This document shows positions 1 through 64,000 of a DNA stretch of 64,000 nucleotides, in pieces. How positions within the stretch are numbered: position 1 is the stretch's first letter; each line of letters starts with the position of its first letter. This stretch comes from a virus. A model generated the notes under the pieces. The model was given only the letters and a program-made list of their open reading frames with translations, did no database searches and had not been told where the DNA came from. The translations under genes and the position numbers were made by a program. The stretch spans positions 1 through 64,000 of IMG/VR virus record IMGVR_UViG_3300017971_007886, one strand, 5' to 3'.

Positions 1-18
1 AAGTACGGTCGTGATGCC

Positions 19-246
19 GTGGACCCCGAGGAGCTGATGAAGAGGTTCCCCAAGTCCGTGCGGAAGTTGCCTCCTGGCCTCATTGTTCAGGCAATGGAGG
101 TGGACATGCCCCTCTTTCACAAGTACGTCGAGGAAGGGAAGCTGCCTGAGAAGGCCCTGACCTTGGTACAACGCGGAGACATGAAGACCACGCAGGTCAC
201 GATCCAGGATCGGTCCAAGACCGAGACCTCATACACGGAGGAGTGA
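19..246 (+). CDS. hypothetical protein (probably 5'-truncated by window edge)
   Basis: ORF with genome-typical codon usage, abutting next ATG at 248. Confidence 0.5.
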   Translation: MDPEELMKRFPKSVRKLPPGLIVQAMEVDMPLFHKYVEEGKLPEKALTLVQRGDMKTTQVTIQDRSKTETSYTEE

Positions 247-247
247 C

Positions 248-679
248 ATGCCGCTTCAACCCAAGGTGAAGTTTCAACCAAGCAGAAAGAAGAAGGTGAA
301 GAGCCGGATCGGTAGAAAGATACAGACTGGCAGCCACGATACCGAGGTAACCATCACCGACAACCCTACAAAGGAGGTGCGGTCGAAGACCCACAAGCGG
401 GGCAAGATCACCGACCTCCTGTCGAAGTACCAAGCCCTGGCTGACAAGGCCGGTGTGGACGTTGGTACCATGATGAAGACCCTACCGAGGGGTAGCATCT
501 CCCTGGAATCGGTCTTCTCTGAGGACTACAAGAGTGTGAAGGTGCGAGTTGGCTTGGAGATGACCTTCCCCGCGTTTGATCCCAAGACGGCCCAACAGAT
601 GTACGACGACATGGCAGAGAAGGTCGAGTACATCGTTGCCCAGAACCTCCGCGAAGCGCGTGAGGCCGCTGGAATCTGA
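248..679 (+). CDS. hypothetical protein, basic N-terminus
   Basis: 143 aa ORF with GGAGGAG RBS. Confidence 0.6.
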   Translation: MPLQPKVKFQPSRKKKVKSRIGRKIQTGSHDTEVTITDNPTKEVRSKTHKRGKITDLLSKYQALADKAGVDVGTMMKTLPRGSISLESVFSEDYKSVKVRVGLEMTFPAFDPKTAQQMYDDMAEKVEYIVAQNLREAREAAGI

Positions 680-682
680 AAT

Positions 683-718
683 GGACCGATTTGACTTTTT
701 GGATCGGTTCTATAATGT
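683..718 (+). promoter_or_regulatory. sigma70-like promoter (GGACCGAT-TTGACT-N16-TAATGT; TATAAT at 711)
   Basis: TTGACT at 691-696; the same GGACCGATTTGACT 14-mer recurs at 24259-24272. Confidence 0.55.
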
Positions 719-846
719 ATGAGTCCGGTTGTTGGATGGGGGGCGCTCCCCGCCGATGACCAGGGGGCGTCTCAACTCAGGCATGGTAATCCCTCCCCCC
801 ACTGTGAATGGTTGGGACGCCCCCGCTTCTTTGCGCGGGGAACACA

Positions 847-1668
847 ATGAACATTCAAGACCTACTGCTGCTCACTGAAATCAGTGATGCGGCAAAGTTG
901 ACCTATTTGTTGATGGTAGACAGGAAGGCGAAGGGTCAGGCCCTTCGACGTGACGAGATAGAGAAACAACGTGGCATCAAACGTACCGCGTACTTCGATC
1001 ACATTCGAGAACTTCGTCGAGCTGGTCTGGTGAAGCCAGGATCGCTCGCGTTGGAGCTTGAAGATAGTTCGGAAAAGCGGACTCAAAACACTACCTATGA
1101 TCCTAGATCAGATCATTCTAATAAGAAGAGAGTAATAGGTAGTGTTTCAGTTCGGAAAACCGGACTCGCATCAAAACTCGAAACTCTGGAAGCAGAGGCG
1201 ATGGATAGAGCTACGAATCGCACACGCGCCGATGGTGGTCGAGGCATCGGTATTTCAGTCAAGAAGATGGAGGCGGCGTGGGAGGCTGCCCTCGAAGAGA
1301 AGACCAAGCCGAAGGATCTTGGACCTCTGGCCCTACTCGGAATGATGCGGGCCAAGTACAAGGGGCACTTTGGTCGGAGGTTCCTTCAAGACGGTAGCCA
1401 CGAGACCGGCCTGAAGCTCTACCAACAGATGATATTCTATCTGAACGAGTACGGTGCCAAGGAAGTGCATGATGCCATCCTGGTGTTCTACTCACACGAG
1501 CGGGGGTTGAAGTGGTTGCAGACCCGTCCTCCCGCCTGGTTCCTGAATCAGTACAATTTGGAGAGGCACGTCCTCCCTGTTCTGTCTGCCGTTCGCCACG
1601 AGAAGGAACGGACCAGGTACAAGGGGGATGGCTACAAACGAATCATCAAGAAGAAGAAGAAGGGGTGA
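847..1668 (+). CDS. phage replication initiator (N-terminal wHTH)
   Basis: HTH-like N-terminus (ISDAAKLTYLLM...IRELRRAGLV), internal repeats, directly upstream of DnaC-like and DnaB-like genes. Confidence 0.65.
   Translation: MNIQDLLLLTEISDAAKLTYLLMVDRKAKGQALRRDEIEKQRGIKRTAYFDHIRELRRAGLVKPGSLALELEDSSEKRTQNTTYDPRSDHSNKKRVIGSVSVRKTGLASKLETLEAEAMDRATNRTRADGGRGIGISVKKMEAAWEAALEEKTKPKDLGPLALLGMMRAKYKGHFGRRFLQDGSHETGLKLYQQMIFYLNEYGAKEVHDAILVFYSHERGLKWLQTRPPAWFLNQYNLERHVLPVLSAVRHEKERTRYKGDGYKRIIKKKKKG
1066..1167. repeat. putative replication origin: two 19-bp iterons flanking an AT-rich core with a 13-bp inverted repeat
   Basis: AGTTCGGAAAA(G/C)CGGACTC at 1066-1084 and 1149-1167; AAACACTACCTAT 1086-1098 pairs with ATAGGTAGTGTTT 1135-1147; three GATC in between. 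Confidence 0.65.
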
Positions 1669-1671
1669 GCG

Positions 1672-2301
1672 ATGCAGTCGATACTAGAAGAGAGTGAACT
1701 CAAAATCCCGTTACTGTACCGAAAGGCTGAGAACGCCCTCAAGTGCAAGAAGGTGTTTCGGGATTTGGTGACGGAGTACCTGGCCGATCCGGTGACGCGA
1801 CGAATCGAGAACCAAGGCATCCTTCTGTCAGGGTCTCCTGGTACAGGGAAGACTTGGACAGTATGCGCTTTGGCGAGGACGATGAACAAGGTTGCCGACC
1901 GTCGCTTCAACATCGTGTTTCAGGATTCGTGCGAGTTGGTCGAGCGCATCTATGGTCGAGGCCCGCCTTTGTATGTGGCCTCCCGTGGTGAGAACTACGA
2001 CACCGTGATCGAGACCTGCTCTCTTCTCATCTTGGATAACCTAGGCCATGAGGTGCGTGTGGGCGAGGGCGAGAAGCTGGTTGTGTCCAAGATTCATCGT
2101 CTACTTCGGAAACGTCTTGGTCAGAAGAAGCTCACCTTCGTCACTACCAACCTCACGATACGAGACCCGGAGGACGATGAGCCTTCACAGCTTGAGGGGG
2201 CGTTCTCTGCTTCGATTGTCAGCGTTCTCGATCAGTTGTGCCCCTATCAGACTGCCCAGCAAGCCGGTGATGAGCGGTCGGACAAGGTGGTGCGCCTATG
2301 A
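1672..2301 (+). CDS. DnaC/IstB-like AAA+ helicase loader
   Basis: Walker A GSPGTGKT, Walker B-like LLILDNLG, VTTNL. Confidence 0.85.
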   Translation: MQSILEESELKIPLLYRKAENALKCKKVFRDLVTEYLADPVTRRIENQGILLSGSPGTGKTWTVCALARTMNKVADRRFNIVFQDSCELVERIYGRGPPLYVASRGENYDTVIETCSLLILDNLGHEVRVGEGEKLVVSKIHRLLRKRLGQKKLTFVTTNLTIRDPEDDEPSQLEGAFSASIVSVLDQLCPYQTAQQAGDERSDKVVRL

Positions 2302-3509
2302 ACTTTGAACTCGCACTCCTATCCAAGGTGATAGAGACGGGAGACATTCGGCCTCTGATACGTGCAGGTGTCACTGCCGACTACTTCTATGACCTGTCGT
2401 ATCGTGAGCTGTACCTCGCGTTGATCGAACACAACTCCAAGTACGGAGAGCTACCGTCAGAGGAGTACCTGACGGAGATGTTCCCAGACCTGGAGCTGGA
2501 AGAGGTTGGGGACTCTACCGAGTCCGTTATCGAGCGTGTGCAGGAGAAACGGATCTACAACGAGTTGGCCTACATCTTGGAGAAGGCCACCGAGGATGTG
2601 AGGATCGATCCCTTCGAGGCGCTTTCCACCATCCAGAAGAGAATCACCAGTGTCTCCTCTTTGATTGGCAAGGAGGAGGACTTCGACATCACCAAATGTT
2701 CGGAGGAGGTGAGGGCAGAGTACCTTCGGATGAAGAGGAAGCGAGGGCACGTTGGTATTCCTTGGCCTTGGCCGATACTGAACGACGCCACACAGGGGAT
2801 GCACCCAGGGAACTTGATCTTCATCTATGGCCGCCCGAAGTCGATGAAGACGTTCACGCTTCAGTACATCGCGAACCATGTTCACGCGAAGATGCAGAAG
2901 AAGATCGTGTTCTCGTCTCAGGAGATGGGCGTACCCGACATTCGACGACGTGGCGTGTGCTTCTTCTGTGAGTTGCCGTACAAGGACTACCGGGCAGGTA
3001 CCTTGACGACACGGGAGGAGCGAGAGTTCTTCGACAATCTGGCTGCGTGGGAGGAGAATCCTCCGTACATCGTCACCCGGTTGAAGGGTCGGGGCGAGGA
3101 TGCAGTCAATGAGTTCGAGGCCAAGTTGCGTGACCACGAAGCCGAGGTCGGCTTCTTCGACGGTGTGTACCTATCGGGTGAAGCAAAGTGGGAGTCGATG
3201 GTTGAGATCACTCGCGGTCTCAAGCGTGTAGCTCAGAACTTGAAGATCCCGATCCTGGGTACCGTACAAGAGAACCGTCAGGGGCAGACCGCCTACTCGG
3301 ATTCGTTTCTACAGGATTGTGATGTATTGCTGAGAACCGTAAGAGGGAAGGAGGAAGAAGAGAACGACGAGATCATTATCCAGACACCGGCATTGCGTGA
3401 AGCGAAGTTGAACGGGTTCGCCATCACGGCGTTGCCCTGCACATCATTCGTCCAGAAGTACAGTGTTGAGGACGAAGAAAAGCGAGCTGATGAACAGTTC
3501 GTTGACTGA
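2298..3509 (+). CDS. dnaB: DnaB-like replicative helicase
   Basis: GRPKSMKT Walker A, SQEM, FFDGVY, LKRVAQNLKIPILGTVQENR, AYSDSFLQDCD. Confidence 0.88.
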   Translation: MNFELALLSKVIETGDIRPLIRAGVTADYFYDLSYRELYLALIEHNSKYGELPSEEYLTEMFPDLELEEVGDSTESVIERVQEKRIYNELAYILEKATEDVRIDPFEALSTIQKRITSVSSLIGKEEDFDITKCSEEVRAEYLRMKRKRGHVGIPWPWPILNDATQGMHPGNLIFIYGRPKSMKTFTLQYIANHVHAKMQKKIVFSSQEMGVPDIRRRGVCFFCELPYKDYRAGTLTTREEREFFDNLAAWEENPPYIVTRLKGRGEDAVNEFEAKLRDHEAEVGFFDGVYLSGEAKWESMVEITRGLKRVAQNLKIPILGTVQENRQGQTAYSDSFLQDCDVLLRTVRGKEEEENDEIIIQTPALREAKLNGFAITALPCTSFVQKYSVEDEEKRADEQFVD

Positions 3510-3529
3510 CCTATTCAAAGGAGAGAGCA

Positions 3530-4651
3530 ATGGTTACTACCCAAGTCACAACGACGATGAACAAGACAATGGGGTCTCGTGCAATGGAGATCCTACAGGA
3601 CAAGATTCACAAGGGGAGGGAGACGGCTGCGGCCCTCATTGAGAAGATCGAGTACGAGTCCCCAGAGGACGCTTTGGTTCGCGGGGCGAAGTTGTCATTC
3701 GGTACCAAACAGCTTGACGATAGGTATGTCGTCGAGGCCCACTTCGGGAAGAAGAATGGGCATGGGAAGACCCTTCACAGGAACGCCATCGCACAGTTGG
3801 CCGAGCGGGGCGGTATCCATGCCGGGTACCTCCGTGGTCTCATCGAGGACAAGCTGTTGTGGAAACAACAACTCGCCGCCGAGATTCTGAACGAGCACTA
3901 CCACCACGACCTGGCCGCCGAGAAGCGGTACCTTGCCAGGTCGGTGCATGGTCAGTTGCGGGGGTGGTTGAGTGACAAGTACCGCCGCCTCGACAGCCGC
4001 CCGCTGGTGGACACGTTTGCCAGAGAGTGCCAGTCGGTTGGGGCAATCCCTTACGAGGGGTCATGGTCGGATACGCGAGTATCCCTCAAGGCTGTCCTCG
4101 ACCAAGTGTTCGAGCCCGTCCCTGGTGAGGCCATCGCACTCGGTATCGAGTGGTCCAACAGCGACTTTGGGCGGGGTATCCACGCCCTGCGGGCCTTCAT
4201 TCTCCGGGTGTGGTGCTTGAATGGTGCCACGATGGAGAACGCCCTCGGTCAGGTACACCTTGGCCGACAGCTCACCGATGACATCGAGTTGAGTCAGCGG
4301 ACGTATGAGCTGGACACCAAGGCGAGTATCAGTGCCTTGAGTGATGTGGTCCGAGGAGTCCTGGCCCCACCGAAGGTTGATCGCATCCTCGACAACATCC
4401 GTCGAGCCGAGGAACAGGAGATCAACTGGAAGCAGGCCAGTGCCGGGTGGTCAAAGAAACTCCTCAAGAGTGAGATGGAGCTGGCCAAGGAGAAGTGGGA
4501 GGACGATGGCGTGACGGACCTGCCTCCTCGCAAGACCAAGTGGAAGAAGTCCAATGTCCTCTCTTGGCTCGCCAATCGGGCCGATGACGAGGACCGGAAG
4601 ATGGAGCTTCAACGGATGGCCGGGGAGGCGTTGACCGGGGTGAGAGACTGA
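3530..4651 (+). CDS. DUF932-like phage/plasmid protein
   Basis: LSDKYRRLDS, NSDFGRG, RVWCLNGA, HLG motifs. Confidence 0.65.
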   Translation: MVTTQVTTTMNKTMGSRAMEILQDKIHKGRETAAALIEKIEYESPEDALVRGAKLSFGTKQLDDRYVVEAHFGKKNGHGKTLHRNAIAQLAERGGIHAGYLRGLIEDKLLWKQQLAAEILNEHYHHDLAAEKRYLARSVHGQLRGWLSDKYRRLDSRPLVDTFARECQSVGAIPYEGSWSDTRVSLKAVLDQVFEPVPGEAIALGIEWSNSDFGRGIHALRAFILRVWCLNGATMENALGQVHLGRQLTDDIELSQRTYELDTKASISALSDVVRGVLAPPKVDRILDNIRRAEEQEINWKQASAGWSKKLLKSEMELAKEKWEDDGVTDLPPRKTKWKKSNVLSWLANRADDEDRKMELQRMAGEALTGVRD

Positions 4652-4890
4652 TGGGCATCTCTGACCTCCGTTCCTTTGATGAGAGGATGCAGGCCCTCGG
4701 CCTCGCCATCCTCACACAGATGAAACAGCAAAACGTGAACGAGTGGCGGATACCGTTGACGAGGGAGAACATGGACCTCATTCGGCTTCGGTCGGATGGG
4801 TCTCAGTCTGCGGTCGAGATGTTCATCGACGACAGGCAGGATTGCCTCGTGGTACGTGCCATCGTTCGGAAAGGGAAAGACAATGGGTGA
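4651..4890 (+). CDS. hypothetical protein
   Basis: TGATG-coupled ORF. Confidence 0.5.
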   Translation: MGISDLRSFDERMQALGLAILTQMKQQNVNEWRIPLTRENMDLIRLRSDGSQSAVEMFIDDRQDCLVVRAIVRKGKDNG

Positions 4891-5377
4891 GATGGCTGAA
4901 ATGGCTTTAGACGGTACCCTGTGCCAAGTGTGTGGACAACTCTTGCTTGGTGAGGACGAGAGCCCTCCTGGGTACCCTCAAACGTGTGGAGGGTGTCGGG
5001 CAGAAGGGGAGGGCGATGACTACGATGAGGAGTATGCTCCTGACAGGTTGGAGCTTGGTGAGGTTGTAATTCGTGACGGAAGGTTGGAGTGCCCAATTTG
5101 CCACAGGTTGGATTGTCTTGGAGACCTTTGTTGCGTGGAGTCCACAATGCCTGCGGCAGAAGGACGCACTTGGGAGAGCCTGGGTGTAACAGTGGTGCAT
5201 GAATGTGGGGGTGAAACAACCATGCCCCCTTTGAAGGTGCTTCCTGTCACAGCCGGGAATGGTCGTGTGAAGCAAGACCTTAGACTCACTTTCGTACCTT
5301 GTTGCCTGATTCAAGGCGAGAGAACTTTGGAGCTAGTTGTTGCTCCAGGCCCTACTCTTCGTTGGTACGAGGTATAG
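4883..5377 (+). CDS. hypothetical Zn-ribbon protein
   Basis: MGEMAEMALDGTLCQVCG...CGGC; CPICH. Confidence 0.5.
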   Translation: MGEMAEMALDGTLCQVCGQLLLGEDESPPGYPQTCGGCRAEGEGDDYDEEYAPDRLELGEVVIRDGRLECPICHRLDCLGDLCCVESTMPAAEGRTWESLGVTVVHECGGETTMPPLKVLPVTAGNGRVKQDLRLTFVPCCLIQGERTLELVVAPGPTLRWYEV

Positions 5378-5587
5378 AAGGAGAACCAATGGGCAGTGAT
5401 ATTGGTCCCAACAGGGACATCTTGACCGAAGAGGGTGATGGCATCTGCCGTTCAGGGTGGATTGCGGACGTAGCCGCGAGGTATGTCGTCACCCACGGGA
5501 AGCTAACCAAGGAAGTTCTCGAAGAGAGGATTCAACCCTCCTGGATCGTGCTACGCGATTTCTTGGAGTGGAAGACAGGAGAAGAAG

Positions 5588-6034
5588 ATGGATGAGTTGC
5601 AAATCAGGGAGCCCGAGTTCGTAGAGATCAAGGCACTCGATCTCGACAACCCGATGAGAGGATTGTCTCGGCTGCGATTGGGGTCACTCCTCATGGAGTA
5701 CAACAAAGCAGTGGTCGCGTACTACGACAACGTTCGTGAGGTAGGTGATTGTCGCAGGATCGATCCTACCGAGGACGACGGTACCGGTACCGATCAACAG
5801 AGAGCCCTTCGGGAACATGCCCCGTTGCAGAAACTCCTTTGGGCCAAGGTGTCCTTGTTCAATGGGGAGATTCTTCGCAGGGTGTACGCCGGGAAGGATG
5901 TGGCCATTCGACTGCTCGAACAGATGCGAGCCTATGTCGAGGACCAGGTTGCGCTGGACGCCTCGGTACCCCCGACCGAGGAGGAGTTGAAGGCCGAAGC
6001 GGAGGCAGCGGAGAAGCCCCCGTTCAACCAATGA
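5588..6034 (+). CDS. hypothetical protein
   Basis: 148 aa ORF with AGGAG RBS. Confidence 0.55.
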   Translation: MDELQIREPEFVEIKALDLDNPMRGLSRLRLGSLLMEYNKAVVAYYDNVREVGDCRRIDPTEDDGTGTDQQRALREHAPLQKLLWAKVSLFNGEILRRVYAGKDVAIRLLEQMRAYVEDQVALDASVPPTEEELKAEAEAAEKPPFNQ

Positions 6035-6042
6035 GGTGAGAG

Positions 6043-6996
6043 ATGAGTTATCGTGATCTGATAGAGCAAGTCCTTCACAAGGCCGGTGCCAAAAAGGTGA
6101 AGGCCACACATGAGGGGTTCGTATGCTGTTGTCCGTTCCACGATGACTCATCGCCCTCGTTTGCCGTCAGTGAGGAGGGGGCATACATCTGTTACTCCTC
6201 CCACTGCGGCGAAACGGGGAACCTCTACAACCTGCTCACCAAACTTGGTGGGTACTCTCACTCTGAAGCGTTTGAGCTGGTACGTTCCCTTCCAAGGTCT
6301 GGGGATCTCAGTAAGGCCGGGTTGCTTCCTGCCTATGAGGACCGCCGAAGGAGGCCCGCAGCCACAGTTCTGGATGAGTCCTTGGTCAGTATCTACCGGG
6401 CCGCCACGCCCAAGTACATGCTTGACCGTGGGTTCTCCGAACTTACGTTGCGGGCATTCGATGTTGGGTACGACCGGGAGAACCGCCAGGTTGTGATTCC
6501 TGTACGTTCACCGCAGGGGAAGTTGGCCGGGTTCATTCGACGTAGTATCGACAAGGACGCACACCTCCGGTACTACGTTGATGTACCCAAGGAAGGTCGC
6601 AGGGGTATCCTCTTCAACCTCCACAAGGTCGAGTCGAGAGAGGGCATACTGGTTGAGGCGACGTTGGACTGTATGTGGTTGTGGCAGAAAGGTCTCAAGA
6701 ACGGTGTTGCACTACTTGGTGCCTCCCTCTCGAAAGAGCAGGAGAAACTGATCAAGGACCGATTTGACACGATCACCCTAATGATGGATAACGACCGAGA
6801 CGGGTTGGCCGCCACGGAGAAGATCATTCCCCGACTTCGCCGCTGGGTGGATGTTTATGTCTCGGCCCCGTTCCCCACCGGAAAAGATGCACAAGACAAC
6901 ACGGGGTTGTCCCTGTGGCAGTGTTACGAAAACCGTGTGCCCGCGTTGCGGTGGTTGGTTGACCGTAGGGTACATAGCAAAGGAGAGATTCAATGA
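6043..6996 (+). CDS. dnaG: DNA primase (CHC2 Zn finger + TOPRIM)
   Basis: CCPFHDDSSPSF...CYSSHCG; ILVEATLD; MMDNDRDG; GKDAQD. Confidence 0.9.
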   Translation: MSYRDLIEQVLHKAGAKKVKATHEGFVCCCPFHDDSSPSFAVSEEGAYICYSSHCGETGNLYNLLTKLGGYSHSEAFELVRSLPRSGDLSKAGLLPAYEDRRRRPAATVLDESLVSIYRAATPKYMLDRGFSELTLRAFDVGYDRENRQVVIPVRSPQGKLAGFIRRSIDKDAHLRYYVDVPKEGRRGILFNLHKVESREGILVEATLDCMWLWQKGLKNGVALLGASLSKEQEKLIKDRFDTITLMMDNDRDGLAATEKIIPRLRRWVDVYVSAPFPTGKDAQDNTGLSLWQCYENRVPALRWLVDRRVHSKGEIQ

Positions 6997-7961
6997 GACG
7001 AGGCGGATTTGCGAGAGTTCGTCAGTTGGCGAAGGAGCAGAAGGAGCGTCTTGGCGACGGCGAGTTCGCCCGGAAGCTCATCTTGAAAGACGGAGAGACT
7101 GCCGTTGTGTGGTTCACTGGAACCGCCGACGAGCCCCACATCTTCAGACGGCACTACCACCCGACGTTCGGGTATTTCTATTGTGCAGAGAAGAAGTGCG
7201 TGGCCTGTAACGAGGCGGCGAAGGGTAGCAAGGCGTTCAAGAAGGGTACTTCGATGGCCGCCTTCAACATCGTGGACACTCGCTGGTTCCACAAGATACC
7301 CAGGAAGAACGAGGACGACCGATACGACTACGTGCTCTGCGATGAGGACGCCAGTTGTAAGTATTGCCGCAAGAAGGTCGAGAGGATTCGTGCCGGGAAG
7401 CGGTTGGCAGAGTTCGCCCTCACTTGGGGTGACGCCCTCGGTGCCCAGGAGGAGAAGATCAACAAGAAGTGCGCTTCCTGCCACACGGGGAAGATTCGCG
7501 TTGTCGAGTACAACTGCCCTGAGTGTGGAGAACTTCTGGACTGGGCACCCGACCCGGATATGGAGGAGAGTGAGCAGATCATCAAGTGCGGTGAGTGCAA
7601 GAAGCGTGTTCGCCCGATGGAGGTGATCGAGTGTACCAAGTGTGACGACCCGGTACGCGGTAGCATCTTTGAGTACGGGTGCCCTGTCGAGATCACTCGG
7701 TCGGGCGAACGGAAGAACACCAGCTACAACTTCAATCCGGTGTGGCCGCCCGAGGAGCCCGAGGATTGGGTCATGGCTGATGACATGAAGCCGTTCGACT
7801 TGGAGAAGAAGTACAAGCAGATGGTGATGTCGCCCTCTGCGATGGCTGAGAAGATCGGTGTCGTCAATCCGTTCGACGAGGACGAGAAGGCCAAGGTCGA
7901 GGAGTATGAGCAGGCCAACCCGTTCGACGACGACGACGATGACGACGACGAAGTATTCTGA
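6993..7961 (+). CDS. single-stranded DNA-binding protein (gp32-like, multi-CxxC)
   Basis: Lies between primase and polymerase; ITRSGERKNTSYNF; acidic tail DDDDDDDDEVF. Confidence 0.7.
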   Translation: MRRGGFARVRQLAKEQKERLGDGEFARKLILKDGETAVVWFTGTADEPHIFRRHYHPTFGYFYCAEKKCVACNEAAKGSKAFKKGTSMAAFNIVDTRWFHKIPRKNEDDRYDYVLCDEDASCKYCRKKVERIRAGKRLAEFALTWGDALGAQEEKINKKCASCHTGKIRVVEYNCPECGELLDWAPDPDMEESEQIIKCGECKKRVRPMEVIECTKCDDPVRGSIFEYGCPVEITRSGERKNTSYNFNPVWPPEEPEDWVMADDMKPFDLEKKYKQMVMSPSAMAEKIGVVNPFDEDEKAKVEEYEQANPFDDDDDDDDEVF

Positions 7962-7973
7962 GCACTACCAAGT

Positions 7974-8155
7974 TTGGTCCACAACTGCGGGGCGAAACCA
8001 CTTGCCCTGTCGAGCGTGGGAATCAACCCAAGTCTATGGAGCACAGGCGAGCCGGGGCGGTAGCTGCCGGTCATAATCCCTTCGATGGAACAGCCGATGG
8101 CAATGAAGTAGGCGAGGACGTGCGGTGCCGGGAGTGGAGACCCGGCGTGGACCAA
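7974..8155 (+). ncRNA. candidate structured RNA
   Basis: Closing 9-bp stem TTGGTCCAC/GTGGACCAA and internal hairpins such as GCCGGG-AGTGGAGA-CCCGGC in the SSB-polA spacer. Confidence 0.4.
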
Positions 8156-8172
8156 TTCAACGGAGAGAGCAC

Positions 8173-10146
8173 ATGCCACTACAATCACGTTCGCAATTCA
8201 ATCAGGTGGATGTGCCGATACGGTACATTACCGAGGCCGGTCCAGCCGAGCAGTTGTGTCAGGAGTTGATGCGACAACCTCTGGCCGCTTGGGATACTGA
8301 GACCGTAGGCCACAATGTCAAGAAAGAGTCACCCGTAGGGAAGGCCCGTTGCGTCTTGTTCTCTGTGTGCTTCAACGAGGATGAGGCGTTCGCCGTCAAG
8401 AACTATGGCAACCAGGAGGGGATGATCAAAATCTTCAAGCCCTGGTTCGAGAGCGAGCGGTGTCAGAAGCTCACTCACAATGGGAAGTACGACAACCATG
8501 TCATGGAGAATCATGGCATCAAGGTCCGTGGGAACGTGTTCGATTCCGTTATCGGTACATGGCTCCTCGACGAGAACCTTCCGAAGGCCCTGGAAGAGCA
8601 GGTTCTTCACCACTTCAGCGAGAAGTACCCGACGTTCTCTCAGACCTTTCGCTATAGGCCATTGGTCAAGAGCGGGAAGCGTCGGATGAAGGCGTACAAG
8701 ACAGCAGACCTCACTGAGGTTCTGTTGGACCCATCGAGTCCGTTGCATCAGCCTGTGAAGGCGGCGAAGTACGCCGGGAAGGATGCGTGGTTGCAGTACC
8801 GTCTCGGGTTGTACGTGCGGGACTCTCTCACGCAGGTCCAGTGGTACCGGGACTATTCGATGTTGGACTACTACAACAAGGTCGAGCATCCCTATCAGGA
8901 CGCCCTCTATGACATGGAGCGGGTTGGTACCCGAATCGACATTGGCTACCTCGGAGAGTTGTCCGAGATGTGGGTCAAGGAGATGGAGGAGTGTCGCATC
9001 GAGTTCATGGAGCGTGCGGTAGAGATGGGTGCGCCGCAGTCCGTTCTTCGTGAACTCAACATGGGTAGTAGTCAGCAGTTGGCCGAGTTGTTCTACGGAA
9101 TGTTGGAGATGCCCGCAGGTCGTCAGACCAAGAAAGGGTTCTCTGTTGATGATGCGGAGCTGGAGCGATTGGAGAACGCCGGGTTCGACATCGTGACATC
9201 GCTTCGTCGGATCAACTCATTGGAGAAACTGAGAGGGACGTACTCGGACACCCTACCGCTTCAGGCCGACAAGGATGGGCGGGTTCATACGTCGTTCAAT
9301 CAGACGGGTACCGTCACTGGCCGGTTGAGTTCTAGCAACCCCAACCTTCAGAACATTCCTATTCGTAGTGCCGATGGCGCTCTCATTCGTGAGGCGTTCA
9401 TTCCTACGGACGGGTACAAGATGATCGACTCCGACCTTTCGCAGATCGAGTTGCGTCTCATGGCCCACATGAGCCAGGACGGTCGGATGATTGAGGGCTT
9501 CAACTCAGGCGAGGACTTCCACGCCCTCACGGCCAAGGGCATGTATCCTCAGTTGGCCGACAAGTCGGTGAAGGAGATCAAGAAGCATCACAGCGAGGAG
9601 CGTGGTCGAGGTAAGACACTCAACTTTGGCATCCAGTACGGTATGGGTCCAGGGAAGTTGTCGAAGGATTGGGGCGTGTCCATGGACGAGGCCCGCAAGA
9701 TTCTTCAGTCGTACCACCGGACCTACCCCAACATTGGTACCTTCAAACGGCACTCGTTGATGTTCGCGAGGACGAACGGATTTGTCAGAACGCTTCTGAG
9801 GCGGTATAGACATCTTCACAACATCAATTCGAGTGACAAGATCGCACGGTCGTATGCCGAGCGAGAGGCGATCAGTTCCATCATTCAGGGGTCCGCAGCG
9901 GACATCTTGAAGATGGCCATGATCCTCGTCCACCGGGACGAACGCCTCAAGAAGATGGGCTACCGAATGTTGATTCAGGTTCACGACGAAATCCTTGGTG
10001 AGGCACCGATGCGACAGGCGGTCAAGGCCCAGAAGATTGTTGAAGGCTACATGGAGAATCCGTACAAACACTTTGGTATGAAGCCACTTTGCATCCCCAC
10101 TCCTGCCGAGGGTAGTGCGGCGATGTGTTGGGCCGAGGCACACTGA
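8173..10146 (+). CDS. polA: family A DNA polymerase (3'-5' exonuclease + polymerase)
   Basis: WDTET, HNGKYD, TGRLSSSNPNLQNIP, DLSQIELRLMAH, KTLNFGIQYG, IQGSAAD, QVHDE. Confidence 0.96.
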   Translation: MPLQSRSQFNQVDVPIRYITEAGPAEQLCQELMRQPLAAWDTETVGHNVKKESPVGKARCVLFSVCFNEDEAFAVKNYGNQEGMIKIFKPWFESERCQKLTHNGKYDNHVMENHGIKVRGNVFDSVIGTWLLDENLPKALEEQVLHHFSEKYPTFSQTFRYRPLVKSGKRRMKAYKTADLTEVLLDPSSPLHQPVKAAKYAGKDAWLQYRLGLYVRDSLTQVQWYRDYSMLDYYNKVEHPYQDALYDMERVGTRIDIGYLGELSEMWVKEMEECRIEFMERAVEMGAPQSVLRELNMGSSQQLAELFYGMLEMPAGRQTKKGFSVDDAELERLENAGFDIVTSLRRINSLEKLRGTYSDTLPLQADKDGRVHTSFNQTGTVTGRLSSSNPNLQNIPIRSADGALIREAFIPTDGYKMIDSDLSQIELRLMAHMSQDGRMIEGFNSGEDFHALTAKGMYPQLADKSVKEIKKHHSEERGRGKTLNFGIQYGMGPGKLSKDWGVSMDEARKILQSYHRTYPNIGTFKRHSLMFARTNGFVRTLLRRYRHLHNINSSDKIARSYAEREAISSIIQGSAADILKMAMILVHRDERLKKMGYRMLIQVHDEILGEAPMRQAVKAQKIVEGYMENPYKHFGMKPLCIPTPAEGSAAMCWAEAH

Positions 10147-10147
10147 C

Positions 10148-11050
10148 ATGCCAAAGATCGAGTACGTCAGCAAGAAGTTCAACACCAACACGTATCAGCT
10201 CATTCTTCAGGCGAACGAGATCATCGAGGAGTATCAATCGCAGGGATACTCGTTGACTCTTCGTCAGTTGTACTACCAGTTTGTGGCGAGGGATATCATC
10301 CCCAACAAGCAGACGGAGTACAAACGCCTTGGGTCGGTCATCAACGATGCACGACTCGCGGGGATGATCGACTGGTACGCCATCGAGGACAGGACTCGAA
10401 ATCTTGCATCACTCCCCCACTGGGACGGGCCACAGGACATCGTGGAATCGTGCTCTACTCAGTTTCGATACGATATGTGGGAGGATCAGCGGTGCAGGGT
10501 CGAGGTTTGGGTGGAGAAAGAGGCGTTGGCCGGGGTGTTCTCCCGCGTCTGTACCGAGCTGGACATTCCGTACTTCAGTTGTCGTGGGTACGTGTCGCAG
10601 TCTGAGATGTGGGTCGCGGCCCAGCGACTTCAGAAGTACATCGAAGATGGGCAGTGGGCCTTGATTCTCCACTTTGGAGACCATGACCCGAGCGGAATCG
10701 ACATGACCCGCGACATTCGAGATAGGCTGTCCACGTTCTGGGCCGACTCGGTTGAGGTTCGTCGCATCGCGTTGAACATGGATCAGATCGATGAGCACAG
10801 TCCTCCACCAAATCCGGCCAAGGTGACAGACTCCCGGTTTCGGGGGTATTGTGCCCGATACGGTGATGATTCGTGGGAGCTGGATGCGTTGGAGCCTGCC
10901 GTTCTGGCCGGTCTAGTCCGACAGGAAGTGTCAGAGCTTGTCGATGAGGAGAAGTGGGACGCCAGAGCGAAGTTGCAGGAAGAGGGTAGGAAGGATTTGA
11001 AACTCGTTGCGAAGAAGTGGCCCAAGGTACTTGAGGCTATTCGCCACTAG
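10148..11050 (+). CDS. Topo VI-A/Spo11/JetD-like wHTH-TOPRIM protein
   Basis: TLRQLYYQ, EVWVEK, HFGDHDPSGIDM, WELDAL. Confidence 0.7.
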   Translation: MPKIEYVSKKFNTNTYQLILQANEIIEEYQSQGYSLTLRQLYYQFVARDIIPNKQTEYKRLGSVINDARLAGMIDWYAIEDRTRNLASLPHWDGPQDIVESCSTQFRYDMWEDQRCRVEVWVEKEALAGVFSRVCTELDIPYFSCRGYVSQSEMWVAAQRLQKYIEDGQWALILHFGDHDPSGIDMTRDIRDRLSTFWADSVEVRRIALNMDQIDEHSPPPNPAKVTDSRFRGYCARYGDDSWELDALEPAVLAGLVRQEVSELVDEEKWDARAKLQEEGRKDLKLVAKKWPKVLEAIRH

Positions 11051-11059
11051 GAGGAGACA

Positions 11060-11443
11060 ATGGCAAACGTAAATCTGAAAGAAGTGATCGAGCACCTGGG
11101 CCAGGTCCGCGTACCAGAGCGGCCCACGTCGGAAGTGCTGATTGGTCGTGTAGAGGATGTGGGAATCCTTCGGGAGGTCCACAAGACGGAGGAGATGGGT
11201 AGGGCAGTCGAAGCGGCGGCCCGCGAGGCCCACCAGGCGATGATCAAACTGGTCGCTGCCCGTGAGTCCTTCGAGGTTCAACAGCAGGGTATGTGGTCTG
11301 AGATCCAGAAGGAGATCCCGGTGGTTCAACAGCAGGGCCACTACTCCGTCAACCCGATCACTGGCGACGTGTTCGAGCTGACGTTCAAGGGGTGTACTGG
11401 TTGTCAGGAAGAGGAACATTGTGTCCCGAAGCATCTCAACTAG
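11060..11443 (+). CDS. hypothetical protein
   Basis: 127 aa ORF with AGGAGGAG RBS. Confidence 0.6.
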   Translation: MANVNLKEVIEHLGQVRVPERPTSEVLIGRVEDVGILREVHKTEEMGRAVEAAAREAHQAMIKLVAARESFEVQQQGMWSEIQKEIPVVQQQGHYSVNPITGDVFELTFKGCTGCQEEEHCVPKHLN

Positions 11444-11452
11444 GAGGGCCGA

Positions 11453-12205
11453 ATGTCTTCCACACGGAGAGGTAGCAAGAGGAGACACGCCAACGATGAC
11501 TACCAGACTCCGTGGCCGTTTGCTGCTCAGATTGCCGAGAGATTGGTCAAGGACGGATTGCTCCAACCGGGGATGCGGGTACTCGAACCGGCAGCCGGGG
11601 AGGGGCGACTTCTACGATGTGTCCAGCATTACTGCCCGGAGGTAGGACGACTGCGGGCCGTAGAGTTGAATCCCAGGTACATGGAGGGCTTGATGGAGTA
11701 TCGCCCAGCGATGGGCGACTTCACCTCCTGGGTGACGCTTGAGAAGTTCGATCTGATACTCACCAATCCGCCGTTCTCTCTGACGGAGCAGTTCATCCGT
11801 CGCGGGGTGTCATTGTTGGCCCCTGGCGGTAGGCTCATCCTCCTTCAACGTCTCGCGTTGATGGCCGGGAAGGACCGCCAGGATTATCTGTGGCGCGTGC
11901 AGGAGTACGACAGGTTGTACGTCTGTTCGAGCCGCCCAAATTTCATTGTGGGTGTGAAGGGCAAGAGCGGAGACTCAGCCGACTACGGTTGGTATGGCTT
12001 CGTCTCTCCTATGGAAGCCCCAGCCCTTGGGCGTCGGTCAGACCGACCTCGGACTGTGACGATCACTCACCTACGCAAACCAAAGGAGGTTGACCCGTGC
12101 CTATTAGCACCAAAAAGAAGAAGGTTCCAGCCAAAGGGCTTACTGCCAAAAAGAAGACCACCAAAAAGAAGACACGGACTGTCAGCCGCAAGAAGGACGC
12201 GATAG
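11453..12205 (+). CDS. DNA amino-methyltransferase (m6A/m4C)
   Basis: DDYQTP, VLEPAAGEG (motif I), ILTNPPF (motif IV). Confidence 0.85.
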   Translation: MSSTRRGSKRRHANDDYQTPWPFAAQIAERLVKDGLLQPGMRVLEPAAGEGRLLRCVQHYCPEVGRLRAVELNPRYMEGLMEYRPAMGDFTSWVTLEKFDLILTNPPFSLTEQFIRRGVSLLAPGGRLILLQRLALMAGKDRQDYLWRVQEYDRLYVCSSRPNFIVGVKGKSGDSADYGWYGFVSPMEAPALGRRSDRPRTVTITHLRKPKEVDPCLLAPKRRRFQPKGLLPKRRPPKRRHGLSAARRTR

Positions 12206-13377
12206 ACCTTCTCCTGGCCTCGATCAACAAAGAGCTGAAGGACGGTGGGTCCGTTCAACGTGGGGAGGAGATCACCTACCTCAACTTCGAGCGCATCCCG
12301 TCAGGGTCACTTGGTCTCGACATCATCATGGGTGGAGGGATACCCCGGTCAGCCATCACGCAGTACAAGGGGATCGAGTCTGCGGCGAAGACCACGATGG
12401 CCATGCACGCCTTCTCCATTCGTCAACGAGAAGGGGAAGACGTGGCCTGGGCAGCCTCGGAGGGGTTCGATAAGAAGTGGGCCAGGAAGAACGGGTGCTT
12501 CATCCCCTACAATGAGAAGGAGCTGGAACTACTTGTGAGGAACGGGAAGTTGCGGTCGGCTTCTCATGCCCAGGAGTTCGCGGAGAGGTACTTGGCCAAG
12601 CATGACGGTTGGGGAACGTTCAGTTTGGTACAAACCAGGTCTAGCCCCAAGCTGTTGGAGGTGGCCTCTCAGTTGGTGCGTGCGGGCCTCTATGGCCTGG
12701 TTGCCCTCGACAGTGCGGGCGCTCTCATCTCTGACGAGGATGATGAGAAGGAGGTAGGGGATGCTACCCGCGTGGGTGGTAACGCTAAGATCATCACGCA
12801 CTTCGTCAACAAGGTGCGGAAGTCTTTCAACGCGGGCGTGCCCTCGACCAAGGATGTGAATGGCAAAACGATCAAGTGTACTACGCCCAACCAAACGGCT
12901 GTCATCGTCATCAACCAGGTGCGTGACAGGATCGGGGCGTGGTCTCCGCGTGGTACTCCCGAACCGGAGGCAGGCGGCGGGTATGGTCTCAAACACGGGA
13001 AGGACATCGACATTCGCTTCTCGAAGGGAGACCTCCTGACTGTCAGCGTGCGAGGGCAGAAGATCGTGTACGGTAGGCAGGTCAAGGCGAAGTGCGAGAA
13101 GAACAAGACCGCCGCCCCGTACCGTCAGGCGTCCTGGTACCTCTACTTCAAGAGCTATAAGGATGAGGGGATCAAGTCGGGTACGATTGACCTGGCAGAC
13201 GAGGTTCTACAGTACGGTCGGTACTACGGTCTCATCGAGCAGTCGGGCCACTTCTACAACATCGAAGGTGAGAAACTGAATGGGGCCGAGGCGGCAGTGA
13301 TGTTCCTACGAGAACAGCCCGAAATCCTGACCGCGTACCGCCAGACCATACTCGAACTCGCAGGCCAGGGAGAGTGA
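12097..13377 (+). CDS. recA: RecA/UvsX recombinase
   Basis: IPSGSLGLDIIMGGGIP, GIESAAKTT, VALDS, INQVRDRIG, KNKTAAPYR. Confidence 0.9.
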   Translation: MPISTKKKKVPAKGLTAKKKTTKKKTRTVSRKKDAIDLLLASINKELKDGGSVQRGEEITYLNFERIPSGSLGLDIIMGGGIPRSAITQYKGIESAAKTTMAMHAFSIRQREGEDVAWAASEGFDKKWARKNGCFIPYNEKELELLVRNGKLRSASHAQEFAERYLAKHDGWGTFSLVQTRSSPKLLEVASQLVRAGLYGLVALDSAGALISDEDDEKEVGDATRVGGNAKIITHFVNKVRKSFNAGVPSTKDVNGKTIKCTTPNQTAVIVINQVRDRIGAWSPRGTPEPEAGGGYGLKHGKDIDIRFSKGDLLTVSVRGQKIVYGRQVKAKCEKNKTAAPYRQASWYLYFKSYKDEGIKSGTIDLADEVLQYGRYYGLIEQSGHFYNIEGEKLNGAEAAVMFLREQPEILTAYRQTILELAGQGE

Positions 13378-13537
13378 GTGCGAGGAAAGAAACGTATATC
13401 CACCGAGGCAATCTCTCGGTGGAGAGAGTTGCGTGCGGCCAAGGTGCCAGCGGGCAGCGCCAATCGAGAGATGGCCGCGCTCAGAAGATTCCTACTCGAC
13501 ATAGGACAGTGGCGAGTAGTTTACGAGGAGCAATCCA

Positions 13538-13702
13538 ATGTCTCAGAAGTCAACAAAGAAGGTAGTGCTGGAAGTGGTGGAGCGGGCGACGGGGAACGTG
13601 GTTCACACCCTGGAGACGACCAAGCTGAAGGTGGATAAGGTCGTCAGGGGTATGCTTCACCAGATGGACGTGGAACGGTACTACGTGAGGGAGCAACCAT
13701 GA
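13538..13702 (+). CDS. small hypothetical protein (54 aa, below ORF-track cutoff)
   Basis: GAGGAG RBS, MSQKSTKKVVLEVVERATG..., ATGA overlap with ligase start. Confidence 0.55.
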   Translation: MSQKSTKKVVLEVVERATGNVVHTLETTKLKVDKVVRGMLHQMDVERYYVREQP

Positions 13703-14598
13703 CGATTACGAAACCGATGTTAGCCGCCTCACTGGATACGCTGGAGTCAATCGTGTACCCGGTGTTGGCGAGTCCGAAGATCGACGGTATCCGTTGCCTC
13801 AAGGTAGGCGGCAAGGCCGTCAGTAGGAAGTTCAAGGACATCCAGAACCACTACATTCGGAAGATGCTGTCCAAGATCCTGCCCGAGGGATCGGACGGTG
13901 AGATCGTTGTGGGCGACACGTTCCAAGAGACATCCTCGGCAGTGATGAGTCACGATGGCGAGCCCAACTTCACGTTCTGCATGTTCGACCTCGTTCAAGG
14001 GAACCTGGAGGAGCCTTTTCAGAGTCGCATCTACCACGCGGGACAGTGGATACAGTCGAATGATTGTGAGCTTGACGTACTGAGTCACGTCAACTTGGTG
14101 CCACACGTCGAGATCCGAAACGAAGAGGAACTGCTTGCCTACGAGGCCGACATCTTGGAGTTGGGGTATGAGGGAGTGATGCTGCGATCTCCTCATGGGC
14201 CGTACAAGTGTGGGCGGTCTACCTTGAAACAGGGGTACCTCGTGAAGCTCAAGCGATTCGTGGATGGCGAGGCCGAGATTCTTAGCATCACCGAGATGAT
14301 GGAGAACAAGAACACCGCCGAGACTGACGAGCTGGGGTACACGAAGCGGTCTGGACACCAAGCCAACTTCGTAGGCAAGAACACTCTCGGTTCGTTTCAG
14401 GTGATGGACTTGGAGACCGGGATCGAGTTTGATATTGGTACCGGGGAAGGATTGACCCAGGAACTTCGGAAGGAGCTGTGGGAGATGGGAGACGAGTTGG
14501 TAGGCAAGATCATCAAGTACAAGTCTCAGCCTACTGGTGTGAAGACCGCTCCCCGGTTCCCCGTGTTCCTTGGGTTCAGAGACCCGGGCGATATGTGA
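13699..14598 (+). CDS. ATP-dependent DNA ligase
   Basis: SPKIDGIRC, DGEI, FDL, YEGVMLR, VKLK, PRFPVF. Confidence 0.93.
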   Translation: MTITKPMLAASLDTLESIVYPVLASPKIDGIRCLKVGGKAVSRKFKDIQNHYIRKMLSKILPEGSDGEIVVGDTFQETSSAVMSHDGEPNFTFCMFDLVQGNLEEPFQSRIYHAGQWIQSNDCELDVLSHVNLVPHVEIRNEEELLAYEADILELGYEGVMLRSPHGPYKCGRSTLKQGYLVKLKRFVDGEAEILSITEMMENKNTAETDELGYTKRSGHQANFVGKNTLGSFQVMDLETGIEFDIGTGEGLTQELRKELWEMGDELVGKIIKYKSQPTGVKTAPRFPVFLGFRDPGDM

Positions 14599-14990
14599 TG
14601 GAGGAGAGAATGTACGCAGTCTATATCGCCGGGCCGTTCCGTGCGAAGAATGGGTGGGAGCTGACAAAGAACGTGAGGAAGGCCGAGGACGCGATTGGCG
14701 ATTTGATGATCATCCCCGATGTGCTCCCTGTTTGCCCTCATACCATGTTCAAGAACTTCGACCGCACCAAGAACGACAAGTTCTGGATCGATGCCACGCT
14801 GGAGTTGATGCGTCGGTGCGACTCGGTTCTGGTACTCGAAGGGCATGAACATTCTGAAGGTACTAAGGGGGAGATTGCCGAAGCCAAGCGTTTGGGCATC
14901 CCCGTTTTCTATCGTACCACCGAGGTATTCAACTGGGTGGGCGAGAGGCTGGCCAATGAGACTTCGGACAATTCCAACTCTGGCTGCTAG
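14598..14990 (+). CDS. DUF4406 / nucleoside 2-deoxyribosyltransferase-like protein
   Basis: VYIAGPF...CPH...RCDSVLVL...SEGTKGEIAEAKRLGIPVF. Confidence 0.7.
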   Translation: MEERMYAVYIAGPFRAKNGWELTKNVRKAEDAIGDLMIIPDVLPVCPHTMFKNFDRTKNDKFWIDATLELMRRCDSVLVLEGHEHSEGTKGEIAEAKRLGIPVFYRTTEVFNWVGERLANETSDNSNSGC

Positions 14991-15042
14991 GAGGACGTAC
15001 CTGCGGGCCGCCAGTAAGTTGGGCATCAAGAATGGAGACACC

Positions 15043-15507
15043 ATGAGTGAGCAAGTCAAGAGGATGGGACGTAGAGCCCTGGACCTGGCGGGTATTGCCG
15101 CCCTGGTCACTGCCCTCACTTCGGCCTATGGCAACTTCAAGGGTGAGGACAAGAACAAACGGATGCAGAAGAGCATCTACAACATTCACAGCGAGCGTTT
15201 GGCAGTCATCGAGTACCGTCTCGACAGGATTGACCAAGCCTTGCAGATACCCCCAGCCACCGAGCGGGCGGCGGTACCCGTGCCCGCCAGCGACGAGGAT
15301 TTGGCTGTCGTGAAGTCGGCCAAACCTGTGCCCGTCTATGATCATCCACTCGCTGACGTGGAGGTAGAGGCCGATGCCGATGATATTGCGGAGGTCGGGG
15401 AAGTCGCACCCCTAGTTGCGTCACCGAAGCCTATGCGTGCCCCGTCCTTTGACGCAGTTCAGCGAGTCGTCGAGGGCGGGGGCGTGTTTGAACCAGCAAA
15501 GGAGTAA
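15043..15507 (+). CDS. hypothetical membrane-anchored protein
   Basis: One hydrophobic segment LAGIAALVTALTSAY. Confidence 0.45.
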   Translation: MSEQVKRMGRRALDLAGIAALVTALTSAYGNFKGEDKNKRMQKSIYNIHSERLAVIEYRLDRIDQALQIPPATERAAVPVPASDEDLAVVKSAKPVPVYDHPLADVEVEADADDIAEVGEVAPLVASPKPMRAPSFDAVQRVVEGGGVFEPAKE

Positions 15508-15510
15508 TTG

Positions 15511-15822
15511 ATGCCAGTACCAAGAAAAGGAAAGCCCCAGAAGTTGACCCGAGTACAGCAGTTGATCGTCGATGAGTGTCGATCCGTTGCCGACCTACTC
15601 CTGGCCAAGAACCGAGAGTATGGCAACTCCGCGATGGAGCCTATCGGTGTGTTCTCTGGTCTCACTGCCGAGGAGCAGATTGCGGTGCGTATCGACGACA
15701 AGTTGAAGCGCATCCAGACCACTCGTGAGATGGACGACACGGAGATCCATGAGGACACCGAGCTGGACCTCATTGGGTACCTCGTACTGATGCGGGTAGC
15801 CCGCATTGTGGAGAACGACTAA
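15511..15822 (+). CDS. DUF1599 / nucleotide-modification-associated domain protein
   Basis: LLAKNREYGNS...VRIDDKLKRI...EDTELDLIGYLVL. Confidence 0.75.
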   Translation: MPVPRKGKPQKLTRVQQLIVDECRSVADLLLAKNREYGNSAMEPIGVFSGLTAEEQIAVRIDDKLKRIQTTREMDDTEIHEDTELDLIGYLVLMRVARIVEND

Positions 15823-15901
15823 TGGGCAAGATCGTGACGAGACCCTATACGAAAGCCTACGGGGACGGATGGGACCGTATTTGGGGGAAAGGAAAAGAGG
15901 C

Positions 15902-16222
15902 ATGTCCCGACGAGACCTCCCAATCAAACGAGCCGAGCGCCAAGAGCGAGGACTCGTCAAGCAGTTCGGAGGAAGGCGACAGCCCGGAAGCGGAAACCAA
16001 TGGCACTCCCAAGGAGACGCCAAACTGAGCCGGTTCCTGGTTGAGGCCAAGTACACCGACAAGCAGCAGTACCCCCTCAAGAGACGTGAGATAGAAGCCC
16101 TCCGAAAGAAGGCCCTGTTCGAGCAACGTGAGTGGGCCTTACAGGTCGATCTGGGAGACCTCAGACTGGTGGTACTCCCGCTCTCGGCACTCGAAGAGTT
16201 AGAAGACCGAATTGACGAGTAG
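15902..16222 (+). CDS. PD-(D/E)XK Holliday-junction-resolvase-like nuclease
   Basis: QE...GGRRQPGSG...GDA...LVEAKYT. Confidence 0.65.
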   Translation: MSRRDLPIKRAERQERGLVKQFGGRRQPGSGNQWHSQGDAKLSRFLVEAKYTDKQQYPLKRREIEALRKKALFEQREWALQVDLGDLRLVVLPLSALEELEDRIDE

Positions 16223-16267
16223 GCGCGGTGAGCGGTATAGTACCGCCAAGTCCGAAACGTAGTCCTA

Positions 16268-17041
16268 GTGAAGGAGCATGAGATGTCACCATTACGGGGC
16301 GGCCTGTCATTGGCTATGAGGCCAAAGAAGACAGTCGCAAAGAAGCCCCTTTCCGAATCCGACGAGCCGCCCTCAGTGGTGGCCGAAGTTTTCAAAAGCA
16401 TCGACGATGATCAGAAGATGCGGGAGACCAGGTTCTTCCGCCCCTCTGGCATTGGTGGGTGCCTTCGGGAAGGATACTACCACTACCTCAAAACAGTGAA
16501 GAAACCAGAGAGGTTGCCTGCTCGAATCCAGTTGGTGTTCGACCAAGGCTCCTCGATTCACGAGATCGTTCAGAAGTGGTTGGGTAAGTCCCAACGATTC
16601 TTCTCGGCACACGAGGTCAACGTTTGGGTGCCCACCCTCGAAGTCTTTGGGCACGTTGACACTGTGATGATCGAGATGGCCTCGATGTACGCATTCATGG
16701 TGGAGGTCAAGTCCATCAACAGCGACGGGTTCAACCGTATCGCACGACCGAAAAGTGAACACAGGGCGCAAGCCAATTTGTACCTAGGGTTGTTGCGACG
16801 GTTGGCCCCGTGGTTGCAGCCTTGGTTCGTGGTCCTGTACTACAACAAGGACAACCAATCGCTGCGCGAGTTCAAGTGCCGGTTCAACCAAAAGCTGTTC
16901 GAGAAGTCGATGGCATGGTGTGCGGAGATCAAAGAGTACATCGACAACAACGACATCCCGCCCTACGATCCTCGCCGCTGTGATGAACAGATTTGCCGGT
17001 ACGTGGACATCTGCAAGAAGAACATGAAAGGGAGGAAGTGA
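16268..17041 (+). CDS. Cas4-like PD-(D/E)XK exonuclease
   Basis: PSGIGGC, GSSIHE, GHVD, VEVKS, QANLY, C-terminal C-x4-C-x5-C. Confidence 0.8.
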   Translation: MKEHEMSPLRGGLSLAMRPKKTVAKKPLSESDEPPSVVAEVFKSIDDDQKMRETRFFRPSGIGGCLREGYYHYLKTVKKPERLPARIQLVFDQGSSIHEIVQKWLGKSQRFFSAHEVNVWVPTLEVFGHVDTVMIEMASMYAFMVEVKSINSDGFNRIARPKSEHRAQANLYLGLLRRLAPWLQPWFVVLYYNKDNQSLREFKCRFNQKLFEKSMAWCAEIKEYIDNNDIPPYDPRRCDEQICRYVDICKKNMKGRK

Positions 17042-17571
17042 TGCCCCTGGGTCGCGCTACAAAGAAAGCGATGGCCAAGGTCCGTGAGGAGATGGCCGAA
17101 ATCGACAGCAGCGTGAGTGATCAGTCGTTGCGTCGGTTGGCCAAGGCACAACTGGCCCTACCAGATCGTCCTGTGGATGGTAACGGGGTGGCGATTTCGC
17201 CGCAGTTGCCTCCTGACCTCACGATCTTGTCCAATCAGGAGTTGGGTGCTCTCTACACTGAGTTCTGTGCGATGGTCGCCTACGCCTATGGTCAGGCAGC
17301 CCTGACAGACGTGGAGTACACCATCAAGAGAGAGGCACACAGCCTCGCCAAGACCAAGGCCATGTTGGCGAGTAACGAGGCGAAGCTGTACCTCAAGAAG
17401 GCCGAGACGAAGGTAGGGAAGCAGTTTCAGAAGTTGGCCCGTGATGAGTTGGTGGCAGAGTCCACTGCGAAACTCACCCAGGCGGTTCTGGAGGGGTTCA
17501 TCACAGGGAAAGAGAGCACATCGCGTGAGATCACGCGACGACAGGGCCTCGTTGATCGAGAGCCCCGATAG
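17041..17571 (+). CDS. hypothetical helical protein (possible recombination mediator)
   Basis: TGATG-coupled; ends TSREITRR; position after nuclease. Confidence 0.5.
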   Translation: MPLGRATKKAMAKVREEMAEIDSSVSDQSLRRLAKAQLALPDRPVDGNGVAISPQLPPDLTILSNQELGALYTEFCAMVAYAYGQAALTDVEYTIKREAHSLAKTKAMLASNEAKLYLKKAETKVGKQFQKLARDELVAESTAKLTQAVLEGFITGKESTSREITRRQGLVDREPR

Positions 17572-17582
17572 AAAGGTGGCTA

Positions 17583-17930
17583 GTGAAGGGAAAAGGTAAC
17601 ACGGGAGTTCCCGCAGCCGATGGCCTGGTACGGGCAGAGTACCCTATTGAAGAGGTACGTGTATCAGGGAGAACGAACGTACAAGATTTGGCTTGGGCGA
17701 TCTGTAAGACGCACGAGGATGGAAAGCGCGTGTGTCTGGTGGGGATTGGTACTCAGGCGATCAGCCAGGCGGTGAAGGCTGTAGCGATTGCCAACAGTCG
17801 TGGCGCGTCTCATGGCGTGGTGATGTCGGCGCTACCCTCTATGGTAGATGTCCAGATTGCCGACGAGTCCACGGGCCAGAGCGTTGAGCGTACTGTGGTG
17901 AAGCTCACCCTGATCCCCTACTCATGGTGA
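17583..17930 (+). CDS. spoVS: SpoVS-family (Alba-fold) protein
   Basis: VRVSGRTNVQDLAWAI...GIGTQAISQAVKAVAIA...ERTVVKL matches the SpoVS pattern KVS...AIGAGALNQAVKAVAIA...ERTAIKL. Confidence 0.8.
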   Translation: MKGKGNTGVPAADGLVRAEYPIEEVRVSGRTNVQDLAWAICKTHEDGKRVCLVGIGTQAISQAVKAVAIANSRGASHGVVMSALPSMVDVQIADESTGQSVERTVVKLTLIPYSW

Positions 17931-18376
17931 CGCCGTGAGTTGCCTTGGCTGGTTTGTGTTCGGGGCCTTTGGTTGGGCGGTTTTCGTGTTGCTCTTTCTC
18001 CTCCTTTGGAACAGTCGAACAAGACACCACGACAGGGATGGTACTTGGCTCGACGATATGTGAGGACACAATGGTAGAGACAGACGAGAGCCGTAGGCTC
18101 GAAGAAGAGGATAGGACCAAGGCCCTCAAGAACTTCGCACGTCACGAACACCAAGAGTGTAACCCTGAGACCGGCGAGCGGGCGTTTCTGCACCGTGTGG
18201 AGGCGTACTTCCATCAACGTCGTGGTCAGCACTTCTGTAGTGACGGCGAGCGGGCGGCGAACGGTTGTATCCTTCGGTGTGGGCATCCCAAGTCTGTACT
18301 TCAACAACTCGACAACAGCGCGGCGTGGTGGTGCTCCTATTGTGGTGCCATCGTGCCCGATGCAGAGGTGAGACGA

Positions 18377-18705
18377 TGAGTGATGACAGGTACAGGCCCA
18401 CGTTTGATGTTCGCTTCCTGTTCTCTGAGAACGACTACGGGAGGCACCTCGACTTCGCCTTGGTGACGATGGACGAACACCGTCATATCGACGCAGCCGC
18501 CGTCAACATCGTTAGCGAGAAATTGCCAGAGGGGGAGCGTATCCCTACGTGTATGAGCATCACCAGGGAGAGCGCCCAGTCCATCGTCGATGAGCTACAC
18601 CGTCTTGGGTTCCGGCCCACTACCAAGGAGCCGCCTCAAGGCGAACTCGCTGCAACGAAGTACCACCTCGAAGACATGCGAAGGCTGGTATTCAAGGAGG
18701 AATGA
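18377..18705 (+). CDS. hypothetical protein
   Basis: ORF ending ELAATKYHLEDMRRLVF. Confidence 0.5.
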
Positions 18706-19029
18706 GATGTTTGTACTCGTGCTGAATGACATGAGGATGCCTCAGATTGAAATGGTAGAGCCCGTCGCACGGGCCGAGACGAAGGAGGCCCTGGTCGCTT
18801 TCGTTGGTCGGGAAGCGGTCGAGCCCTACCAGGAGCCGGGTGAGAACACCTATGGCAAGGTGACATGGACCAAGAACTTTCGGAAGGGTGGGCCGCTTGA
18901 GTGGTACAACCCTCCGACACAAACACTGGACCCTCCGAATGGTATCGCTGACGTTGGTACCGAGGACAGTTGGGCTGATGCCGGTCGTCGGGAGTTCCAG
19001 AACAGGTTTGGTTCGCTGCCCGAGGTTGG

Positions 19030-19416
19030 ATGATGCCCGTGCCCGTGAAGAAAAAGAAGAAGTCCGCGAAGAGAGTGCGTGCTGGTCGCCGGTCCCAGCG
19101 CAAGGGGAAACAGTACCAAAAGGTGATTGCCGACATCGTATCAGAGCACCTGGGTATTCCCCCCGAAGAGTTCTACTCCGCACTAGCGGGCCTGACCGGC
19201 CCAGACGTTGCCGCCTCGCGTGTTGCAAGGCGGTTGTTTCCCTTCGCCGTCGAGACGAAGGATTGCAAGTCAGTGTCCATGCCTCAGTGGTTGGCCGAAG
19301 CGGAAGCCAATGCTGACGGTGCGGAACTGCCGTTCGCCCTCATCTTCAAGCTCCACGGGCGTCGGCGGAACTACATCACATTGGAGCTTGAGGAGTTTCT
19401 GAAGTGGGTCAAGTGA
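19030..19416 (+). CDS. Holliday-junction-resolvase-like nuclease
   Basis: SQRKGKQYQ...GPDV...FAVETK...ALIFK. Confidence 0.7.
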   Translation: MMPVPVKKKKKSAKRVRAGRRSQRKGKQYQKVIADIVSEHLGIPPEEFYSALAGLTGPDVAASRVARRLFPFAVETKDCKSVSMPQWLAEAEANADGAELPFALIFKLHGRRRNYITLELEEFLKWVK

Positions 19417-20098
19417 AGCGGTATCAGATTGTGCAGAACGACCATACCCAGGTGGCGATGTTCGTTGAGAAACTGGCCGAGGACGAGGCGGAAGCCCTTG
19501 AGGCTTTAGGGTACAGAGTGGTGGAGGAGTTCACGGCCAAGAACGACGCAGCCGCCAAGAAGCGGTTCGTGTCCTGGGTACACACGTTCGCCCCTGATGC
19601 CTCGGAGCAAGAGGTCCGTCGTGAGCGGCTGGAACTCATGGCCCTCAAGGAGTTGTCAGCATGAAGAAGTACGCCCTCCATCCTGGGTATGTGCGATCAA
19701 AGTTCGATGGTGATGAGCACTTCATTACTGCGGGCCAACTCGCCCACCTTCACGGTGTACCTATGCAGGAGTGCGTTGTTGTGCCATGGGACGACCCTCG
19801 TGAGAACTCGCTCAAAGGGTTCAAGCGGGATGATCTGGTTCACTTGTATCCTTCGTACCATGGCAACTACAGGAGGCTGGGTGATGGTTCGTAAAGTGTA
19901 CGGTGGAGAGAATGAGGTTTGGTGCGATCTCGACGAGATACTGCACGAGACTGACGGGGCGGTGCGTGTTCAACTGAAGAACGAGGACGAGCCCCGCTGG
20001 ATTCCGAAGAGTGAGAAAGTGCTGATCGACATCAACGATGAGGTGGTTGGTGTCCACAAATGGTTTGCCGACAAGGAAGGCATCCAAGGAGACTGGTA

Positions 20099-20482
20099 AT
20101 GGACGAGCAAAGAACAGAAGAAGCGGCGATGGAAGTGATCGAGCTGGCGGCGGCAACAGCACACGAGGTCAACCGGGCGTATTGTCAGGGACTTGGCGAC
20201 GACAGCCAGCCCCCGTGGGCCGAGGCCCCTGAGTGGCAGCGAAAGTCGGCCATCGAGGGTGCGAAGATGATCGCAATGTTCCCCGACACACCTCCGAGTG
20301 CCAGCCACGACAACTGGCTCAAGGAGAAGGAGCGGGACGGGTGGAAGTTCGGCCCGGTCAAAGACCCGGAGAAGAAGGAGCACCCGTGTTTCGTGCCCTA
20401 CGACGAGTTGCCCGCAGCCCAGAAGGCGAAGGACGCCCTCTTCGGTGCCGCTGTCCGTGGAATCCTTGGCCTGGAGGTGTGA
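20099..20482 (+). CDS. RyR-domain protein
   Basis: SHDNWLKEKERDGWKFGPVKDPEKKEHPCFVPYDELPAAQKAKD. Confidence 0.85.
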   Translation: MDEQRTEEAAMEVIELAAATAHEVNRAYCQGLGDDSQPPWAEAPEWQRKSAIEGAKMIAMFPDTPPSASHDNWLKEKERDGWKFGPVKDPEKKEHPCFVPYDELPAAQKAKDALFGAAVRGILGLEV

Positions 20483-20483
20483 G

Positions 20484-20828
20484 ATGTCGATGAGCTTTGA
20501 TGACTACCAAGACGAGGTGATGCGTACCTGTGGCGTGGCTCCCGGTGAGTTCAAAGAGGGACTGCTGATGACCTCGATGGGTGTGGGGAGCGAGGCCGGG
20601 GAGATTCTGGAGCACGTCAAACACCACTTTTACCACGCCCATCGTTTCGACGAGGAGCACATGAAGAAGGAGATCGGGGACTGCCTGTGGTACCTCGCGG
20701 CCCTCGCATCCTTCTGTGGTCTGTCCTTGGAGGATGTGATTGAAGGGAATGTGGCCAAGCTCCAGAAGAGGTACCCTGATGGGTTCTCTACGGAGCGTTC
20801 GATCAATAGGGCTCCCGATGACGATTAA
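20484..20828 (+). CDS. MazG-like nucleotide pyrophosphohydrolase
   Basis: GSEAGEILE...KKEIGDCLWY...NVAKLQKRYPDGF. Confidence 0.88.
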   Translation: MSMSFDDYQDEVMRTCGVAPGEFKEGLLMTSMGVGSEAGEILEHVKHHFYHAHRFDEEHMKKEIGDCLWYLAALASFCGLSLEDVIEGNVAKLQKRYPDGFSTERSINRAPDDD

Positions 20829-21069
20829 ACCGGTAGCTCCCCTTGTTCCTGAGAACAAGGCCGAGATGTTGGAGCTGTTGGATGTTCTGCGTGACCGCGT
20901 GGAAGCCAACAATGTCCGAGCCATTGTCGCTGTAGAGGTTCGGGTCGGTACAGACAACCCGACGATTCTCCACAACGCAGGTCACATCGCGTATGCGGAG
21001 ATCGCCGGGTATCTGTCCTTCACACAACACGACCTCTGGGCGAAGGCATCGGGGGTCTTCGAGGAATGA
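20818..21069 (+). CDS. hypothetical protein
   Basis: ORF coupled to mazG. Confidence 0.45.
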   Translation: MTIKPVAPLVPENKAEMLELLDVLRDRVEANNVRAIVAVEVRVGTDNPTILHNAGHIAYAEIAGYLSFTQHDLWAKASGVFEE

Positions 21070-22092
21070 GAGGCCCCTATGAAGTTCAAGAAGCTGACCA
21101 GCGAAGAGTACCCACGCGGGTACTGTTGTGCTGCTGGTTGTACGAACGAGTCGGCGGTAGTTGACGCCACTCGCAAACGAAAGGACGTTGACCTGCCCCT
21201 GTGTGATTATCACTGGGAGAAGCAATGCGACGAAGAGGAGAAAGACCATGAGCGAGCCCGAATACTTCAGAGACCCAAACGACGGGAAGCTGTACTATCT
21301 GGACCCAATGACTCGACAGAAGATCGAGGTACGCGACCGGCAAGTACACCAAGACCAAAGAAAAGAGGACTCGCACAAAGGGTTCTTCGACCAGAAGGGC
21401 GACCGTCAAAAGGTACGACGTTCAGAGTCAGTGCAGAAACGATTCGAGCAGCTCGTACTCGATAGGGCCGATCCTGGGTACCATCCCGACGTGAAGCGCG
21501 TGAGTGACGACACGTTCTTGCAGATGCGTCACGACCCTCAGTTTCAGCCCCTCAACACCTACATCAACAAGCTCCAACTCGCCAACGGGAAGTGGGTTCG
21601 CCCGATTTTGCAGGGCGAGGTCGGGATGATTGGGGCCACAATCTACGTGCTGGAGTCTGGAAAGACGATCCAGAGCGTGGTACCCGAACAGCTAGAAAGG
21701 AGTGACACCGATGCCAAGTAAACGGTACCCACTGCGGAACAGCAGTTTCAGGGGGCGTCGTACCCCTCAACAGATTGCCGATGAGGCCGCCAGGAAGGCC
21801 GAAGCGAGGAAGATCGCGGAGGGCCAACGCATCACTGAGCGTGACGACCTGGCCATGACTCTTATCGCAATCGCGGAGTCCATGCGGAAGGACGAGAACA
21901 TTGACGCTCGCCGTGTCCACAGGGTCGAGATCGACCTGGATGATCAACTCGGGGCAGTAGTGGTCATCCACAGTAAGGTGTTCCCGACTCAGAAGCACAT
22001 GGTCTCCCCCTCCCGTTTGAGCGAGGTGTCGCAGGAAGTCTTTGGGGCTGACGAGCCCGAAGATCCTGATCCGCCACCACCGGAGGACACTG

Positions 22093-22497
22093 ATGGGCAA
22101 TCGTAGGTACATCATCACGAAGACGTTTCGGTTCGACTCTGCGCATCAGTTGTTCAAGATGCCAGCGGACCATCCGTGTCACCAGCTCCACGGTCACACG
22201 TACACGGTGGATGTCACGTTGTCCTCGTTGGGTTTGGACGACCGGGACATGGTGCTCGATCTCAACGTGTTCAGGGAACTCAAGAGCGTTCTCGACCACG
22301 CAAACCTGAATGATGTGATCCCGTCCGAGTATGGACAGCCTACCTCCGAGGTCTTGTGCAAGTACATCTGGGACTGGATCGACCGTCAGATTTGGGAACG
22401 GCTAGGCCCCGAGGGTCGGAAGGAGGTAGCCATTGGCAGAGTCGGAGTCCAAGAGACTCCCAACAACCGTACCGAGCTGGTACTGGAGGTAGAATGA
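22093..22497 (+). CDS. queD: 6-carboxy-5,6,7,8-tetrahydropterin synthase
   Basis: FDSAHQL, CHQLHGHTY, LDHANLN, PTSE, QETP. Confidence 0.93.
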   Translation: MGNRRYIITKTFRFDSAHQLFKMPADHPCHQLHGHTYTVDVTLSSLGLDDRDMVLDLNVFRELKSVLDHANLNDVIPSEYGQPTSEVLCKYIWDWIDRQIWERLGPEGRKEVAIGRVGVQETPNNRTELVLEVE

Positions 22498-22972
22498 TGC
22501 GGAAGCTAGAAAGACCTGAACTCGCCATCGGCCAGATTTGGCGTGACGAAGATCCTCGACGGCCTCCGAGGCATTTCGAGGTGATCGAAATCAACGATGG
22601 TGGGAGTAAGGTGAAGTGCAAAATCAGAGGACTGAACGGGTACACGCCCAAATCCGATGTCGCGATTCTCTCGGCAGAGCGTTTTGTGCGTAGGTTCCTG
22701 TTGGTCTCATCGGCCCAGAGTGGTAGTCTGGCCGGGTAACCCGCGCCCTATTGGACGCAAGAAAGAGAGAAAGCCCTAATGAAGAAGTTGACCAAATCGC
22801 AGACCGGAATCCTACACCGTCTCAATTCAGACGGACGTACTCCAATCACAGAGATGCACACCGGTAGTGCCCGTGCCCTGGAAGGCCAGGGGTTTGTGAA
22901 GATTCGCGAAGGCAAGGCCGGTACCGGGGTTGTCATCACTGCTGCCGGGAAGCGGGCCTTGGAGGCGAGTGC

Positions 22973-23656
22973 GTGACACTACGCCTTGCAGAGGTGTTTC
23001 CTACCGTACAGGGGGAGGGAGTGCTGATCGGTACCCCCTCCCTCTTTGTACGGACTCATGGGTGCAACCTGCGGTGTGAGTGGTGCGATACCCCGAACAC
23101 TAGCAGGTTGTCTCACCTACCTGAGAACAAGCCACAGAAGGTCGAAGTTGAAAAGCTCCTCAACTTCATAGTCAACGAGCAACCACTCGACCATATCGTG
23201 GTGACAGGCGGCGAGCCTATGTTACAGGCCGCCGATCTCTTTGAACTCGCACGAGCGTTGTACGAGGTGTACCACGTCACGCTCGAATCGAATGGGTCTC
23301 TGTACCCCAAGGTTCCGTTGCACACCTTGGTCCATCTGTTGAGCCTGAGTCCGAAGCTCTCGGAGGATGATTGGTCTGTTTCCAAACAGCTCATTGACGA
23401 GTGTGCCGAAACTCCGGGCACCTCCGTTCAGTTGAAGGTGGTCGTCACTGACCGTGCTGAATTGGAACTAGCCCTAGTTCGACTGGCCGCCCTGTGGAGG
23501 GCAACCAATGGCCGGTTCACTCCAATCATCCAACCCGAATCAAGCAGAGGGACAGAATGGGTACGAAGCGTGATGAACCATCTGGCATCAAAGTCAGACT
23601 GTCAGATACCCGTGAGGGTGATACCGCAGATACACGTCCTGGTTGGCGTCCGGTAG
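22973..23656 (+). CDS. queE: 7-carboxy-7-deazaguanine synthase (radical SAM)
   Basis: VQGEG, GCNLRCEWCDT, TGGEP, ESNG, SLSPK, PQIH. Confidence 0.94.
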   Translation: MTLRLAEVFPTVQGEGVLIGTPSLFVRTHGCNLRCEWCDTPNTSRLSHLPENKPQKVEVEKLLNFIVNEQPLDHIVVTGGEPMLQAADLFELARALYEVYHVTLESNGSLYPKVPLHTLVHLLSLSPKLSEDDWSVSKQLIDECAETPGTSVQLKVVVTDRAELELALVRLAALWRATNGRFTPIIQPESSRGTEWVRSVMNHLASKSDCQIPVRVIPQIHVLVGVR

Positions 23657-24258
23657 CGGTACCGAAACAGATTCAGTCGGCAGTGAAGTCACTGTTGAAC
23701 TGGTGTGGCACCTACCAAGCAGAGGAGCAATACTTCCAAGACCTGGATCTGGAGGAAACTCCTGCGAGAATGGCCCGGATGTGGAAGCACGAATTGTTGT
23801 CGTCCTACAGGCCGGGAGCGTTTGAGGAGCTGGTAGATCGATTCACCACGTTCGAGTTGAAGGAGCTGGCCCCGAGGGAGATGATCGTTCAGGGTGACAT
23901 CCAGTTCTACTCGCAGTGTTGTCACCACATGGTCCCGTTCTTTGGGAGTGTCGCTGTTGGGTACATTCCAAAGGACAAGATCGTCGGTCTGTCGAAGATC
24001 GCACGAGTGGTTGACCACTTTGCGAAGCAACTACAACTCCAAGAGAGATTGACATCCCAGGTAGCGGACTTTCTCATGGAGCATCTGACACCAGCGGGGG
24101 TGATCGTGGTTGTGAAGGCCGAGCACCTTTGTATGACCATGCGTGGGGTACAGAAGCCCGGTACCATCACAGTTACTTCGGCATTGAGAGGGAACACCGT
24201 TGACAACCCCACCGTTCAACAGGAGTTCTACCGGCTCATTGGCATGGTACACTCCTAG
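23557..24258 (+). CDS. folE: GTP cyclohydrolase I (start uncertain)
   Basis: ETPARMA, SQCCHHMVPF, VGLSKIAR, QLQERLT, AEHLCMTMRGV. Confidence 0.93.
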   Translation: MGTKRDEPSGIKVRLSDTREGDTADTRPGWRPVAVPKQIQSAVKSLLNWCGTYQAEEQYFQDLDLEETPARMARMWKHELLSSYRPGAFEELVDRFTTFELKELAPREMIVQGDIQFYSQCCHHMVPFFGSVAVGYIPKDKIVGLSKIARVVDHFAKQLQLQERLTSQVADFLMEHLTPAGVIVVVKAEHLCMTMRGVQKPGTITVTSALRGNTVDNPTVQQEFYRLIGMVHS

Positions 24259-24294
24259 GGACCGATTTGACTCCTTCGGTGGGTGTGGTAGATT
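24259..24294 (+). promoter_or_regulatory. sigma70-like promoter TTGACT-N16-TAGATT
   Basis: Shares GGACCGATTTGACT with the promoter at 683. Confidence 0.5.
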
Positions 24295-24627
24295 CACATC
24301 ACGGGAAACACGCCAAGTGCTCTCTCCCGTACCCTGCCCACCACACCTTGCAGAAGCCATTGCCAACCGCCAAAGCGGGTGTGGTGGGCTCTATCAACCC
24401 GGAGGAACAGATGCCACTGAGCGCCCAGTATGCGTGCTGTCCTCGTTATGGTCGAGGACGGGAGTTCACGATAAGCAGGATTGTGTGTTTCTGGAGTCAC
24501 TTCATCATGGATGATCCAGACGCACACCCAATGATGAAAGAGTTAGCCCTTAACTGTTGGAGGTGCCCGAATCGCAGGTACCTTCGTTTAACCGTACCGA
24601 AAGAGCGGTACAACAAGGAGAGAGTCA

Positions 24628-25362
24628 ATGGCAGAAGTAGAGAAGACGGTCAAACGTCTGGAGAAGATGGCAGAAGCCCTGTTGGAGATCGCGGAGGCTC
24701 TACCCGGCTTGGTGGGCACCAAGTCTTCAAAGTCAAAGTCCAAGGCCAAGCCCGCCCCAGAGCCCGAGCCCGATGAGGACGAGGAGCTGGAAGAGGAAGA
24801 GGTCGAGGAGGAAGTCGAAGAGGAAGAGGAGGCAGAAGAGGAAGAAAGCCCTTCCGACGACGGCGACCTGGATTCGATGAACCGCATCCAGTTGTTGCCG
24901 CTCGCCAAGGAACTCGGAATCGACAGCCGTGGCAAGAAGGGGGACGAGCTGCGGGAACTCATCCGAGAAGCCCAGGGCGACGGGGGTACACGCAAGAAGA
25001 CTACCAAAAAGAAGGGTACCACCAAGAAGGCCGCCGCTTCCAAAGGCGCGTCCAAGAAGTCCCGGCCAGCCAAGTCCGGGCTCTCCTCGAAGAAGCCCGC
25101 AAAAGGTGGGCTAGGAGGCGCGAAGAAGAAAGGTACCGGGAAGCCGAAGCTCTCGGTGAGACTGGAGACATTCATCAGCAACAACTACGCCGACTTCGCT
25201 GAAATCCTCGATGGGGAGCGCGACGAGGAGACGGGCGTGTTGGGCTGCCAGGGTGTCTGCACCAAATGTCCGAACCCCGAAGAGTACGACACCGCCGCAG
25301 AGCAGGTCAAAGCCTGCTACGCCACGGTCAAGGACAGAATCGAGGCAGAGGAAGACGAGTAG
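24628..25362 (+). CDS. acidic/basic protein with Rho-N-like domain and C-terminal Cys cluster
   Basis: Poly-E tract, LDSMNRIQLLPLAKELGI..KKGDELRELI, K-rich tract, CQGVCTKC. Confidence 0.65.
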   Translation: MAEVEKTVKRLEKMAEALLEIAEALPGLVGTKSSKSKSKAKPAPEPEPDEDEELEEEEVEEEVEEEEEAEEEESPSDDGDLDSMNRIQLLPLAKELGIDSRGKKGDELRELIREAQGDGGTRKKTTKKKGTTKKAAASKGASKKSRPAKSGLSSKKPAKGGLGGAKKKGTGKPKLSVRLETFISNNYADFAEILDGERDEETGVLGCQGVCTKCPNPEEYDTAAEQVKACYATVKDRIEAEEDE

Positions 25363-25391
25363 CGCACCTTCCCGCAAGCGACATCTTCAGA

Positions 25392-25436
25392 ACGCGAGGG
25401 CACTCCGGGCGGCTGGCCTGGGGTGCCTTTTCGCGT
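25392..25436 (+). terminator. hairpin / probable terminator
   Basis: GCGAGGGGCACTCCGGG pairs with CCTGGGGTGCCTTTTCGC. Confidence 0.45.
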
Positions 25437-25459
25437 CTCAGGGAGGCTGCGCCGATCCT

Positions 25460-25920
25460 ACCGGCCCCCGATTCTACCGGCCCCCAAGGGTACCCCGGCC
25501 CCCGGTCCTACCCCGGCCCCCGGCCCCCGGCCCGGTACCTTGCCAGGGGTACCCCTGGCCCCCTTGCCATACGTTGCCCTACAATCGGTTGCCCTAGGTA
25601 CCCTTGCCACCGATTGCCATACGTTGCCAGGGGTACCCTTGCCCTACATTGCCCTAGGTACCCTTGCCACCGATTGCCATACGTTGCCCTAGGTGTATTG
25701 TACCCCGGCCCGGTACCCCGGCCCGGTACCCTTACAATACGTTGCCATACATTGCCACCGATTGCCCTAGGTACCCCGGCCCGGTAGGGTACCGGTACCC
25801 TACCCTAGGTTGCCATACGTTGCCCTAGGTGTATGGTGAAAAGAAAAGTAACCAAGGGGCCGGGGTACTGTGTAGGTACCTCAGAGGTACCCAAAACGAT
25901 CGTTAGGGGTACCGATTGAT
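25460..25920. repeat. low-complexity repeat array (GGTACC, CCCGG, CCTAGG, phased TTGCC)
   Basis: Identical 40-mer at 25589-25628 and 25649-25688; TTGCC recurs at mostly 10-bp spacing. Confidence 0.9.
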
Positions 25921-25931
25921 CCGATTAGGGA

Positions 25932-25961
25932 TTGACAATCGAAGATCGTTGATCTCACAAT
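25932..25961 (+). promoter_or_regulatory. sigma70-like promoter TTGACA-N18-CACAAT
   Basis: Perfect -35 upstream of the H1-like gene. Confidence 0.5.
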
Positions 25962-26030
25962 GGGATTGAACCATTAACAGGCCCCTAGGGGCCAAAGAAC
26001 AGGGGCCAAGCCCCGAGGAGAACTAGAACC

Positions 26031-26585
26031 ATGGCGAGACAAGCGAAAACCACAACCAAGGCCACAACCAAGAAAGCCCCCAAGGCCCCCAAGGGTACCC
26101 CGAAAAAACCGGCCCCCAAGGCCCCCAAGGGTACCGCCAAGGCCAAGAAAGCCCCCAAGGGTACCGCCAAGGCCAAGAAAGCCCCCAAGGGTACCGCCAA
26201 GGCCAAGGCCAGCGACAAGGCCAGCGACAAGGCCCCCAAGGCGGTATCTACCCCGCGATTGAATCAAACCGCGATCAAAATGGGGGGCCGGTATCACATG
26301 ACGCGATCCTACCATTTTGAAGATCCCAAGGCCCGATCCGAGTTTATCGCGAGACTCGAAGCGGGAGACTTTGATCTCGCGATCCAGTATCTTGAGGTAG
26401 GCCCCTTTGTGGTCCTAGTCAACGTGGAAGCCGAGCCCTTGCCGATCAACGTGTCCGACGATCCCAAGGTGAAGGAAGCGCGGGAAGCGTATAAGGCGGA
26501 AATGGCCAAGGCCAGGGAAGCCCTGAAGGCCAAGGTTGCCGAAATCAAGGCCACCTATCGCGCCAAGGCCAAGGCCAGCGAATAG
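26031..26585 (+). CDS. histone-H1-like Lys/Ala/Pro-rich DNA-binding protein
   Basis: GAGGAG RBS; KAPKGTAKAK x3 (30-bp tandem repeats) followed by a small folded domain and a basic helix. Confidence 0.7.
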   Translation: MARQAKTTTKATTKKAPKAPKGTPKKPAPKAPKGTAKAKKAPKGTAKAKKAPKGTAKAKASDKASDKAPKAVSTPRLNQTAIKMGGRYHMTRSYHFEDPKARSEFIARLEAGDFDLAIQYLEVGPFVVLVNVEAEPLPINVSDDPKVKEAREAYKAEMAKAREALKAKVAEIKATYRAKAKASE

Positions 26586-26975
26586 CCAAGGCCCCCCGGC
26601 CCCCAAGGGTACCCCGGCCCGGTCCTACCCCGGCCCGAGGTACCCCGGCCCGGTCCTACCATGCCCGATCAACGTCCTACCCCTTATCCCTACCGGCCCG
26701 AGGTACCCCGGCCCCCCAAGGGTACCCCGGCCCCCGGTAGGGGTATCCCTACCCCGGCCCGGTACCTTGGCCCCTTGGCCTTGTGTCTGGCCTTGGTAGG
26801 GATACCCCTACCCCTACCGGCCCCCGGCCCGGTCCTACCCCGGCCCGAGGTACCCCGGCCCGGTCCTACCTTGGCCCCTTGCCAAGGGTACCCCGGCCCC
26901 CGGCCCGGTCCTAGTCTACTGGCCCCCGGCCCCCGGCCCGGTACCCCGGCCCGAGGTACAAGGCCCCCGGCCCGA
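26586..26975. repeat. low-complexity repeat array (CCCCGGCCC / GGTACC / GGTCCTACC)
   Basis: Repeated GGTACCCCGGCCC and GGTCCTACCCCGGCCC units shared with 25480-25530. Confidence 0.9.
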
Positions 26976-27080
26976 TTTGTTGATCGTGCCGATCTATTAT
27001 ATAGGTGTGATCCCTACTTTTGCCCACATTGCCAGGGTACCGGGCCGGTACCTGGCACTAACCAAAAAGGAGAGCTGGAA

Positions 27081-27257
27081 ATGAAGTGTAGCAAGTGTGG
27101 ATATGCGGACCCCGAAGGGAGGGCAGTTGACTGCCCGAACTGCGGAGCCCCAGCAGAGGTTGACGAGTGCCCAGAGTGTGGATCTCTTGGCAGTCAGGTG
27201 TGTTCCCCGGACTGTTCTATTCAGCGCAACCCAGACAAGGAGAGCGACGATGAGTAG
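27081..27257 (+). CDS. small Zn-ribbon protein
   Basis: AAGGAG RBS; CSKC, CPNC, CPEC. Confidence 0.55.
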   Translation: MKCSKCGYADPEGRAVDCPNCGAPAEVDECPECGSLGSQVCSPDCSIQRNPDKESDDE

Positions 27258-27433
27258 GCCACGCTGTAAGGTGCTCCAGGTGTTCGATCCAGAGTCAGGC
27301 CGTCACTACCGGTGCAGGGTCAACGGTGTGAAGTTGGATCGCAACAAGGTACTGACCGTCCCGTTCAAGAGCGGGCTGGCCAAGGTGTTTTGGAATCACG
27401 ATTGCTCCCGGTGGGAGCGGAAAGGAGCGTAGC

Positions 27434-27904
27434 TTGAGAACTATTCGCCAATACAGATACCCACGCAAACTGGAGTTGGTTGCGCGGAGTATCACTATGA
27501 CAGCAGAGGAGCGAGCGGTGTACGCCACAAAGGCTGACATGCCCGACAAGTTGGCGGCCATCCTTCTCCCGATGCTGCGACACACCGAGCAGGAGCGGTT
27601 CTTGGTAACCCTCTTGGATACGCCGCTACTGGTCAACGGTGTGATCGAGATTGCGCGTGGATCAGTGAACGTGTGCGCTGTCCAGCCAAGGGAGGTGTTT
27701 CGCCCAGCGGTGCTGGCGAACTGTGCGGCGATCATCCTCGCACACAATCACCCATCAGGTAGCCTGAAGCCTTCGCAGGATGACCTGAAACTCACTCGGA
27801 GGTTAGTGAAGGCAGGAGAGGTACTGGGTATCCAGGTGCTCGATCACCTGATACTCGGTCGAGGGGACTTTCTCTCGTTGAAGGCTGCGAGGAAGATGAA
27901 CTGA
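27434..27904 (+). CDS. RadC-like JAB/MPN domain protein
   Basis: QERF, PREVF, AHNHPSG..PSQDD, VLDHLI. Confidence 0.88.
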   Translation: MRTIRQYRYPRKLELVARSITMTAEERAVYATKADMPDKLAAILLPMLRHTEQERFLVTLLDTPLLVNGVIEIARGSVNVCAVQPREVFRPAVLANCAAIILAHNHPSGSLKPSQDDLKLTRRLVKAGEVLGIQVLDHLILGRGDFLSLKAARKMN

Positions 27905-27924
27905 ACCAGAACAAGGAGAACAAG

Positions 27925-28437
27925 ATGTTGCACAAGAAACCAGAACGTGAACGAACAGCACTTGAGATCGCCAGAGAGATTGACGGGTTCATGCAGGATG
28001 CGGCGGGCGATGCCGTGGACTACTTGGCCGGGCAGTTGTGTCGGTTGCCCTACAACCCGACCCAGAAGCAGGTCTTCGAGGTGTTCGAGTTCGACGGGTT
28101 CAAGCTCACCCAGAAGAGGATGCGCCAGGTGTGGTCGAATCTCCAGGGCACCATCCACCGTGACAAGTGGGACATGAGGGGGTGGCTCGCGGACGAGTGG
28201 TACTCCAGTCCTTGGAGTTGGACCGACTACGCAGGAGATCGACTCTGTGACGAGACGTACAAACAGGGTGATGCACTCCGCGATGCCGTGGTAGACCACT
28301 TGGCTGAGATGAACAGACACATGGCCCCGTGGGTGTGGCGCTATCTGAAGGGTGACGACAGTGCGCTGCCCAAGGAGCGGAAGCGAAAGAAGGACGAGGG
28401 CAGTGTGGTCCTCGTCCGCGACGAGGACTTCCGATGA
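27925..28437 (+). CDS. hypothetical early protein
   Basis: AACAAGGAG RBS; 170 aa. Confidence 0.55.
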   Translation: MLHKKPERERTALEIAREIDGFMQDAAGDAVDYLAGQLCRLPYNPTQKQVFEVFEFDGFKLTQKRMRQVWSNLQGTIHRDKWDMRGWLADEWYSSPWSWTDYAGDRLCDETYKQGDALRDAVVDHLAEMNRHMAPWVWRYLKGDDSALPKERKRKKDEGSVVLVRDEDFR

Positions 28438-28633
28438 GCAATCTGTCTATCCCACCGGACGTTTGGTTGTCCGAGCTATTCGAGAGCGAGTATTGCCCCG
28501 AGTGCGGTGGGGACGCCGAGCACCACGAGGCGATACCCGTTCTTGGGAATTGGTTTGCCAGGTGCAAGTACCCGTGCGACGACGAGGGTGTTCCGCACCC
28601 TGTCATTTTGAAGTTCAGAAAGGAGAACGAGTG

Positions 28634-28891
28634 ATGAGCAGGTTCTACGACGATGGCGATTACTACGACGAGGAATACTACGGCTACGATGAGGATGGAG
28701 ACCTCATCGACGGAGTAGGCTTTGCCGACCCTGGTGGACGGTCTGCCCTTCGGGCGGCTACCCCTGACAACCCCCGAGACCAGGAGTGCCCAACGTGCGG
28801 GGCACAGAACGTCCTGACTCGGATCGACAGACAGCGCGGCTACCAGTGTGACCGGTGCGCCGACAGAGCTGAGATGGGGATGGACTACTGA
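28634..28891 (+). CDS. Zn-ribbon hypothetical protein
   Basis: AAGGAG RBS; CPTCG...YQCDRC. Confidence 0.55.
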   Translation: MSRFYDDGDYYDEEYYGYDEDGDLIDGVGFADPGGRSALRAATPDNPRDQECPTCGAQNVLTRIDRQRGYQCDRCADRAEMGMDY

Positions 28892-29351
28892 TGGGGCACT
28901 GGGTCAACGGAGTTTGTGACGTGTGCGGGAAGACTCGCAGCGTCGAGGTGATGTCATACACCGAGCCTGATGGCACGTCAGATCAGGTCGCCGTGTGTTT
29001 CATCTGCCAGAAGGAGACGGAGCGCAAGTCGCGAAAGGACGAAGCGGAGTACATGGCTCAGTACAAGGAAGAGCCCGACCCTGGCTACGACCCGGATGAG
29101 GTCGAGGATGCTTGGGACGATGCGGCCCGGAGGTATGGAAATGAAAACGGGAACGCAGAGTAGTAGCCGTCTCCAGAAGGACATGCGTGCCAAGACGCAT
29201 TTGGACCGGTGCCGTCATTGCGGGGCACAACAGAACAAGCGGACCAACTTGGTAGGGGTCACGCAACACGACAAGGAAGGGAGGTGTTTCAGACTGAGAG
29301 TTGAGAGGCAGTACCTAGGAACGAACTTTGAACCAGAAACGGAGATGAACG

Positions 29352-29582
29352 ATGGCAATAACGAACAAGGCCCTGGCCAGGCAGTATGAGAAACGTGCCC
29401 AAGCCGAACGAGACGCAGGTGGATTCTGCGTGGTCACGGCGAACATGCCCTGTATCGAGCTGAAGTTGTCCGATGGGTCGGAATACTTCTTCCAGGGTGA
29501 GGAGGCAGAGAACCTTTTGAGCGAGGTACCGGATTGGATCTATCCAGACGACTACCTCTTGGCCATGGCACAGAACTGGTAA
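29352..29582 (+). CDS. hypothetical protein
   Basis: GGAG RBS; 76 aa. Confidence 0.5.
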   Translation: MAITNKALARQYEKRAQAERDAGGFCVVTANMPCIELKLSDGSEYFFQGEEAENLLSEVPDWIYPDDYLLAMAQNW

Positions 29583-29602
29583 CCATTAACAAGGAGAGAA
29601 CG

Positions 29603-30082
29603 ATGCTACAGATCGAAGACAAAGAGTACCATGGGCAAGTGTTGGCGAAGGCCAAGGAGATGGGCGGCGATTGGCTGGAGCGCCTTTCGGAACGTCTCAA
29701 CTACCTTGGCAACTACTCGTGCCATGATGGTGACACGGAGCGAACACGGTGTAGGCTGTTCAGTGACTTCGCCCCACTGTCGTACTACTTCATCATGGAG
29801 CTACGGGTGGAGGTACGCGACCGTGAGTGTCTGTCGTGCGGTCACAAGTTCACGGCAAAGGTGGTACGTGAGAAGCCCACGCCGAACATCAGCGGGGAGG
29901 CAACCGTGTGGTGCGAGCGGTGTGGTGCCAAGACGTGTGGCGAGCCCATTCGGCAGGAGTACCAGGAGTGGTTCAACGGTGGGCTCATCTTCCACGGGCC
30001 ACATGACAACGGAGGCGATGGAGGGGCACCGACGTTCTCGGTCAACCTCATGCCCAGCCATGGCTGGAACATTCACACTTGA
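29603..30082 (+). CDS. DUF4120-like protein with inserted Zn ribbon
   Basis: DFAPLSYYF...NGGLIFHG...GWNIHT interrupted by CLSC/CERC. Confidence 0.55.
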   Translation: MLQIEDKEYHGQVLAKAKEMGGDWLERLSERLNYLGNYSCHDGDTERTRCRLFSDFAPLSYYFIMELRVEVRDRECLSCGHKFTAKVVREKPTPNISGEATVWCERCGAKTCGEPIRQEYQEWFNGGLIFHGPHDNGGDGGAPTFSVNLMPSHGWNIHT

Positions 30083-30108
30083 GAACAACTAACAAGGAGC
30101 AAAGAACA

Positions 30109-30564
30109 ATGAGTTTCAAACACACATGCACCATCGAGAACGCCCCGCGATTCGCAGAGTGGATCAAGACCCGAGGCGGTGTCGCAGTCTGGCGTTCGGT
30201 CAACCTTTCCAATCCAGGCGCGTCGTGGAGTACCCCCGCACTCACTGTCGAGGGTGAGCCGACGCCCAAGCCCACCTGGCAGGCCGACTCTCAGCCGGAG
30301 TCGGTATTCACTGACCCCGCAGACATCGGGGTATCCATCGACAAAGAGGTCAAACGCTTTCACGTCGCGGTACGCCCTGGGAGTAATGGGCTCTCCCTCA
30401 AGGTGAGCGACGGCGGATCGCGGAGGATTCGCAAAGAGGTTGAGAAGGCGGGCGAGGGGGCATACCACGTCTTCGACTACTACGACTACGACAACGCAGT
30501 CATCATGGCCCCTGCGGGCGAGTCCGTCTCCCTCAAGCAATGGATGGAGGACAACAATGTGTGA
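30109..30564 (+). CDS. hypothetical early protein
   Basis: AACAAGGAG RBS. Confidence 0.55.
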   Translation: MSFKHTCTIENAPRFAEWIKTRGGVAVWRSVNLSNPGASWSTPALTVEGEPTPKPTWQADSQPESVFTDPADIGVSIDKEVKRFHVAVRPGSNGLSLKVSDGGSRRIRKEVEKAGEGAYHVFDYYDYDNAVIMAPAGESVSLKQWMEDNNV

Positions 30565-31150
30565 GGCAACATTGAAGATCGTCCACGACGATGATGCCGA
30601 GGCGCACAATCCTCGCCAGTGGGACAACCTTGGAACGATGGTGTGTTGGCACGATAGGTACAAGTTGGGGGATGAGCAACCATCATGTACTCCAGAGGAA
30701 TGGATGCTGGAGGAGGTGCCACGAGGCGCGGTTTGTCTGCCGCTGTTCTTGTACGACCATAGCGGGATCACAATGAGGTGTTCTCCCTTCGAGTGCAAGT
30801 GGGACAGCGGACAAGTGGGGTACATCTACACCACGCCAGAGAGAATCAAAGAGGCGTTTGCACTCAAAGATAGTGGCGTGGTGAAGACTGGTAGCAAACT
30901 CCACAAACGGGTCACGTCCTGTTTGGTCTCGGAGGTGGCTGTCTACGACCAGTTCCTTCGAGGAGCCATCTGGGGGTACATGGCAGAGCGGCCAAAGGAG
31001 AAGTGCCCAACGTGTGGGCACGTCAAGGAGTACGAGGAGGATTCCTGCTGGGGATTCTTCGGTGACTCTTTGGAGGAGACTGGCATCCGAGACCATGTGC
31101 CCAAGTGGGCCGAGCCCCTTCTCGAACAGGCATGGGAGGACAGACAATGA
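30557..31150 (+). CDS. conserved phage/plasmid hypothetical protein
   Basis: NPRQWDNLG, LYDHSG, WDSGQVG, DSCWGF motifs. Confidence 0.6.
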   Translation: MCEATLKIVHDDDAEAHNPRQWDNLGTMVCWHDRYKLGDEQPSCTPEEWMLEEVPRGAVCLPLFLYDHSGITMRCSPFECKWDSGQVGYIYTTPERIKEAFALKDSGVVKTGSKLHKRVTSCLVSEVAVYDQFLRGAIWGYMAERPKEKCPTCGHVKEYEEDSCWGFFGDSLEETGIRDHVPKWAEPLLEQAWEDRQ

Positions 31151-31624
31151 AGACGCACATGCGAGATATACGATTGAGGAACAATGCGGGCATCGACTTT
31201 CCCGTGTGTTGCCGGAACGCACCCGCGTTGGACCTAGACAAGTCGAGGTACCCCACCACTGGCAACATCAAAGAGGTGGATTGTAAACGGTGCCTCAAGT
31301 CATTCCCACGGCTATACCCGTGGGCGAGCGGGAGGTGACATGGACTTCATGCTCAACGTCCAGGGCCGGTACGTCTGTTGGGATAGCTACCGTGCCGTGT
31401 GGTACCTCGGACCCAAGCGGTTGTCGGAGTGGTTCGCTGCCGACTTTCGGAATGGGAGAGTAGGTGCCAGAGCGGAGAAGGCTTTGGAGTGGTTCCCCAC
31501 TGCCAAGGCGGTGTGGAGGAGAAGCTGATGTTCTACCTCCCACAAACAAACAGAGAGTGGCTCCAGTTCTTCTGGGGCATGTTCAAGTGGAAGTACCTAG
31601 GAACTACTAACAAGGAGAACAGCA

Positions 31625-32521
31625 ATGAAGAAGTTCAGAGTGATCGGAAAAGAGTGGTGCGAGATGGAGGCAAAGTTGACCTACACCGATGGGAAGACTC
31701 GACTCAGCATTACCGGAACAGCGGGGACTGTGATCCCTAAGAGAAGTGGCAAGAAGATGGCCCGCGAGTATTGGGAGGGCTTCTTCGAGGAGTGCCCCGA
31801 AGAGCTGGGCCGTATGGCGGTCGAGTATGGGAAACGGACACCGAGGTCGGCTGCCAACTACGTCCTCCAGGTGGATGGAGACTTCCATGGGCTCGATGTC
31901 CACAAGGACGAGGACGGGAAGCTGTACTTGGTACAGTGTTGTGGTCAGATTCGGGAGGAGTTGATTCGCTTCTTCCCTGACTGCGAGGAGTATCTGCCCT
32001 GGCACCTCAACGACATGAAGGCCGGGTGTGAGCACCAGGAGGCCCTTGGTTGGGGACACGGGTACACGGTGGCGCTGTCGCCCCAGGAGTTGACCCCTGC
32101 CCAGCGGGCGACCATCGAGGGCAGGGCCATGAGGGAGTGCGAGCGAATCCGTGAAAAGGAGTTCAAGGAGGATTGGGCTATCCTGATGAAGGACAAGCGG
32201 CGACGTACCAACTGGCTCCTCGAACTCAAGGGAGAAGGGAAGGTCACGTTGCACGATGTCGAGACCTTCGACACGCCCTGGCCCACGGCTGACAAGCGGA
32301 AGTTGGAGGCCGCGCTCCTCAGTCAGATCGAGGAGCGGATCAAGCCCGTCGAGTTCAAGGGCAAGGTGTACGAGAACAGTCTCGGTGCCCCGTGCCCAGA
32401 GTGTGGCTACGAATACGGTACCGCCTGGTTGTACCGAGAACTCCCTCCGCATGTGATTGCGTGGGCCAAGGGCGAGCCTCTTCCTCCGCACGTCGAGGTG
32501 GTTCGGAAAGGAGGCAAGTGA
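31625..32521 (+). CDS. conserved phage hypothetical protein
   Basis: CGQI, WHLNDMKAGCEHQ, CPECGYEYGTAW. Confidence 0.6.
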   Translation: MKKFRVIGKEWCEMEAKLTYTDGKTRLSITGTAGTVIPKRSGKKMAREYWEGFFEECPEELGRMAVEYGKRTPRSAANYVLQVDGDFHGLDVHKDEDGKLYLVQCCGQIREELIRFFPDCEEYLPWHLNDMKAGCEHQEALGWGHGYTVALSPQELTPAQRATIEGRAMRECERIREKEFKEDWAILMKDKRRRTNWLLELKGEGKVTLHDVETFDTPWPTADKRKLEAALLSQIEERIKPVEFKGKVYENSLGAPCPECGYEYGTAWLYRELPPHVIAWAKGEPLPPHVEVVRKGGK

Positions 32522-32714
32522 TGTTGGTAGTCAAAGTCGAAACAGACAACGCAGCGTTTGGTGAGACCGATGATGAGCTGCGGTACGAGGCGTCATACGT
32601 TCTCAGGAATATCGCTGACTGGATCGATGAGGGTTGTGACCTGCCTATGGGCAAGAAGGTCATGGACCACAACGGGAACACTATTGGCAAGGTCACTCTG
32701 AAGAAAGGAGATGT

Positions 32715-33512
32715 GTGATGGCTCGATTCTTCAGACTCGGTGGCGATGTCAACTGGTCAGACTATGGTGGCACATGGTACAGGCGAGTCGGTCCTGGTCG
32801 GTACCACATCATGGAGCTGATCAACTGGATTGAAGCGTGTGGGGAGCGTGAGGCAAAAGAGATTGGCGCGACCTACAACGTCTCGCTCTCCGAGGTAGAT
32901 GTGGCCGCCGCCTCGGACAAGGTGAAAGAGGAGGCAAAGCGTTCCTGCGGTTGGGAAGGAATGGAGGAGCAAGTCAACAACGTGGAACTGATGTGGGCCG
33001 AGGTGCTATTCCAGTACGGGTACAAGGCCCCGCTCTGGGACAAGAACGGAAACAACTACAGCCTTCTGATGAAGGAGGCAAGAGAGGAGTCAGCCTCTTT
33101 GGATGATCCCGAAGCCCATGAGGCTGCTATGAATCGACCGGTCAACAAGATTGGATCGACAGCCAGAGAGTTCATGCAGGGTGACTTCGCCTCTGCGATG
33201 GACCGTGGTGTTCGAGAAGGGCGCACTGACGCGAAGATCATGGCCAAGATGCACGGTGTACCCGACGATGTGATTGAGAAGGTCGAGGGTCAGCCGCTCT
33301 GTGTGGGCGTGTCGTTCAGCGTGAAGATGCGCGGGACGGATGCTGTACCAAGCGATGACCCTCTCGCGTTCACGATGGGGTACATGCACGCCCGCGCCGG
33401 TCAGGGTCTCGACCACGACAGAAAGGACTTGGCTTCCGAGTACGTTCGGGGGTATCAGCTCGGTGTAGACGTGAAAGCGGGACGTGCCCCTAAACCTGAA
33501 TGGCACAAGTGA
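32715..33512 (+). CDS. hypothetical protein
   Basis: GDVNWSDYGG N-terminal motif; AAGGAG RBS. Confidence 0.55.
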   Translation: MMARFFRLGGDVNWSDYGGTWYRRVGPGRYHIMELINWIEACGEREAKEIGATYNVSLSEVDVAAASDKVKEEAKRSCGWEGMEEQVNNVELMWAEVLFQYGYKAPLWDKNGNNYSLLMKEAREESASLDDPEAHEAAMNRPVNKIGSTAREFMQGDFASAMDRGVREGRTDAKIMAKMHGVPDDVIEKVEGQPLCVGVSFSVKMRGTDAVPSDDPLAFTMGYMHARAGQGLDHDRKDLASEYVRGYQLGVDVKAGRAPKPEWHK

Positions 33513-33718
33513 GAAGGAGTACGTTATGGATTACAAAGTCATGGCACCTGTCACCCTGGAGAATGGTTCGACAGCGTGGGTAGAGATAGGCAAAGGAGTC
33601 AAGGGACATCCTGGTCGCAACAAGTACGCCGCCAGGATGACGATCACTTCACTCCCGGTACACGCATCTGCGGGGAAGCCGTTCGACGTGTACCTCTTTG
33701 ACCGAGATGCAGAAGGAG

Positions 33719-34207
33719 ATGATGATGACCAATTCAATCGTTGATTCGATGGCACGTACACTGTGGGTGAGTACCTACGCAGATTGGTGGGACGAGGCCC
33801 CTGATGATGTTCAAGCAAAGTACCCAGGAGCGGGTGCGGGTGAGGACTGGATGGACGTAGCTCCAGGTGGTATTCCGTGCGATGTGGAAGACCAGGCGTG
33901 GAGACTCTGTGGCATGATCGAACAGGCCAACGGAATGGCCCTCGTCTGTTTGGCGGCGGCAGCCCACAGAGCGGAGAACGAAGGAGATGGCTGCGAACGT
34001 AGTTGGCACTTCGACAACGACTTCGGCCACTGCCTCGCCATGATGGCGATGGGCACTGGAGTCAGTTGGTACGACAACCACGCAAGGTTCTACCTGGACT
34101 CGTGGAGCGATGAGCAGAAGCGAGAGATGGTGGTACCGGCCATTGACATCGCGGGTGAGCTTGATATGGACGAGTGTGTCGATGAGGTTTGCCCGGAGGT
34201 ACCGTAG
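33719..34207 (+). CDS. hypothetical protein
   Basis: FGHCLAMMAMGTGVSWYD; AAGGAG RBS. Confidence 0.5.
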   Translation: MMMTNSIVDSMARTLWVSTYADWWDEAPDDVQAKYPGAGAGEDWMDVAPGGIPCDVEDQAWRLCGMIEQANGMALVCLAAAAHRAENEGDGCERSWHFDNDFGHCLAMMAMGTGVSWYDNHARFYLDSWSDEQKREMVVPAIDIAGELDMDECVDEVCPEVP

Positions 34208-34381
34208 CAGTACATGAGGGGTACTGACGGGGTACTTTTCTATTGACTGCCCCTAGGTGGTTTGATAGGTGTACCCCGTCAATCCCGAATCAAGATCGTA
34301 AACCAAATGGACATGCCAGCACTTGTAATGGTACTCGTGTTGGCAGACCGAACCAAGGCCCAAGTGGTCAAGGAGAGAGCA

Positions 34382-35206
34382 ATGAACAAGAAGGACATCG
34401 AAGAAGCTGTTGCGAACGGTATCTCGGAAGGAATGGCCGAGGTCGTCTCTACGCTGGTAGAGATTCGTGACGCCATTGGTACAGCGGGGTGGGGCGGAGA
34501 CAAACCTGCCGCGCCCGCTGACGAAGAGGAGCCCGAGGAACCGGAAGAGGTCGAAGAGGAGGCAGAGGAGCCCGAAGAGGAAGAGGCGGCAAGCGGGGAG
34601 TTCAACCTCGGTGACGAGGTGGTCGCGTACTTGGCTGACGAAGAGGGGAACGCTGACTGGTACGAGTCCGAGATTGTCGCTATGAACAGCGAAGGCGAGT
34701 TCACCATCAAGACGCAGGATGGTGACGAGATTCCTGGCGTGGGGCCAGGGTACTTGGCTGCCCCCGAGGATGAGGATCGTATCCTCGCAATCGAGGGCGG
34801 TGAGTTGGATGAGGAAGAGGCTCCAGAGGAGGAGCCCGAAGAAGAGGAACCCGAAGAAGAGGAACCCGAAGAGGAGGAAGAGGAAGTGGCTACCAAGAAG
34901 ACCAAGAAGAAGACCTCGAAGAAGGCCACCAGCAAGAAGGAGACCGCCTCCAAGAAGGACAAGGCCGCCGAGGAGGCCGCAAAGGAGAAAGCGCGGAAGG
35001 CCAAGCGAACTCGGCTCGCGAAGGGTGTTCCCTACACCAAGGAACAGTTGCAGAGCGACAAGTTCAAGCGACAAGACCTGGTGATGTTGGCCTCGTACAT
35101 CAACGAGGTCGCAGGGAAGAAGGTCATCAAGAACCCACTGGCGAAACAGGCGTTGCTGATCAACTCGATCATCAAGTACCAGAAGGTACTGAAGAAGGGC
35201 AAGTAG
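34382..35206 (+). CDS. acidic protein with Tudor-like beta domain and basic C-terminus
   Basis: AGGAGAG RBS; poly-E tracts around FNLGDEVVAY...WYESEIV...FTIK; K-rich tail; TTGACT at 34243. Confidence 0.65.
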   Translation: MNKKDIEEAVANGISEGMAEVVSTLVEIRDAIGTAGWGGDKPAAPADEEEPEEPEEVEEEAEEPEEEEAASGEFNLGDEVVAYLADEEGNADWYESEIVAMNSEGEFTIKTQDGDEIPGVGPGYLAAPEDEDRILAIEGGELDEEEAPEEEPEEEEPEEEEPEEEEEEVATKKTKKKTSKKATSKKETASKKDKAAEEAAKEKARKAKRTRLAKGVPYTKEQLQSDKFKRQDLVMLASYINEVAGKKVIKNPLAKQALLINSIIKYQKVLKKGK

Positions 35207-35534
35207 CCTGTGAGCCCCTTCACTGATTGGCTCAAGCCTGACAAGGTAGAGTCCTTCAAAGCCGACTACGAGGGCATCGTGTGTGAGGCGCGGTGCCCTT
35301 GTGGTGCGGTTACCCCGATCCTCTTTCAACAGGGTACCGAGGAATTGGATACGCTACTGAGTCATGGTCTCGTGATCGACGTTGAAGTGCAATGTTACTC
35401 GTGTGACCAAACTCTGTCCTACCGCACCAGTGAGACTGCGCCAGTGGTGTGGGATTCGAGGAAGCACGAACTGAACCAGTAACCATTAACCCTTGGGTAC
35501 TCAGCGCACGGGTACTCAGGATCGGAGGGAGGAC

Positions 35535-36083
35535 ATGAGGAAGCTCAGTCCCAGGGAGTACCGCGAGGTACTTTATGAAAGGGAGGTGTACCGTTCCCGA
35601 ATTTATGCCCCGCCCACACGGAAGCAACTGAATCTGTACCGGAAGCCCGGTTGTGGCTTCAACCAACAACTCTACCGACAACCAGAGAACACCAAGCGGT
35701 TGGCTCCGAGGAAGTACAAGCCGAAGATCAAGCCGCGACAGGGGTACCTGGCAGACTACGTGACTCGAACCACGGTCGCCTTCGCAAACGACAATGGCGG
35801 TGAGTGGTACGTGTCCTACGCTGGATACCAGGTGGCGATCCTCGAACGTCTGTTCTACGAGGAGAAGGCCCCCAGCATGTTGTACGAGGTCGTCGGCGGG
35901 ATCTTCGCCCATCCGTTGCTGGAGGACGAAGGTATCGTTTTCATCCAGTTGTCGAGACTGGACGCACTGGTGGAGGTGTGCCTCGAAGACCTGCGCGTGT
36001 CCCTGCAAGGCCAGGTGTCATTGGCCGATGTCCTGGCCGCAGGCGGCGAATCGGTGTTCCAATTCAGGCCACAGGCATCGTGA
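35535..36083 (+). CDS. hypothetical protein
   Basis: GGAGG RBS. Confidence 0.5.
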   Translation: MRKLSPREYREVLYEREVYRSRIYAPPTRKQLNLYRKPGCGFNQQLYRQPENTKRLAPRKYKPKIKPRQGYLADYVTRTTVAFANDNGGEWYVSYAGYQVAILERLFYEEKAPSMLYEVVGGIFAHPLLEDEGIVFIQLSRLDALVEVCLEDLRVSLQGQVSLADVLAAGGESVFQFRPQAS

Positions 36084-36136
36084 CCCATTTTGGGTATTGA
36101 CACTCGAAACAATTATCTGATGAAAGGTAAAGCACA

Positions 36137-37111
36137 ATGAAGACATTCACGCAACAAGAACTTGAGAAGATGAGCCTTTTGGAGATCCGAAAGGTTGCCC
36201 GCAAATTGGGAATCACTGACATCGCTGGTAAGCGACAGAACGAAATCGTCAGGAAGATTCTAACCAAGCAAAAGCCCGGTGGCGTGGACCCACGGGTGAA
36301 GCCGAAGGAGGCTGCGGCGGCCAAGAAGAAGACCAAGGCCGAGCCCAAGCCCAAGGCTGCGAAGAAGACCAAGGCCAAGACCAAGGCTGCTCCAAAAGAG
36401 GACATCGAAGAGCCAACGTTCTCTGGTACACTGGAGCAGAGGGTGGCGCGAATCGAGATGGCCTTGGTGGGGGCAGGGATCATGGATGCGAAGATGGACA
36501 AGAAGAAGCCAGCAACGAAGACGCCGCCCAGCGTGGAGCAAGCGGTATTGCCGAGTGAGTGGTTCGACGAGGATGGGAATCTCTCGCTCACGCCAGAGGA
36601 CATCGAGTCGATGAACTTCGATTCCATCCTGGCAGTCAACAACCTCTTGGGTGACTACGCCGCCGACATCCCTGAGTCGCAAAGGAAGACGCCACGACTC
36701 GCGAGGATGCGGTTGGTTCAGGCACTCAGGAAGATCGGTGATGTCGAACAAGGGGAGGGTGACGACGAGCCAGAAGAGGAAGGTGAGCTGGTGGAAATCG
36801 AGCCCAACGAAGAAAGCCCGTTCCCGCCCGAGGAGGTCGGAGACCAGTGCTACATCAAGGACGAGAAAGGCCGGTGGTTTGCGGGGCTCGTCGTTGACAT
36901 CTCCGAGAAGGATGGAGAGCCCTGGTACCTCATTCGCTACACCGTTGGCGATGCGGTGATCGAGGAAGAGGTCGATGTCGAGGAGCTGAAGCCTTGGGAG
37001 CCCGACGAGGAGGAAGAGGCAGAGGACGAGGAAGGCGAAGAGGAAGAGTACGAAGAAGAGGACGAGGCTGAAGAGGAAGAAGAAGAGTACGAAGAAGACG
37101 AAGACGAGTAG
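36137..37111 (+). CDS. Rho-N-like + Tudor/SH3-like protein with poly-acidic tail
   Basis: ELEKMSLLEIRKVARKLGI..KRQNEIVRKI; VGDQCYIK..WFAGLVV..WYLIRY; TTGACA at 36098. Confidence 0.65.
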   Translation: MKTFTQQELEKMSLLEIRKVARKLGITDIAGKRQNEIVRKILTKQKPGGVDPRVKPKEAAAAKKKTKAEPKPKAAKKTKAKTKAAPKEDIEEPTFSGTLEQRVARIEMALVGAGIMDAKMDKKKPATKTPPSVEQAVLPSEWFDEDGNLSLTPEDIESMNFDSILAVNNLLGDYAADIPESQRKTPRLARMRLVQALRKIGDVEQGEGDDEPEEEGELVEIEPNEESPFPPEEVGDQCYIKDEKGRWFAGLVVDISEKDGEPWYLIRYTVGDAVIEEEVDVEELKPWEPDEEEEAEDEEGEEEEYEEEDEAEEEEEEYEEDEDE

Positions 37112-37118
37112 CTGACGC

Positions 37119-37156
37119 GAGGGGCGGGTGCCTGTCATGGGTACCCGCCTCTTTGT
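37119..37156 (+). terminator. intrinsic terminator
   Basis: GGCGGGTGCCT/GGGTACCCGCC stem followed by TCTTTGT. Confidence 0.55.
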
Positions 37157-37421
37157 GTGCTTGGAGGTTGAGATGCGATGGAGACCGAACGATGGGTAGC
37201 CTAGCACCACGGAGCCGGAAGGGTTTCATGGTGCTGATGAATGTGCCGATGCCCAAGAGCGGGCGTTGCATGTTCTGTAAACGTACTGTCCCAATTAAGG
37301 CCAAAGTCATAAGCTGTGATCATGCCCCACCTACTGGATTCGCCTGTGCTGAGTGTACTCGCCAGCGATTCCTTCCTACCGATGGCTCGCCCGAGCCCGA
37401 CTTCTTCCGAAAGAGCTAACG

Positions 37422-39497
37422 ATGACGCGAATCTACCTTGCCGGTGCGGAGAGTGGTCCGCTCTCAGATGAGCTAGAAGAGAACAACGTCAAGCACATCC
37501 TCTACTCCTATTTCTGGTTGTCGAAGAAGGATCGGGAGAGGGTGATGGTCGAACGCATAAAACGAGGTCGGGAGAATGGTATCAAATACCTGCTCGACTC
37601 GGGTGCGTTCACCTACCTCGATGCCCAACAGGCGGGCTCGCGACTCCCCTTCAACGTCTACAAGAAGAGGTACTTTGACTTCATTGCCAAGCACGGTGAG
37701 TTGTTCGAGGCGTGCGCGGAACTCGATGTCGAAGGTGCTGAGATAGACGGGATGGGTACAATCTCCCTCGACCAGGTGTGGCACTGGCGACAACAGATGT
37801 TCGAGGCTAACCCGAAAGCCACCATCATGCCCGTCTGGCACTTCGGTACTCGTACCCAAGAAGAGTGGAACACGCTTTGTGAAGATCCTCTCGTCACCTA
37901 CCTTGGAATCGGAAGTACCCACAGCGGCGCAGTCTTCAATCAAGAAGGAGTATTCCACAGGCTCATTGCGAAGGCCCATGCCCACGGCAAGCGGGTACAC
38001 GGAATGGCCGCGACCAAGGTGAAGACGCAGTTGAAGAAACTCAAGTTCGACAGCGTAGACAGCGCCTCCTGGCTATCTGCCCAGAAGTTCGGTACGACGT
38101 TCATCTTCAAAAACGGGCAATGGATAGTTCTGGACAAGTACAAGAAGAACCAACGCAGAATCCATCGACGCCACTTCACCAAGATCGGCGTGGACTACCA
38201 AAAACTCGAAGCAGACAAGAGTAGCGAATTACGCCATGCAGCGATATTGGCGTGGAGAGACCTGGGAGAGTGGCTGATGAAGAAACGGGCCAAGATGCAC
38301 CAAGACCTGGAAGACCAAATTGCGGCTACACCTCAAGTAGACCCAGAAGTGCCACAGGAGAAGAAAGTGCCAGCTACGAAGAAGGCCAAGAAGTCCAAAA
38401 ACAAGGTACCAATCAAGGTACCCGCAAAGGTACTTTCAGGGGTACCGGCACCCCAAAAACCACCTCGCGGGAAGGCAAAATCGAGTGGTGAAGTCTTCAA
38501 AATACCGTGTCCCAGTTTTGGACAAAAAGCAGACGACGGTGCGGTAAAAAGGGGCCGAAGGGGTCGAAAACGCACATTTGCGCGGACCCCAATTACGACC
38601 AGCTCGCGGGATGGAAAACAGACTCCCAAGGTCAACGATAAAGCCACTTCTATGGATAAGGGAGACCCTACAGAAAAGGCCCCTGATAAAGGTACCCCGT
38701 ATCTCGAAGAGGTACCCCAACCTACGCTACCCCAGGAGCCAGTGTCTCAGGACGCACTTGCTACGGTAGAGCAGCCAGATAGCACACTTCCTACCTGGAA
38801 ACGCCCTGATTATCTACACAAGACCGAGAAGCAGAGGTCGCTACTCCATGATCTACCACAACTGAAGTGTGGGCTGTGCTCCATAGGTACTGATTGCCCG
38901 TCCTATGATGAGTCACTACAACAGTGTGCCTTTGCTGAAAGGCTCAATGCGTTTCCAGTACGTGATGCGGACAATCTACTGGGTGCTATGGAGTACATTG
39001 TAGATGTCAACAAGTCGCGGCTATGGAAACTACTTCTCATGGAGAACATGATCGAAGGCGGTATGCCAAGCGAACGTGCTACGCAACTTTCTGAGATTGT
39101 ACTGAACCAGCTCGAACGGCTCAGAGAACAAAGAACCATGATGGAAGGCGCTGCTGTGAAAGTCAATTCTGGACCCGGTATTCTAAGCTCCATATTTGGG
39201 GTCTCTGGAAGGGGGTCTGTGGGGGGTACGGCAGTACAGGTAAATATACAGAACGCCCCAGCTCGCGGCGCAGATGTACGTGATGATAATCCTGCCAATA
39301 GTGGGATTGTAGTGGAAGCACAGACAGTACCCCATAATGTACCTACAGAAGAGGGTACCCCTACTGCGGCTACTGATGCGCAAGTAGTAGAAGCTGAAAC
39401 AGAGAATGAAGTACCTAGTTCTGGCGAATCAGGTAGCAAAGCTGACACAGGTACCACAGGAGAGGACGCCCCCTCGGGCAAGGGGGTGGGGGGTTAA
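37422..39497 (+). CDS. TGT/DpdA-like transglycosylase domain fused via a disordered linker to a Cys4 helical domain (possible TerS)
   Basis: IYLAG, LLDSGAFT, ELDV, PVWH, VHGM, DSVDSASW; C-terminal CGLC-x5-CPSY-x6-C and GILSSIFG. Confidence 0.7.
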   Translation: MTRIYLAGAESGPLSDELEENNVKHILYSYFWLSKKDRERVMVERIKRGRENGIKYLLDSGAFTYLDAQQAGSRLPFNVYKKRYFDFIAKHGELFEACAELDVEGAEIDGMGTISLDQVWHWRQQMFEANPKATIMPVWHFGTRTQEEWNTLCEDPLVTYLGIGSTHSGAVFNQEGVFHRLIAKAHAHGKRVHGMAATKVKTQLKKLKFDSVDSASWLSAQKFGTTFIFKNGQWIVLDKYKKNQRRIHRRHFTKIGVDYQKLEADKSSELRHAAILAWRDLGEWLMKKRAKMHQDLEDQIAATPQVDPEVPQEKKVPATKKAKKSKNKVPIKVPAKVLSGVPAPQKPPRGKAKSSGEVFKIPCPSFGQKADDGAVKRGRRGRKRTFARTPITTSSRDGKQTPKVNDKATSMDKGDPTEKAPDKGTPYLEEVPQPTLPQEPVSQDALATVEQPDSTLPTWKRPDYLHKTEKQRSLLHDLPQLKCGLCSIGTDCPSYDESLQQCAFAERLNAFPVRDADNLLGAMEYIVDVNKSRLWKLLLMENMIEGGMPSERATQLSEIVLNQLERLREQRTMMEGAAVKVNSGPGILSSIFGVSGRGSVGGTAVQVNIQNAPARGADVRDDNPANSGIVVEAQTVPHNVPTEEGTPTAATDAQVVEAETENEVPSSGESGSKADTGTTGEDAPSGKGVGG

Positions 39498-39561
39498 GCA
39501 CTCGCACCTTAGAAGTAGGGGCTCAGTGATCTACAGAATAAGCAAAAAGCTAGGAGGGCAC

Positions 39562-39981
39562 ATGCCGAAATCGGGCGGGACATCGAGGGAGAGTGAGCGG
39601 GGAGACCTCAGCTCACTTTCGACGACGGGTCAGGTACTCAAAAATGAATCGCTACGCGAAGCGTTGGCCTCCTGGGAGCATCATCGGTGGGCGTCCTGGC
39701 AGGGGTACTTCCATGGAAAATGTGAGCGACAGCCTGACGGCTCCCTGGTGATCCCAGCGGAGTACGTGCGGGCCTTGGGCAGGTTGATGTACCTGGCCTA
39801 TTCGGAGTTGACCGAGGAGGAGAAGGGGCTGGACCGCAAGGAAGCAGACCGGATCATCGCGATTGTGGAGACGTACCTGGGTGGGCAAGTGACCGAGGGT
39901 CGCGGGAGGGTCGAAAGTGGGTCGGATCAGGGTCAAATGAGCCCCTGGCGAGGTACCGTCCCCAAAAGTACCCCAAAATGA
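39562..39981 (+). CDS. divergent RyR-like protein
   Basis: EHHRWASW...AYSELTEEEKGLDR. Confidence 0.5.
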   Translation: MPKSGGTSRESERGDLSSLSTTGQVLKNESLREALASWEHHRWASWQGYFHGKCERQPDGSLVIPAEYVRALGRLMYLAYSELTEEEKGLDRKEADRIIAIVETYLGGQVTEGRGRVESGSDQGQMSPWRGTVPKSTPK

Positions 39982-39997
39982 CCGCTAGGAGAGCAAA

Positions 39998-40252
39998 ATG
40001 AGCAGACATCCGATTGGTGAGTACCTACTCGTTGAGAAGTTGCAGAGGGAAGCAAACCGCAAAACGGACCAGTGGAAGGTCTACGGACTGCACGACAACC
40101 TACTGGGCTTGATCAAGTGGTTTGGCCGGTGGCGTCAGTACACGTTCTTTCCGGCTGCGGGTACCGTTTTCAATAGTACCTGCCTACTGGACCTCAAAAT
40201 GCACCTCGATTGGGTGAACAAGGAGTGGCGGGAGGCGAAACGCAATGGGTGA
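39998..40252 (+). CDS. hypothetical protein
   Basis: AGGAG RBS; WRQYTFFP. Confidence 0.55.
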   Translation: MSRHPIGEYLLVEKLQREANRKTDQWKVYGLHDNLLGLIKWFGRWRQYTFFPAAGTVFNSTCLLDLKMHLDWVNKEWREAKRNG

Positions 40253-40484
40253 CATCACGTACTTGGGTACCTGCAAGGGGAACAACCTGCGGGAAGCGGC
40301 GGATATGGCGGATCAAGGTGACATCACCCACGCAGTAGTCGCGTACCGGACAGAAGGGGGAGAACTCAAGTACCGGCTGATCGGGGAAGAAGACCTGACG
40401 TACCTGATCGGCCTGTTGGAACGCACGAAGGTACACATGCACTGTTCGGCGGCCTACGTGATACCCGGCGGGGAAGGAGAATAG

Positions 40485-40994
40485 ATGGCAAAGAGAGCGA
40501 AACAGGATGTGACACTACGATCACACCAGTACGACGGCAGCGGGTGGGGTACAGGTACCACCTTGGCGGATCTACAAGACGAGCGGCCCGCAAAGAAGTA
40601 CCGCCCGCAAGGAGACAAAGCCACCTTGCCGGTCGCGAAAAACCCAGGACGCATTGAGAATCGTACCCCACTCCCAGATCGTACCGCCGAATACTGTTGT
40701 CAAGGGTGCAAGAACCCACTAGCGGCGCGGGAGGTCAATATACTCCTGGCTATCGAGAATCAGCCGCGAAGATTTTGTTGCTGGCCCTGTTTCGTCGCAT
40801 GGGTGAATGACCCCGATAGCGCCCTCAACCAAAATTTGGACCAAAAGCCCGCTCTGTACCAAGTGCCCATGTACCCCTCTCACTCAAAAAACTGCCCCAT
40901 TTGTCCAGATGAGCAAATTGACCATCAAACAGTCCCGAGTGTGAAGATGATCAAAAAGACCAAGCAGCCCAAAAGTAGGAGAAAGACCAAATGA
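40485..40994 (+). CDS. Zn-finger hypothetical protein
   Basis: CQGC...FCCWPC...CPIC. Confidence 0.5.
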   Translation: MAKRAKQDVTLRSHQYDGSGWGTGTTLADLQDERPAKKYRPQGDKATLPVAKNPGRIENRTPLPDRTAEYCCQGCKNPLAAREVNILLAIENQPRRFCCWPCFVAWVNDPDSALNQNLDQKPALYQVPMYPSHSKNCPICPDEQIDHQTVPSVKMIKKTKQPKSRRKTK

Positions 40995-41368
40995 GCCCGA
41001 AACTACTCGCAGACGCGCTAGTTGCCGCTGACGTAGTACAGCCAGAGAACCACCCCGATTCGGTTGAGCGACGGCAACTCGTCAAAGGGTGGATCAAGGC
41101 CATACGGTGGGTGTGGAAGCAACCGAAGAGTTGGGTGTACCAGACGTGGGAGCCCAACAAAGACCGCAGACCACCATATCCGCCTCCGAAGTTCCTCGAC
41201 GAGCATCGCGTCCGAATGGTCTCCTTCGCGTTTTACCGTGGGAAGGACGGTGCGCCCTACTTGGGCGATATTCGCATGGCCCTCGAATCGATCAACATCG
41301 CTGATCAACAGTACATCTGCGATGCGGTCGCATCTCACTATGAGACGTGGGAGACCAAGAATGGATAG
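40991..41368 (+). CDS. hypothetical protein
   Basis: ATGA-coupled ORF. Confidence 0.5.
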   Translation: MSPKLLADALVAADVVQPENHPDSVERRQLVKGWIKAIRWVWKQPKSWVYQTWEPNKDRRPPYPPPKFLDEHRVRMVSFAFYRGKDGAPYLGDIRMALESINIADQQYICDAVASHYETWETKNG

Positions 41369-41880
41369 GCGGTATCATCTCGCTCCCTGCGCCATCAAGC
41401 CGAATGGCGAGATTTGGGAGCATCCCACTTTTCGGTATGTGGTGCCCGAAGCGGAGCTGGCCTTCAAGTACCCTCATCGGAACTTTCGGTATGCGAAGGC
41501 TGGGGACTACATCGGCCTAGTTCTGTCCAGTACCGGCACGAAAGTAGATTTCCAGATCACCACCAACCACCCAAACATGACCGACCCGGCTTGGTTGAAG
41601 CGGGTCACTTTCATAACCAGAGTGATTGCAGTCCAAGACAAAGGAGAGTTCTGATGCCACGCAAGATTGACAATGACCACCAGTTGAGGCGAGCCCCGCA
41701 CAGTACCAAGAAGGTCAAGAGGGGAAGACAGGTCGAACTCAAGTCGGCTGTGAAGGTGAGCGACCCGGTGATGTTGTCCGAGATGCTTGCCTCCATCGCC
41801 AACGACGAGCGCCTTGAGGCCGACATCCAGTTGCTTCCCGGTACCTACGTCATCACGGCCATCGTGGACGTGAAGAGTTT

Positions 41881-42390
41881 GTGATGCCTGGCATCTGGGA
41901 CCAAGTAGAGGCCCTTGTGGCAGAAGGGAAGGGTGCGACGATCACGTTGACCGAGGCGCACGAGGTCAAGATCCCGTACCAGCGAAAGAAGCTCCCGAAG
42001 AAGTACGTCCACAAGGACCGTCCATGGGAAACCTACGACGGTTGCACGCGAGGGACAGGCCGCCCTCGGTGCCAATGGAAAGGGTGCAACACCTACCTGA
42101 AGAAAGATCAACCGGTGGCGTGCTGCATCGAACACGAACAGAAGATTGCCGACTACTGCATACGGATGTTGGCCGTGATACGGTACCGTATAGTGGATCG
42201 GTTGGACGACTACGACGAGTTGCTTCACGGTGACTCGGTGGTAGCCAAGTTCTTGGAGGAATTGAAAGATGGCACACTACTTAACGTCAATGGAAACTCT
42301 CAACCTCCTTCAGCAGGAGACGAAGGAGGACCAGAAGAGGAACCAACGGAGACAGCAAGCGATAGCCCTGGTGTCGAGGACGACGGGTAG
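41881..42390 (+). CDS. hypothetical protein
   Basis: CQWKGC...CCIEH. Confidence 0.5.
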   Translation: MMPGIWDQVEALVAEGKGATITLTEAHEVKIPYQRKKLPKKYVHKDRPWETYDGCTRGTGRPRCQWKGCNTYLKKDQPVACCIEHEQKIADYCIRMLAVIRYRIVDRLDDYDELLHGDSVVAKFLEELKDGTLLNVNGNSQPPSAGDEGGPEEEPTETASDSPGVEDDG

Positions 42391-42519
42391 GCCCCAGCAC
42401 GACTTCGGTGCGCGTGATTGGGCCTTGGTCCAAGCGCATGAACAACGAATGGAGAAGGCCGACAAACCACCGGCCCCTCGCAGGGCCACGTTCTCCATCG
42501 ACCCGAGCGGGAGAGCCGT

Positions 42520-43098
42520 ATGAAGATCGAAGCTGACAGACCTGAACGAGTCCTAGCCAACTTGCGTGGGATTGAGATTGACCCAGAAACAGATGCAGCC
42601 AAGATCAAGTGGTCTCACTACGAAGGCACTCCGGGTGGTGGAGTGATCGAGGTGGTCGAGGAGCACACCTACACGTTCGATGACCCCGTACTTCGCGGGA
42701 TCACGAAAGAGCTTCACGACTACCTGGTCGAGTGTATCGAGAGGGACGAGCAACAGCCTCACGAGGAGAACTCGTGTGAGACGTGTACGACTCAGAACTG
42801 CTGTTCGAGCGACTTCTCAGAACCACTGTGGTTGACCCAGAGCGACATCGAAATGTTGGAGCTGGATGACGACCAGGTGTGTTTCCTCGGTGAAGGCCAC
42901 TGGGCCGGAAAGGGAGGTGGCAGTTGGGATGGGAATGACGATCCAGCGTGCAGCGACATCATTGGGTACATGGTCCGTGATCCGTGGTGCCCTCTTCTCG
43001 AAAATGGGAAGTGCTCGAAGTATGGTGTTCGCCCGCTTTCGTGCCGACTTGGCCCAGAGCGGAATTGCGGAATCAAAGACCTAGATAAGGAGACCTGA
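42520..43098 (+). CDS. YkgJ-family CxxCxxCC (Zn/Fe-S) protein
   Basis: CETCTTQNCC...CPLLENGKCSKYGVRPLSCR. Confidence 0.75.
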   Translation: MKIEADRPERVLANLRGIEIDPETDAAKIKWSHYEGTPGGGVIEVVEEHTYTFDDPVLRGITKELHDYLVECIERDEQQPHEENSCETCTTQNCCSSDFSEPLWLTQSDIEMLELDDDQVCFLGEGHWAGKGGGSWDGNDDPACSDIIGYMVRDPWCPLLENGKCSKYGVRPLSCRLGPERNCGIKDLDKET

Positions 43099-43100
43099 TC

Positions 43101-43799
43101 ATGGCAACAGTCGCGTACAGCGGTGGGATCGACAGCACCGTCCTCATGTACGAGTTGGCCTCTCAAGGCCGCCTCAACCTGGCGGTACTCTGCAACTTCG
43201 GACAGCCATCGTTTGATCGACAGCTTCGTTGTGCGGAGTATCAGATCGCCAAACTCGAAGAGCATGGCGTGGATGTCCACTTCCGGGTGGTGGAGTTCAA
43301 GACGCCCGAGGAGTTCCAGGTCAAGGAGGCTTCTCCGTTCTTCTCGATGCGGCCTCTGAACCCACTGGCCAAGGCACCAAAGAAAATGAAGGACGCCATC
43401 GCGTATCGACTCGATAACTTCGCCATCACCCCAGGACGGAACGCTTTCATGGTCTTGATGGTTGGGATGGTCGCGGCGGCCTTGGAGACGAACCCGGCAG
43501 TGGTCACGGCGTACCAGTACGAACAGGACATCTGGGATACGCAGGACACCATCTCAGGGGACGAGTCGCCCTCGTTCTGGTTGAAGATGGGCATGGTTTT
43601 GGAGACGGCCTTCGAGGTACCTGTGGCGCTTGAGAACCCGTTCTTGGATCGTCATTGGGACAAGGAGCGCATCATCCGTGAGGGTATCGAGTACGGAATC
43701 GACTTCGCACACACGATGTCCTGCGAATTTGAGGAGCCCTGCGGCGAGTGCGCCCAGTGCCAACTGGTCAAGAAGACGGTTGCCAAAACCAGGGGCTAG
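43101..43799 (+). CDS. divergent QueC-like PP-loop ATPase (paralogue 1)
   Basis: YSGGIDS, NFGQ, PGRN, GDESPSF, MSC..PCGECAQC. Confidence 0.85.
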   Translation: MATVAYSGGIDSTVLMYELASQGRLNLAVLCNFGQPSFDRQLRCAEYQIAKLEEHGVDVHFRVVEFKTPEEFQVKEASPFFSMRPLNPLAKAPKKMKDAIAYRLDNFAITPGRNAFMVLMVGMVAAALETNPAVVTAYQYEQDIWDTQDTISGDESPSFWLKMGMVLETAFEVPVALENPFLDRHWDKERIIREGIEYGIDFAHTMSCEFEEPCGECAQCQLVKKTVAKTRG

Positions 43800-43924
43800 A
43801 ACGTAATATGGAGTCTGAACATGGCGTGCGGGCTCTTGGAGCGAAAACGTAGACCTCCAATCCCAGGCCAAAACTGAGCTGGAGTCAAAACAACAACCTC
43901 CACTCAAACAGAAGGAGATGCCAA

Positions 43925-44038
43925 ATGGCACGAGGAAAGAAGAGAGCCTACAAAATGACCACCAAGGGCAAGCGAACCAAGGCGTTCAAGCCCCTCTTCG
44001 GAAAGAAGAAGGTCAAGGGCGGCAAGGGCGGCAAGTAG
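43925..44038 (+). CDS. 37-aa Lys/Gly-rich peptide A
   Basis: AAGGAG RBS; MARGKKRAYKMTTKGKRTKAFKPLFGKKKVKGGKGGK. Confidence 0.7.
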   Translation: MARGKKRAYKMTTKGKRTKAFKPLFGKKKVKGGKGGK

Positions 44039-44041
44039 GTC

Positions 44042-44152
44042 ATGGCCCGTGGGAAGAAGACGCTGGTGAAGCGTCTCAAGACCAAGGCCGGGGCCGTACT
44101 GCGCCGACTCTTCGGCAAGAAGAAGGTCACGGGAGGTAAAGGCGGCAAGTAG
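44042..44152 (+). CDS. 36-aa Lys/Gly-rich peptide B (paralogue of A)
   Basis: MARGKKTLVKRLKTKAGAVLRRLFGKKKVTGGKGGK; differences from A in the conserved blocks are mostly synonymous. Confidence 0.7.
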   Translation: MARGKKTLVKRLKTKAGAVLRRLFGKKKVTGGKGGK

Positions 44153-44234
44153 CGCCTGAACCAAACGTGGGCTGCTCTTGGTAGTTCTGACGCCGAGACT
44201 TGAGAACTGCCGCTTTCCCGATTAAGAAGATGCC

Positions 44235-45971
44235 ATGTTCAATGACCAAGTTGCTGCCCAAGATACCCAACCCGAGTTACTGAGAACCTGCCCCCTCACA
44301 GACAAAGAGCTGATCGACAAGGTTCTGATCTTCGTCGAGGAGTTCACGCGACCAAAGCGCGTCGGTAAGGCAGACCTCTACACCTACCAGAAGGTGTTCG
44401 CCCGCCGCATCATCGAATCGGTGGTACTGGCCGAAGGCGACACCATCACTGCTCTCTTCTCTCGACAGGCCGGAAAGACTCAGACCGTTGCCGACGTTGC
44501 GGTCTCGCTTTGCGTCATCCTCCCTGTCTTGGCCCGAGAGTTCCCCGACGACACCCGGCTCAAGTCGTTCTCTGCCGGGTTCTGGGTCGGTATCTTCGCA
44601 CCAGTCATGGACCAGGCAGGTATCTCGTTCAGTCGCATGAGAGCCCTGGCCTCCTCACCAGAGGGTGAGGCTGTGTTCCGTGACCCAGAGATCAACATCG
44701 AGTTGACCACTGACCGTGGCGATGAGCTTGGGTGGAGTACCGGTAGCGTGGTGCGATCCAAGTCTGCGAGCCCTGACACACAGATCGAGGGCAAGACCTA
44801 CCACCTCATCCTCTGCGACGAGGCCCAGAAGCTCCTTCGGTCCAAGGTCGAAAAAGAGATCATGCCGATGTTGGCCGCGACCGCAGGTACGATGGTCAAG
44901 ATCGGTACTGCCTGGGAGAGTCGCGGCGGCTTCCATACAGACATCCAGTACAACGTTCAAGCGTACAGCGACGGTGGCAGACGGAACCATTTCGAGTTCG
45001 ACTACAAGATGGTGCTCGCGGAGAAGCGGGCGGCCTACGACCGGGATGGTAACCCGTTCCACCTGAACTACGAGAAGTACATCGAGAAGCAGATCAAGCG
45101 ACTCGGCGGCACTGAGAATGAAGAGTTCAAGATGAACTTCATGCTCAAGTGGTTGGAGAGTCGTATCATCGCCATCAAGGCATCGACCCTCATGGCCGGT
45201 CGAGAGAAGCGCCACATTGGCGAGCTGCCCATGCCGAGGAATGGTCATGTCCTGGTTGCGGGGCTCGACGTTGCGAAGTCGAACGACAGTACCGTCCTTA
45301 CGCTCACCGACATAGACTTGGACAATCCCATCGTGGACATCTCCAAATACGGCACACCTCACGACAAGATCGGTACCATCCAGGGAGAGAGCGAGCAGAA
45401 CTACTTCTACATGAAGCGAGTGGTCGCGTGGTTGGAGTTGCAAGGGACGTTCGAGGGTGACACTGGCCAGTACCAACGTGTGCTCGACTTCCTGATGAGG
45501 TTCCCTCCTTTGTCCATGTTCCTTTGCGACGCGACTGGCATGGGCGATCCCGTGTACGAGCGGTTCACGGTGTTGCTACCTGACATCGACGTTCAGCCGT
45601 TCAAGTACAGCGCCCCCTCGAAGTCCGACCTCTACAAATACTACCTGCAAGAGTGGTCCTCTCGTCGGTTCAAGTATCCTGCCGATGCCGCTGCTCAAGA
45701 AACGCCTGAGTTCCAGAAGTTCGAGACACAGCATTTGGACCTAGACAAAATCTCCTCTGGCAACTACATCTCGTGCGTAGCCCCCGAAGATGAGCATGAC
45801 GACTACCCGGACTCGGCGGCCCTGGCGTGTTGGGCCGAGAAGATTCTCAAGAAAGACGCTATGCCATTTATCGAAGTGAGTGGTGTACCTGATGGTGGAG
45901 CGCGTGATAGGAGTCAGCAATCCTCCGGTTATAGTAACCGGCAGATGCGGTACATGAGAGGACGAAGATGA
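44235..45971 (+). CDS. terL: terminase large subunit
   Basis: YQ, SRQAGKT, LILCDEAQ, IGT, GLDVAKSND, DATGMG, HDDYPDS. Confidence 0.92.
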   Translation: MFNDQVAAQDTQPELLRTCPLTDKELIDKVLIFVEEFTRPKRVGKADLYTYQKVFARRIIESVVLAEGDTITALFSRQAGKTQTVADVAVSLCVILPVLAREFPDDTRLKSFSAGFWVGIFAPVMDQAGISFSRMRALASSPEGEAVFRDPEINIELTTDRGDELGWSTGSVVRSKSASPDTQIEGKTYHLILCDEAQKLLRSKVEKEIMPMLAATAGTMVKIGTAWESRGGFHTDIQYNVQAYSDGGRRNHFEFDYKMVLAEKRAAYDRDGNPFHLNYEKYIEKQIKRLGGTENEEFKMNFMLKWLESRIIAIKASTLMAGREKRHIGELPMPRNGHVLVAGLDVAKSNDSTVLTLTDIDLDNPIVDISKYGTPHDKIGTIQGESEQNYFYMKRVVAWLELQGTFEGDTGQYQRVLDFLMRFPPLSMFLCDATGMGDPVYERFTVLLPDIDVQPFKYSAPSKSDLYKYYLQEWSSRRFKYPADAAAQETPEFQKFETQHLDLDKISSGNYISCVAPEDEHDDYPDSAALACWAEKILKKDAMPFIEVSGVPDGGARDRSQQSSGYSNRQMRYMRGRR

Positions 45972-46396
45972 AGCCAGCAGACGTATTGAACCTACTCCCC
46001 AGGTACCTGGTTCGAGCGGCCCGCATCAACAACATCATCCCGTCTGATCGCCCCAAGCAGTACAACGAGACAGCCCAATACGAGCACATCACTCGGAACA
46101 TTTACGTTGTACCCAACCTTCCGGCAGAGGTCATGCGCCGGTCGATGATTCACGAGATCGCCCACGCCCTTGACGACAACTTCGGTGTCGGGCACTACTT
46201 TGGAGAATCACCAGCCTGGGCAGAGTTGTCGAGGCGAATGTATGGCGACGTGTCTGTGGTCGAAACCTTCGCTGAGAACATGGCGACCCACTTGTTGGAC
46301 CCCACGTTCTCTCGCATGGTGAATCCATCCGTTGCCAAGTTCATGGATGAAGCGTTGACCTATTTGCAGATCATGTTCAAAGGAAAGACCCAATGA
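45968..46396 (+). CDS. zincin-like metallopeptidase
   Basis: HEIAHALD and ETFAE. Confidence 0.7.
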   Translation: MKPADVLNLLPRYLVRAARINNIIPSDRPKQYNETAQYEHITRNIYVVPNLPAEVMRRSMIHEIAHALDDNFGVGHYFGESPAWAELSRRMYGDVSVVETFAENMATHLLDPTFSRMVNPSVAKFMDEALTYLQIMFKGKTQ

Positions 46397-47061
46397 CCAA
46401 AGAAGAGAGCAAGTTGGTATTCTGTTCGTGTAGTGGTGGCCTCGATTCGAGCGTGATGGTCCAAAAGCTCGAAAATGAAGGGTACTACCCGATCCCCATC
46501 TTCATCGACTACGGCCAGAAGACGGCAATCGTCGAGTTCGACCGCCTTCGCCAGGTGTGGCCGAAGTGCAAACTCATTCGATTCGACCTCATGGGTGGCA
46601 TCCGGTGTTGGGCCACCAATCCGGGGGACCAGTTCATCCCCACCCCGAAGCGTGAACGCGATTTGATGTTCATCCCTGGCAGGAACATCTTCTTCCTGAC
46701 GAGGCTGGCCGTCGAGGCGTACTACTTCCACGCCCATTACCTCGCACTCGGGAACAACACCGATGACCTCACATGCGGAGACTGCAAGCCTCCGTTCTTG
46801 GAGTCGATGGCCAAGTCCCTCACTCTCGGCATGTCCACCCGTGATGCGGGCGAGTACGAGTACGAGATCCTTCAACCCTTTGGTGACATGAGCAAAGCCG
46901 ACATCGTTCGGTACGGCCATGACCACGGGGTAGCCATCGAGAAAACATGGAGTTGTTACGATTTCCAAGAGAAGCATTGTGGGGTATGCTGGAACTGTGT
47001 GGAAAGGAAGCACGCCTTTGAGAAGGCGGGCGTTGAAGACAAGACAGGCTACATAGAGTAG
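46393..47061 (+). CDS. queC: 7-cyano-7-deazaguanine synthase (paralogue 2, closer to canonical)
   Basis: SGGLDS, DYGQ, FIPGRNIFF, DCKPPF, TWSCY..HCGVCWNCVER. Confidence 0.88.
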   Translation: MTKEESKLVFCSCSGGLDSSVMVQKLENEGYYPIPIFIDYGQKTAIVEFDRLRQVWPKCKLIRFDLMGGIRCWATNPGDQFIPTPKRERDLMFIPGRNIFFLTRLAVEAYYFHAHYLALGNNTDDLTCGDCKPPFLESMAKSLTLGMSTRDAGEYEYEILQPFGDMSKADIVRYGHDHGVAIEKTWSCYDFQEKHCGVCWNCVERKHAFEKAGVEDKTGYIE

Positions 47062-47083
47062 CCGACCAAAAGGAGATGAAGCG

Positions 47084-47350
47084 ATGGCGAATCTACTGGA
47101 TGATCCTCGCGGCTTTCACCGTCCGATGTCGAGAGCTGTCATCGACAAGTTGGTCTCAGCCCTAACGGGCTCGACTCCTACTGTTGTGGCAAAGGACTTT
47201 CGGTTCCCGTTGAATCGGGAGTCAGCGGACAAGATTGCCGCAGCAATCAACAGCGTGGACACCTCGGGTGAACCCGCGATCACTCGGAAGCAGCTCCATG
47301 ACCCGTGGTCACGGAAGAACATCGAGCGGCTGAAGAAGGTAGTCATCTAA
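47084..47350 (+). CDS. hypothetical protein
   Basis: AAGGAG RBS. Confidence 0.55.
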   Translation: MANLLDDPRGFHRPMSRAVIDKLVSALTGSTPTVVAKDFRFPLNRESADKIAAAINSVDTSGEPAITRKQLHDPWSRKNIERLKKVVI

Positions 47351-47361
47351 GGAGGTGCCCG

Positions 47362-48030
47362 ATGAACCAAACACCCAAGGGCTTGACCCATCTTGGAATC
47401 AAGCGTGACTCGTTGGGCGGTATCACTCGGGACACCTCTGCTCAAGTTCTGAGCCCACTGAAGCCCCTCGGAACTCCAGCTCGTGTTCGGGACAGTGACC
47501 CCACCCCGCCGCCGCCAGCGGTCTTGGCTACGATTGCCGAGGCCACTCGCACTGGGGGTGGAGAGGTGCCGACACCAAAGCCCGACACGTCCAAACTCAC
47601 CAAGGCAGACCTGGCCGTCAAACCCATCGCCTCTCACAAAGACACGAAGGCTCCGGTCTCGGCCAAGGAGATGCCAAAGGTGGAGGGCAAGAAGGTTTGG
47701 CGGAACCAGTACGGTGTTGGGTACTCCGACACCAACTCTTCGCACGGTAGACGTGCGGAGGGATGTGTTCCAGGTGGTCGTCACGATGGCAAAGGACCAG
47801 AGCGTGGTGGCGAGGGAATGGGCGGCCCGTCTCACGGGCGTACACCGGGAATCCGGCGAGCGTTGAAGGCCCTGGCCAAGAAGAAGCGTGCGAACAAGAA
47901 GCGCATCGCCAAAGGTCAGAAGCCGATAATCGCCGGTAAGAAGGTGACGGCCAAACAGTTCGCAGCCAAGACGAGTACCACTGTCGCGGCTGTGAAGAAG
48001 ACCATCAAACGTCAACGAAAGAAGAGGTAG
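47362..48030 (+). CDS. disordered basic protein
   Basis: AAGGAGGT RBS; K/R-rich C-terminus. Confidence 0.55.
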   Translation: MNQTPKGLTHLGIKRDSLGGITRDTSAQVLSPLKPLGTPARVRDSDPTPPPPAVLATIAEATRTGGGEVPTPKPDTSKLTKADLAVKPIASHKDTKAPVSAKEMPKVEGKKVWRNQYGVGYSDTNSSHGRRAEGCVPGGRHDGKGPERGGEGMGGPSHGRTPGIRRALKALAKKKRANKKRIAKGQKPIIAGKKVTAKQFAAKTSTTVAAVKKTIKRQRKKR

Positions 48031-48033
48031 AAC

Positions 48034-48333
48034 ATGGCATGGGCACCAGGCGGTTCCATCCCCTCGGGAGCGCGGGGCGGATTCAGAACCACAGTCAAGA
48101 CGATCAGCACCATGATCGACAGAGGCCGGAAGCGGATCTCTGCGAGCATGGAAGCCCTCAACATGGGGAAGGCGTCGGCGTGTACCACTCGGATCACGCC
48201 TGCCGAGAAGGATGCACCACCCGCGTTGCCGGGTAGTGGCGAGTACCAACCTCAACAGATGCAGACCCTACCGGGTACTGACATCAGGAACTTCGACCGC
48301 AGTTCTCGTGCGAAGACTGGAAAGGTGGGATGA
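48034..48333 (+). CDS. hypothetical protein
   Basis: GAGGT RBS. Confidence 0.5.
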   Translation: MAWAPGGSIPSGARGGFRTTVKTISTMIDRGRKRISASMEALNMGKASACTTRITPAEKDAPPALPGSGEYQPQQMQTLPGTDIRNFDRSSRAKTGKVG

Positions 48334-48334
48334 T

Positions 48335-48553
48335 ATGGCCATCTCAAATGACCAGCTCGACAACTGGTTCACGTACCACAAGCCAGGCCCAGGCGACGAA
48401 GCGAAGTACGAAACGATGCGGGCAGCGGGACGTGCCCTCGCCCAGGCCATCGTGGACAACACGCCTGAGTCAGCCGATCAAACCGCAGCCGTCCGAAAAG
48501 TGAGGGAAGCGGTGATGACCGCGAACTCAGCTCTGGCGTGTAGCGGGAGGTAG
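48335..48553 (+). CDS. Acb2/Tad1-like helical-hairpin protein (candidate signal sponge)
   Basis: LDNWFTYH.P...KYE.MR...AAVRKVREAVMTANSALA. Confidence 0.6.
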   Translation: MAISNDQLDNWFTYHKPGPGDEAKYETMRAAGRALAQAIVDNTPESADQTAAVRKVREAVMTANSALACSGR

Positions 48554-48555
48554 CC

Positions 48556-48858
48556 ATGTCGATCCAATCGGAGGTGGCAGACTTCGCCACTGGAAAGACG
48601 GACTCTTACCACTTCAATGCAGTGGCGGATTACGTTCGTCTCACGATCCCAGACGCGGAGGACAAGGACATCCGAAGTGCGTGCATCGTGGAACTCAGAC
48701 CTCTGGGGAATGATTGGTTCTGTACCGGCAAGCAGTTGCCGTCACCGACCCTTTACCAGATGAAGTCGGCAATGGGAGACTTCATCGACGACCCCAGCGA
48801 GGCAAACGAGGCGGCCCTTGTTGCCTTGATTGCCCAATACCAAACGGAGAACCCGTAG
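48556..48858 (+). CDS. hypothetical protein
   Basis: GGAGGT RBS. Confidence 0.5.
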   Translation: MSIQSEVADFATGKTDSYHFNAVADYVRLTIPDAEDKDIRSACIVELRPLGNDWFCTGKQLPSPTLYQMKSAMGDFIDDPSEANEAALVALIAQYQTENP

Positions 48859-49311
48859 TGCATCGAGTACGATACTACAACCAACTGATCGAGCCCTCGT
48901 ACTTCCGGGGGCTTCGTGGTTTTTGGATTCGTGTACTCAACCGAATACGAATGATGATCGAGTTTCGCGTTGCGAAGCATGTTCTAAAGTACCTCGCGAA
49001 GGAGGACGGTCACAGTCGGCCAAGACTCAACACGCTTCTGAAAGAGTTCAGACAAGACGTGAAAGAAGAGAAGGAGTTGTTGAGGCAAGAGCCCTCTGCG
49101 ACAGTCTCCTCCTTCGACGGGGAACAACCCGCATCATCAGCCGCCGAGAAGATCGGTTCTCGTCGCGGTACGGAAGCAGCCTTGGCTCGTCTCATGGCGG
49201 GTCCACGGTCAAAGCGGTACACGAAGCAACGTGACCGCCATACCTTTTTGGACCTTGAAGGTGACTTCGAGGCTGTGGATGATGTAGAAGTCCCAACTAT
49301 GGAGGTGAGCT

Positions 49312-49641
49312 ATGCCCGAGACGAATCCCCAAGACAACATTGATCTGGAAATCCCAAACGACGAGCAGGCGGTAGAAGAGGCCCCTGCCCAAGAAGAGCC
49401 CGTGGAGGCCCCCGCAGAGGAGGCCCCTGCCGAAGACGCGCCCCCGCCCGAGCAAGCGCCTGAAGAGGCCCCACCGGAGCCCCAGGACGCCTTGCCAGAG
49501 CCCCCGCCAGGACTGCCGAGGCCGATGTCTGGTCATGCCCAGCCCGCAGCAGGCAACGCGGGGTTCGTTGGCGGTACAATGGGCGTCATGTCCGTACCGG
49601 CAGACGCGATGATGAACCAAAACCCACGGTTCAAAAGGTAG
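49312..49641 (+). CDS. Pro/Glu-rich disordered protein
   Basis: GGAGGT RBS; EEAPAE repeats. Confidence 0.55.
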   Translation: MPETNPQDNIDLEIPNDEQAVEEAPAQEEPVEAPAEEAPAEDAPPPEQAPEEAPPEPQDALPEPPPGLPRPMSGHAQPAAGNAGFVGGTMGVMSVPADAMMNQNPRFKR

Positions 49642-49647
49642 TCGATC

Positions 49648-51750
49648 ATGGCAATGACGTTCTTCGCGGACTCCTCCGGTGCGACAGGAGGAGCAGTACC
49701 CTTTCAGAGGGTGATCGACCCCTCGAAGTTGGGGATGTACCTCAACCTTGAGCAGGCCGAACTCCTTCGACTCCAGAGATACCGTCAACACTGGCGGTTC
49801 TACTACAACAAGCACTGGGACTTCGCCCGCGAGGACGGTGACCCGCTCGTCACGTTCAACTACTTCAAGAAGATCATCGACAAAGGTGCTGCTTTCCTCA
49901 TCTCGCGAGGGTTCAACATCAAGGTACCGGAGCCCTTAGCCGGGTACACGGCACCTTTCCTTCGCGAGGTGTGGAAGAAGAACAACGGTGGCAGGTTCAT
50001 TTGGGACATGGCCCTCATGGGCGGTGTCACAGGTGATTGCTTCATCTTGGTCACGTACCAACAGCCCACACCGTTGGAGAAGCGCATCTTCCCGTTCGCC
50101 CAAGGTAGGATCGTTCTGAACCTACTCGGTAGCGAACAGGTCTTCCCCGACTTCAACCCGCTCAACAAAGAAGAGATGCGGTCGGTGCGGATTGAGACTC
50201 TGTACTATGACGCACGAGCGGTGTCCGAGGTCGGGAAAGAGGACCGCAGTTCCGAAGGCCGCCAGTTGAACATTCGGCGGTACACCCAGATCATCACACC
50301 GACCACCATCACCGAGCACCTTCAAGGTGAGGAGCCTCGGATTCGTGAGAACGTGCTGGGTGAGATTCCTCTCGTCCACATCAAGAACCTTCCGGCACCC
50401 AACGAGCCCTACGGTCTCCCCGATTGTCTCGAAGTGATTGACGTACAGCGAGAGCTGAACGAGAAGGCGACCGACGTGTCCGACGTTGTGAACTACAACG
50501 CGGCTCCCATCACCGTCATCACAGGTGCCAAGGCCAAACAGCTCGAACGTGGTCCTCGACAGATTTGGTCGGGCCTTCCCGAGCGTGCGAGCGTGTTCAA
50601 CCTCAAGCTGGAGGGAGACCTCGGAGCGGCCAAAGAGTACATCGACATGGTGAAGGAAGTGATGCTGGAGTTGTCGGACACTCCCGAGGGTTCGCTTGGG
50701 AAGATGATGCCGATCTCCAACACAGCCGGTGTAGCCCTTCACATGCAGTTCGGTCCTCTCATGGAGAAGACCATCAAGAAGCGGGCACAGTACCAGCCCG
50801 GTCTTGAGAGGGTGAACTACTTCATCCTTCGCATCGGCCACGTACTCGGTATGATCGATCTCCCGTTCGACATCGACAAGCTGACAGGCGGGAAGATCGC
50901 CTTGGTGAAGACCAAGGATGGGGAAGCGTCATTGCCTCGTGCATACCAGATGAACCCAGCCAACTTCGACTTCCTGGCCCCGATGGACATGCGGCTCAAG
51001 TTCCTTCGCGAGTACAGCTTCGGGAAGGAGATTCGAGAGGAGCCGTATTGGAAGATCGTGGCCGAGCATCGCGGCGTGTCCAGGTCGTTCTGGGATGTCG
51101 AGCCCGAGTCCACGATTGAGAAGAAGGCAGAGAAGAAGCGGTCGGAAGAGAACGCCCAGGCAGCCGAGAACAACAAGGCCGTCGCCCCATCCAAGGAGGG
51201 GGTCAAGCCCGGAGTCGCCAAGCAGCTCCCCAAAGAGGTGGAGCCTGGAAAGATTCCGACCTCTCAGATCGACATTCCGCCCGAGCCAGAACGTGCTACC
51301 ATTGTAGTGCGGAAGTACGATTCCAAGACAGGGCACCTTGTTGACGAGGAGGAAGTGACGAGAGACCTGGTTCCATGCAGTACGTCACTCGAACGAGTGG
51401 AGTACCTGAATCCATACGACAGCGAGATCGCCTTCAATGATCCGCTGCCGAAGGATGTCCACCTCCAAGCCCAACTCTACAAGCAGTACAAAGAGATGGG
51501 GATCGTATCGAAGCAGTGGATTCAAGAACACATCCCAGAGATTGCCCCCTACATTGCCGAGATCGAGAAGCAACTCGAACGGGAAGCCTCGATCAGTCCT
51601 GCCCCAGACATCGCCAGCCCTGCGGAGACCGAGTTGCAGGGTGACGAGGACGCCCGTGGTGCGAAGGCAGCAAGCCACCCGCCCTCTGGGAAAGAGACCC
51701 AAGGGGACATGGGCATGAAAGAGCGCGGGTTGAACACCGGGCGTTCATAG
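49648..51750 (+). CDS. portal protein (SPP1 gp6-like) with insertion
   Basis: FNYFKKIIDK, GEIPLVHIKN, SNTAGVAL, DPLPKD; position in head module. Confidence 0.85.
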   Translation: MAMTFFADSSGATGGAVPFQRVIDPSKLGMYLNLEQAELLRLQRYRQHWRFYYNKHWDFAREDGDPLVTFNYFKKIIDKGAAFLISRGFNIKVPEPLAGYTAPFLREVWKKNNGGRFIWDMALMGGVTGDCFILVTYQQPTPLEKRIFPFAQGRIVLNLLGSEQVFPDFNPLNKEEMRSVRIETLYYDARAVSEVGKEDRSSEGRQLNIRRYTQIITPTTITEHLQGEEPRIRENVLGEIPLVHIKNLPAPNEPYGLPDCLEVIDVQRELNEKATDVSDVVNYNAAPITVITGAKAKQLERGPRQIWSGLPERASVFNLKLEGDLGAAKEYIDMVKEVMLELSDTPEGSLGKMMPISNTAGVALHMQFGPLMEKTIKKRAQYQPGLERVNYFILRIGHVLGMIDLPFDIDKLTGGKIALVKTKDGEASLPRAYQMNPANFDFLAPMDMRLKFLREYSFGKEIREEPYWKIVAEHRGVSRSFWDVEPESTIEKKAEKKRSEENAQAAENNKAVAPSKEGVKPGVAKQLPKEVEPGKIPTSQIDIPPEPERATIVVRKYDSKTGHLVDEEEVTRDLVPCSTSLERVEYLNPYDSEIAFNDPLPKDVHLQAQLYKQYKEMGIVSKQWIQEHIPEIAPYIAEIEKQLEREASISPAPDIASPAETELQGDEDARGAKAASHPPSGKETQGDMGMKERGLNTGRS

Positions 51751-51759
51751 GAGTAGGCA

Positions 51760-51924
51760 ATGAAGAAGACAAAGAACACGGAGTCAGTCGGAAAGAAGGG
51801 TATGGCAATGGGCCATGCCTGTGGGATGACCCACGGGTCGTGCGGTACAACTCCGCACGGATGCGGTCTGACCAAGCCCATGTCTCATGGATGTTCTGGC
51901 GGTAAGAAGAAGCCCAAGAAGTGA
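51760..51924 (+). CDS. 54-aa His/Cys/Gly repeat peptide
   Basis: AGGAG RBS; MKKTKNTESVGKKGMAMGHACGMTHGSCGTTPHGCGLTKPMSHGCSGGKKKPKK. Confidence 0.6.
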   Translation: MKKTKNTESVGKKGMAMGHACGMTHGSCGTTPHGCGLTKPMSHGCSGGKKKPKK

Positions 51925-51927
51925 AGC

Positions 51928-52266
51928 ATGGCCACGAAGCGCGAGTCTACTCTTAGCCCCTGGATTACTGGCACACGAGTTCACCATAAACAGGTGGACG
52001 GGATCGCCGGTAGGGGAGAGCGACGACGCAACCGTGACGTGATCTATCGGGGTGGTACCGCCGAGCGTGTGGACATTCCTGAACTGCAAGATCATCTTCT
52101 ACTCAACAAGGGGTACCTGCCGAAGTACAGCGGGATACCTCTTGCGGAGTTGCTTCGATCCCAGATGAAGGCGAAAGGTGTTCCGAAGAAGGAGCAACAA
52201 CGGATCATCAAGAACGCCAAAGCCCGTCAGAGGTATTGGGACAAGAAGCGGGAGGGCAACGAATGA
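51928..52266 (+). CDS. basic hypothetical protein
   Basis: 112 aa ORF in head module. Confidence 0.5.
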   Translation: MATKRESTLSPWITGTRVHHKQVDGIAGRGERRRNRDVIYRGGTAERVDIPELQDHLLLNKGYLPKYSGIPLAELLRSQMKAKGVPKKEQQRIIKNAKARQRYWDKKREGNE

Positions 52267-52691
52267 GGGGACTCACTCACGAGATGCTGTCCGTCTTCGG
52301 TTCCGGTCGAGGTCACGCAACACCTCAACCGTCTCAGCCGAAAACAAACAACGGACCACCATCTCCTGTTCATGGCCGTGCAGCTCCAACGCCTGCGAAG
52401 AAGAAGCCCCGATCATCTTGGTACGTCACCAAGGGTGGCAGACGGAAGTTTGGGAATCCAGGTCGTGGGAGCAAGAAGTTGAAGATTCAATCCGAGGCCC
52501 AACACAGGTTCTTCGCAGTCGCCCGACAGGGTGGTGTTCCGGGGTTCGACCCGGAGAAGGCCAAGGCCGCGATGCGACAGCGGAAGGGTCTCAAGCTACC
52601 TCAGTATGTGAAGTTGGGGTACAAGGCGTCAAAGAAGAGAGTCGCTGCCCACAAAGCGAAGCAGCGAAAAAAGTACCCCCACCTGTCGTAG
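52263..52691 (+). CDS. basic hypothetical protein
   Basis: ATGA-coupled; K/R-rich; QSEAQHRFF. Confidence 0.5.
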   Translation: MRGLTHEMLSVFGSGRGHATPQPSQPKTNNGPPSPVHGRAAPTPAKKKPRSSWYVTKGGRRKFGNPGRGSKKLKIQSEAQHRFFAVARQGGVPGFDPEKAKAAMRQRKGLKLPQYVKLGYKASKKRVAAHKAKQRKKYPHLS

Positions 52692-52789
52692 GGAGGGGGT
52701 TGAGGAGTATAATGTAGGTTGTCCTACCTGATGGTCAGGTGGTACAACCTTCTTGCTTACCGGGCGATTGTCGCTCAAAGGAGAAAACC

Positions 52790-53098
52790 ATGAAGGACAC
52801 AACGAAGTTTGCCGGTTCGGCAGGCGGCGGTCGCTATCAGGATGCCGGGGTCGGTAATTCTGAGAGCACCAACGTCGATGCCACCATTCCGGGGAAGTTC
52901 CCGAGTGGCAACACTGGGGAAGGCCGAAGCCAGGGTGAGACCTCTGGTGCCGGTTCGATCTACGCAGCGGGACTCACCGAGCGCCCGAACGTGTCGAACA
53001 CCCGCAACCTCGGACCTGACAGAGCCCCAAGTCGTTCGGGCTCGACGGCCATTCCGGTCGCCAATGTCGGTTCTCGAAAGACAGGAAAGTTGGGCTAA
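52790..53098 (+). CDS. Gly/Ser/Thr-rich disordered protein
   Basis: AAGGAG RBS. Confidence 0.55.
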   Translation: MKDTTKFAGSAGGGRYQDAGVGNSESTNVDATIPGKFPSGNTGEGRSQGETSGAGSIYAAGLTERPNVSNTRNLGPDRAPSRSGSTAIPVANVGSRKTGKLG

Positions 53099-53125
53099 CA
53101 CCCAACCCTGAAAGGAGAGACCGAC

Positions 53126-54331
53126 ATGCCAGCGACCGCAAACCCAAATAATGCCCAAGCCACAGTTACGCCGGTAGTGACCCCTCAACCAGGTCAACCA
53201 ACAACCCCGGCACCAGCACAGACCCAAACACCTGCCCAAGATCCGGCCCAAGCCCCCTCGAACAATCCCCCACAGGATGCGGCGTTGACCGCGCCTGACA
53301 ACGTGGTGGCGATGATCGAGAAGGCACGTCAGGACGAAAAGGCGAAGCTCTATGGTACCCTCGAAAAGGTGAAGGCCGACGCGAAAGCGAACGCCGAAGC
53401 CCTCGAAGCGGCCAACACGAAGCTGAAGGAGATGGAGGTCATTGCGAACAAAGACCTCACAGCCGATCAGCGAGTTGAGGCAAGGATAACTGCCCTACAG
53501 GAGCAAATCGCCTCAGAGAAGAAGGCACGAGAGGAAGACGCGAAGAGACACACGGAGGAGAACCGTCGTATCGAACTGGACTCGTACAAGCATCGCCGCC
53601 TCGCAGAGGTTGGTGTTGCCAATCTGATTCCAGAGTTCGTTGGCGGGGATTCGCCAGAGGCCATCGACGCATCCATTCTCGTGGCGCAAGCGGAGTACCA
53701 ACGTTTGCGACAGAAGATGTTCCAAGAGTTCGCGGCTGAACACGGGACACAAGGTACTGGCGATGTACCCTCTTCGGTGGGTGGATCTCCTGTTACTCCA
53801 AGCCCGCATTTCACCCCGAATGAGGCGGTAGGATTTCCATCGCAGGTTAATCCGATGCCTGTCGCGGAACAGTCGATTGACATGAACACGCTCGCCAACA
53901 TGACCAGTGAAGAGGCAGTAAGGTCTGGGGCCTATGAGCAGGTTCGAGGACAACTTCTCAGCAATCTCAAACAAGCCGCTGGTTCAATGGGTGGTACACC
54001 TCTTGGCTCTGCCCCGAGACACATGGCGGTTCCCTCAAACGTTCCTCACGTCGAAGGTCCGAATGGCGTCATGCAGCCTACCGGTTACCCAACGGGTCCG
54101 GTACACCCTGCTTCCGTCCAACCTGGCCGAGCCGCGCCGAACGTTGGAGGACAACCGACAGACCCTCGGGCGGCTGCTATTGAGGCGGTCAACCGAACCA
54201 ATGCGGGACAGAATCCGCTGATGAACCAACAACCAGGTGGTGCCCCAACGGGACCAACACCACAGGGCGATGCGGGTGCAGCAGCGGCGGCGTTCCAGCA
54301 GAGGTTCACCCCGACACCACCGCTTCGGTAG
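53126..54331 (+). CDS. capsid scaffolding protein
   Basis: Coiled coil (IEKARQDEKAKLY) and Pro-rich tail immediately before MCP. Confidence 0.75.
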   Translation: MPATANPNNAQATVTPVVTPQPGQPTTPAPAQTQTPAQDPAQAPSNNPPQDAALTAPDNVVAMIEKARQDEKAKLYGTLEKVKADAKANAEALEAANTKLKEMEVIANKDLTADQRVEARITALQEQIASEKKAREEDAKRHTEENRRIELDSYKHRRLAEVGVANLIPEFVGGDSPEAIDASILVAQAEYQRLRQKMFQEFAAEHGTQGTGDVPSSVGGSPVTPSPHFTPNEAVGFPSQVNPMPVAEQSIDMNTLANMTSEEAVRSGAYEQVRGQLLSNLKQAAGSMGGTPLGSAPRHMAVPSNVPHVEGPNGVMQPTGYPTGPVHPASVQPGRAAPNVGGQPTDPRAAAIEAVNRTNAGQNPLMNQQPGGAPTGPTPQGDAGAAAAAFQQRFTPTPPLR

Positions 54332-54406
54332 ATAGGGAGAGCTGGGAAACACAACCTGCGTTTTGGAAAGAGAAACCTTTTGCAACTCATCTAGGAGGAA
54401 TTTGAA

Positions 54407-55387
54407 ATGCCATCAGTTCTCAACACAGCCGTACAGTCGGGTGCGGGCTTCAATCAGATCGTCCAAGCGACGCGGGACGTGTTCTCAGCGGAAATCTGGT
54501 TCGCAGCTCTCCCCATCCTGAAGTTCGACCAATTCTCCACCAAGAAGACCGAGCTGGGTGTCCAACCTGGTCGAGTCATCCAACTGCCCCGCTATGGAAA
54601 CATCAAGCGTGGTGGTCGGTTGACCGAAGGAAAGCGCCTGGAGACTCGCGGCATGTCCATGAGCCTTCAGTCGATCTCCGTGGCCGAGGAAGGCAACGCC
54701 ATCGGTTTCTCGGAGTTCTTGCTCCAGACCTCGTTCTACGATCAGATGAGCGCCGCGTCGCTCCTCCTAGGTCGTGACATGGCCCTGGTTCTGGACTCCG
54801 AGCTTCGTGACACGGTGAAACTCGGTACCAACGTGGTGTACGGTGGTGGGCAGACCGCCCGTGCCAACGTCACCTCTGCGGACGTGTTTGACACCCGCGC
54901 CATCAAGGATGCAGTCGAGGTACTGGAAACCAACAACGCTCCCAAGTGGGCGGGCGACCACTACATCTGCTTCATCCACCCCCATCAGGCCCGTGGTCTG
55001 CGTGACGACAATGACTGGATCAACGCCAGTCTGTATGCCGGTGCCACGCAAATCTACACTGGTGAGATCGGGCGGTACGAGGACGTTCGTTTCGTCAGCA
55101 CCACCGTCATGCCGAATGGTGCGAACAGCGCCATCGACCCCGAGACCGGGGACTACGTGGACGTTGGCTATGACGCCAACCTCGACGGAGCCGGTTCGGG
55201 CGGCATCGACATCTACCAAGCCGTGTTCTTCGGTGAGTATGCGTTCGGTCATGCGACCGCGCTGCCCGTCGAGTTGCGCGACAATGGCGTCGAGGACTAC
55301 GGACGTGAGCACGGTCTCGCGTGGTACTCCATCTGGGGCCAGTCGGTGCTGGAGAACTCGAACATCGTGGTGGCCGAGACTGCGTAA
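54407..55387 (+). CDS. major capsid protein (N4 gp56-like)
   Basis: KTELGVQPG, EEGNAI, YICFIHPHQ, GEIGRYEDVRF, DYGREHGLAWY. Confidence 0.92.
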   Translation: MPSVLNTAVQSGAGFNQIVQATRDVFSAEIWFAALPILKFDQFSTKKTELGVQPGRVIQLPRYGNIKRGGRLTEGKRLETRGMSMSLQSISVAEEGNAIGFSEFLLQTSFYDQMSAASLLLGRDMALVLDSELRDTVKLGTNVVYGGGQTARANVTSADVFDTRAIKDAVEVLETNNAPKWAGDHYICFIHPHQARGLRDDNDWINASLYAGATQIYTGEIGRYEDVRFVSTTVMPNGANSAIDPETGDYVDVGYDANLDGAGSGGIDIYQAVFFGEYAFGHATALPVELRDNGVEDYGREHGLAWYSIWGQSVLENSNIVVAETA

Positions 55388-55454
55388 GCAGTACGCGGAG
55401 ACCGAGAAACGTAACCGTTCATTGAGGGCCTAGAGCCCTCGGAGGATTTGAACC

Positions 55455-55808
55455 ATGACAGCAAGTTTCGTACCCCACGGCTTGAACGAGGAAAACCTCG
55501 TTGTCGTCGAGGAAACCATCGCAGGACCGATTGCCGATGCGGCCAACGCGGTCCTCACTCTCCCAGAAGATCAACTCGGCAAGGGTCTCATCCCTGTCGG
55601 TTGGAACGCCGCCGTCGAGAGCGGTGGACCGGCTGCGGTCGGTGCCCGTACCTGGACGTTGTACCCCAGCGAAGCCGCTGCCGGTACCGGGTTCCAACCG
55701 GTGTCGTACAACGAGGCCACTGGTGAGCTGACCCTCGCCAACCAGACAGGCGGCCCGTTGTCCAACATCAAGATCACCGCTTTGTTCGTGCCTGCGGGCG
55801 CGATCTAA
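55455..55808 (+). CDS. putative head decoration protein
   Basis: Small beta-rich ORF directly after MCP. Confidence 0.5.
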   Translation: MTASFVPHGLNEENLVVVEETIAGPIADAANAVLTLPEDQLGKGLIPVGWNAAVESGGPAAVGARTWTLYPSEAAAGTGFQPVSYNEATGELTLANQTGGPLSNIKITALFVPAGAI

Positions 55809-55849
55809 GCCTCAACCCGAGTCTTTGACAGACCCGATGAAAGGAGGCA

Positions 55850-56221
55850 TTGATGCCATCCAACGCGGATAAGAAGAAGGCAGAGGAAGAGGCCAAGGCC
55901 AAAGCGGAGGCAGAAGCGAAGGCCAAGGCAGAAGCGGAGGCGAAAGCCAAAGCGGAAGCCGAAGCGAAAGCTGCCGAGGAAGCGAAGGCCAAGGCCGATG
56001 CCGAAGCCAAGGAGAAGGCCGACGCAGCCAGCGTGGCCGCCGTCAGTGAGGCCCCTGCGGTTCCCACGGGCGGCATGGCCAAGATGGTCAAGGTCAGGCC
56101 GAACAAAACCATGATGAGCTGTTCCATCGGCGGGAAACGGTACTCGTTCACAGCAGGAAAAGAGGACAAGGTACCGGAGAACGTCGCCCAGTTCTTGAAA
56201 GAACGGGGCATGTTGGACTAG
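55850..56221 (+). CDS. hypothetical virion protein with EAKAKA repeats
   Basis: AAGGAGG RBS; (AEAEAKAK)n. Confidence 0.55.
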   Translation: MMPSNADKKKAEEEAKAKAEAEAKAKAEAEAKAKAEAEAKAAEEAKAKADAEAKEKADAASVAAVSEAPAVPTGGMAKMVKVRPNKTMMSCSIGGKRYSFTAGKEDKVPENVAQFLKERGMLD

Positions 56222-56247
56222 CCCTTTGCTTGTGAGGTCGATGAGAG

Positions 56248-57699
56248 ATGAGCCGAACACTTGTTAGCAAACTGCGAAACCGTATCAAGGATGAGCGGTA
56301 CAAGATTTCGGCCTTCTCCATCGGCATCACGGACACGGGTGTCTCCAGTGCCATCATCGAGGTCAACCGATCTCGCTTCATTCTAACCATCACTGGAGGT
56401 ACCGCACCGAGTATCGACTTCGATCTCTCGGATGACCGGTACGAAACTGTAGGGCAACTGATCGCGGCCCTTCAGGCCATCGACGGGTACAACGTCGAGC
56501 CCAATGAGGACGCAGAGAACGATCACCTCAGTAGCGACCTCATGCCCATCCCCGCCTACGAGCTTGTGAACAAAGTGGCGGCGATGTTTCACCGCCTGTT
56601 CTCGGACGAGGAGTTGACCTCATTTCTGGCAGAGGCGGCGAAACGTCACAACCCAAACTACGATGTGCTGAGTGTCCCTCCTGAAGAGGAGATGTTGGTA
56701 CTCACACTCGCCCAGGCAGCGGTACTTCGCCATCAGGCCATTGACGCTGCCAAAAGGCGTGGACTCAGTGAGGACGTAGCGACGCTACTCAGTGTTGCCG
56801 ACTCACTGGAGACTGTCTACGAGAAGGACAGCGCACGCCTCCAACGTGTCATCCCTTCCCCCGTACTCTCTGCCGCCCAGCAGAACGTCATTCGGGAAGG
56901 TGATCTCGTCATGGGAACGCTGGTCAGGAAGAGCCCGAGGAACGGGTACATGACTCCTATGGCCGCTTCCCTCCCGCCCGATGCGGCGGTACTTCTCGAC
57001 CCCGCCCCCGGAGACATCGAGGACATCAATGCTCGAATCCGGTGGATGCGGAATACCGAACACGACTTCTACTCGTATGAGCTTTGGAGAGACACTAAGC
57101 CCAACGTCGAGCGGTCCCGGCAGTCGGTACTGTTCAATGATAGGAACATCGATCCCTCGGACCTCAGTACCAGCAAGTACGACAGGCCCACTACCTCCAA
57201 GCTCGTCTTTCGATCATTCGGCCCCAACTCCACTCGTGAGAATCGGGCCTTCTCTGCGTTCATCGAGTCCTTTGGACAGCTCGTCAATGCCGTCATTGAC
57301 CGAGACTACAAAGACGATTCGGAGAACGTAGGGCTAGAACCTGAGACGGAGTATTTCTACCGTCTCTATGTCGTCAACGTGAATGGTGATGCTGTTGCCT
57401 CCAATGTTCTGAGAATCAAAACCCTGCCCCTACGAGCCCGCTTTGCGGACACCGATCCGATCACTCCGGTCACTGGACCGGCAGGTACCTCGATCACCAT
57501 CAATGCAACGAACGTCGTAGCGAACTGCCGCGTCACCATTGGTGGGAAAGCTCTCTTGAACCCAGTAGTGACTCCTGGCGCTGTCGGTACCATCGTTGGC
57601 GACGTTCCCTCGTTCAACACCGTAGGCGCAAAGGATGTGGTCCTTGAATCGCCTACGGGATTATTCGATCTCAAGATTCAAGGGTTCACGGTCACTTAA
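56248..57699 (+). CDS. head-tail adaptor-like protein with FN3 and IPT/TIG domains
   Basis: GLEPETEYFYRLYVVN; ITPVTGPAGTSITI. Confidence 0.6.
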   Translation: MSRTLVSKLRNRIKDERYKISAFSIGITDTGVSSAIIEVNRSRFILTITGGTAPSIDFDLSDDRYETVGQLIAALQAIDGYNVEPNEDAENDHLSSDLMPIPAYELVNKVAAMFHRLFSDEELTSFLAEAAKRHNPNYDVLSVPPEEEMLVLTLAQAAVLRHQAIDAAKRRGLSEDVATLLSVADSLETVYEKDSARLQRVIPSPVLSAAQQNVIREGDLVMGTLVRKSPRNGYMTPMAASLPPDAAVLLDPAPGDIEDINARIRWMRNTEHDFYSYELWRDTKPNVERSRQSVLFNDRNIDPSDLSTSKYDRPTTSKLVFRSFGPNSTRENRAFSAFIESFGQLVNAVIDRDYKDDSENVGLEPETEYFYRLYVVNVNGDAVASNVLRIKTLPLRARFADTDPITPVTGPAGTSITINATNVVANCRVTIGGKALLNPVVTPGAVGTIVGDVPSFNTVGAKDVVLESPTGLFDLKIQGFTVT

Positions 57700-58172
57700 T
57701 GGGAAGAACACAGCTCAAGAAGAAGGATTGGGACGCGACCGCCCGCAGACTGACTGCGGCGTGTAACCGCGCCAAGTCCGTTCCCAAGAAAGTGGTTGTG
57801 GAGTTCGCAGAAGAGGTTGCGAAGGAGTGGCAGAAGCGTATCTACGGTCAACAGTTCAGACTGAAGAAGCTCACACGCGAGTACATGGACTGGAAGATCG
57901 CCTTTGGATATGACCGCCGCATCCTCATTCGTACTGGGAAGTATGTCGAGTCAGTCATAGTAAGGAGGACCAAGACCGGAGCGATGGTGGACCTGGACGC
58001 TCGCAAGAGAACGTTCAGTGGCGAGCCCTTGTGGAAACTGGCGCATTGGTTGGAGTACGGTACCAGTAAGATGGACCCAAGGCCCCACTGGCGGCCCTTG
58101 ATTCCCTGGGTACGTGTCGAGTGGCCAAGGCACTTCAAGAAAGAGGTGGACAGTCGTGTACGTGGCACTTGA
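57699..58172 (+). CDS. neck / tail-completion protein (HK97 gp10-like)
   Basis: LIRTGKY...LEYGTSKMDPRPHWRP. Confidence 0.7.
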   Translation: MGRTQLKKKDWDATARRLTAACNRAKSVPKKVVVEFAEEVAKEWQKRIYGQQFRLKKLTREYMDWKIAFGYDRRILIRTGKYVESVIVRRTKTGAMVDLDARKRTFSGEPLWKLAHWLEYGTSKMDPRPHWRPLIPWVRVEWPRHFKKEVDSRVRGT

Positions 58173-58983
58173 TAAAGCGATTCGAGATCGTCTCGAAGGG
58201 AACCCCCGCGACCGCATGGATAACCCTGTGGACCCGGTTGGCAACCCTGGCCTGCGGTACCCCATCTACAATCGCCAACAGTCGATCAAGGACAAGCAGT
58301 TCAACCCGTTCGGTGTGGTCCCCAACCAGTGGCGGCAGGTTCCCATCTTCAAGCGGTCCTCTTCTGGCGAAGATTGGGACGGCGTGTTCCCGTGCTGCAC
58401 GTACAAGATCATCGCGTTCAATCAGAACTCGGAAGTCTGGTTGCCTCCGGTCAGCAAGAACAAGATCAAGTGGAACGAGGGTACCCCCATTGAGATCAGA
58501 AACGCCCAGGGTGAGGTCATCAAGGTTGGCTATCCGACCAACGTGACACGACCACTGCCCGAGGGCTTCAATATCTTGGTCCAGATTGAGCTGCGGTCGA
58601 AGATCGAGTACGAGGCGATGTCGATGTTGCACAGCCTCTACAATGTCTTCCCGCAACGAGGATATTTGAAAGTGGCCCAAGCGGACGGCTCCCTCTACAC
58701 CTGTGACATGGAGATGATGGGAGACACCGAGGCCGCCGTGCCAGAAGTACCCGCTGTGGAAGGTGTGGCGTCACAGCAAGGAGACTTCCGAGAGCACGTC
58801 TACATCACAACGTACTTGGTGGAAGGATACCAGGACACGACATGGGCGTACTTGCAGGACCGGAGCGGTGTTCCGATCCAACAGGTTGACCTTGAAATGA
58901 CCTTTCCTGATATGCCTGAAGCTGATAATCTGACCACACTTGAAGGAGTGCTTGAGGTGATCGATCTCAAGAAACTCATGTAG
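58162..58983 (+). CDS. putative tail terminator
   Basis: Position before sheath; start uncertain. Confidence 0.5.
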   Translation: MALDKAIRDRLEGNPRDRMDNPVDPVGNPGLRYPIYNRQQSIKDKQFNPFGVVPNQWRQVPIFKRSSSGEDWDGVFPCCTYKIIAFNQNSEVWLPPVSKNKIKWNEGTPIEIRNAQGEVIKVGYPTNVTRPLPEGFNILVQIELRSKIEYEAMSMLHSLYNVFPQRGYLKVAQADGSLYTCDMEMMGDTEAAVPEVPAVEGVASQQGDFREHVYITTYLVEGYQDTTWAYLQDRSGVPIQQVDLEMTFPDMPEADNLTTLEGVLEVIDLKKLM

Positions 58984-58994
58984 AGAGGTGAGCA

Positions 58995-59375
58995 ATGACC
59001 ACTGGAACCATCGTAACAATCGTGAACCAGACCGGACGACCAGCGACCTTCAACCTGGCTCCAGTGTCAGATCAGTCTGTATCACTTCCGCCTCATGGGC
59101 GGATTGGTATTTTAGAAGAAGAGCTGGCGGCCTACGAGGTAGATGGGGCGATCAATTCGACCCCTCCTCGGCTGGCGGTAATCCGCCCGAAGCCGGTAGC
59201 TCAAGAGAGTGTAACCCCTGCCAAGACCATTCCGAAACAAGAGCCCGCATCAGAGACCCAACCAGAGGAACCAGCTCCCGTCGAGGAGCCTGCGACTGAC
59301 GAGCCGCAGGAGGATGCCCCTGAGAAGAAGCCGAAGTCGAGATTCAGTCGGAAATCGAAGCGGGCAAAACGGTAA
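58995..59375 (+). CDS. hypothetical protein
   Basis: GAGGT RBS. Confidence 0.5.
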   Translation: MTTGTIVTIVNQTGRPATFNLAPVSDQSVSLPPHGRIGILEEELAAYEVDGAINSTPPRLAVIRPKPVAQESVTPAKTIPKQEPASETQPEEPAPVEEPATDEPQEDAPEKKPKSRFSRKSKRAKR

Positions 59376-59402
59376 ACCTAGGTTTCTTTAAGGAGGATTC
59401 TC

Positions 59403-61775
59403 ATGCCAGAGTTCCTAAGCCCATCCATTCAGGTCGTCGAAGTACGGCAAGGGGTAACGGACGTTCAAGGTGTCTCTACGAGCACTGGCGGGTTTGAGGG
59501 GAAAGCCGAGAAAGGCCCCATCAACACCGCAACCCTTGTCACTTCAATCACTCAATTCCAAGAGGTGTTCGGTGGACCCCTCGCGGACTCGTACCTGTTC
59601 GAGCAGGTCGATGCGTTCTTCAAGAACGGTGGTTCACGTTGCTGGATCACTCGCGTTGCCCACTACACGGACATCACCAACGTCAGTACCCTCACGGCGG
59701 TCGCAGCGTCCAAGACCATCCAGAGTGCTGCCGGTGGAGCCACTGCGGGTGCCCACACGGGTACCGTCATGGCACCGTTCAACCTGGAACCAGGGGACAC
59801 CCTGACGGTTGACGTTGACGGAGGTGGGGCGGCGGCTGCCACTTTCGATGCGACTGCGGCTACCAAGGCCGGTTCGGGCGCGACCTATGCGGCCCTGACT
59901 GGCAAGACCCTCGTTGTTCAGATCGATGATGACGGTGACGACCAGACCATCACGTTCACTGGATCAGCGACCGATGCTGCTACCACTGCCGCCGAGATCA
60001 ATGACCAACTGCGAAAAGGCAAGGCCGAGGTCAACGGAGGTGAGATCGATCTCGTCTCCGACAAACGAGGTACTGGCTCGAAGGTGGACATCAAGAGCGG
60101 TACCGGTCTCGTGGAGATCGGACATACCGTGGGTGCCGCTGCTGGTACCGGCGACGTTGCCGACATCGACGCAGTGACCCACGCCGAGGCGAAGGCGGTC
60201 ATCGAGGGAGACATCCCTGGCTTGACCTATACTCCCGCCTCTGGTGCCGGGTACGCTACTCTCACCTCGGACACCACGGGGGCCAGTTCGTCCATCCAAG
60301 TATCTGCCGGGGCAGGACAGACCGCGTTCGGGTTCGATACCAGTCTTCACTCTGGTAGTGATACTGCATCACCAACGGACACGATCACTGTCACAGCGTC
60401 GAGCGAAGGGGCTTGGGGTAACAACGTCAAGTTCACCATCGTTCGAGACGATACCACGGTGACTTCATTGGCGACCTCGTTGGCTGCCGGGGCGGCCACG
60501 TCATGCCAGGTCAAGTCTGCCAACCAGTTCCGAGTGGGTGACTGGCTACAGATTGCCGATGGTACCAATGAGATCCGGGTGAAGGTCACGAACATCAATG
60601 GCAGTGAAGTTCAGTTCGCGTCCACTACGGTACCTGCGGGAGGTATCTCGGCAGGTACTTCGTATGTGATCCGTGAGCGGTTCTCGATTGCCGTCATTGA
60701 GAATGGCACCATCACCGCCTCGTTCTCGTACTTGGCGATCAGTTCGGATCAGAAGCGGGACTACTTCGTGTCTCGCATCAACAACACCGAGAACACCCCC
60801 ATCTTCGTGACGGACCTCGCGGCGGTAGTCCCCGATCCAAGACCGGCAGCCCAGGAGAACACACTGTTGTCTGGTGGTTCTGAGGGCGATGCCATCGCGG
60901 ACACCGACTATGTTGGTAGTGGGGCTTCCAAGACGGGCCTCTATGCGTTCGATCCCATCGACGCAGTGAACCTGGTCTCGATTCCGGGCGTCACCTCGGT
61001 CGCAGTTCAGAAGGCGATTCTGGACTACACGACCAACAGGATGGACTGCTTCGGTATCCTCACCCTGCCAGCCGGTCTGTCTCCCTCTCAGGCCCACACC
61101 TACGTCACCTCGACGGCGAACCTTGCTTCGTCGTATGCGGCGGCGTACTACCCGTGGGTCAAGCTGCTCAGTACCATCACTGGTACCGATGAGCTGACGC
61201 CTGTGGACGGGTTCGCCCAAGGTGCCTACGCTCGTACCGACCGAGTTCGGAACGTGGCCAAGGCCCCTGCGGGTATCGTCGATGGTCGGCTCAACGGTGT
61301 CACGGGTGTCGAGCGAGAGGTCGCAGAGGGCGAGTACGACATCCTGTACCCGGCCAACATCAACTGCGTCCTCAACATCCCTGGCAGTGGTATCTGCCTC
61401 TTCGGGTCGCGTACCTTGGAGACGGGCGAGTTCCGTCAAATCCCAGTACGTCGCTTGTTCATGTTCATCGAAGAGAGTTTGGCCGAGGCCAGCCGCTTCG
61501 TGTTGTTCGAGAACAACGACCCCGAGACTCGCGCAGCGGTTACCCGACTCTACAAAGGGTTCCTTCGTAACCTCCGGTTGTCGAAGATGCTCTACGGGAA
61601 GTCGGATGCCGAGGCGTTCTTTGTCATCTGCGACGAGCGCAACAACACCCAGACCGTCATCAACTCCGGGTTGATGAAGGCCCGCGTTGGTGTAGCCGTC
61701 AAGAAACCGACCGAGTTCTTGCTCATCGAGGTGATGCAGGATACCCGTGCCCTAGACGCTGAGTTGTCGGCCTAA
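59403..61775 (+). CDS. contractile tail sheath protein
   Basis: FLSPSI.V.E, FFKNGG, AYYPW, KAPAG, VRRL, LFENND, PTEF. Confidence 0.95.
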   Translation: MPEFLSPSIQVVEVRQGVTDVQGVSTSTGGFEGKAEKGPINTATLVTSITQFQEVFGGPLADSYLFEQVDAFFKNGGSRCWITRVAHYTDITNVSTLTAVAASKTIQSAAGGATAGAHTGTVMAPFNLEPGDTLTVDVDGGGAAAATFDATAATKAGSGATYAALTGKTLVVQIDDDGDDQTITFTGSATDAATTAAEINDQLRKGKAEVNGGEIDLVSDKRGTGSKVDIKSGTGLVEIGHTVGAAAGTGDVADIDAVTHAEAKAVIEGDIPGLTYTPASGAGYATLTSDTTGASSSIQVSAGAGQTAFGFDTSLHSGSDTASPTDTITVTASSEGAWGNNVKFTIVRDDTTVTSLATSLAAGAATSCQVKSANQFRVGDWLQIADGTNEIRVKVTNINGSEVQFASTTVPAGGISAGTSYVIRERFSIAVIENGTITASFSYLAISSDQKRDYFVSRINNTENTPIFVTDLAAVVPDPRPAAQENTLLSGGSEGDAIADTDYVGSGASKTGLYAFDPIDAVNLVSIPGVTSVAVQKAILDYTTNRMDCFGILTLPAGLSPSQAHTYVTSTANLASSYAAAYYPWVKLLSTITGTDELTPVDGFAQGAYARTDRVRNVAKAPAGIVDGRLNGVTGVEREVAEGEYDILYPANINCVLNIPGSGICLFGSRTLETGEFRQIPVRRLFMFIEESLAEASRFVLFENNDPETRAAVTRLYKGFLRNLRLSKMLYGKSDAEAFFVICDERNNTQTVINSGLMKARVGVAVKKPTEFLLIEVMQDTRALDAELSA

Positions 61776-61787
61776 AGGAGGAACCCA

Positions 61788-62261
61788 ATGGCAAGAGCGG
61801 TAAATGAAGATCCCTTGAAGGTGTACCGATTCGCAGTTGAAGAGTCGGGATTCAAACGCGCCGGGTTCCAGAAGGTTGCGGGACTCGAAGCTACCACCGA
61901 GGTCGCGGAGTACCGCGAAGGCGGTGACAACGAGACGGTGAAGAAGTCGGGAGGTCTCACCTCCTATGGCAACATCACCCTGTCCCGTGGTCAGATCATC
62001 GGAGGCAGCGAGGGTGGCGATGACGACCTGTACGACTGGATGAAGGACGTGCGGGACGTGACCACCCGAGGTCAGGCAGCCAACTACCGGCGAGACTTGG
62101 ACATCGTGCAGTACGACGCCACCTACGAAGAAGTTCGTCGGTGGTCGGTGTACGAGTGCTGGCCTGTCCGATTCAAGCCGTTCTCAGACCTGGATGCGCA
62201 GGCGAATGACAACTCCATCGAGGAGTTGGAACTTGCGCATGAGGGATTTGAGAAGGCATAG
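61788..62261 (+). CDS. tail tube protein (T4 gp19-like)
   Basis: DPLKVYRF, EYREGG, NITLSRG, WPVRF, IEELELAHEG. Confidence 0.92.
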   Translation: MARAVNEDPLKVYRFAVEESGFKRAGFQKVAGLEATTEVAEYREGGDNETVKKSGGLTSYGNITLSRGQIIGGSEGGDDDLYDWMKDVRDVTTRGQAANYRRDLDIVQYDATYEEVRRWSVYECWPVRFKPFSDLDAQANDNSIEELELAHEGFEKA

Positions 62262-62269
62262 TGAACCCC

Positions 62270-62334
62270 CTCTATCGTTTCGACGGTAGAGTAACCCCCT
62301 GGCACTTTCCTTCGTGGTCAGTGCCAGGGGTATT
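62270..62334 (+). terminator. double hairpin after tail tube gene
   Basis: CTCTATCG/CGGTAGAG and CCCCTGGCACT/AGTGCCAGGGG. Confidence 0.5.
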
Positions 62335-62354
62335 GCCCTAATGGAGACCCAGTT

Positions 62355-63107
62355 ATGCAAGAGACCCTTCCGTGTGGCTACTTCGATCCCGATGATGGCG
62401 TAACCGATGTGATCAAGACCGTTGAGATGGTCGAGATGACAGGGTACGAGGAAGACCTTCTCGGGAACAAAAGCAAACAGGCGAGCGGTATGGCTATCAA
62501 CGAGGTGCTGTCGAGGTGCCTCGTCTCGATTGGTGACATCGCCCCGCCCAAGGCCGGTCGTGGCAAGTTCTTCATGCCCCACCTGGACAAGATGTTGGTG
62601 GCAGACCGTACCTTCCTGATGATTCGTCTTCGCCAGTTGTCTCTTGGCGATATGTTCCACTTCGAGGCGGTGTGCCCAAACTGCAAGTACCGCCATCGTC
62701 GGGCCGGTATCGACCTGTCGGAGCTGGAACGAAAAGAGATGGAGGAGCCTACCAAGAGGGAATGGGATGTCGAGCTTCCGTCCAAGAAGATGGCGACGTT
62801 CCGAGCCCTCATTGGAAAGGATGAGCGCAAACTCTTGACGATCAAGAAGCAACGTAAGGAGGATCTGTTCTCCAGTCTTCTCATGCTCCGGTTGACGGAG
62901 TTGGACGGTGAGAAAGTAACGAGTATCGCGCAGATCAAAGGTCTGACTACCAAGGATCGGGACTTCCTGCGGGGGAGGTTCGACGATTCCGAAGGTGGGC
63001 TCGACACTCAGATCGAGATGACCTGTGAGGACTGCGGGTACGAGTGGCAGATGGCCCTGCCGATTGGAGAGTCGTCTTTTTTCTTCCCCTCGGGGATCAA
63101 CGCCTAG
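62355..63107 (+). CDS. tail assembly chaperone / T4 gp26-like baseplate assembly protein
   Basis: DRTFLMIRLRQLSLGD, CPNC, CEDCG, FFFP end. Confidence 0.75.
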   Translation: MQETLPCGYFDPDDGVTDVIKTVEMVEMTGYEEDLLGNKSKQASGMAINEVLSRCLVSIGDIAPPKAGRGKFFMPHLDKMLVADRTFLMIRLRQLSLGDMFHFEAVCPNCKYRHRRAGIDLSELERKEMEEPTKREWDVELPSKKMATFRALIGKDERKLLTIKKQRKEDLFSSLLMLRLTELDGEKVTSIAQIKGLTTKDRDFLRGRFDDSEGGLDTQIEMTCEDCGYEWQMALPIGESSFFFPSGINA

Positions 63108-63271
63108 TCGAGAATCACCTGGCCTTCTTTGCGGAGCATTGGGGGTGGACGGTGGACTCGATATTGGCGTTGCCCGTATCCCGAAGGCAACGTCTCATTG
63201 AGGTCAAACAGGAGGCATTGCAGAACGAGAGGGCGGAACTTGAAAGAGCGAAACGTCGCTCTGGGAGGTAG
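63077..63271 (+). CDS. -1 frameshift extension of tail chaperone
   Basis: In-frame slippery T-TTT-TTC at 63077-63083; -1 frame encodes HWGWTVDSILALPVSRR. Confidence 0.7.
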   Translation, partial: FFLPLGDQRLVENHLAFFAEHWGWTVDSILALPVSRRQRLIEVKQEALQNERAELERAKRRSGR

Positions 63272-63274
63272 TAA

Positions 63275-64000
63275 ATGGCCACTGGTCAAGTCAGCAGATT
63301 CGCCCTCGTGTTCGATGTGGATGGGAATTGGGAGACTGCGCTCGAACAACTCCCCAACCTGTTCAACAACGCCTCCAACGCCTCTGACCAGTTCGCTACA
63401 CGAGTAACTGACGCCTCCCAGCGGGCCTCTACCGCGATGGAGGCGTTCGGTCGTATGCAAGAGATAGGTACCGGGATGATGCGGGCCGGTGCCAGCTACT
63501 TCGGAGCCATGAAGAGTACCATGCTCGATGCGATGGGTACTCTCATGCCGATGGAAGCGACGATGACTCGCATCAAGAGTCTGACCAAGGCCAGTAAGGA
63601 CGCCACCCTAGACATCATCGAGAACGCACTGGTCCTTTCTGAGCGTACTCCGTTCGAGTCGCAGAGCGTTGTGGACCTCACCGCCGCCCTGGCCGTAGCC
63701 AAGGTAGAGCTGGGAGCCGTGAAGGACGCCGCCACAGGAATGGATGCGACCATTGCCTCCATGCAGAAGGCTGGATTCGCGAATGTCGGACAGGAGGCCC
63801 TGAACTTTGCGGGGGATATGAAGGTGACACGGGCATCTCTCTTGGCCGACTTGGCCACGATGTCAGGTGTTGCCCCCGACCGGATGCAGTTCTTCGTTCG
63901 GGGTATGCAGCGAGCCCTGATGACAGGAAACCTGCGTATGCTCGATGAAATCCCTCGCCCGTTCAGGAAGGAGATTTGGGAGACCCTAGGCAACACGGCG
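63275..64000 (+). CDS. tape measure protein (3'-truncated)
   Basis: GGAGGT RBS; open to window end; Ala/Met-rich helical sequence with TPFE motif. Confidence 0.85.
   Translation, partial: MATGQVSRFALVFDVDGNWETALEQLPNLFNNASNASDQFATRVTDASQRASTAMEAFGRMQEIGTGMMRAGASYFGAMKSTMLDAMGTLMPMEATMTRIKSLTKASKDATLDIIENALVLSERTPFESQSVVDLTAALAVAKVELGAVKDAATGMDATIASMQKAGFANVGQEALNFAGDMKVTRASLLADLATMSGVAPDRMQFFVRGMQRALMTGNLRMLDEIPRPFRKEIWETLGNTA

Follow-up and report, generated by a model that had tools for sequence, protein, structure and literature searches.

HeH-Tudor proteins, an H1-like protein and twin basic peptides among the 7-deazaguanine DNA-modification genes of an uncultured phage

The locus studied here raises the question of whether a phage may encode a chromatin-like system of its own. 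An earlier note had drawn this picture for the window, i.e. the first 64 kb (64,000 nt) of the 92,966-bp record of an uncultured phage, from a histone H1-like protein, two peptides resembling histone tails and three acidic proteins in which the same modules seemed to be shuffled. Its sequence observations are partly confirmed by our analysis and its interpretation is partly supported. The genes of interest (the acidic proteins are named by the first nucleotide of their gene) follow the order QueD-QueE-FolE, 24628, ..., 36137, DpdA, ..., DpdM-like, QueC-like, peptides, TerL, QueC.

The 36137 and 34382 proteins

The 36137 protein (36137..37111, + strand; 324 aa, pI 4.4) was characterized through Pfam, its homologues (alignment A1) and an AF2 model. 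It starts with a Rho_N helix-extended-helix (HeH) module (residues 1-46, nt 36137-36274, + strand), which is followed by the motif PGGVDPRVKPKEAAAAK (residues 47-63), near-invariant in the alignment of homologues, a Lys-rich linker, a conserved helical middle, an acidic linker, a Tudor-type barrel (residues 229-290, nt 36821-37006, + strand) and a poly-Glu tail (residues 291-324) found in this phage only. The N-terminus matches Pfam Rho_N (PF07498) at 8.7e-6, over the cut-off, and in a structure search its fold matches that of Rho (1a62, Z 6.7); in the AF2 model the HeH occupies residues 1-45 (pLDDT 83-90) and a five-stranded barrel residues 230-290 (pLDDT 80-87). For this barrel, a wide structure search placed Tudor domains on top (Z 8.6-7.5, rmsd ~2 Å), from 6if4 (Z 8.6, rmsd 2.0 over 58 residues) to SMN (Z 7.5), and searching with the barrel alone returned Agenet at E 0.005. 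Among the relatives, identity reaches 72% in the HeH and 97% in the 17-residue motif, as against 22% in the linkers, which are rich in indels.

The 34382 protein (34382..35206, + strand; 274 aa, pI 4.4), characterized by AF2, fold matches, an exhaustive HMMER search and family alignment A2, has another arrangement: from N to C, helices, a poly-Glu linker, a Tudor/Agenet-type barrel (residues 73-128, nt 34598-34765, + strand), a second poly-Glu linker, a Lys-rich tract and a basic HeH-like module (residues 216-274, nt 35027-35203, + strand). AF2 predicts a five-stranded barrel at residues 72-140 (pLDDT 78-91) and C-terminal helices (pLDDT 73-89). Tudor domains were again the best matches of the barrel in the wide structure search (Z 8.1-7.7; LBR Tudor at Z 8.1, SMN at Z 7.9 with an rmsd of 1.9). 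For the C-terminus, no Pfam match was found, and the family aligns with Rho_N at an hhalign probability of 53%, a weak value, so that its designation as a putative HeH module is a weak one.

An aromatic-rich, Tudor-like barrel had been proposed for two of the three acidic proteins, and this proposal holds as regards the predicted folds. Both barrels superpose on those of the Royal family with an rmsd of 1.3-2.6 Å over 52-61 residues, at Z-scores (7-8.6) that lie in the range rated common by the structure-search tool; KOW and ribosomal SH3-like barrels trail the Tudor matches by no more than 1-2 Z units, and neither barrel reaches a Pfam gathering score. The Tudor/Agenet ‘Royal family’ (Pfam clan CL0049), which includes PHF20L1/PHF20 Tudor-2, SMN, LBR Tudor and plant Agenet proteins, consists of eukaryotic readers of methyl-lysine/arginine. 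The phage barrels share with it the five-stranded SH3-like barrel and the acidic surface and, for the 34382 family, sequence likeness as well: the family profile matches the PHF20L1 Tudor at E 2e-5, and the barrel retrieves tandem Agenet/Tudor proteins with E values down to 9e-41 (an algal tandem-Agenet protein). They differ in that they accompany a HeH module, without any histone or known protein-methylation enzyme. On the prokaryotic side, relatives of Tudor/chromo domains are known as bacterial chromo-like SH3-fold domains, in which the aromatic cage is partly kept; these occur consistently in proteins that are secreted or belong to the cell wall (Kaur et al. 2018, PMC5906684), whereas the phage proteins have no signal peptide and are fused to nucleic-acid-binding HeH modules. 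Small barrels of the same fold are frequent among phage proteins of unknown function.

The state of the cage speaks against a role of the barrels as methyl readers, which the earlier note had envisaged. The cage residues W97/Y103/F120 of PHF20L1 Tudor-2, the closest solved relative, correspond to L84/Y94/T111 in the 34382 barrel (with D113 at the fourth site), i.e. one aromatic residue out of three is retained, and the methyl-lysine cage is conserved in neither the 34382 nor the 36137 family; one family member, P0023, retains a full F/Y/F/D cage.

Another possibility is that the HeH-Tudor proteins are transcription or host-takeover factors, which would dock on Rho, RNA polymerase or a nucleoid protein of the host, while their acidic tracts would mimic nucleic acid and neutralise a basic host DNA-binding protein. 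There is precedent for such docking: in bacteria, CarD, Mfd and PcrA/UvrD dock through Tudor-like domains and NusG through its KOW domain. Some phages also encode acidic inhibitors of HU and H-NS. NusG KOW domains do appear in the fold searches (Z 7.2 and 6.8), the N-terminal domain of Rho is the best match of the 36137 N-terminus, and the near-invariant 17-residue motif resembles a docking peptide. However, at the sequence level the barrels match Tudor/Agenet readers and none of the CarD, Mfd, PcrA-type Tudor or KOW families, and the acidic tracts are not conserved. We consider this explanation improbable.

Charged tracts and the third protein

The 24628 protein (24628..25362, + strand; 244 aa, pI 4.8), defined by its ORF, composition and a strong ribosome-binding site (GGAGAGAG), is made of an N-terminal helix, a poly-Glu tract (residues 41-84), a HeH/Rho_N-like module (about residues 80-118, nt 24865-24981, + strand), a Lys-rich tract (120-175) and a C-terminal domain with 4 Cys. 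Its segment 70-125 aligns with the Rho_N of the 36137 family at an hhalign probability of 82.5%, with a BLASTP E of 0.007 as a further basis; the protein matches phrog_3281 at 7e-6, and its structural neighbours in the Atlas bear Rho_N or SAP. The claim that all three proteins carry a Rho-N-like module can thus be kept in full for 36137, the only one to exceed the Pfam Rho_N cut-off, and in part for 24628, in which no Pfam Rho_N match was found, and for the 34382 family; in the latter two, likeness to the Rho HeH is seen only by profile-profile comparison. Compared with the N-terminal HeH of Rho (PF07498) and with SAP/LEM/HeH motifs, 36137 is alike in sequence and fold; all the phage HeH modules are net basic, and the phage proteins have neither the OB-fold nor the ATPase of Rho.

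Among all + strand phage ORFs, only these three have long tracts of both kinds, acidic and basic. Shuffling of modules between them is tenable at the superfamily level only: BLASTP finds no similarity of 34382 to 24628 or 36137, and the 34382 and 36137 barrels align at an hhalign probability of 44%. The barrels are net -4 to -13 in 9/9 family members and the HeH modules net +3 to +9; in the 34382 family, the basic tract is net +4 to +14. Each of the charged tracts overlaps with a tandem DNA repeat (period 6-30), their sign and length vary among close relatives, and poly-Glu is missing in most relatives. Poly-Glu tracts, taken earlier for functional acidic modules, are recent tandem-repeat expansions, largely limited to this phage, rather than conserved modules, and 24628 is a third HeH protein, which evolved separately and has a similar charge style.

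These features raise the possibility that the proteins are unrelated and converged in composition, their grouping being a pattern in the eye of the reader and HeH modules and SH3-like barrels generic phage building blocks. Since the genome would readily expand GAR/AAG codon repeats, several functionally unconnected early/middle proteins would have gained poly-Glu and Lys-rich linkers. Consistent with this are the repeats under each charged tract, the instability of tract sign and length, the lack of BLASTP similarity for 34382, the abundance of same-fold barrels in uncharacterised phage proteins, the Lys-rich tails that RecA and DpdA of the same phage also bear, and the tail of the H1-like protein, in which near-identical phages differ by one repeat unit. 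But 34382 and 36137 share both module types and the polarity of charge between them, their genes are 930 nt apart, and the two families seem to co-occur on two other contigs, which together exceeds what composition alone would produce. The co-occurrence is indicated indirectly by identical source and equal contig size: P0008 and P0003 are each on a 4,141-bp contig from Logan, P0016 and P0004 each on a 17,547-bp contig from NCBI. We regard convergence as unlikely, though worth keeping in mind.

A HeH-Tudor pair in a DNA-modification neighbourhood

The explanation that we favour, tentatively and at somewhat less than an even chance, is that 34382 and 36137, the solid core of the region, form a conserved neighbouring pair of bipolar, DNA-tethered adaptors linked to 7-deazaguanine DNA modification. 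Each protein has two conserved ends separated by long, fast-evolving, disordered linkers: one end, putative in 34382, is the net-basic HeH (Rho_N/SAP type), which in the 34382 family has a basic tract beside it, and the other is the net-acidic Tudor/Agenet-type SH3-like barrel. Starting from what is established (the genes are real, and their folds, superfamily-level membership, charge polarity, conservation pattern and neighbourhood are known), we infer the binding partners and biological role as follows. Most probably, the HeH end would anchor the protein on nucleic acid, with phage DNA as the likely target, while the barrel would dock something basic, whether a protein segment or the adaptor's own Lys-rich tract. 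The pair would then act with the genes for 7-deazaguanine DNA modification and for packaging, with which all the genes described here are interleaved.

Downstream of the 36137 gene, 311 nt past its end, starts a gene for a DpdA/TGT-like DNA transglycosylase with a K/P-rich insert (37422..39497, + strand; phrog_887 at 5e-41). Further on come a CxxCxxCC (YkgJ/DpdM-like) gene (42520-43098, + strand; Pfam PF03692 at 4.4e-4, slightly under the cut-off) and a divergent QueC-like gene (43101-43799, + strand; QueC at 1.4e-14), immediately 5′ of the peptide genes. Judged by neighbourhood only, in a genome whose genes all run in one direction at close spacing, a tie of the HeH-Tudor pair to the 7-deazaguanine module is the best reading. 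The CxxCxxCC gene was also the only candidate nearby for a protein-modifying ‘writer’; DpdM being a YkgJ homologue (PMC10516641), a DpdM/YkgJ-type DNA-modification enzyme fits better, and a search for a FliB match gave none.

The H1-like protein and the twin peptides

The H1-like protein (26031..26585, + strand; 184 aa, pI 10.2), which starts with MARQAKTTTKATTKKAPK, is encoded inside a repeat island (25450..27060) made of GGTACC, CCGGCCC, CCAAGG and TTGCC words, including TTGCC repeats in 10-bp phase; GGTACC occurs there 17.4 times per kb (1.35 elsewhere) and CCGGCCC also 17.4 times per kb (0.05 elsewhere). About the first 70 residues (1-72) are a Lys/Ala/Pro/Thr repeat tail, whose coding sequence is built from the DNA words of the non-coding island on either side and contains three perfect 30-bp repeats (26121-26207); the C-terminal part is a globular, helical, orphan domain. 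The basic repeat protein described earlier is thus real, but its H1 identity is not upheld: no H1 winged-helix, Hc1 or Hc2 model matches at E <= 1, no Pfam, NCBIfam or PHROG family was found, and the one relative detected is a 174-aa variant from a near-identical phage, with one 10-aa repeat fewer. A repetitive, Lys/Ala/Pro-rich basic tail is shared with chlamydial Hc1/Hc2, Pseudomonas AlgP and the Hc1-family (PF07432) proteins reported in ‘moraphages’ (PMC12619734), and variation in repeat number with Hc2, where it occurs between isolates (PMC2848022); the orphan C-terminal domain and the coding of the tail by island words set the phage protein apart from Hc1/Hc2/AlgP. It is probably a DNA-binding protein for the surrounding island. 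The region's best sigma-70-like site (25932-25961) lies upstream of its gene. TTGAC, said to precede each of the three acidic-protein genes, is present within 200 nt upstream of 26031, 34382 and 36137 but not of 24628, and the region has 6 sigma-70-like sites, for a shuffle expectation of 6.0.

The two peptides are encoded by consecutive genes, at 43925..44038 (+ strand; 37 aa, pI 11.8, GGAG ribosome-binding site) and 44042..44152 (+ strand; 36 aa, pI 12.0), the latter ending 83 nt before the terL start. Both end in GGKGGK, have 16 and 14 K+R, respectively, and contain no acidic residue. In their 20 conserved terminal codons, 7 changes are synonymous and 1 non-synonymous; the peptides first described are real, and are paralogues under purifying selection. 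No relatives were found, nor homology to any solved protein.

Could these components nevertheless form a coordinated, chromatin-like toolkit, in which the H1-like protein and the peptides coat or condense DNA and are chaperoned or evicted by the poly-Glu tracts of the acidic proteins, the Tudor cages of the latter read modified Lys/Arg, and phage DNA is shielded by (de)condensation or phase separation? The basic and acidic components are real and all lie within one 20-kb stretch, the uniformly acidic Tudor-type barrels would suit basic ligands, P0023 keeps its cage, and block polyampholytes of this kind can coacervate. However, the cage is lost in the 34382 barrel and unconserved in both families, most relatives do without poly-Glu, the H1-like gene is 8-10 kb away from the HeH-Tudor pair, and no protein methyltransferase or acetyltransferase was found, the CxxCxxCC gene fitting DpdM. 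Co-occurrence in relatives, apparent for 34382 and 36137, fails for the H1-like protein and the peptides because neither has relatives; both are real but orphans, and a chromatin-like system is therefore not established. The region encodes no demonstrable chromatin system, and we find the toolkit very improbable.

For the twin peptides, proximity to terL suggests a role as DNA counter-ions during packaging. Small basic proteins packaged with viral DNA include the T4 internal proteins, adenovirus mu/VII and protamine-like proteins. With no evident capsid-targeting or protease-site signal, the peptides differ from these proteins; they resemble them in being very basic and free of acidic residues, and are encoded at the head of the packaging module.

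The paired HeH-Tudor families

Every ORF behind the chromatin-like toolkit proposed in the earlier note exists as described, all on the + strand: an H1-like protein (start at 26031), two GGKGGK peptides (43925 and 44042) and three charged-tract proteins of 244, 274 and 324 aa (24628, 34382 and 36137, respectively). The observation was largely correct; the interpretation, mostly inference, is weakened, the pillars affected being the methyl-lysine cage, the conserved acidic tracts and the idea that the basic components co-occur. The core that is left is a conserved pair of bipolar proteins, encoded at 34382 and 36137 and associated with a DNA-modification module, each of which joins a helix-extended-helix motif of the Rho_N/SAP type (HeH) to a Tudor/Agenet-type SH3-like barrel.

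Residues 8-45 of the 36137 protein match Pfam Rho_N (PF07498) with 26.1 bits against a gathering score of 24.9 (29.6 bits in a six-frame scan), and in a structure search its N-terminus retrieves Rho (1a62, Z 6.7). In the AlphaFold2 (AF2) model, disordered linkers separate this HeH, modelled with confidence (pLDDT 83-90), from a barrel of five strands (pLDDT 80-87). A search of 5.8 billion clustered proteins yielded only three homologues (45-57% identity). Per-module statistics on the family alignment gave 72% identity for the HeH, 55% for the helical middle, 35% for the barrel and only 22% for the 'Lys-rich' linker, the charge of which flips from +6 in the window to -12 in the homologue P0004. 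The middle segment was considered as a second HeH and rejected (hhalign probability of 24% at most). A 17-residue stretch, PGGVDPRVKPKEAAAAK (residues 47-63, nt 36275-36325), is near-invariant, with 97% identity across the four homologues, and resembles a motif by which a partner could dock. The same structure search, an unbiased one, put Tudor domains first for the barrel (6if4, Z 8.6, rmsd 2.0 Å over 58 residues; ERCC6L2, 8.2; SMN, 7.5), KOW and ribosomal SH3-like barrels trailing by 1-2 Z units, and Foldseek gave a TM to target (TMt) of 0.74-0.81. At the sequence level, the barrel alone matches Pfam Agenet at E 0.005 (17.8 bits, cut-off 27) and the family profile matches the SPF30 Tudor at E 0.098.

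For the 34382 protein, a word-indexed homologue search was swamped by poly-Glu words and returned the protein itself only. An exhaustive HMMER search gave 47 matches, including four full-length short relatives (P0008, P0016, P0023 and P0040). Members of this family share a layout of helix, variable linker, barrel and conserved DRILAIE helix, followed by a second variable linker, a basic tract and a conserved C-terminal module (GIPY..L..KR.DLV.LA...LI.SI). The remaining matches are long eukaryotic proteins carrying the barrel in tandem, in up to 19 copies; one of them, from Tribonema minus, has 13 Pfam Agenet repeats (1.6e-78), and phmmer reaches tandem-Agenet proteins at E 9e-41. The family profile matches the PHF20L1 Tudor (E 2e-5) and Agenet proteins, including plant ones (3e-4), as well as PHF20 Tudor-2 and the KDM4A hybrid Tudor; no Pfam gathering score is reached by the barrel. 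These profile and tandem-Agenet matches make the predicted barrel a probable sequence-level relative of Tudor/Agenet domains. In the AF2 model the barrel has a pLDDT of 78-91 and the C-terminal helices 73-89; the closest folds include the LBR Tudor (Z 8.1) and SMN (Z 7.9, rmsd 1.9 Å), and superposition on PHF20 Tudor-2 gives a TMt of 0.81-0.83 with an rmsd of 1.8 Å.

Both models thus contain the five-stranded SH3-like barrel of about 55-60 residues that is expected of the Royal family (CL0049), with top Tudor matches at Z 8.6-7.5 (36137) and 8.1-7.7 (34382), rmsd 1.3-2.6 Å and Foldseek TMt 0.74-0.83 overall, and the Tudor-type fold suspected for the barrels is borne out. The proposal that the three charged proteins shuffle the same modules holds at the superfamily level, but BLASTP detects no similarity of the 34382 protein to either the 24628 or the 36137 protein. 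Profile to profile, the 34382 and 36137 barrels align with 44% probability (E 2e-4). As to the Rho-N module, the 36137 protein exceeds the Pfam cut-off, whereas the other two do not reach Pfam Rho_N and are picked up by the 36137-family Rho_N profile at hhalign probabilities of 82.5% (24628, residues 70-125) and 53% (C-terminus of the 34382 family). For the 24628 protein, the nearest structural neighbours of its Atlas model are Rho_N and SAP carriers, over residues 71-120 and at low TM. By these comparisons, the modules of the three proteins would be the same at the superfamily level only. Module HMMs found no further copies in the phage, and a scan of all + strand ORFs singled out these three as the only ones having both a long acidic and a long basic tract.

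The 34382 and 36137 genes lie 930 nt apart in the window. In the cluster tables, P0008 (34382 family) and P0003 (36137 family) have the same source and size, a 4,141-bp Logan contig, and so do P0016 and P0004, from a 17,547-bp NCBI contig; therefore the two families very probably travel together. Co-occurrence in relatives, as inferred from these two contigs, stands for this pair, but the basic components have no relatives. Between and after the two genes (35210-36083 and 37153-37419) sit a 196-aa orphan and small Cys-rich ORFs of 90 and 88 aa with zinc-ribbon-like CxxC pairs. These may be part of the same conserved block, because the 4,141-bp contig has room for it.

Cage residues, charge and promoter-like sites

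In PHF20L1 Tudor-2, the aromatic cage for methyl-Lys/Arg is made of W97, Y103 and F120 plus D122, and the W97A and Y103A substitutions abolish binding (PMC13285377). The equivalent positions were read from a profile alignment to the PHF20L1 Tudor, i.e. from sequence alignment only. They are L84, Y94, T111 and D113 in the window's own 34382 protein (P0005), L/Y/T/D in P0008, F/S/F/N in P0016, F/Y/F/D in P0023 and F/V/L/D in P0040. For the 36137 family, two members have a gap at the first position, and F, H, C or V occupies the second. On this alignment, the canonical methyl-lysine cage, on which the role of the barrels as methyl-lysine readers had been founded, appears to be missing from the window's 34382 protein and to be unconserved in both families. 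Binding of another kind is documented for tandem Tudor domains, the affinity of which for DNA can be sub-micromolar and does not depend on methylation (PMC13285377).

The acidic tracts, seen in the earlier note as chaperones of basic proteins, fare no better as conserved modules, poly-Glu being lineage-specific. The 34-residue poly-Glu tail of the 36137 protein is present in this phage only, and linker 1 of the 34382 family has a charge of -17 in the window against -1 to +3 in the relatives. Each of the extreme charged tracts falls on a tandem DNA repeat with a period of 6-30; since they are also unconserved, the acidic tracts resemble products of recent slippage. What is conserved, in contrast to the poly-Glu tracts, is the charge polarity, with an acidic barrel and a basic HeH: all nine family members have a net acidic barrel (-4 to -13), the net charge of the HeH modules is positive (+3 to +9), and the tract ahead of the 34382-family HeH is basic in every member (+4 to +14). 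Such an acidic barrel would be a poor binder of nucleic acids and a plausible one of basic peptides. Barrel acidity suited to basic ligands is the one part of the original logic that the data favour.

A TTGAC promoter-like site had been reported upstream of the genes, which is right in part only: one lies within 200 nt upstream of the 26031, 34382 and 36137 genes but not of 24628, and sigma-70-like sites number 6 in the region against 6.0 in shuffles.

The basic proteins

The H1-like protein has 184 aa and a pI of 10.2. Its residues 1-72 form Lys/Ala/Pro/Thr repeats and, by codon count, comprise 23 Lys, 19 Ala and 9 Pro, i.e. a Lys/Ala/Pro-rich basic tail, in which AKKAPKGTAK is coded by three perfect 30-bp repeats (26121-26207). 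Identity as a winged-helix H1, Hc1 or Hc2 was rejected for lack of matches: neither the protein nor its C-terminal domain alone hits any Pfam family at E ≤ 1, the H1 winged helix (PF00538) included, Hc1 and Hc2 (PF07432, PF07382) are matched neither in Pfam at E ≤ 1 nor in NCBIfam at E ≤ 0.1, and no PHROG family was assigned. A homologue search with the C-terminal domain returned itself only, and its Atlas neighbours (TM < 0.4) are uninformative. A near-identical phage encodes a 174-aa form (P0057) lacking exactly one 10-residue repeat, the copy number of the 30-bp coding repeat thus being 3 versus 2 units in the two contigs. This recalls chlamydial Hc2, for which repeat-number variation is documented (PMC2848022). 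The idea of a phage H1-like protein is not new, because phage-encoded proteins of the Hc1 family have already been reported (PMC12619734).

The gene lies inside a 1.6-kb repeat island (25450-27060), in which GGTACC is enriched 13-fold and CCGGCCC about 350-fold over the rest of the genome, and in which TTGCC words are phased at 10 bp (25560-25830). Genome-wide, GGTACC is about 4-fold above random expectation, as estimated from base composition. The Pro-Lys-Gly-Thr units of the tail are coded CCC-AAG-GGT-ACC, which are the island's own words, and therefore GGTACC sites fall inside the gene. Either the tail has its origin in the island repeats, or the repeats within the gene serve as cis sites at the same time. 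Candidate roles of the island are those of an array of the iteron, pac or ori type and of target motif of the DNA-modification system. In either case, the simplest role for the H1-like protein would be that of a putative DNA-binding protein serving the island, and nothing requires it to act as a linker histone across the whole genome.

The twin peptides (37 and 36 aa, pI about 12, no acidic residue) both carry MARGKK...LFGKKKVxGGKGGK. Over their 20 conserved terminal codons, 7 changes are synonymous and 1 is non-synonymous, a ratio which argues for selection acting on them; the 43925 peptide has a GGAG ribosome-binding site, and the two are real coding units. No further copy was found in the phage, and FGKKKVxGGKGGK, searched as a degenerate DNA pattern, has no match in viral contigs. 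Small ribosomal proteins or histone tails were rejected as identities, as phmmer with both peptides against all PDB chains, including histones and ribosomal proteins, found no homologue and no histone match at E ≤ 10. Their likeness to the histone H4 N-terminal tail is one of Gly/Lys composition over 6-7 residues only. Because they head the packaging module, our guess is that they are polycationic counter-ions of DNA.

Genomic setting and possible role

The parent record is a 92,966-bp IMG/VR virus, 98% complete by CheckV, and all convincing genes of the phage are on the + strand. Megablast with the region found no close relative at the DNA level among deposited phages, and tblastn with the 24628 protein, P0004 and the homologue P0054 found no relatives with usable genomic context there. 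Scans of viral, genome and metagenome contigs for relatives of the 36137 and 34382 proteins, of both family alignments, of P0054 and of the large terminase TerL were empty. TerL (44235-45971) is about 35% identical to those of Bacillus phage BCD7 and Streptomyces phage BRock, the nearest cultured relatives, in which no genes comparable to these occur upstream of terL. Upstream of terL there is no obvious gene for a small terminase. Neither Rfam nor tRNA scanning of the window gave a hit, and a second 14-kb copy of the region elsewhere in the genome was ruled out, the 36137 protein matching once only.

Genes for 7-deazaguanine DNA modification are interleaved with the stretch that holds the HeH-Tudor, H1-like and peptide genes. 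Directly before the 24628 gene come QueD (22093), QueE (22973) and FolE (23554), the last of these containing the sole match to QueF, of which no separate copy was found in the phage. A DpdA/TGT-like gene (37422-39497; phrog_887, 5e-41) starts 311 nt past the end of the 36137 gene. Ahead of the twin peptides come a CxxCxxCC gene (42520) and, adjoining it, a divergent QueC-like gene (43101; Pfam 1.4e-14), and after TerL comes a typical QueC (46393; Pfam 2.2e-32) with a weak QatC-like C-terminus. Hence terL is flanked by two QueC paralogues, with the CxxCxxCC gene beside them (42520-47061). The last gene, the only candidate 'writer' in the region, matches PF03692 (CxxCxxCC) at E 4.4e-4 (21.3 bits, cut-off 23) and is best read as a candidate DNA-modification enzyme of the DpdM/YkgJ type (dPreQ1 methyltransferase), DpdM being a YkgJ homologue (PMC10516641). 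A FliB-type protein-lysine methylase was also considered and rejected; NCBIfam gave no FliB-type match, and the DpdM literature (PMC10516641) fits.

Among uncharacterised phage proteins, small stand-alone barrels with this fold occur frequently. Tudor/Agenet barrels are generally regarded as readers in eukaryotic chromatin and RNA processing; the pair differs from these in the fusion to a Rho_N/SAP-type motif, in occurring as a conserved pair and in lying among 7-deazaguanine genes. Bacterial chromo-/Tudor-like domains are known and described as consistently secreted (PMC5906684); in contrast to such mostly secreted relatives, the pair is cytoplasmic and phage-encoded. PADLOC and NCBIfam gave no match for the four proteins of interest, and the limited library of literature searched held no description of a phage HeH-Tudor architecture, which is a new domain architecture made from known parts.

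For now, the result amounts to two small, well-defined protein families that form a pair, and it is no evidence of phage chromatin. One may speculate that 7-deazaguanine-modified phages have a dedicated DNA-organising module, in which HeH-Tudor proteins would sit on the genome via their basic ends while their acidic barrels bind partners rich in lysine (the H1-like tail, the twin peptides near terL, or the basic tails of DpdA and RecA), and so control compaction, modification and packaging; we consider this improbable. If true, it would be a prokaryotic-virus analogue of chromatin based on readers and linker histones. Should the pair work on phage DNA at all, it would provide a handle on what happens to a heavily modified phage genome from replication through base exchange to packaging, and on the roles of Tudor-type domains before eukaryotic chromatin.

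Two of the DNA enzymes carry basic additions of their own: the DpdA/TGT-like protein has a K/P-rich insert of ~180 residues followed by a Cys-containing helical C-terminal domain, and the phage RecA (12097-13377; Pfam RecA, 3.5e-26) has a Lys-rich N-terminal extension of ~35 residues. It thus seems usual for the DNA enzymes of this phage to bear basic tails.

Follow-up and report, generated by a model that had tools for sequence, protein, structure and literature searches.

The closest described systems come from phages and from plasmids. Phage T7 has a terminal repeat of 160 bp, and its host promoters A1-A3 are followed by gene 0.3; phage T5 has terminal repeats of 10 kb and transfers its DNA in two steps with an injection pause. 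In the iteron-type replicons of P1 and F, as well as in the centromeres of R1 (ParR/parC) and pSM19035 (omega), the product of a small gene binds neighboring arrays of direct repeats, and some of these plasmid arrays are helically phased and overlap a promoter. The phage histone-like proteins p6 of phi29 and TF1 of SPO1 have preferred sites at genome ends, TF1 binding DNA that contains hydroxymethyluracil. At the T7 junction, which we have checked here, the word CCTAAAG is present 13 times in one orientation and never on the other strand, mostly with a spacing of 13-29 bp; its copies span the terminal repeat and both flanks, after which come the host promoters and gene 0.3.

We have analyzed a 1.6-kb island in the genome of an uncultured 93-kb phage, a myovirus (IMG/VR record IMGVR_UViG_3300017971_007886), of which the first 64,000 nucleotides constitute the window under study. 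The island is probably a boundary region at which proteins dock, and perhaps a genome end. Its parts are listed in table 1.

Composition and setting of the island

The preliminary description of this DNA reported an island built from a restricted vocabulary, and our analysis bears this out: positions 25452-27057 form the sole strongly low-complexity region of the 92,966-base record. Across 25301-27200 the number of distinct 6-mers per 500 bp is 213-326, versus a genome mean of 444 (sd 25), and sliding k-mer diversity reaches nothing near such low values elsewhere in the record. The island occupies the entire gap between the terminator hairpin, which is the only strong intergenic one found in the whole record, and the ribosome site of the next gene; its flanks, with 61% and 75% G+C, are the largest true non-coding gaps of the genome.

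Table 1. Features of the island and its borders, from left to right
Feature	Position	Strand	Properties
Intrinsic terminator hairpin	25390-25438	+	-36.9 kcal/mol, z -5.15; U-run on 3' side; ends upstream transcription block
Left array	25452-25560	+	TACC(CC)GGCCC x4 (16-18 bp spacing), then CCGGCCC x2, then CCAGGGGTACCCCTGG
Perfect 16-bp palindrome CCAGGGGTACCCCTGG	25543-25558		Closes left array
TTGCC[A/C] array	25540-25837	+	17 copies, all +, 10 or 15 bp apart
Operator-like palindrome GGTACCC...CGATCG...GGGGTACC	25886-25913	.	-17.8 kcal/mol, z -4.8
Sigma-70-like promoter TTGACA-18-CACAAT	25932-25961	+	10/12 matches
Ribosome site GAGGAG	26015-26020	+	Serves 184-aa gene
Orphan 184-aa gene	26031-26585	+	K/A/P/T-rich disordered N-terminal tail plus C-terminal domain
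Right array	26586-26975	+	TACC(CC)GGCCC x12, all +; 75% G+C
Large inverted repeat	26736-26812	.	24-nt arms, 92% complementary; -56.8 kcal/mol, z -6.4
Variant of the genome's GACCGATTTGAC promoter family, CCCGATTTGTT...TATTATATA	26972-27006	+	Spacer carries GATC-N5-GATC
GGTACC-GGGCC-GGTACC hairpin	27030-27057	.	-18.7 kcal/mol, z -3.3; abuts next gene's ribosome site
Next gene, zinc ribbon protein	27081-27257	+	Zinc ribbon match

The word CCGGCCC occurs 28 times in the island versus 4 times in the rest of the window, GGTACC 28 versus 80, CCTAGG 7 versus 9 and TTGCC 22 versus 77; GATC has 16 copies in the island, and GGCAA none. Nineteen of the 22 copies of TACC(CC)GGCCC, a word confined to the island, lie on the plus strand, as do all 20 copies of TTGCC[A/C] (none on the minus strand), 17 of which form the phased array of table 1. 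The island matches TACCCCGGCCC exactly at 16 sites (15 on the plus strand, one on the minus) where shuffles expect 0.96, and three of them, at 25701, 25714, and 25772, are interspersed in the TTGCC[A/C] array; the rest of the window holds a single further match, with one mismatch. Two 28-nt copies in the same array (25674-25701 and 25810-25837, 96% identical) resemble weak promoters. As a DnaA or sigma-54 site, TTGCC was rejected by eye. Altogether, 8-mers repeated within the island cover ~96-97% of the bases in its arms and 87% of those coding for the protein tail described below, versus 29% in control windows, and the arms are direct repeats of each other, with 50-nt stretches of the left and right arrays being 84% identical. 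Among the 634 non-repetitive bases TTC is absent (0 versus 10 expected, p=4e-5), while GATC is enriched 4.4-fold (15 versus 3.4 expected, p=3e-6). An 18-nt array word, searched in prokaryote genomes, gave scattered chance matches in high-GC genomes, the one inspected lying inside a helicase-like gene.

All 133 called genes lie on one strand. Just upstream of the island are the genes for QueD, QueE, FolE, and an acidic protein; the genome also codes for DpdA, and judging from this gene set its DNA modification would be 7-deazaguanine. The island had been placed between the end of the replication module and an array of early-type genes: the hairpin that precedes it is real, but it does not adjoin that module, since the replication genes proper end at ~14.6 kb. 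IMG/VR labels the record as 'provirus'; it is trimmed and finishes at a stop codon, and its own ends are uninformative. The label is doubtful, since searches of the record for an integrase, a resolvase, ParA, and a DNA methyltransferase came up empty. A search of Rfam returned a single sub-threshold match, and there are no tRNAs.

Seven of the nine G-quadruplex-type motifs of the genome are in the island, all on the same strand; in the left array, the listed strand of which is 52% C, such a motif lies on the minus strand. A concentration of this kind in 1.6 kb of mostly non-coding DNA, rich in repeats and palindromes and situated at a module boundary, recalls an injection pause as in T5, namely a translocation barrier that separates the segment transferred first from the remaining genome. 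We regard such a barrier as very unlikely. Two-step transfer finds no support here, the repeats of the terminase relatives considered below are short rather than of the 10-kb type, and 7-deazaguanine in place of these G residues would preclude quadruplexes.

The embedded gene and its signals

The promoter of the 184-aa gene is the sole intergenic match of at least 10/12 in the whole record, and ~20 bp upstream of its -35 box lies the operator-like palindrome, one of four GGTACC-based dyads in the island. Because of this promoter and of the GAGGAG ribosome site, early expression of the gene is plausible; the protective role that had been proposed for its product is pure inference. On the other side of the gene, the large inverted repeat occupies the center of the right array and surrounds a patch of reversed CCTTGG words. 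The promoter-like element that follows was missed by the consensus scan and is deduced from comparison with copies at 687, 6760, 24263, and 90825.

The unusual codon choice noted in the preliminary description stands up to statistics. Phenylalanine is always TTT (4/4, versus 18% in the genome, p=0.0012), tyrosine is TAT in four cases of five (20%, p=0.007) and alanine is GCC or GCG in 37 of 37 (72%, p=1.5e-5), to which should be added glutamate, overlooked before, with GAA in 9 of 12 (25%, p=0.0004). Among the 133 genes this one is the top outlier in codon use, ~5 sd from the mean. Its lysine-rich N-terminal tail, encoded by 26031-26250, is written with the same words as the flanks, and 2.9 exact 30-bp tandem units lie within it (26121-26207, 87 nt); the tail motif KGT(A)K is coded as AAG-GGT-ACC. 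The C-terminal domain is predicted by AlphaFold as beta-beta-alpha-beta-beta followed by a long helix.

What kind of protein might this be? It had been called H1-like, and its tail is indeed of similar composition, but no Pfam family matches at E<=0.01 and the predicted fold has no clear structural match. Searches of PHROG and of PDB sequences and profiles returned nothing either, those of the ESM Atlas and of structures were uninformative (fold matches Z<6), neither a recognizable DNA-binding fold nor a Rep-family match emerged, and no similarity exists with the acidic upstream protein. HMMER found one remote homologue among 1.84 billion representatives, P0004 (40% identity, E 1.5e-9), which is encoded on a 763-bp ENA contig and shares the KGTAK tail motif. 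A profile search added no more, phage records and other sources gave none beyond that contig, and close relatives of the island, the protein, or its neighbors were absent from INPHARED, IMG/VR, and JGI metagenomes.

The same protein is present in ENA and JGI assemblies, in four contigs of up to 94.7-94.8 kb, with alleles of 174 and 184 aa that differ by one 30-bp unit. Dense repeats are prone to mis-assembly, and the copy number of that unit (87 nt exact) does vary between assemblies; nevertheless, an artefact of short-read metagenome assembly is extremely improbable given this recurrence, the homologue found elsewhere, and the fact that, besides the 87-nt tandem array, the longest repeat pairs are of 60-66 nt and imperfect.

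The same allelic difference could also reflect a recently acquired or selfishly expanding cassette, with a foreign gene and its promoter set between direct repeats enlarged through slippage and through duplication at microhomologies, and with little function for the phage. Deviant codon use, array words missing from the rest of the genome, and the similarity of the direct-repeat arms would fit this idea. However, the island follows the palindrome rules of the genome and uses its favored GGTACC, its promoters resemble the genome's own family, it fits exactly between the terminator and the next ribosome site, and strict strand purity with 10/15-bp phasing over 290 bp is hard to obtain via neutral slippage. 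A cassette of this sort is unlikely.

Direct-repeat arrays on both sides of a small gene evoke, moreover, an iteron-type origin of replication, in which the gene would be flanked by two sets of iterons as in the P1 and F plasmids. The GATC enrichment of the unique parts and the location of the island in the non-structural half of the genome are consistent with it. Yet an origin here is unlikely, decidedly so in its iteron form, because there is neither an AT-rich unwinding element (the longest AT patch, near 26995, is ~14 nt in G+C-rich flanks) nor a switch in skew: GC3 skew changes sign at ~42-44 kb and 88-92 kb, the island lying within a positive block, although this is a weak test in a co-oriented genome. 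Furthermore, an initiator slot at 808-1668, upstream of DnaC-like and DnaB-like genes, has its own repeat-and-dyad structure, and no Rep family matches the embedded protein.

GGTACC and the purge of palindromes

The island had also been interpreted as a leader purged of restriction words. Absent-word analysis contradicts this: the purge is genome-wide and the island is no cleaner, for of the two CGATCG in the genome one lies here, in the operator-like palindrome, as does the genome's only TATATA. Outside the island 43 of the 64 palindromic hexamers are absent from the genome, the purge amounting to z = -4 to -9 against a synonymous-codon null. Murciavirus provides an example of a leading region free of restriction sites (PMC12455610); words absent from the leader and present elsewhere, which define such a case, are not what the present island displays.

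Against this background one palindrome is favored. GGTAC(C) occurs 117 times genome-wide versus 48±5 expected from synonymous shuffling, and GGTACC 108 times versus 12 expected from dinucleotide shuffles; the enrichment concerns the DNA itself, whichever of the three reading frames the word falls in. It is the most over-represented word of the genome, and it peaks in the island with a 13-fold concentration. AGTACT is absent from the genome. In the linker of the DpdA fusion, four (K/Q/R)GT units are coded as GGTAC with an exact 12-bp spacing, which suggests that the DNA word is placed wherever the protein tolerates it. Of the earlier proposal that the island is saturated with modifiable sites, the saturation with GGTACC is confirmed, but the record yielded no DNA methyltransferase family. 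Positive selection for GGTAC(C) acts throughout the genome, which suits a word for docking or identity better than a decoy. The published motifs of DpdA are GA and GGC, and no simple rule was found by which a target context for 7-deazaguanine would account for the palindromes that are tolerated.

If the word is one of identity, GGTACC could be the self-mark of the phage DNA, read by a phage factor in a genome that has otherwise shed its palindromic hexamers. The island would be its nucleation center and, from the strongest promoter of host type, would express the lysine-rich protein, with protein tail and binding sites forming one overlapping code; incoming DNA would then be coated or marked, either as counter-defense or as a packaging signal. 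We present this as a speculation of rather low probability. Another possibility, still on the doubtful side, is that the island is an internal nucleoprotein module unrelated to any genome end: the lysine-rich protein, alone or with a partner, would bind the arrays and the GGTACC dyads, regulate its own gene, and gate the next operon, perhaps spreading over GGTAC(C) sites as from a centromere or a nucleated silencer. This is what one might expect from a gene that sits where the most over-represented word of the genome is most densely clustered, its promoter and the 5' end of the following gene bearing GGTACC-armed dyads; words of 14-18 nt, e.g. CCCCCAAGGGTACC, also recur in both the arrays and the tail-coding sequence, and both the KGTAK tail kept in P0004 and the GGTAC-coded units of the DpdA linker point in the same direction. 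However, the commonest array words, such as TACCCCGGCCC, are bound to the island and so are not the genome-wide word, the protein lacks a recognizable DNA-binding fold, and a search of the record for a partition ATPase of the ParA family (AAA_31) gave no match.

A possible terminal region and its counterparts

The explanation that we place first, albeit tentatively, is that the island is a cis-acting boundary of a genome transcribed in one direction, most likely the region of the terminus or concatemer junction in a phage with short direct terminal repeats, combined with an early leader. Transcription of the preceding block meets the one strong terminator of the genome; the gap beyond is filled by two word families in one orientation, four GGTACC dyads, and an orphan gene behind the best host-type promoter, and a second promoter-like element precedes the downstream array of small genes. 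The packaging machinery, the embedded protein, or both could dock on the word arrays, and the ends would be cut somewhere within the island. The island end would then enter the cell first, allowing the putative lysine-rich DNA-binding protein to be made immediately, and the word that is read may well be GGTACC, densest here.

Several observations favor a terminal region indirectly. The closest relatives of the terminase large subunit (33-35% identity over 88-91% of length) are those of the Streptomyces phages BRock and LuckySocke, the records of which have exact terminal repeats of 221 and 344 bp; the record of BCD7 is circular and uninformative in this respect. If the ends coincide with the island, the order of genes is collinear with that of LuckySocke. 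The transcription map stops before the island and restarts at the promoter-like sites of 25932 and 26972, the non-coding gaps have no equal in this one-strand genome, the island words are unique and strand-pure in the way of the T7 junction, GGTACC is enriched genome-wide, and the KGT(A)K motif is conserved in P0004. Conversely, the contig continues straight across the island, the terminase identity is only ~35%, phages with short repeats do not usually have an entire gene, promoter included, within the junction, and the absence of comparable dense arrays at the ends of BRock and LuckySocke indicates that such arrays do not characterize this clade of terminases.

Should the terminal reading be correct, the T7-style arrangement of word arrays around the ends would extend to a large myovirus with modified DNA and offer a sequence signature for locating ends in metagenomic phage genomes. 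The island is, in addition, a compact 1.6-kb substrate for seeking whatever reads GGTACC, and its wider context is more striking still, with most palindromic hexamers purged and GGTAC(C) yet enriched even in disordered protein linkers.

How does the island compare, then, with known systems? Its genome shares with BRock and LuckySocke a G+C content of ~54%, and with LuckySocke the succession of end, small genes, terminase, structural genes, replication genes, and end, by which the ends of the latter would map to the island; these phages differ in having no surplus of GGTACC. As in the T7 junction, a single-orientation word recurs at irregular short spacing (here TACC(CC)GGCCC, 19 copies) in arrays that flank a central segment; next come host-type promoters and a first gene that may be protective, and all genes are co-oriented. 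In contrast with T7, the island measures 1.6 kb instead of ~0.45 kb, uses two or three word families, is very G+C-rich, and contains a whole gene, in a myovirus with a terminase unrelated to that of T7. The resemblance to P1/F iterons, ParR/parC, and omega lies in a small gene between or next to short direct-repeat arrays, whereas the ~40 sites found here exceed the usual 4-12 and neither an AT-rich element, a Rep-like or ribbon-helix-helix match, nor a ParA partner was found. With phi29 p6 and SPO1 TF1 the island has in common a small putative DNA-binding protein and sites clustered near early promoters or ends, in a phage that would have modified DNA; no relation exists in sequence or fold, and the modification would be 7-deazaguanine in the present case. 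Finally, GGTACC is comparable with Chi, uptake sequences, and SlmA or Noc sites in being an over-represented word; it is a positively selected palindrome with a GTAC core, concentrated in one island amid the purge of most other hexamer palindromes.

Extent and word composition of the island

The low complexity claimed for this region in the preliminary description was borne out, the number of distinct 6-mers per 500 bp being 213-326 at 25.3-27.2 kb against 444±25 elsewhere in the record. The island (window 25452-27057) is real and unique in the record. It starts 14 bp past a strong terminator hairpin and ends about 10 bp short of where the gene at 27081 has its ribosome site. Its arms, the word arrays flanking an embedded gene (left from 25452, right 26586-26975), are covered to 96-97% of their bases by 8-mers repeated within the island, versus 29% in control windows, and their plus strand is 48-52% C. 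Three word families dominate. TACC(CC)GGCCC, which the rest of the genome lacks altogether, has 19 copies on the plus strand and 3 reversed in the island (0.96 expected from shuffles), with an irregular spacing of mainly 13-21 bp. TTGCC[A/C] is present in 20 copies on the plus strand and none on the minus; its array is composed of four or five unit types, arranged in a higher-order pattern that recurs about every 60 bp. GGTACC, with 28 copies, accounts for 28 of the 31 GTAC cores in the island, compared with 123 of 723 outside, and builds four dyads. Of the nine G-quadruplex-type motifs in the genome, seven fall in the island, every one of them on the minus strand. The genome's non-structural half alone contains copies of a promoter family, GACCGATTTGAC(A/T)-N15-18-TAnnnT, whose spacer often has a GATC pair.

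Features of the island and copies of the promoter family (window positions unless marked)
Feature	Position	Strand	Details
Terminator hairpin	25390-25438		-36.9 kcal/mol, z -5.2
TTGCC[A/C] array	25540-25837	+	17 copies, 10 or 15 bp apart
Perfect 16-bp palindrome (GGTACC dyad)	25543-25558		read directly from sequence
Operator-like palindrome centred on CGATCG (GGTACC dyad)	25886-25913		folded
Embedded gene	26031-26585	+	ribosome site GAGGAG
77-nt inverted repeat (GGTACC dyad)	26736-26812		-56.8 kcal/mol, z -6.4
Hairpin (GGTACC dyad)	27030-27057		folded
Promoter-family copies	687, 6760, 24263; record 90825		
Promoter-family variants	25930 and 26973		

Palindromes and GGTACC across the genome

The virus record comprises 92,966 bases with 57% G+C, of which the first 64 kb form the window, and CheckV estimates its completeness at 98%. 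The phage is of myovirus type, and its record encodes packaging and structural proteins (terminase, portal, major head and tail sheath) together with replication-type ones (DnaC-like, DnaB-like, primase, PolA, UvsX-like proteins and DNA ligase). Because QueD, QueE, FolE and a DpdA-type transglycosylase are also encoded, its DNA probably carries 7-deazaguanine. The record, which is trimmed so that its final base falls at a stop codon, bears the IMG/VR label 'provirus'. This label is doubtful, since neither tRNAs nor integrase, resolvase, ParA or DNA methyltransferase families were found in the whole record, all 133 of the 133 genes found there by our own crude gene caller lie on the plus strand, and the gene set is of lytic type.

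Outside the island, 43 of the 64 palindromic hexamers are wholly absent from the record, with Markov expectations for the absent ones of up to 58 (CTCGAG); purged hexamer palindromes have z values of -4 to -9 against a null of within-gene synonymous-codon shuffling, and the four-base palindromes of the genome have escaped the purge. A leader purged of restriction words, as had been proposed for the island, has been described in Autographiviridae (PMC12455610), but the proposal is incorrect in the form given, the purge spanning the whole genome; the island is no cleaner, holding one of the genome's two CGATCG and its only TATATA. Eleven hexamer palindromes clearly survive, each with a different central tetramer; such a one-per-core pattern has a chance probability of about 0.02 by hand calculation.

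No oligomer of the genome is over-represented more strongly than GGTAC/GTACC, whose excess extends to all three reading frames, and the seven top enriched hexamers (reverse complements merged) all contain one or the other form. Under synonymous-codon shuffling, coding DNA has 117 GGTACC versus 48±5 expected (z +12.9, all three frames), and GTAC is observed 684 times versus 448 (z +15). The window contains 108 GGTACC against 12 from dinucleotide shuffles, with a density that peaks 13-fold in the island. AGTACT, CGTACG and TGTACA are removed from the genome. GGTACC has the behaviour of a DNA word under selection. Given the genome-wide purge and the GGTACC enrichment, the palindromes favoured in the island (GGTACC, CCTAGG, GATC) are therefore those that the genome tolerates or prefers. 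The further suggestion that the island is saturated with modifiable sites holds as to saturation, for GGTACC (28 copies), but this points to a docking word and not to a decoy. Four GGTAC words at an exact 12-bp spacing lie in the DpdA fusion linker (window 38400-38450), encoding (K/Q/R)GT repeats; this zone, which had been proposed as a possible second cut site, is coding sequence.

The embedded gene

The sigma-70-like promoter of the embedded gene is the only intergenic one of at least 10/12 in the whole record. Its lysine-rich product of 184 aa is an orphan: no relatives were found in Pfam, PHROG or PDB, and a structure search gave no usable match. In the AlphaFold model, the confidence of which is low to moderate, a disordered tail rich in K/A/P/T is combined with a small beta-beta-alpha-beta-beta unit and a long helix. 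Since the single remote homologue (169 aa, 40% identity, E 1.5e-9) also has KGTAK repeated in its tail, the 184-aa protein is genuine and its tail motif old. One 30-bp unit separates the 174-aa allele from the 184-aa allele; this tandem unit (KKAPKGTAKA, 26121-26207) varies in copy number between assemblies, which reflects either real polymorphism or repeat collapse.

The unusual codon usage reported for this gene proved correct and statistically significant. It is the most deviant of the 133 genes, with 81% A/T-ending codons for Phe, Tyr and Glu versus 24±11%. That the island is an acquired or expanding cassette seems improbable. The coding tail uses the word vocabulary of its flanks, CCCCCAAGGGTACC and related 14-18-mers being common to the tail and both arms. 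A self-contained, internal nucleoprotein module, formed by the protein and its putative binding sites, would account for this common vocabulary as well as for the dyads at both promoters; such a module is possible, if doubtful, and compatible with a terminal position of the island.

The island as a possible genome boundary

What, then, could the island be? Among the four functional readings weighed, the terminal or junction one has the most indirect support. We tentatively regard the island as a terminal or early-leader boundary region, within which the arrays would act as docking platforms, and the 'genome end' of the preliminary description is a plausible proposal. The genome's sole strong terminator stands before the island, and promoter-like elements come after this terminator.

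From about 90 kb, by way of 0, up to about 42 kb the GC skew at third codon positions is positive; over the structural genes (44-88 kb) it is negative, a pattern that could derive from replication or from a difference in expression class. Its changes of sign fall near 42-44 and 88-92 kb instead of at the island, which speaks against an origin of replication there, as do the lack of an AT-rich unwinding element, with flanks of 61% and 75% G+C, and the initiator slot beside the helicase loader (808-1668), which has a repeat-and-dyad structure of its own; an origin at the island is unlikely. That slot also contains a candidate origin, at window 1066-1167: a perfect inverted repeat of 13 nt, flanked by two direct repeats of 19 nt, inside the gene that lies upstream of the DnaC-like loader. 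As to a partition site at the island, a search of the record for a partner ATPase (ParA) found none.

Returning to the terminal reading, the nearest terminases (33-35% identity) belong to the Streptomyces phages BRock and LuckySocke, the records of which have exact repeats, 221 bp long in the former and 344 bp in the latter. LuckySocke has the order end, small genes, terminase, structural genes, replication genes, end, which would fit our genome only with the ends placed at the island. Unlike the island, the ends of these phages have no such word arrays, which counts against the terminal reading. Both have about 54% G+C despite high-GC hosts, and LuckySocke has a milder GTAC surplus (430 versus 277) and 14 absent palindromic hexamers; this hints, if weakly, that an actinobacterium may be the host of the present phage. 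The T7 junction, which we checked, has the same design as the island: CCTAAAG recurs 13 times in one orientation over the repeat and both flanks, followed by host promoters and gene 0.3.

Follow-up and report, generated by a model that had tools for sequence, protein, structure and literature searches.

We found that a single gene in the window, the 64,000-nt stretch of viral DNA analyzed here, encodes a DpdA-type enzyme and, fused to it, a module that is autonomous, widespread and unnamed and consists of a four-cysteine (Cys4) motif and a helical hairpin (Table 1). Profile comparisons indicate that this module is homologous to the C-terminal half of proteins encoded in the slot directly upstream of the large terminase gene, terL, of actinophages. 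Our main reading, which we hold at a probability of roughly 0.4, is that the module forms the assembly core of the small terminase (TerS)-like subunit of this phage group. In these viruses, modification of the DNA and packaging of the genome may be linked. The window belongs to a virus record of 92,966 bases, which IMG/VR classes as a provirus and estimates to be 98% complete.

Table 1 Features of the gene under study, its putative 7-deazaguanine pathway genes and the terL neighborhood.
Feature	Position	Strand	Residues, basis or remarks
Whole gene	37422..39497	+	ORF and translation; 691 aa: DpdA-like domain, basic linker, Cys4/hairpin module, acidic Gly-rich tail
TGT/DpdA-type TIM barrel	37422..38312	+	Residues 1-297; AF2, Foldseek, invariant residues, tblastn
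Linker, Lys/Pro-rich	38313..38831	+	Residues 298-470; composition
C-terminal module	38832..39197	+	Residues about 471-592; alignments, profile search, AF2, hhalign
Tail	39198..39494	+	Residues 593-691; variable, acidic, Gly/Val/Ala/Thr-rich, net charge -10; G-runs from terminal Gly codons
QueD	22114-22476		Found in the same phage
FolE-like, weak match	23902-24117		Found in the same phage
QueC-like gene	43101..43799	+	phrog_1550, E 9.8e-21; upstream of terL, where a TerS gene would be expected
terL, large terminase	44235..45971	+	phrog_2, E 1.9e-16; phrog_9, E 4.2e-10; 4.7 kb downstream of the gene, same strand
Second QueC-like gene	46393..47061	+	phrog_1550, E 3e-39; downstream of terL

A DpdA-type barrel joined to a second module

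The ORF list and translation give one long plus-strand frame that starts at an ATG and runs uninterrupted to the stop codon. An alternative, longer start at GTG 37353 is less likely than the ATG, and an internal start that would yield the module alone (GTG 38742, with an AGGAG just 3 nt upstream) was unconvincing. ORF, motifs and composition agree with the three-part layout proposed in the first-pass annotation, that is, a tRNA-guanine transglycosylase (TGT)-type barrel, a Lys/Pro-rich linker and a Cys4 plus helical domain; the start of the latter had been placed near 38868, which is exactly the position of the first cysteine codon (C483). PHROG 887, labeled queuine tRNA-ribosyltransferase, matched the gene product with E 5e-41 over residues 1-597, corresponding to profile positions 9-477 of 509. 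Between the two folded parts, the linker comprises 15% Lys and 13.9% Pro and carries a net charge of +14. Relatives differ in the length and sequence of this region, which is unalignable between them, and it is probably disordered.

For the barrel, an AF2 model built from an alignment of 23 relatives reached a pLDDT of 90 and a pTM of 0.88. Searched against the PDB with Foldseek, this model retrieved TGT enzymes as all of its top 25 hits (E 2e-6 to 2e-5, TM about 0.6), and the best matches included tRNA-guanine transglycosylases of bacterial, eukaryotic and archaeal origin. By tblastn, the barrel reached phage genes annotated as DpdA-like transglycosylases. Pfam, including its TGT model, and NCBIfam returned nothing above noise for this protein; membership in the TGT/DpdA family is therefore drawn from PHROG 887, the tblastn matches to annotated DpdA genes and the fold.

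The motifs picked out in the first reading, DSGAF (D59-F63), VHG (H193-G194) and VDSASW (D213-W217), are all present and invariant or nearly so across relatives. D59 and D213 are invariant in the relatives and D102 is nearly so, making these three residues candidate catalytic aspartates. Compared by motif rather than by superposition, they fit the three catalytic Asp residues of bacterial DpdA, which act as general acid/base, in base recognition and as nucleophile (PMC10164549). Asp95 and Phe99 of the bacterial enzyme parallel D59 and F63 here, with the same spacing of four residues (PMC10164549). The barrel thus shares the TIM-barrel fold and base-exchange aspartates with bacterial DpdA (Salmonella Montevideo, PDB 7UI4) and with tRNA-guanine transglycosylases, but differs in several respects: the structural zinc site CxCx2Cx22H of bacterial DpdA was not found in residues 1-297, the Pfam TGT model does not match, no DpdB partner gene accompanies it and an unrelated C-terminal module is attached. 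The same zinc site is likewise missing from Funsized gp3, a short mycobacteriophage DpdA. On fold and motifs, the barrel is predicted to be an active-looking DpdA-family DNA guanine transglycosylase.

Fusion of barrel and module is neither unique nor obligatory and is the standard architecture of PHROG 887, whose profile spans both. The two are likewise fused in Bacillus phage BCD7 (gp021), the Streptomyces BRock group, the contigs L006, L007, L012 and L059, three metagenome contigs and the homologues P0003-P0007 and P0010, and locus searches using the module returned fused forms only. In the four closest IMG/VR relatives (L002-L005), barrel and module are separate ORFs lying 0.4-4.7 kb apart, and in Bacteroides phage BS162P1 and in MT835482 the DpdA and module genes are adjacent. 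The module is autonomous, being able to stand as a separate gene. Genes located between the split halves are mostly of unassigned function. The two separate ORFs of the closest relatives would also be compatible with the long ORF of the window being an artefact in which an assembly or frameshift error joined neighboring genes; with the same fusion occurring independently in the phages, contigs and homologues just named, and phrog_887 itself extending over both parts, we consider this highly improbable.

Compared with the other phage DpdA proteins of PHROG 887 (BCD7 gp021 and the 'DpdA-like' proteins of Streptomyces phages BRock, Alone3 and GiJojo), the gene studied here has the same two modules and motifs, and Que genes are present in those phages as well. 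It differs from them in linker and tail sequences and in its setting, 4.7 kb upstream of a terL with QueC-like genes on either side. DpdA subfamilies have been described in the literature without reference to the C-terminal module (PMC10516641).

The Cys4-hairpin module and its homologues upstream of terL

The module follows the pattern LPxLxC-x2-C-x5-CP-x-Y-x5/6-C, continues into a helical hairpin whose GG turn is invariant and also includes the peptide GILSSIFG. Eleven module sequences had in common four invariant cysteines (C-x2-C-x5-C-x8/9-C), an Arg, a Glu and the GG turn, with a GILSxLFG-like peptide after them. In a larger alignment of 145 sequences, one Cys remained invariant and each of the other three was conserved in at least 90%. 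Conservation of this region extends to relatives whose overall identity is as low as 24%. AF2 modeled the long hairpin confidently (module residues 52-112) and gave the Cys region no confident fold. A role of GILSxLFG in binding the sliding clamp was considered and set aside, as its spacing is unlike the usual clamp-binding pattern, QL[SD]LF.

A profile search with the module in 1.84 billion representatives yielded 1323 clusters at E <= 1e-3, of which 624 reached E <= 1e-10, with the module always near the C-terminus of the matched protein. We classified 157 proteins, comprising 145 from this search and 12 from the first homology search. Of these, 55 also had a DpdA barrel, and the other 102, ranging from 86 to 967 aa, carried the module without DpdA, a class in which some 'standalone' representatives are possibly miscalled parts of fused genes (P0027, for example, maps onto a fused gene). 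For 49 longer module proteins without DpdA, a Pfam search of the N-terminal part revealed no domain. The module itself matched nothing in Pfam and, by sequence, none of the solved structures.

Standalone module proteins provided the connection to packaging loci. They matched the C-terminal part of PHROG 887 and also phrog_6902, which is labeled small terminase (best E 3e-9), and tblastn with them as queries retrieved proteins of 460-470 aa from Gordonia, Tsukamurella and Rhodococcus phages. Their genes immediately precede terL and portal in GTE7, Demosthenes and Reynauld. Using hhalign, we aligned the module with residues about 300-414 of GTE7 gp001, Demosthenes gp09 and Reynauld gp14 at a probability of 95.8% (E 7e-9) for the window's family and 97.4% (E 9e-12) for the standalone members. 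GTE7 gp001 additionally matches phrog_16015 and, weakly, phrog_887. The protein of the window has no direct match to phrog_6902 or phrog_16015, and the homology runs through profile-profile comparison and intermediates only. By these alignments, the module is homologous to proteins in the terL-upstream slot.

The shared part consists of the Cys4 motif and the helical region, and it covers the terL-slot proteins of phrog_6902 and phrog_16015, such as GTE7 gp001, Demosthenes gp09 and Reynauld gp14. The actinophage proteins differ in their N-terminal ~290 residues, which are unrelated to DpdA and contain no Pfam domain, in lacking the GILSxLFG peptide and in being encoded directly before terL. 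The TerS label of these proteins was assigned from gene position (PMC4524720). SEA-PHAGES records mostly name the actinophage homologues hypothetical.

Two kinds of comparison bear on whether the module resembles established small terminases. By sequence, searches of Pfam and the PDB revealed no homology between the module and experimentally characterized TerS families, including T4-type gp16, HK97, P22 and SPP1. By structure, the module model retrieved only generic helical hairpins in Foldseek and VIA, among them T4-type TerS with a Z of 7.3 amid many unrelated matches; this weak similarity, to 44RR gp16 and T6 TerS, was no better than that to unrelated hairpins. Atlas gave a weak lead to T5_Terminase_small with a score of 0.83, which is below the trust level. 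In known TerS proteins, a variable N-terminal part that binds DNA is followed by a core with a helical hairpin and by a peptide or tail at the C-terminus, a layout that the module protein resembles. To our knowledge, none of the T4-type gp16, HK97, P22 and SPP1 TerS proteins contains a Cys4 motif or an enzyme domain.

The conserved cysteines permit another interpretation, in which they hold an iron-sulfur cluster and the module acts as a DNA sensor, like the [4Fe-4S] domains of DNA glycosylases, in finding or checking targets. C-x2-C-x5-CP recalls ferredoxin-type motifs, the third of the four conserved cysteines is followed by Pro in most members and the partner enzyme would flip and exchange bases as glycosylases do. 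The spacing matches none of the defined Fe-S families tested, Pfam has no match, the Cys region lacks a confident AF2 fold and plain zinc binding would account for the pattern just as well, leaving this proposal a long shot.

The terL neighborhood and the search for a small terminase

Immediately before terL lie a YkgJ-like Cys-cluster gene, the first QueC-like gene and two Lys-rich micropeptide ORFs, which separate that QueC-like gene from terL. In related viral contigs, whose TerL homologues share 39-50% identity with that of the window, FolE-like or QueC-like genes fill the slot before terL; in one of these contigs, FolE and TerL share a single open frame. No TerS match in PHROG or Pfam was obtained for the ORFs from 39406 to 44139, and the whole 93-kb record gave no match to Terminase_2, Terminase_4 or GP3_package. 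The earlier remark that no other TerS candidate is evident before terL thus held for this phage, and it extends to its relatives. In line with this, the annotations of BCD7 and Alone3 name no small terminase.

The TerL type of the window is rare: among 50,697 phage records, exactly ten have it, including BCD7, five BRock-like phages, BS162P1 and MT835482. The DpdA domain and the module are present in every one of the ten. Such co-occurrence fits a TerS role of the module and could equally reflect common descent. Gene position is less suggestive: instead of the direct adjacency typical of TerS, 4.7 kb and about ten ORFs lie between the gene and terL on the same strand. In relatives the distance to terL is 12-60 kb (12.7, about 16.7 and 39.5 kb in related contigs), and nucleotide-metabolism genes surround it in BCD7 and Alone3, where terL is tens of kilobases away.

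Taken as a whole, the suggestion in the first-pass annotation that the C-terminal domain is a possible TerS gains genuine though indirect support from the homology to actinophage terL-upstream proteins and from the lack of any other TerS candidate, and it is weakened by the positional origin of the TerS label, the missing link to a characterized family and the 12-60 kb separating the gene from terL in relatives. Alternatively, the module may be a terminase-independent accessory of the modification enzyme. It might oligomerize or tether DNA, in a DpdB-like role, or dock to the replisome or a host factor, and would thereby raise the reach or processivity of DpdA on replicated DNA; the actinophage terL-upstream proteins would then be other DNA-acting enzymes that use the same module.

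Several observations are consistent with such an accessory. Module and DpdA are fused or adjacent in Bacillus, Streptomyces and Bacteroides phages and in many metagenomic contigs, where the gene is found with Que and nucleotide-metabolism genes and far from terL. In split relatives, the DpdA barrel protein ends with its own GI[LV]SxLF-like peptide, the same short peptide as borne by the module, which suggests that both proteins dock on one partner, not necessarily TerL; given the shortness of the motif, we treat this as a lead only. Bacterial DpdA requires a partner, DpdB (PMC10164549). Moreover, the actinophage proteins begin with about 290 residues of unassigned fold, far more than the usual TerS DNA-binding domain comprises. 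Against an accessory role, most phage DpdA genes lack the module, which was found within 10 kb of DpdA in only 12 of 82 sources (80 DpdA loci, BCD7 and the window), and short DpdA proteins such as mycobacteriophage Funsized gp3 do without it. The actinophages, in turn, carry the module at the first position of their packaging operon and have no detected DpdA of this type. We regard the accessory role as a credible yet doubtful alternative, and the probability that remains falls to Fe-S sensing or other functions.

In addition to the domain assignment, a pac or cut site overlapping the gene had been proposed from AT-richer codons in its 3' half, GTAC clusters and a terminal G-run. Each of these signals exists in some form. 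The low-GC patch is borne out in part, with a GC content of 0.498 at 38814-39257 compared with 0.568 for the window on average (z -2.7, in the lowest 0.2% of windows), but the corresponding domain of nine relatives lacks the dip. GTAC clusters are real, with a density of 19 per kb in the last 630 bases versus 8.3 per kb (top 2% of windows) and a dense zone extending to about 40.3 kb. They are, however, not specific to the gene: 530 GTAC sites were observed in the window compared to 156 expected from dinucleotide shuffles and 519 expected from trinucleotide content, which explains the window-wide enrichment, and 31% of all TA dinucleotides sit in GTAC. The terminal G-runs, at 39482-39493, encode Gly-Val-Gly-Gly and are accounted for by the Gly codons. 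No terminal repeat was found in the record. With GTAC enriched window-wide, a GC dip that is not conserved and G-runs that are Gly codons, the pac reading is unsupported.

A possible link between base exchange and packaging

Returning to the module as the core of a TerS-like subunit, we can sketch how the parts might work together. The barrel would replace guanines of the phage DNA with a 7-deazaguanine supplied by the phage's QueD, FolE-like and QueC-like genes; given this gene set, with its two QueC-like members, insertion of a self-made 7-deazaguanine into DNA is the expected chemistry. A basic, disordered linker of roughly 170 residues would connect the barrel to the module, in which the four cysteines would form a metal-binding motif and the hairpin would drive oligomerization. 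The C-terminal peptide and tail could dock onto a partner, probably TerL. In this arrangement, the DpdA barrel and basic linker would replace the usual N-terminal DNA-binding domain of TerS, and the base-exchange enzyme would be placed on DNA being readied for packaging.

A broader version of this scheme can be formulated for an entire clade infecting hosts of several bacterial phyla. Its TerS would have swapped the DNA-binding domain for a base-exchange enzyme, so that a 7-deazaguanine writer is physically part of the packaging machine and only DNA handled by the complex is both modified and packaged; the Que genes around terL would belong to the same functional unit. We consider this extension unlikely.

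DpdA enzymes shield phage DNA from restriction, and current accounts describe them as free-standing enzymes acting after replication. We found no paper in the literature linking DpdA to terminase. The data assembled here describe a large DpdA subfamily that is always accompanied by an uncharacterized four-cysteine helical module, with the same module occupying the small-terminase position of other phages. Whether or not this module is a terminase subunit is testable in cultured phages such as BCD7 and BRock-like and GTE7-like phages. If it is, it would represent a new TerS family that fills in the missing TerS of several phage groups and would, for the first time, show DNA modification to be built into the packaging motor. 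If it is not, it would still merit naming and structure determination as a widespread, unannotated partner domain of DNA-modifying enzymes with over 1300 representative clusters.

Composition of the window and of the C-terminal module

The tetranucleotide GTAC occurs 530 times in the window against 156 expected from dinucleotide content, a 3.4-fold, window-wide excess, with GGTACC as a frequent form. TA is the rarest dinucleotide (n = 1692), and 31% of its occurrences lie within GTAC. Trinucleotide content, which gives an expectation of 519 for the window, accounts for the observed GTAC count.

Only three patches of the 93-kb record have a GC content below 0.49 in 300-base windows, one of which overlaps the C-terminal module of the DpdA gene. 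This dip is absent in relatives and, therefore, may be a trace of recent module exchange.

Features of the window and of related loci
Feature	Location	Details
QueD (PTPS)	22114-22476	E 9.6e-28
FolE-like	23902-24117	Weak match, E 1.8e-5
Gene immediately 5' of the DpdA gene	36137-37111	Helical, Rho_N-like domain at the N-terminus (PF07498, E 8.7e-6)
Low-GC patch	38800-39260	
terL surroundings	42520-47061; also L082, L083, L084	5' side, YkgJ-like and QueC-like; 3' side, QueC-like
Two tandem Lys-rich peptides	43925-44152	37 and 36 aa; just upstream of terL
Interrupted DpdA barrels	L094 (MT835482.1) 11850-14090; L099 2139-5366	~400-aa insertion
Mycobacterium phage Funsized gene 1	L086 1-1299	DUF6610 (PF20314, E 4.9e-32)

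DpdA barrels and DUF6610 in related loci

Two relatives carry a DpdA barrel interrupted at profile positions ~207-210 by an insertion that adjoins the conserved VDS nucleophile motif and looks like an intein. The representative homologs P0079 (1136 aa) and P0115 (1152 aa) may contain similarly interrupted barrels. Funsized gene 1, termed a 'ParB-like nuclease domain protein', lies at the left end of its genome next to a second DpdA-like gene and Que genes, with the terminase shortly downstream; its DUF6610 family was tied to the DpdA4 subfamily by a published study.

Surroundings of terL and distribution of pathway genes

Genes of the 7-deazaguanine pathway surround terL in the window and likewise in three relatives. 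In one of these, L083, TerL and a FolE-like domain (phrog_5949, E 2.6e-33) share one 809-aa open frame. The Lys-rich micropeptides have a common C-terminal end, LFGKKKVxGGKGGK, with an LFG motif similar to the C-terminal module's GILSxLFG peptide; no such micropeptides were detected ahead of terL in three relatives. For the gene preceding the DpdA gene, no function could be assigned beyond its Rho_N-like domain. QueD and the weak FolE-like match precede the DpdA gene by ~14 kb; the 7-deazaguanine pathway genes are, therefore, dispersed across the genome.
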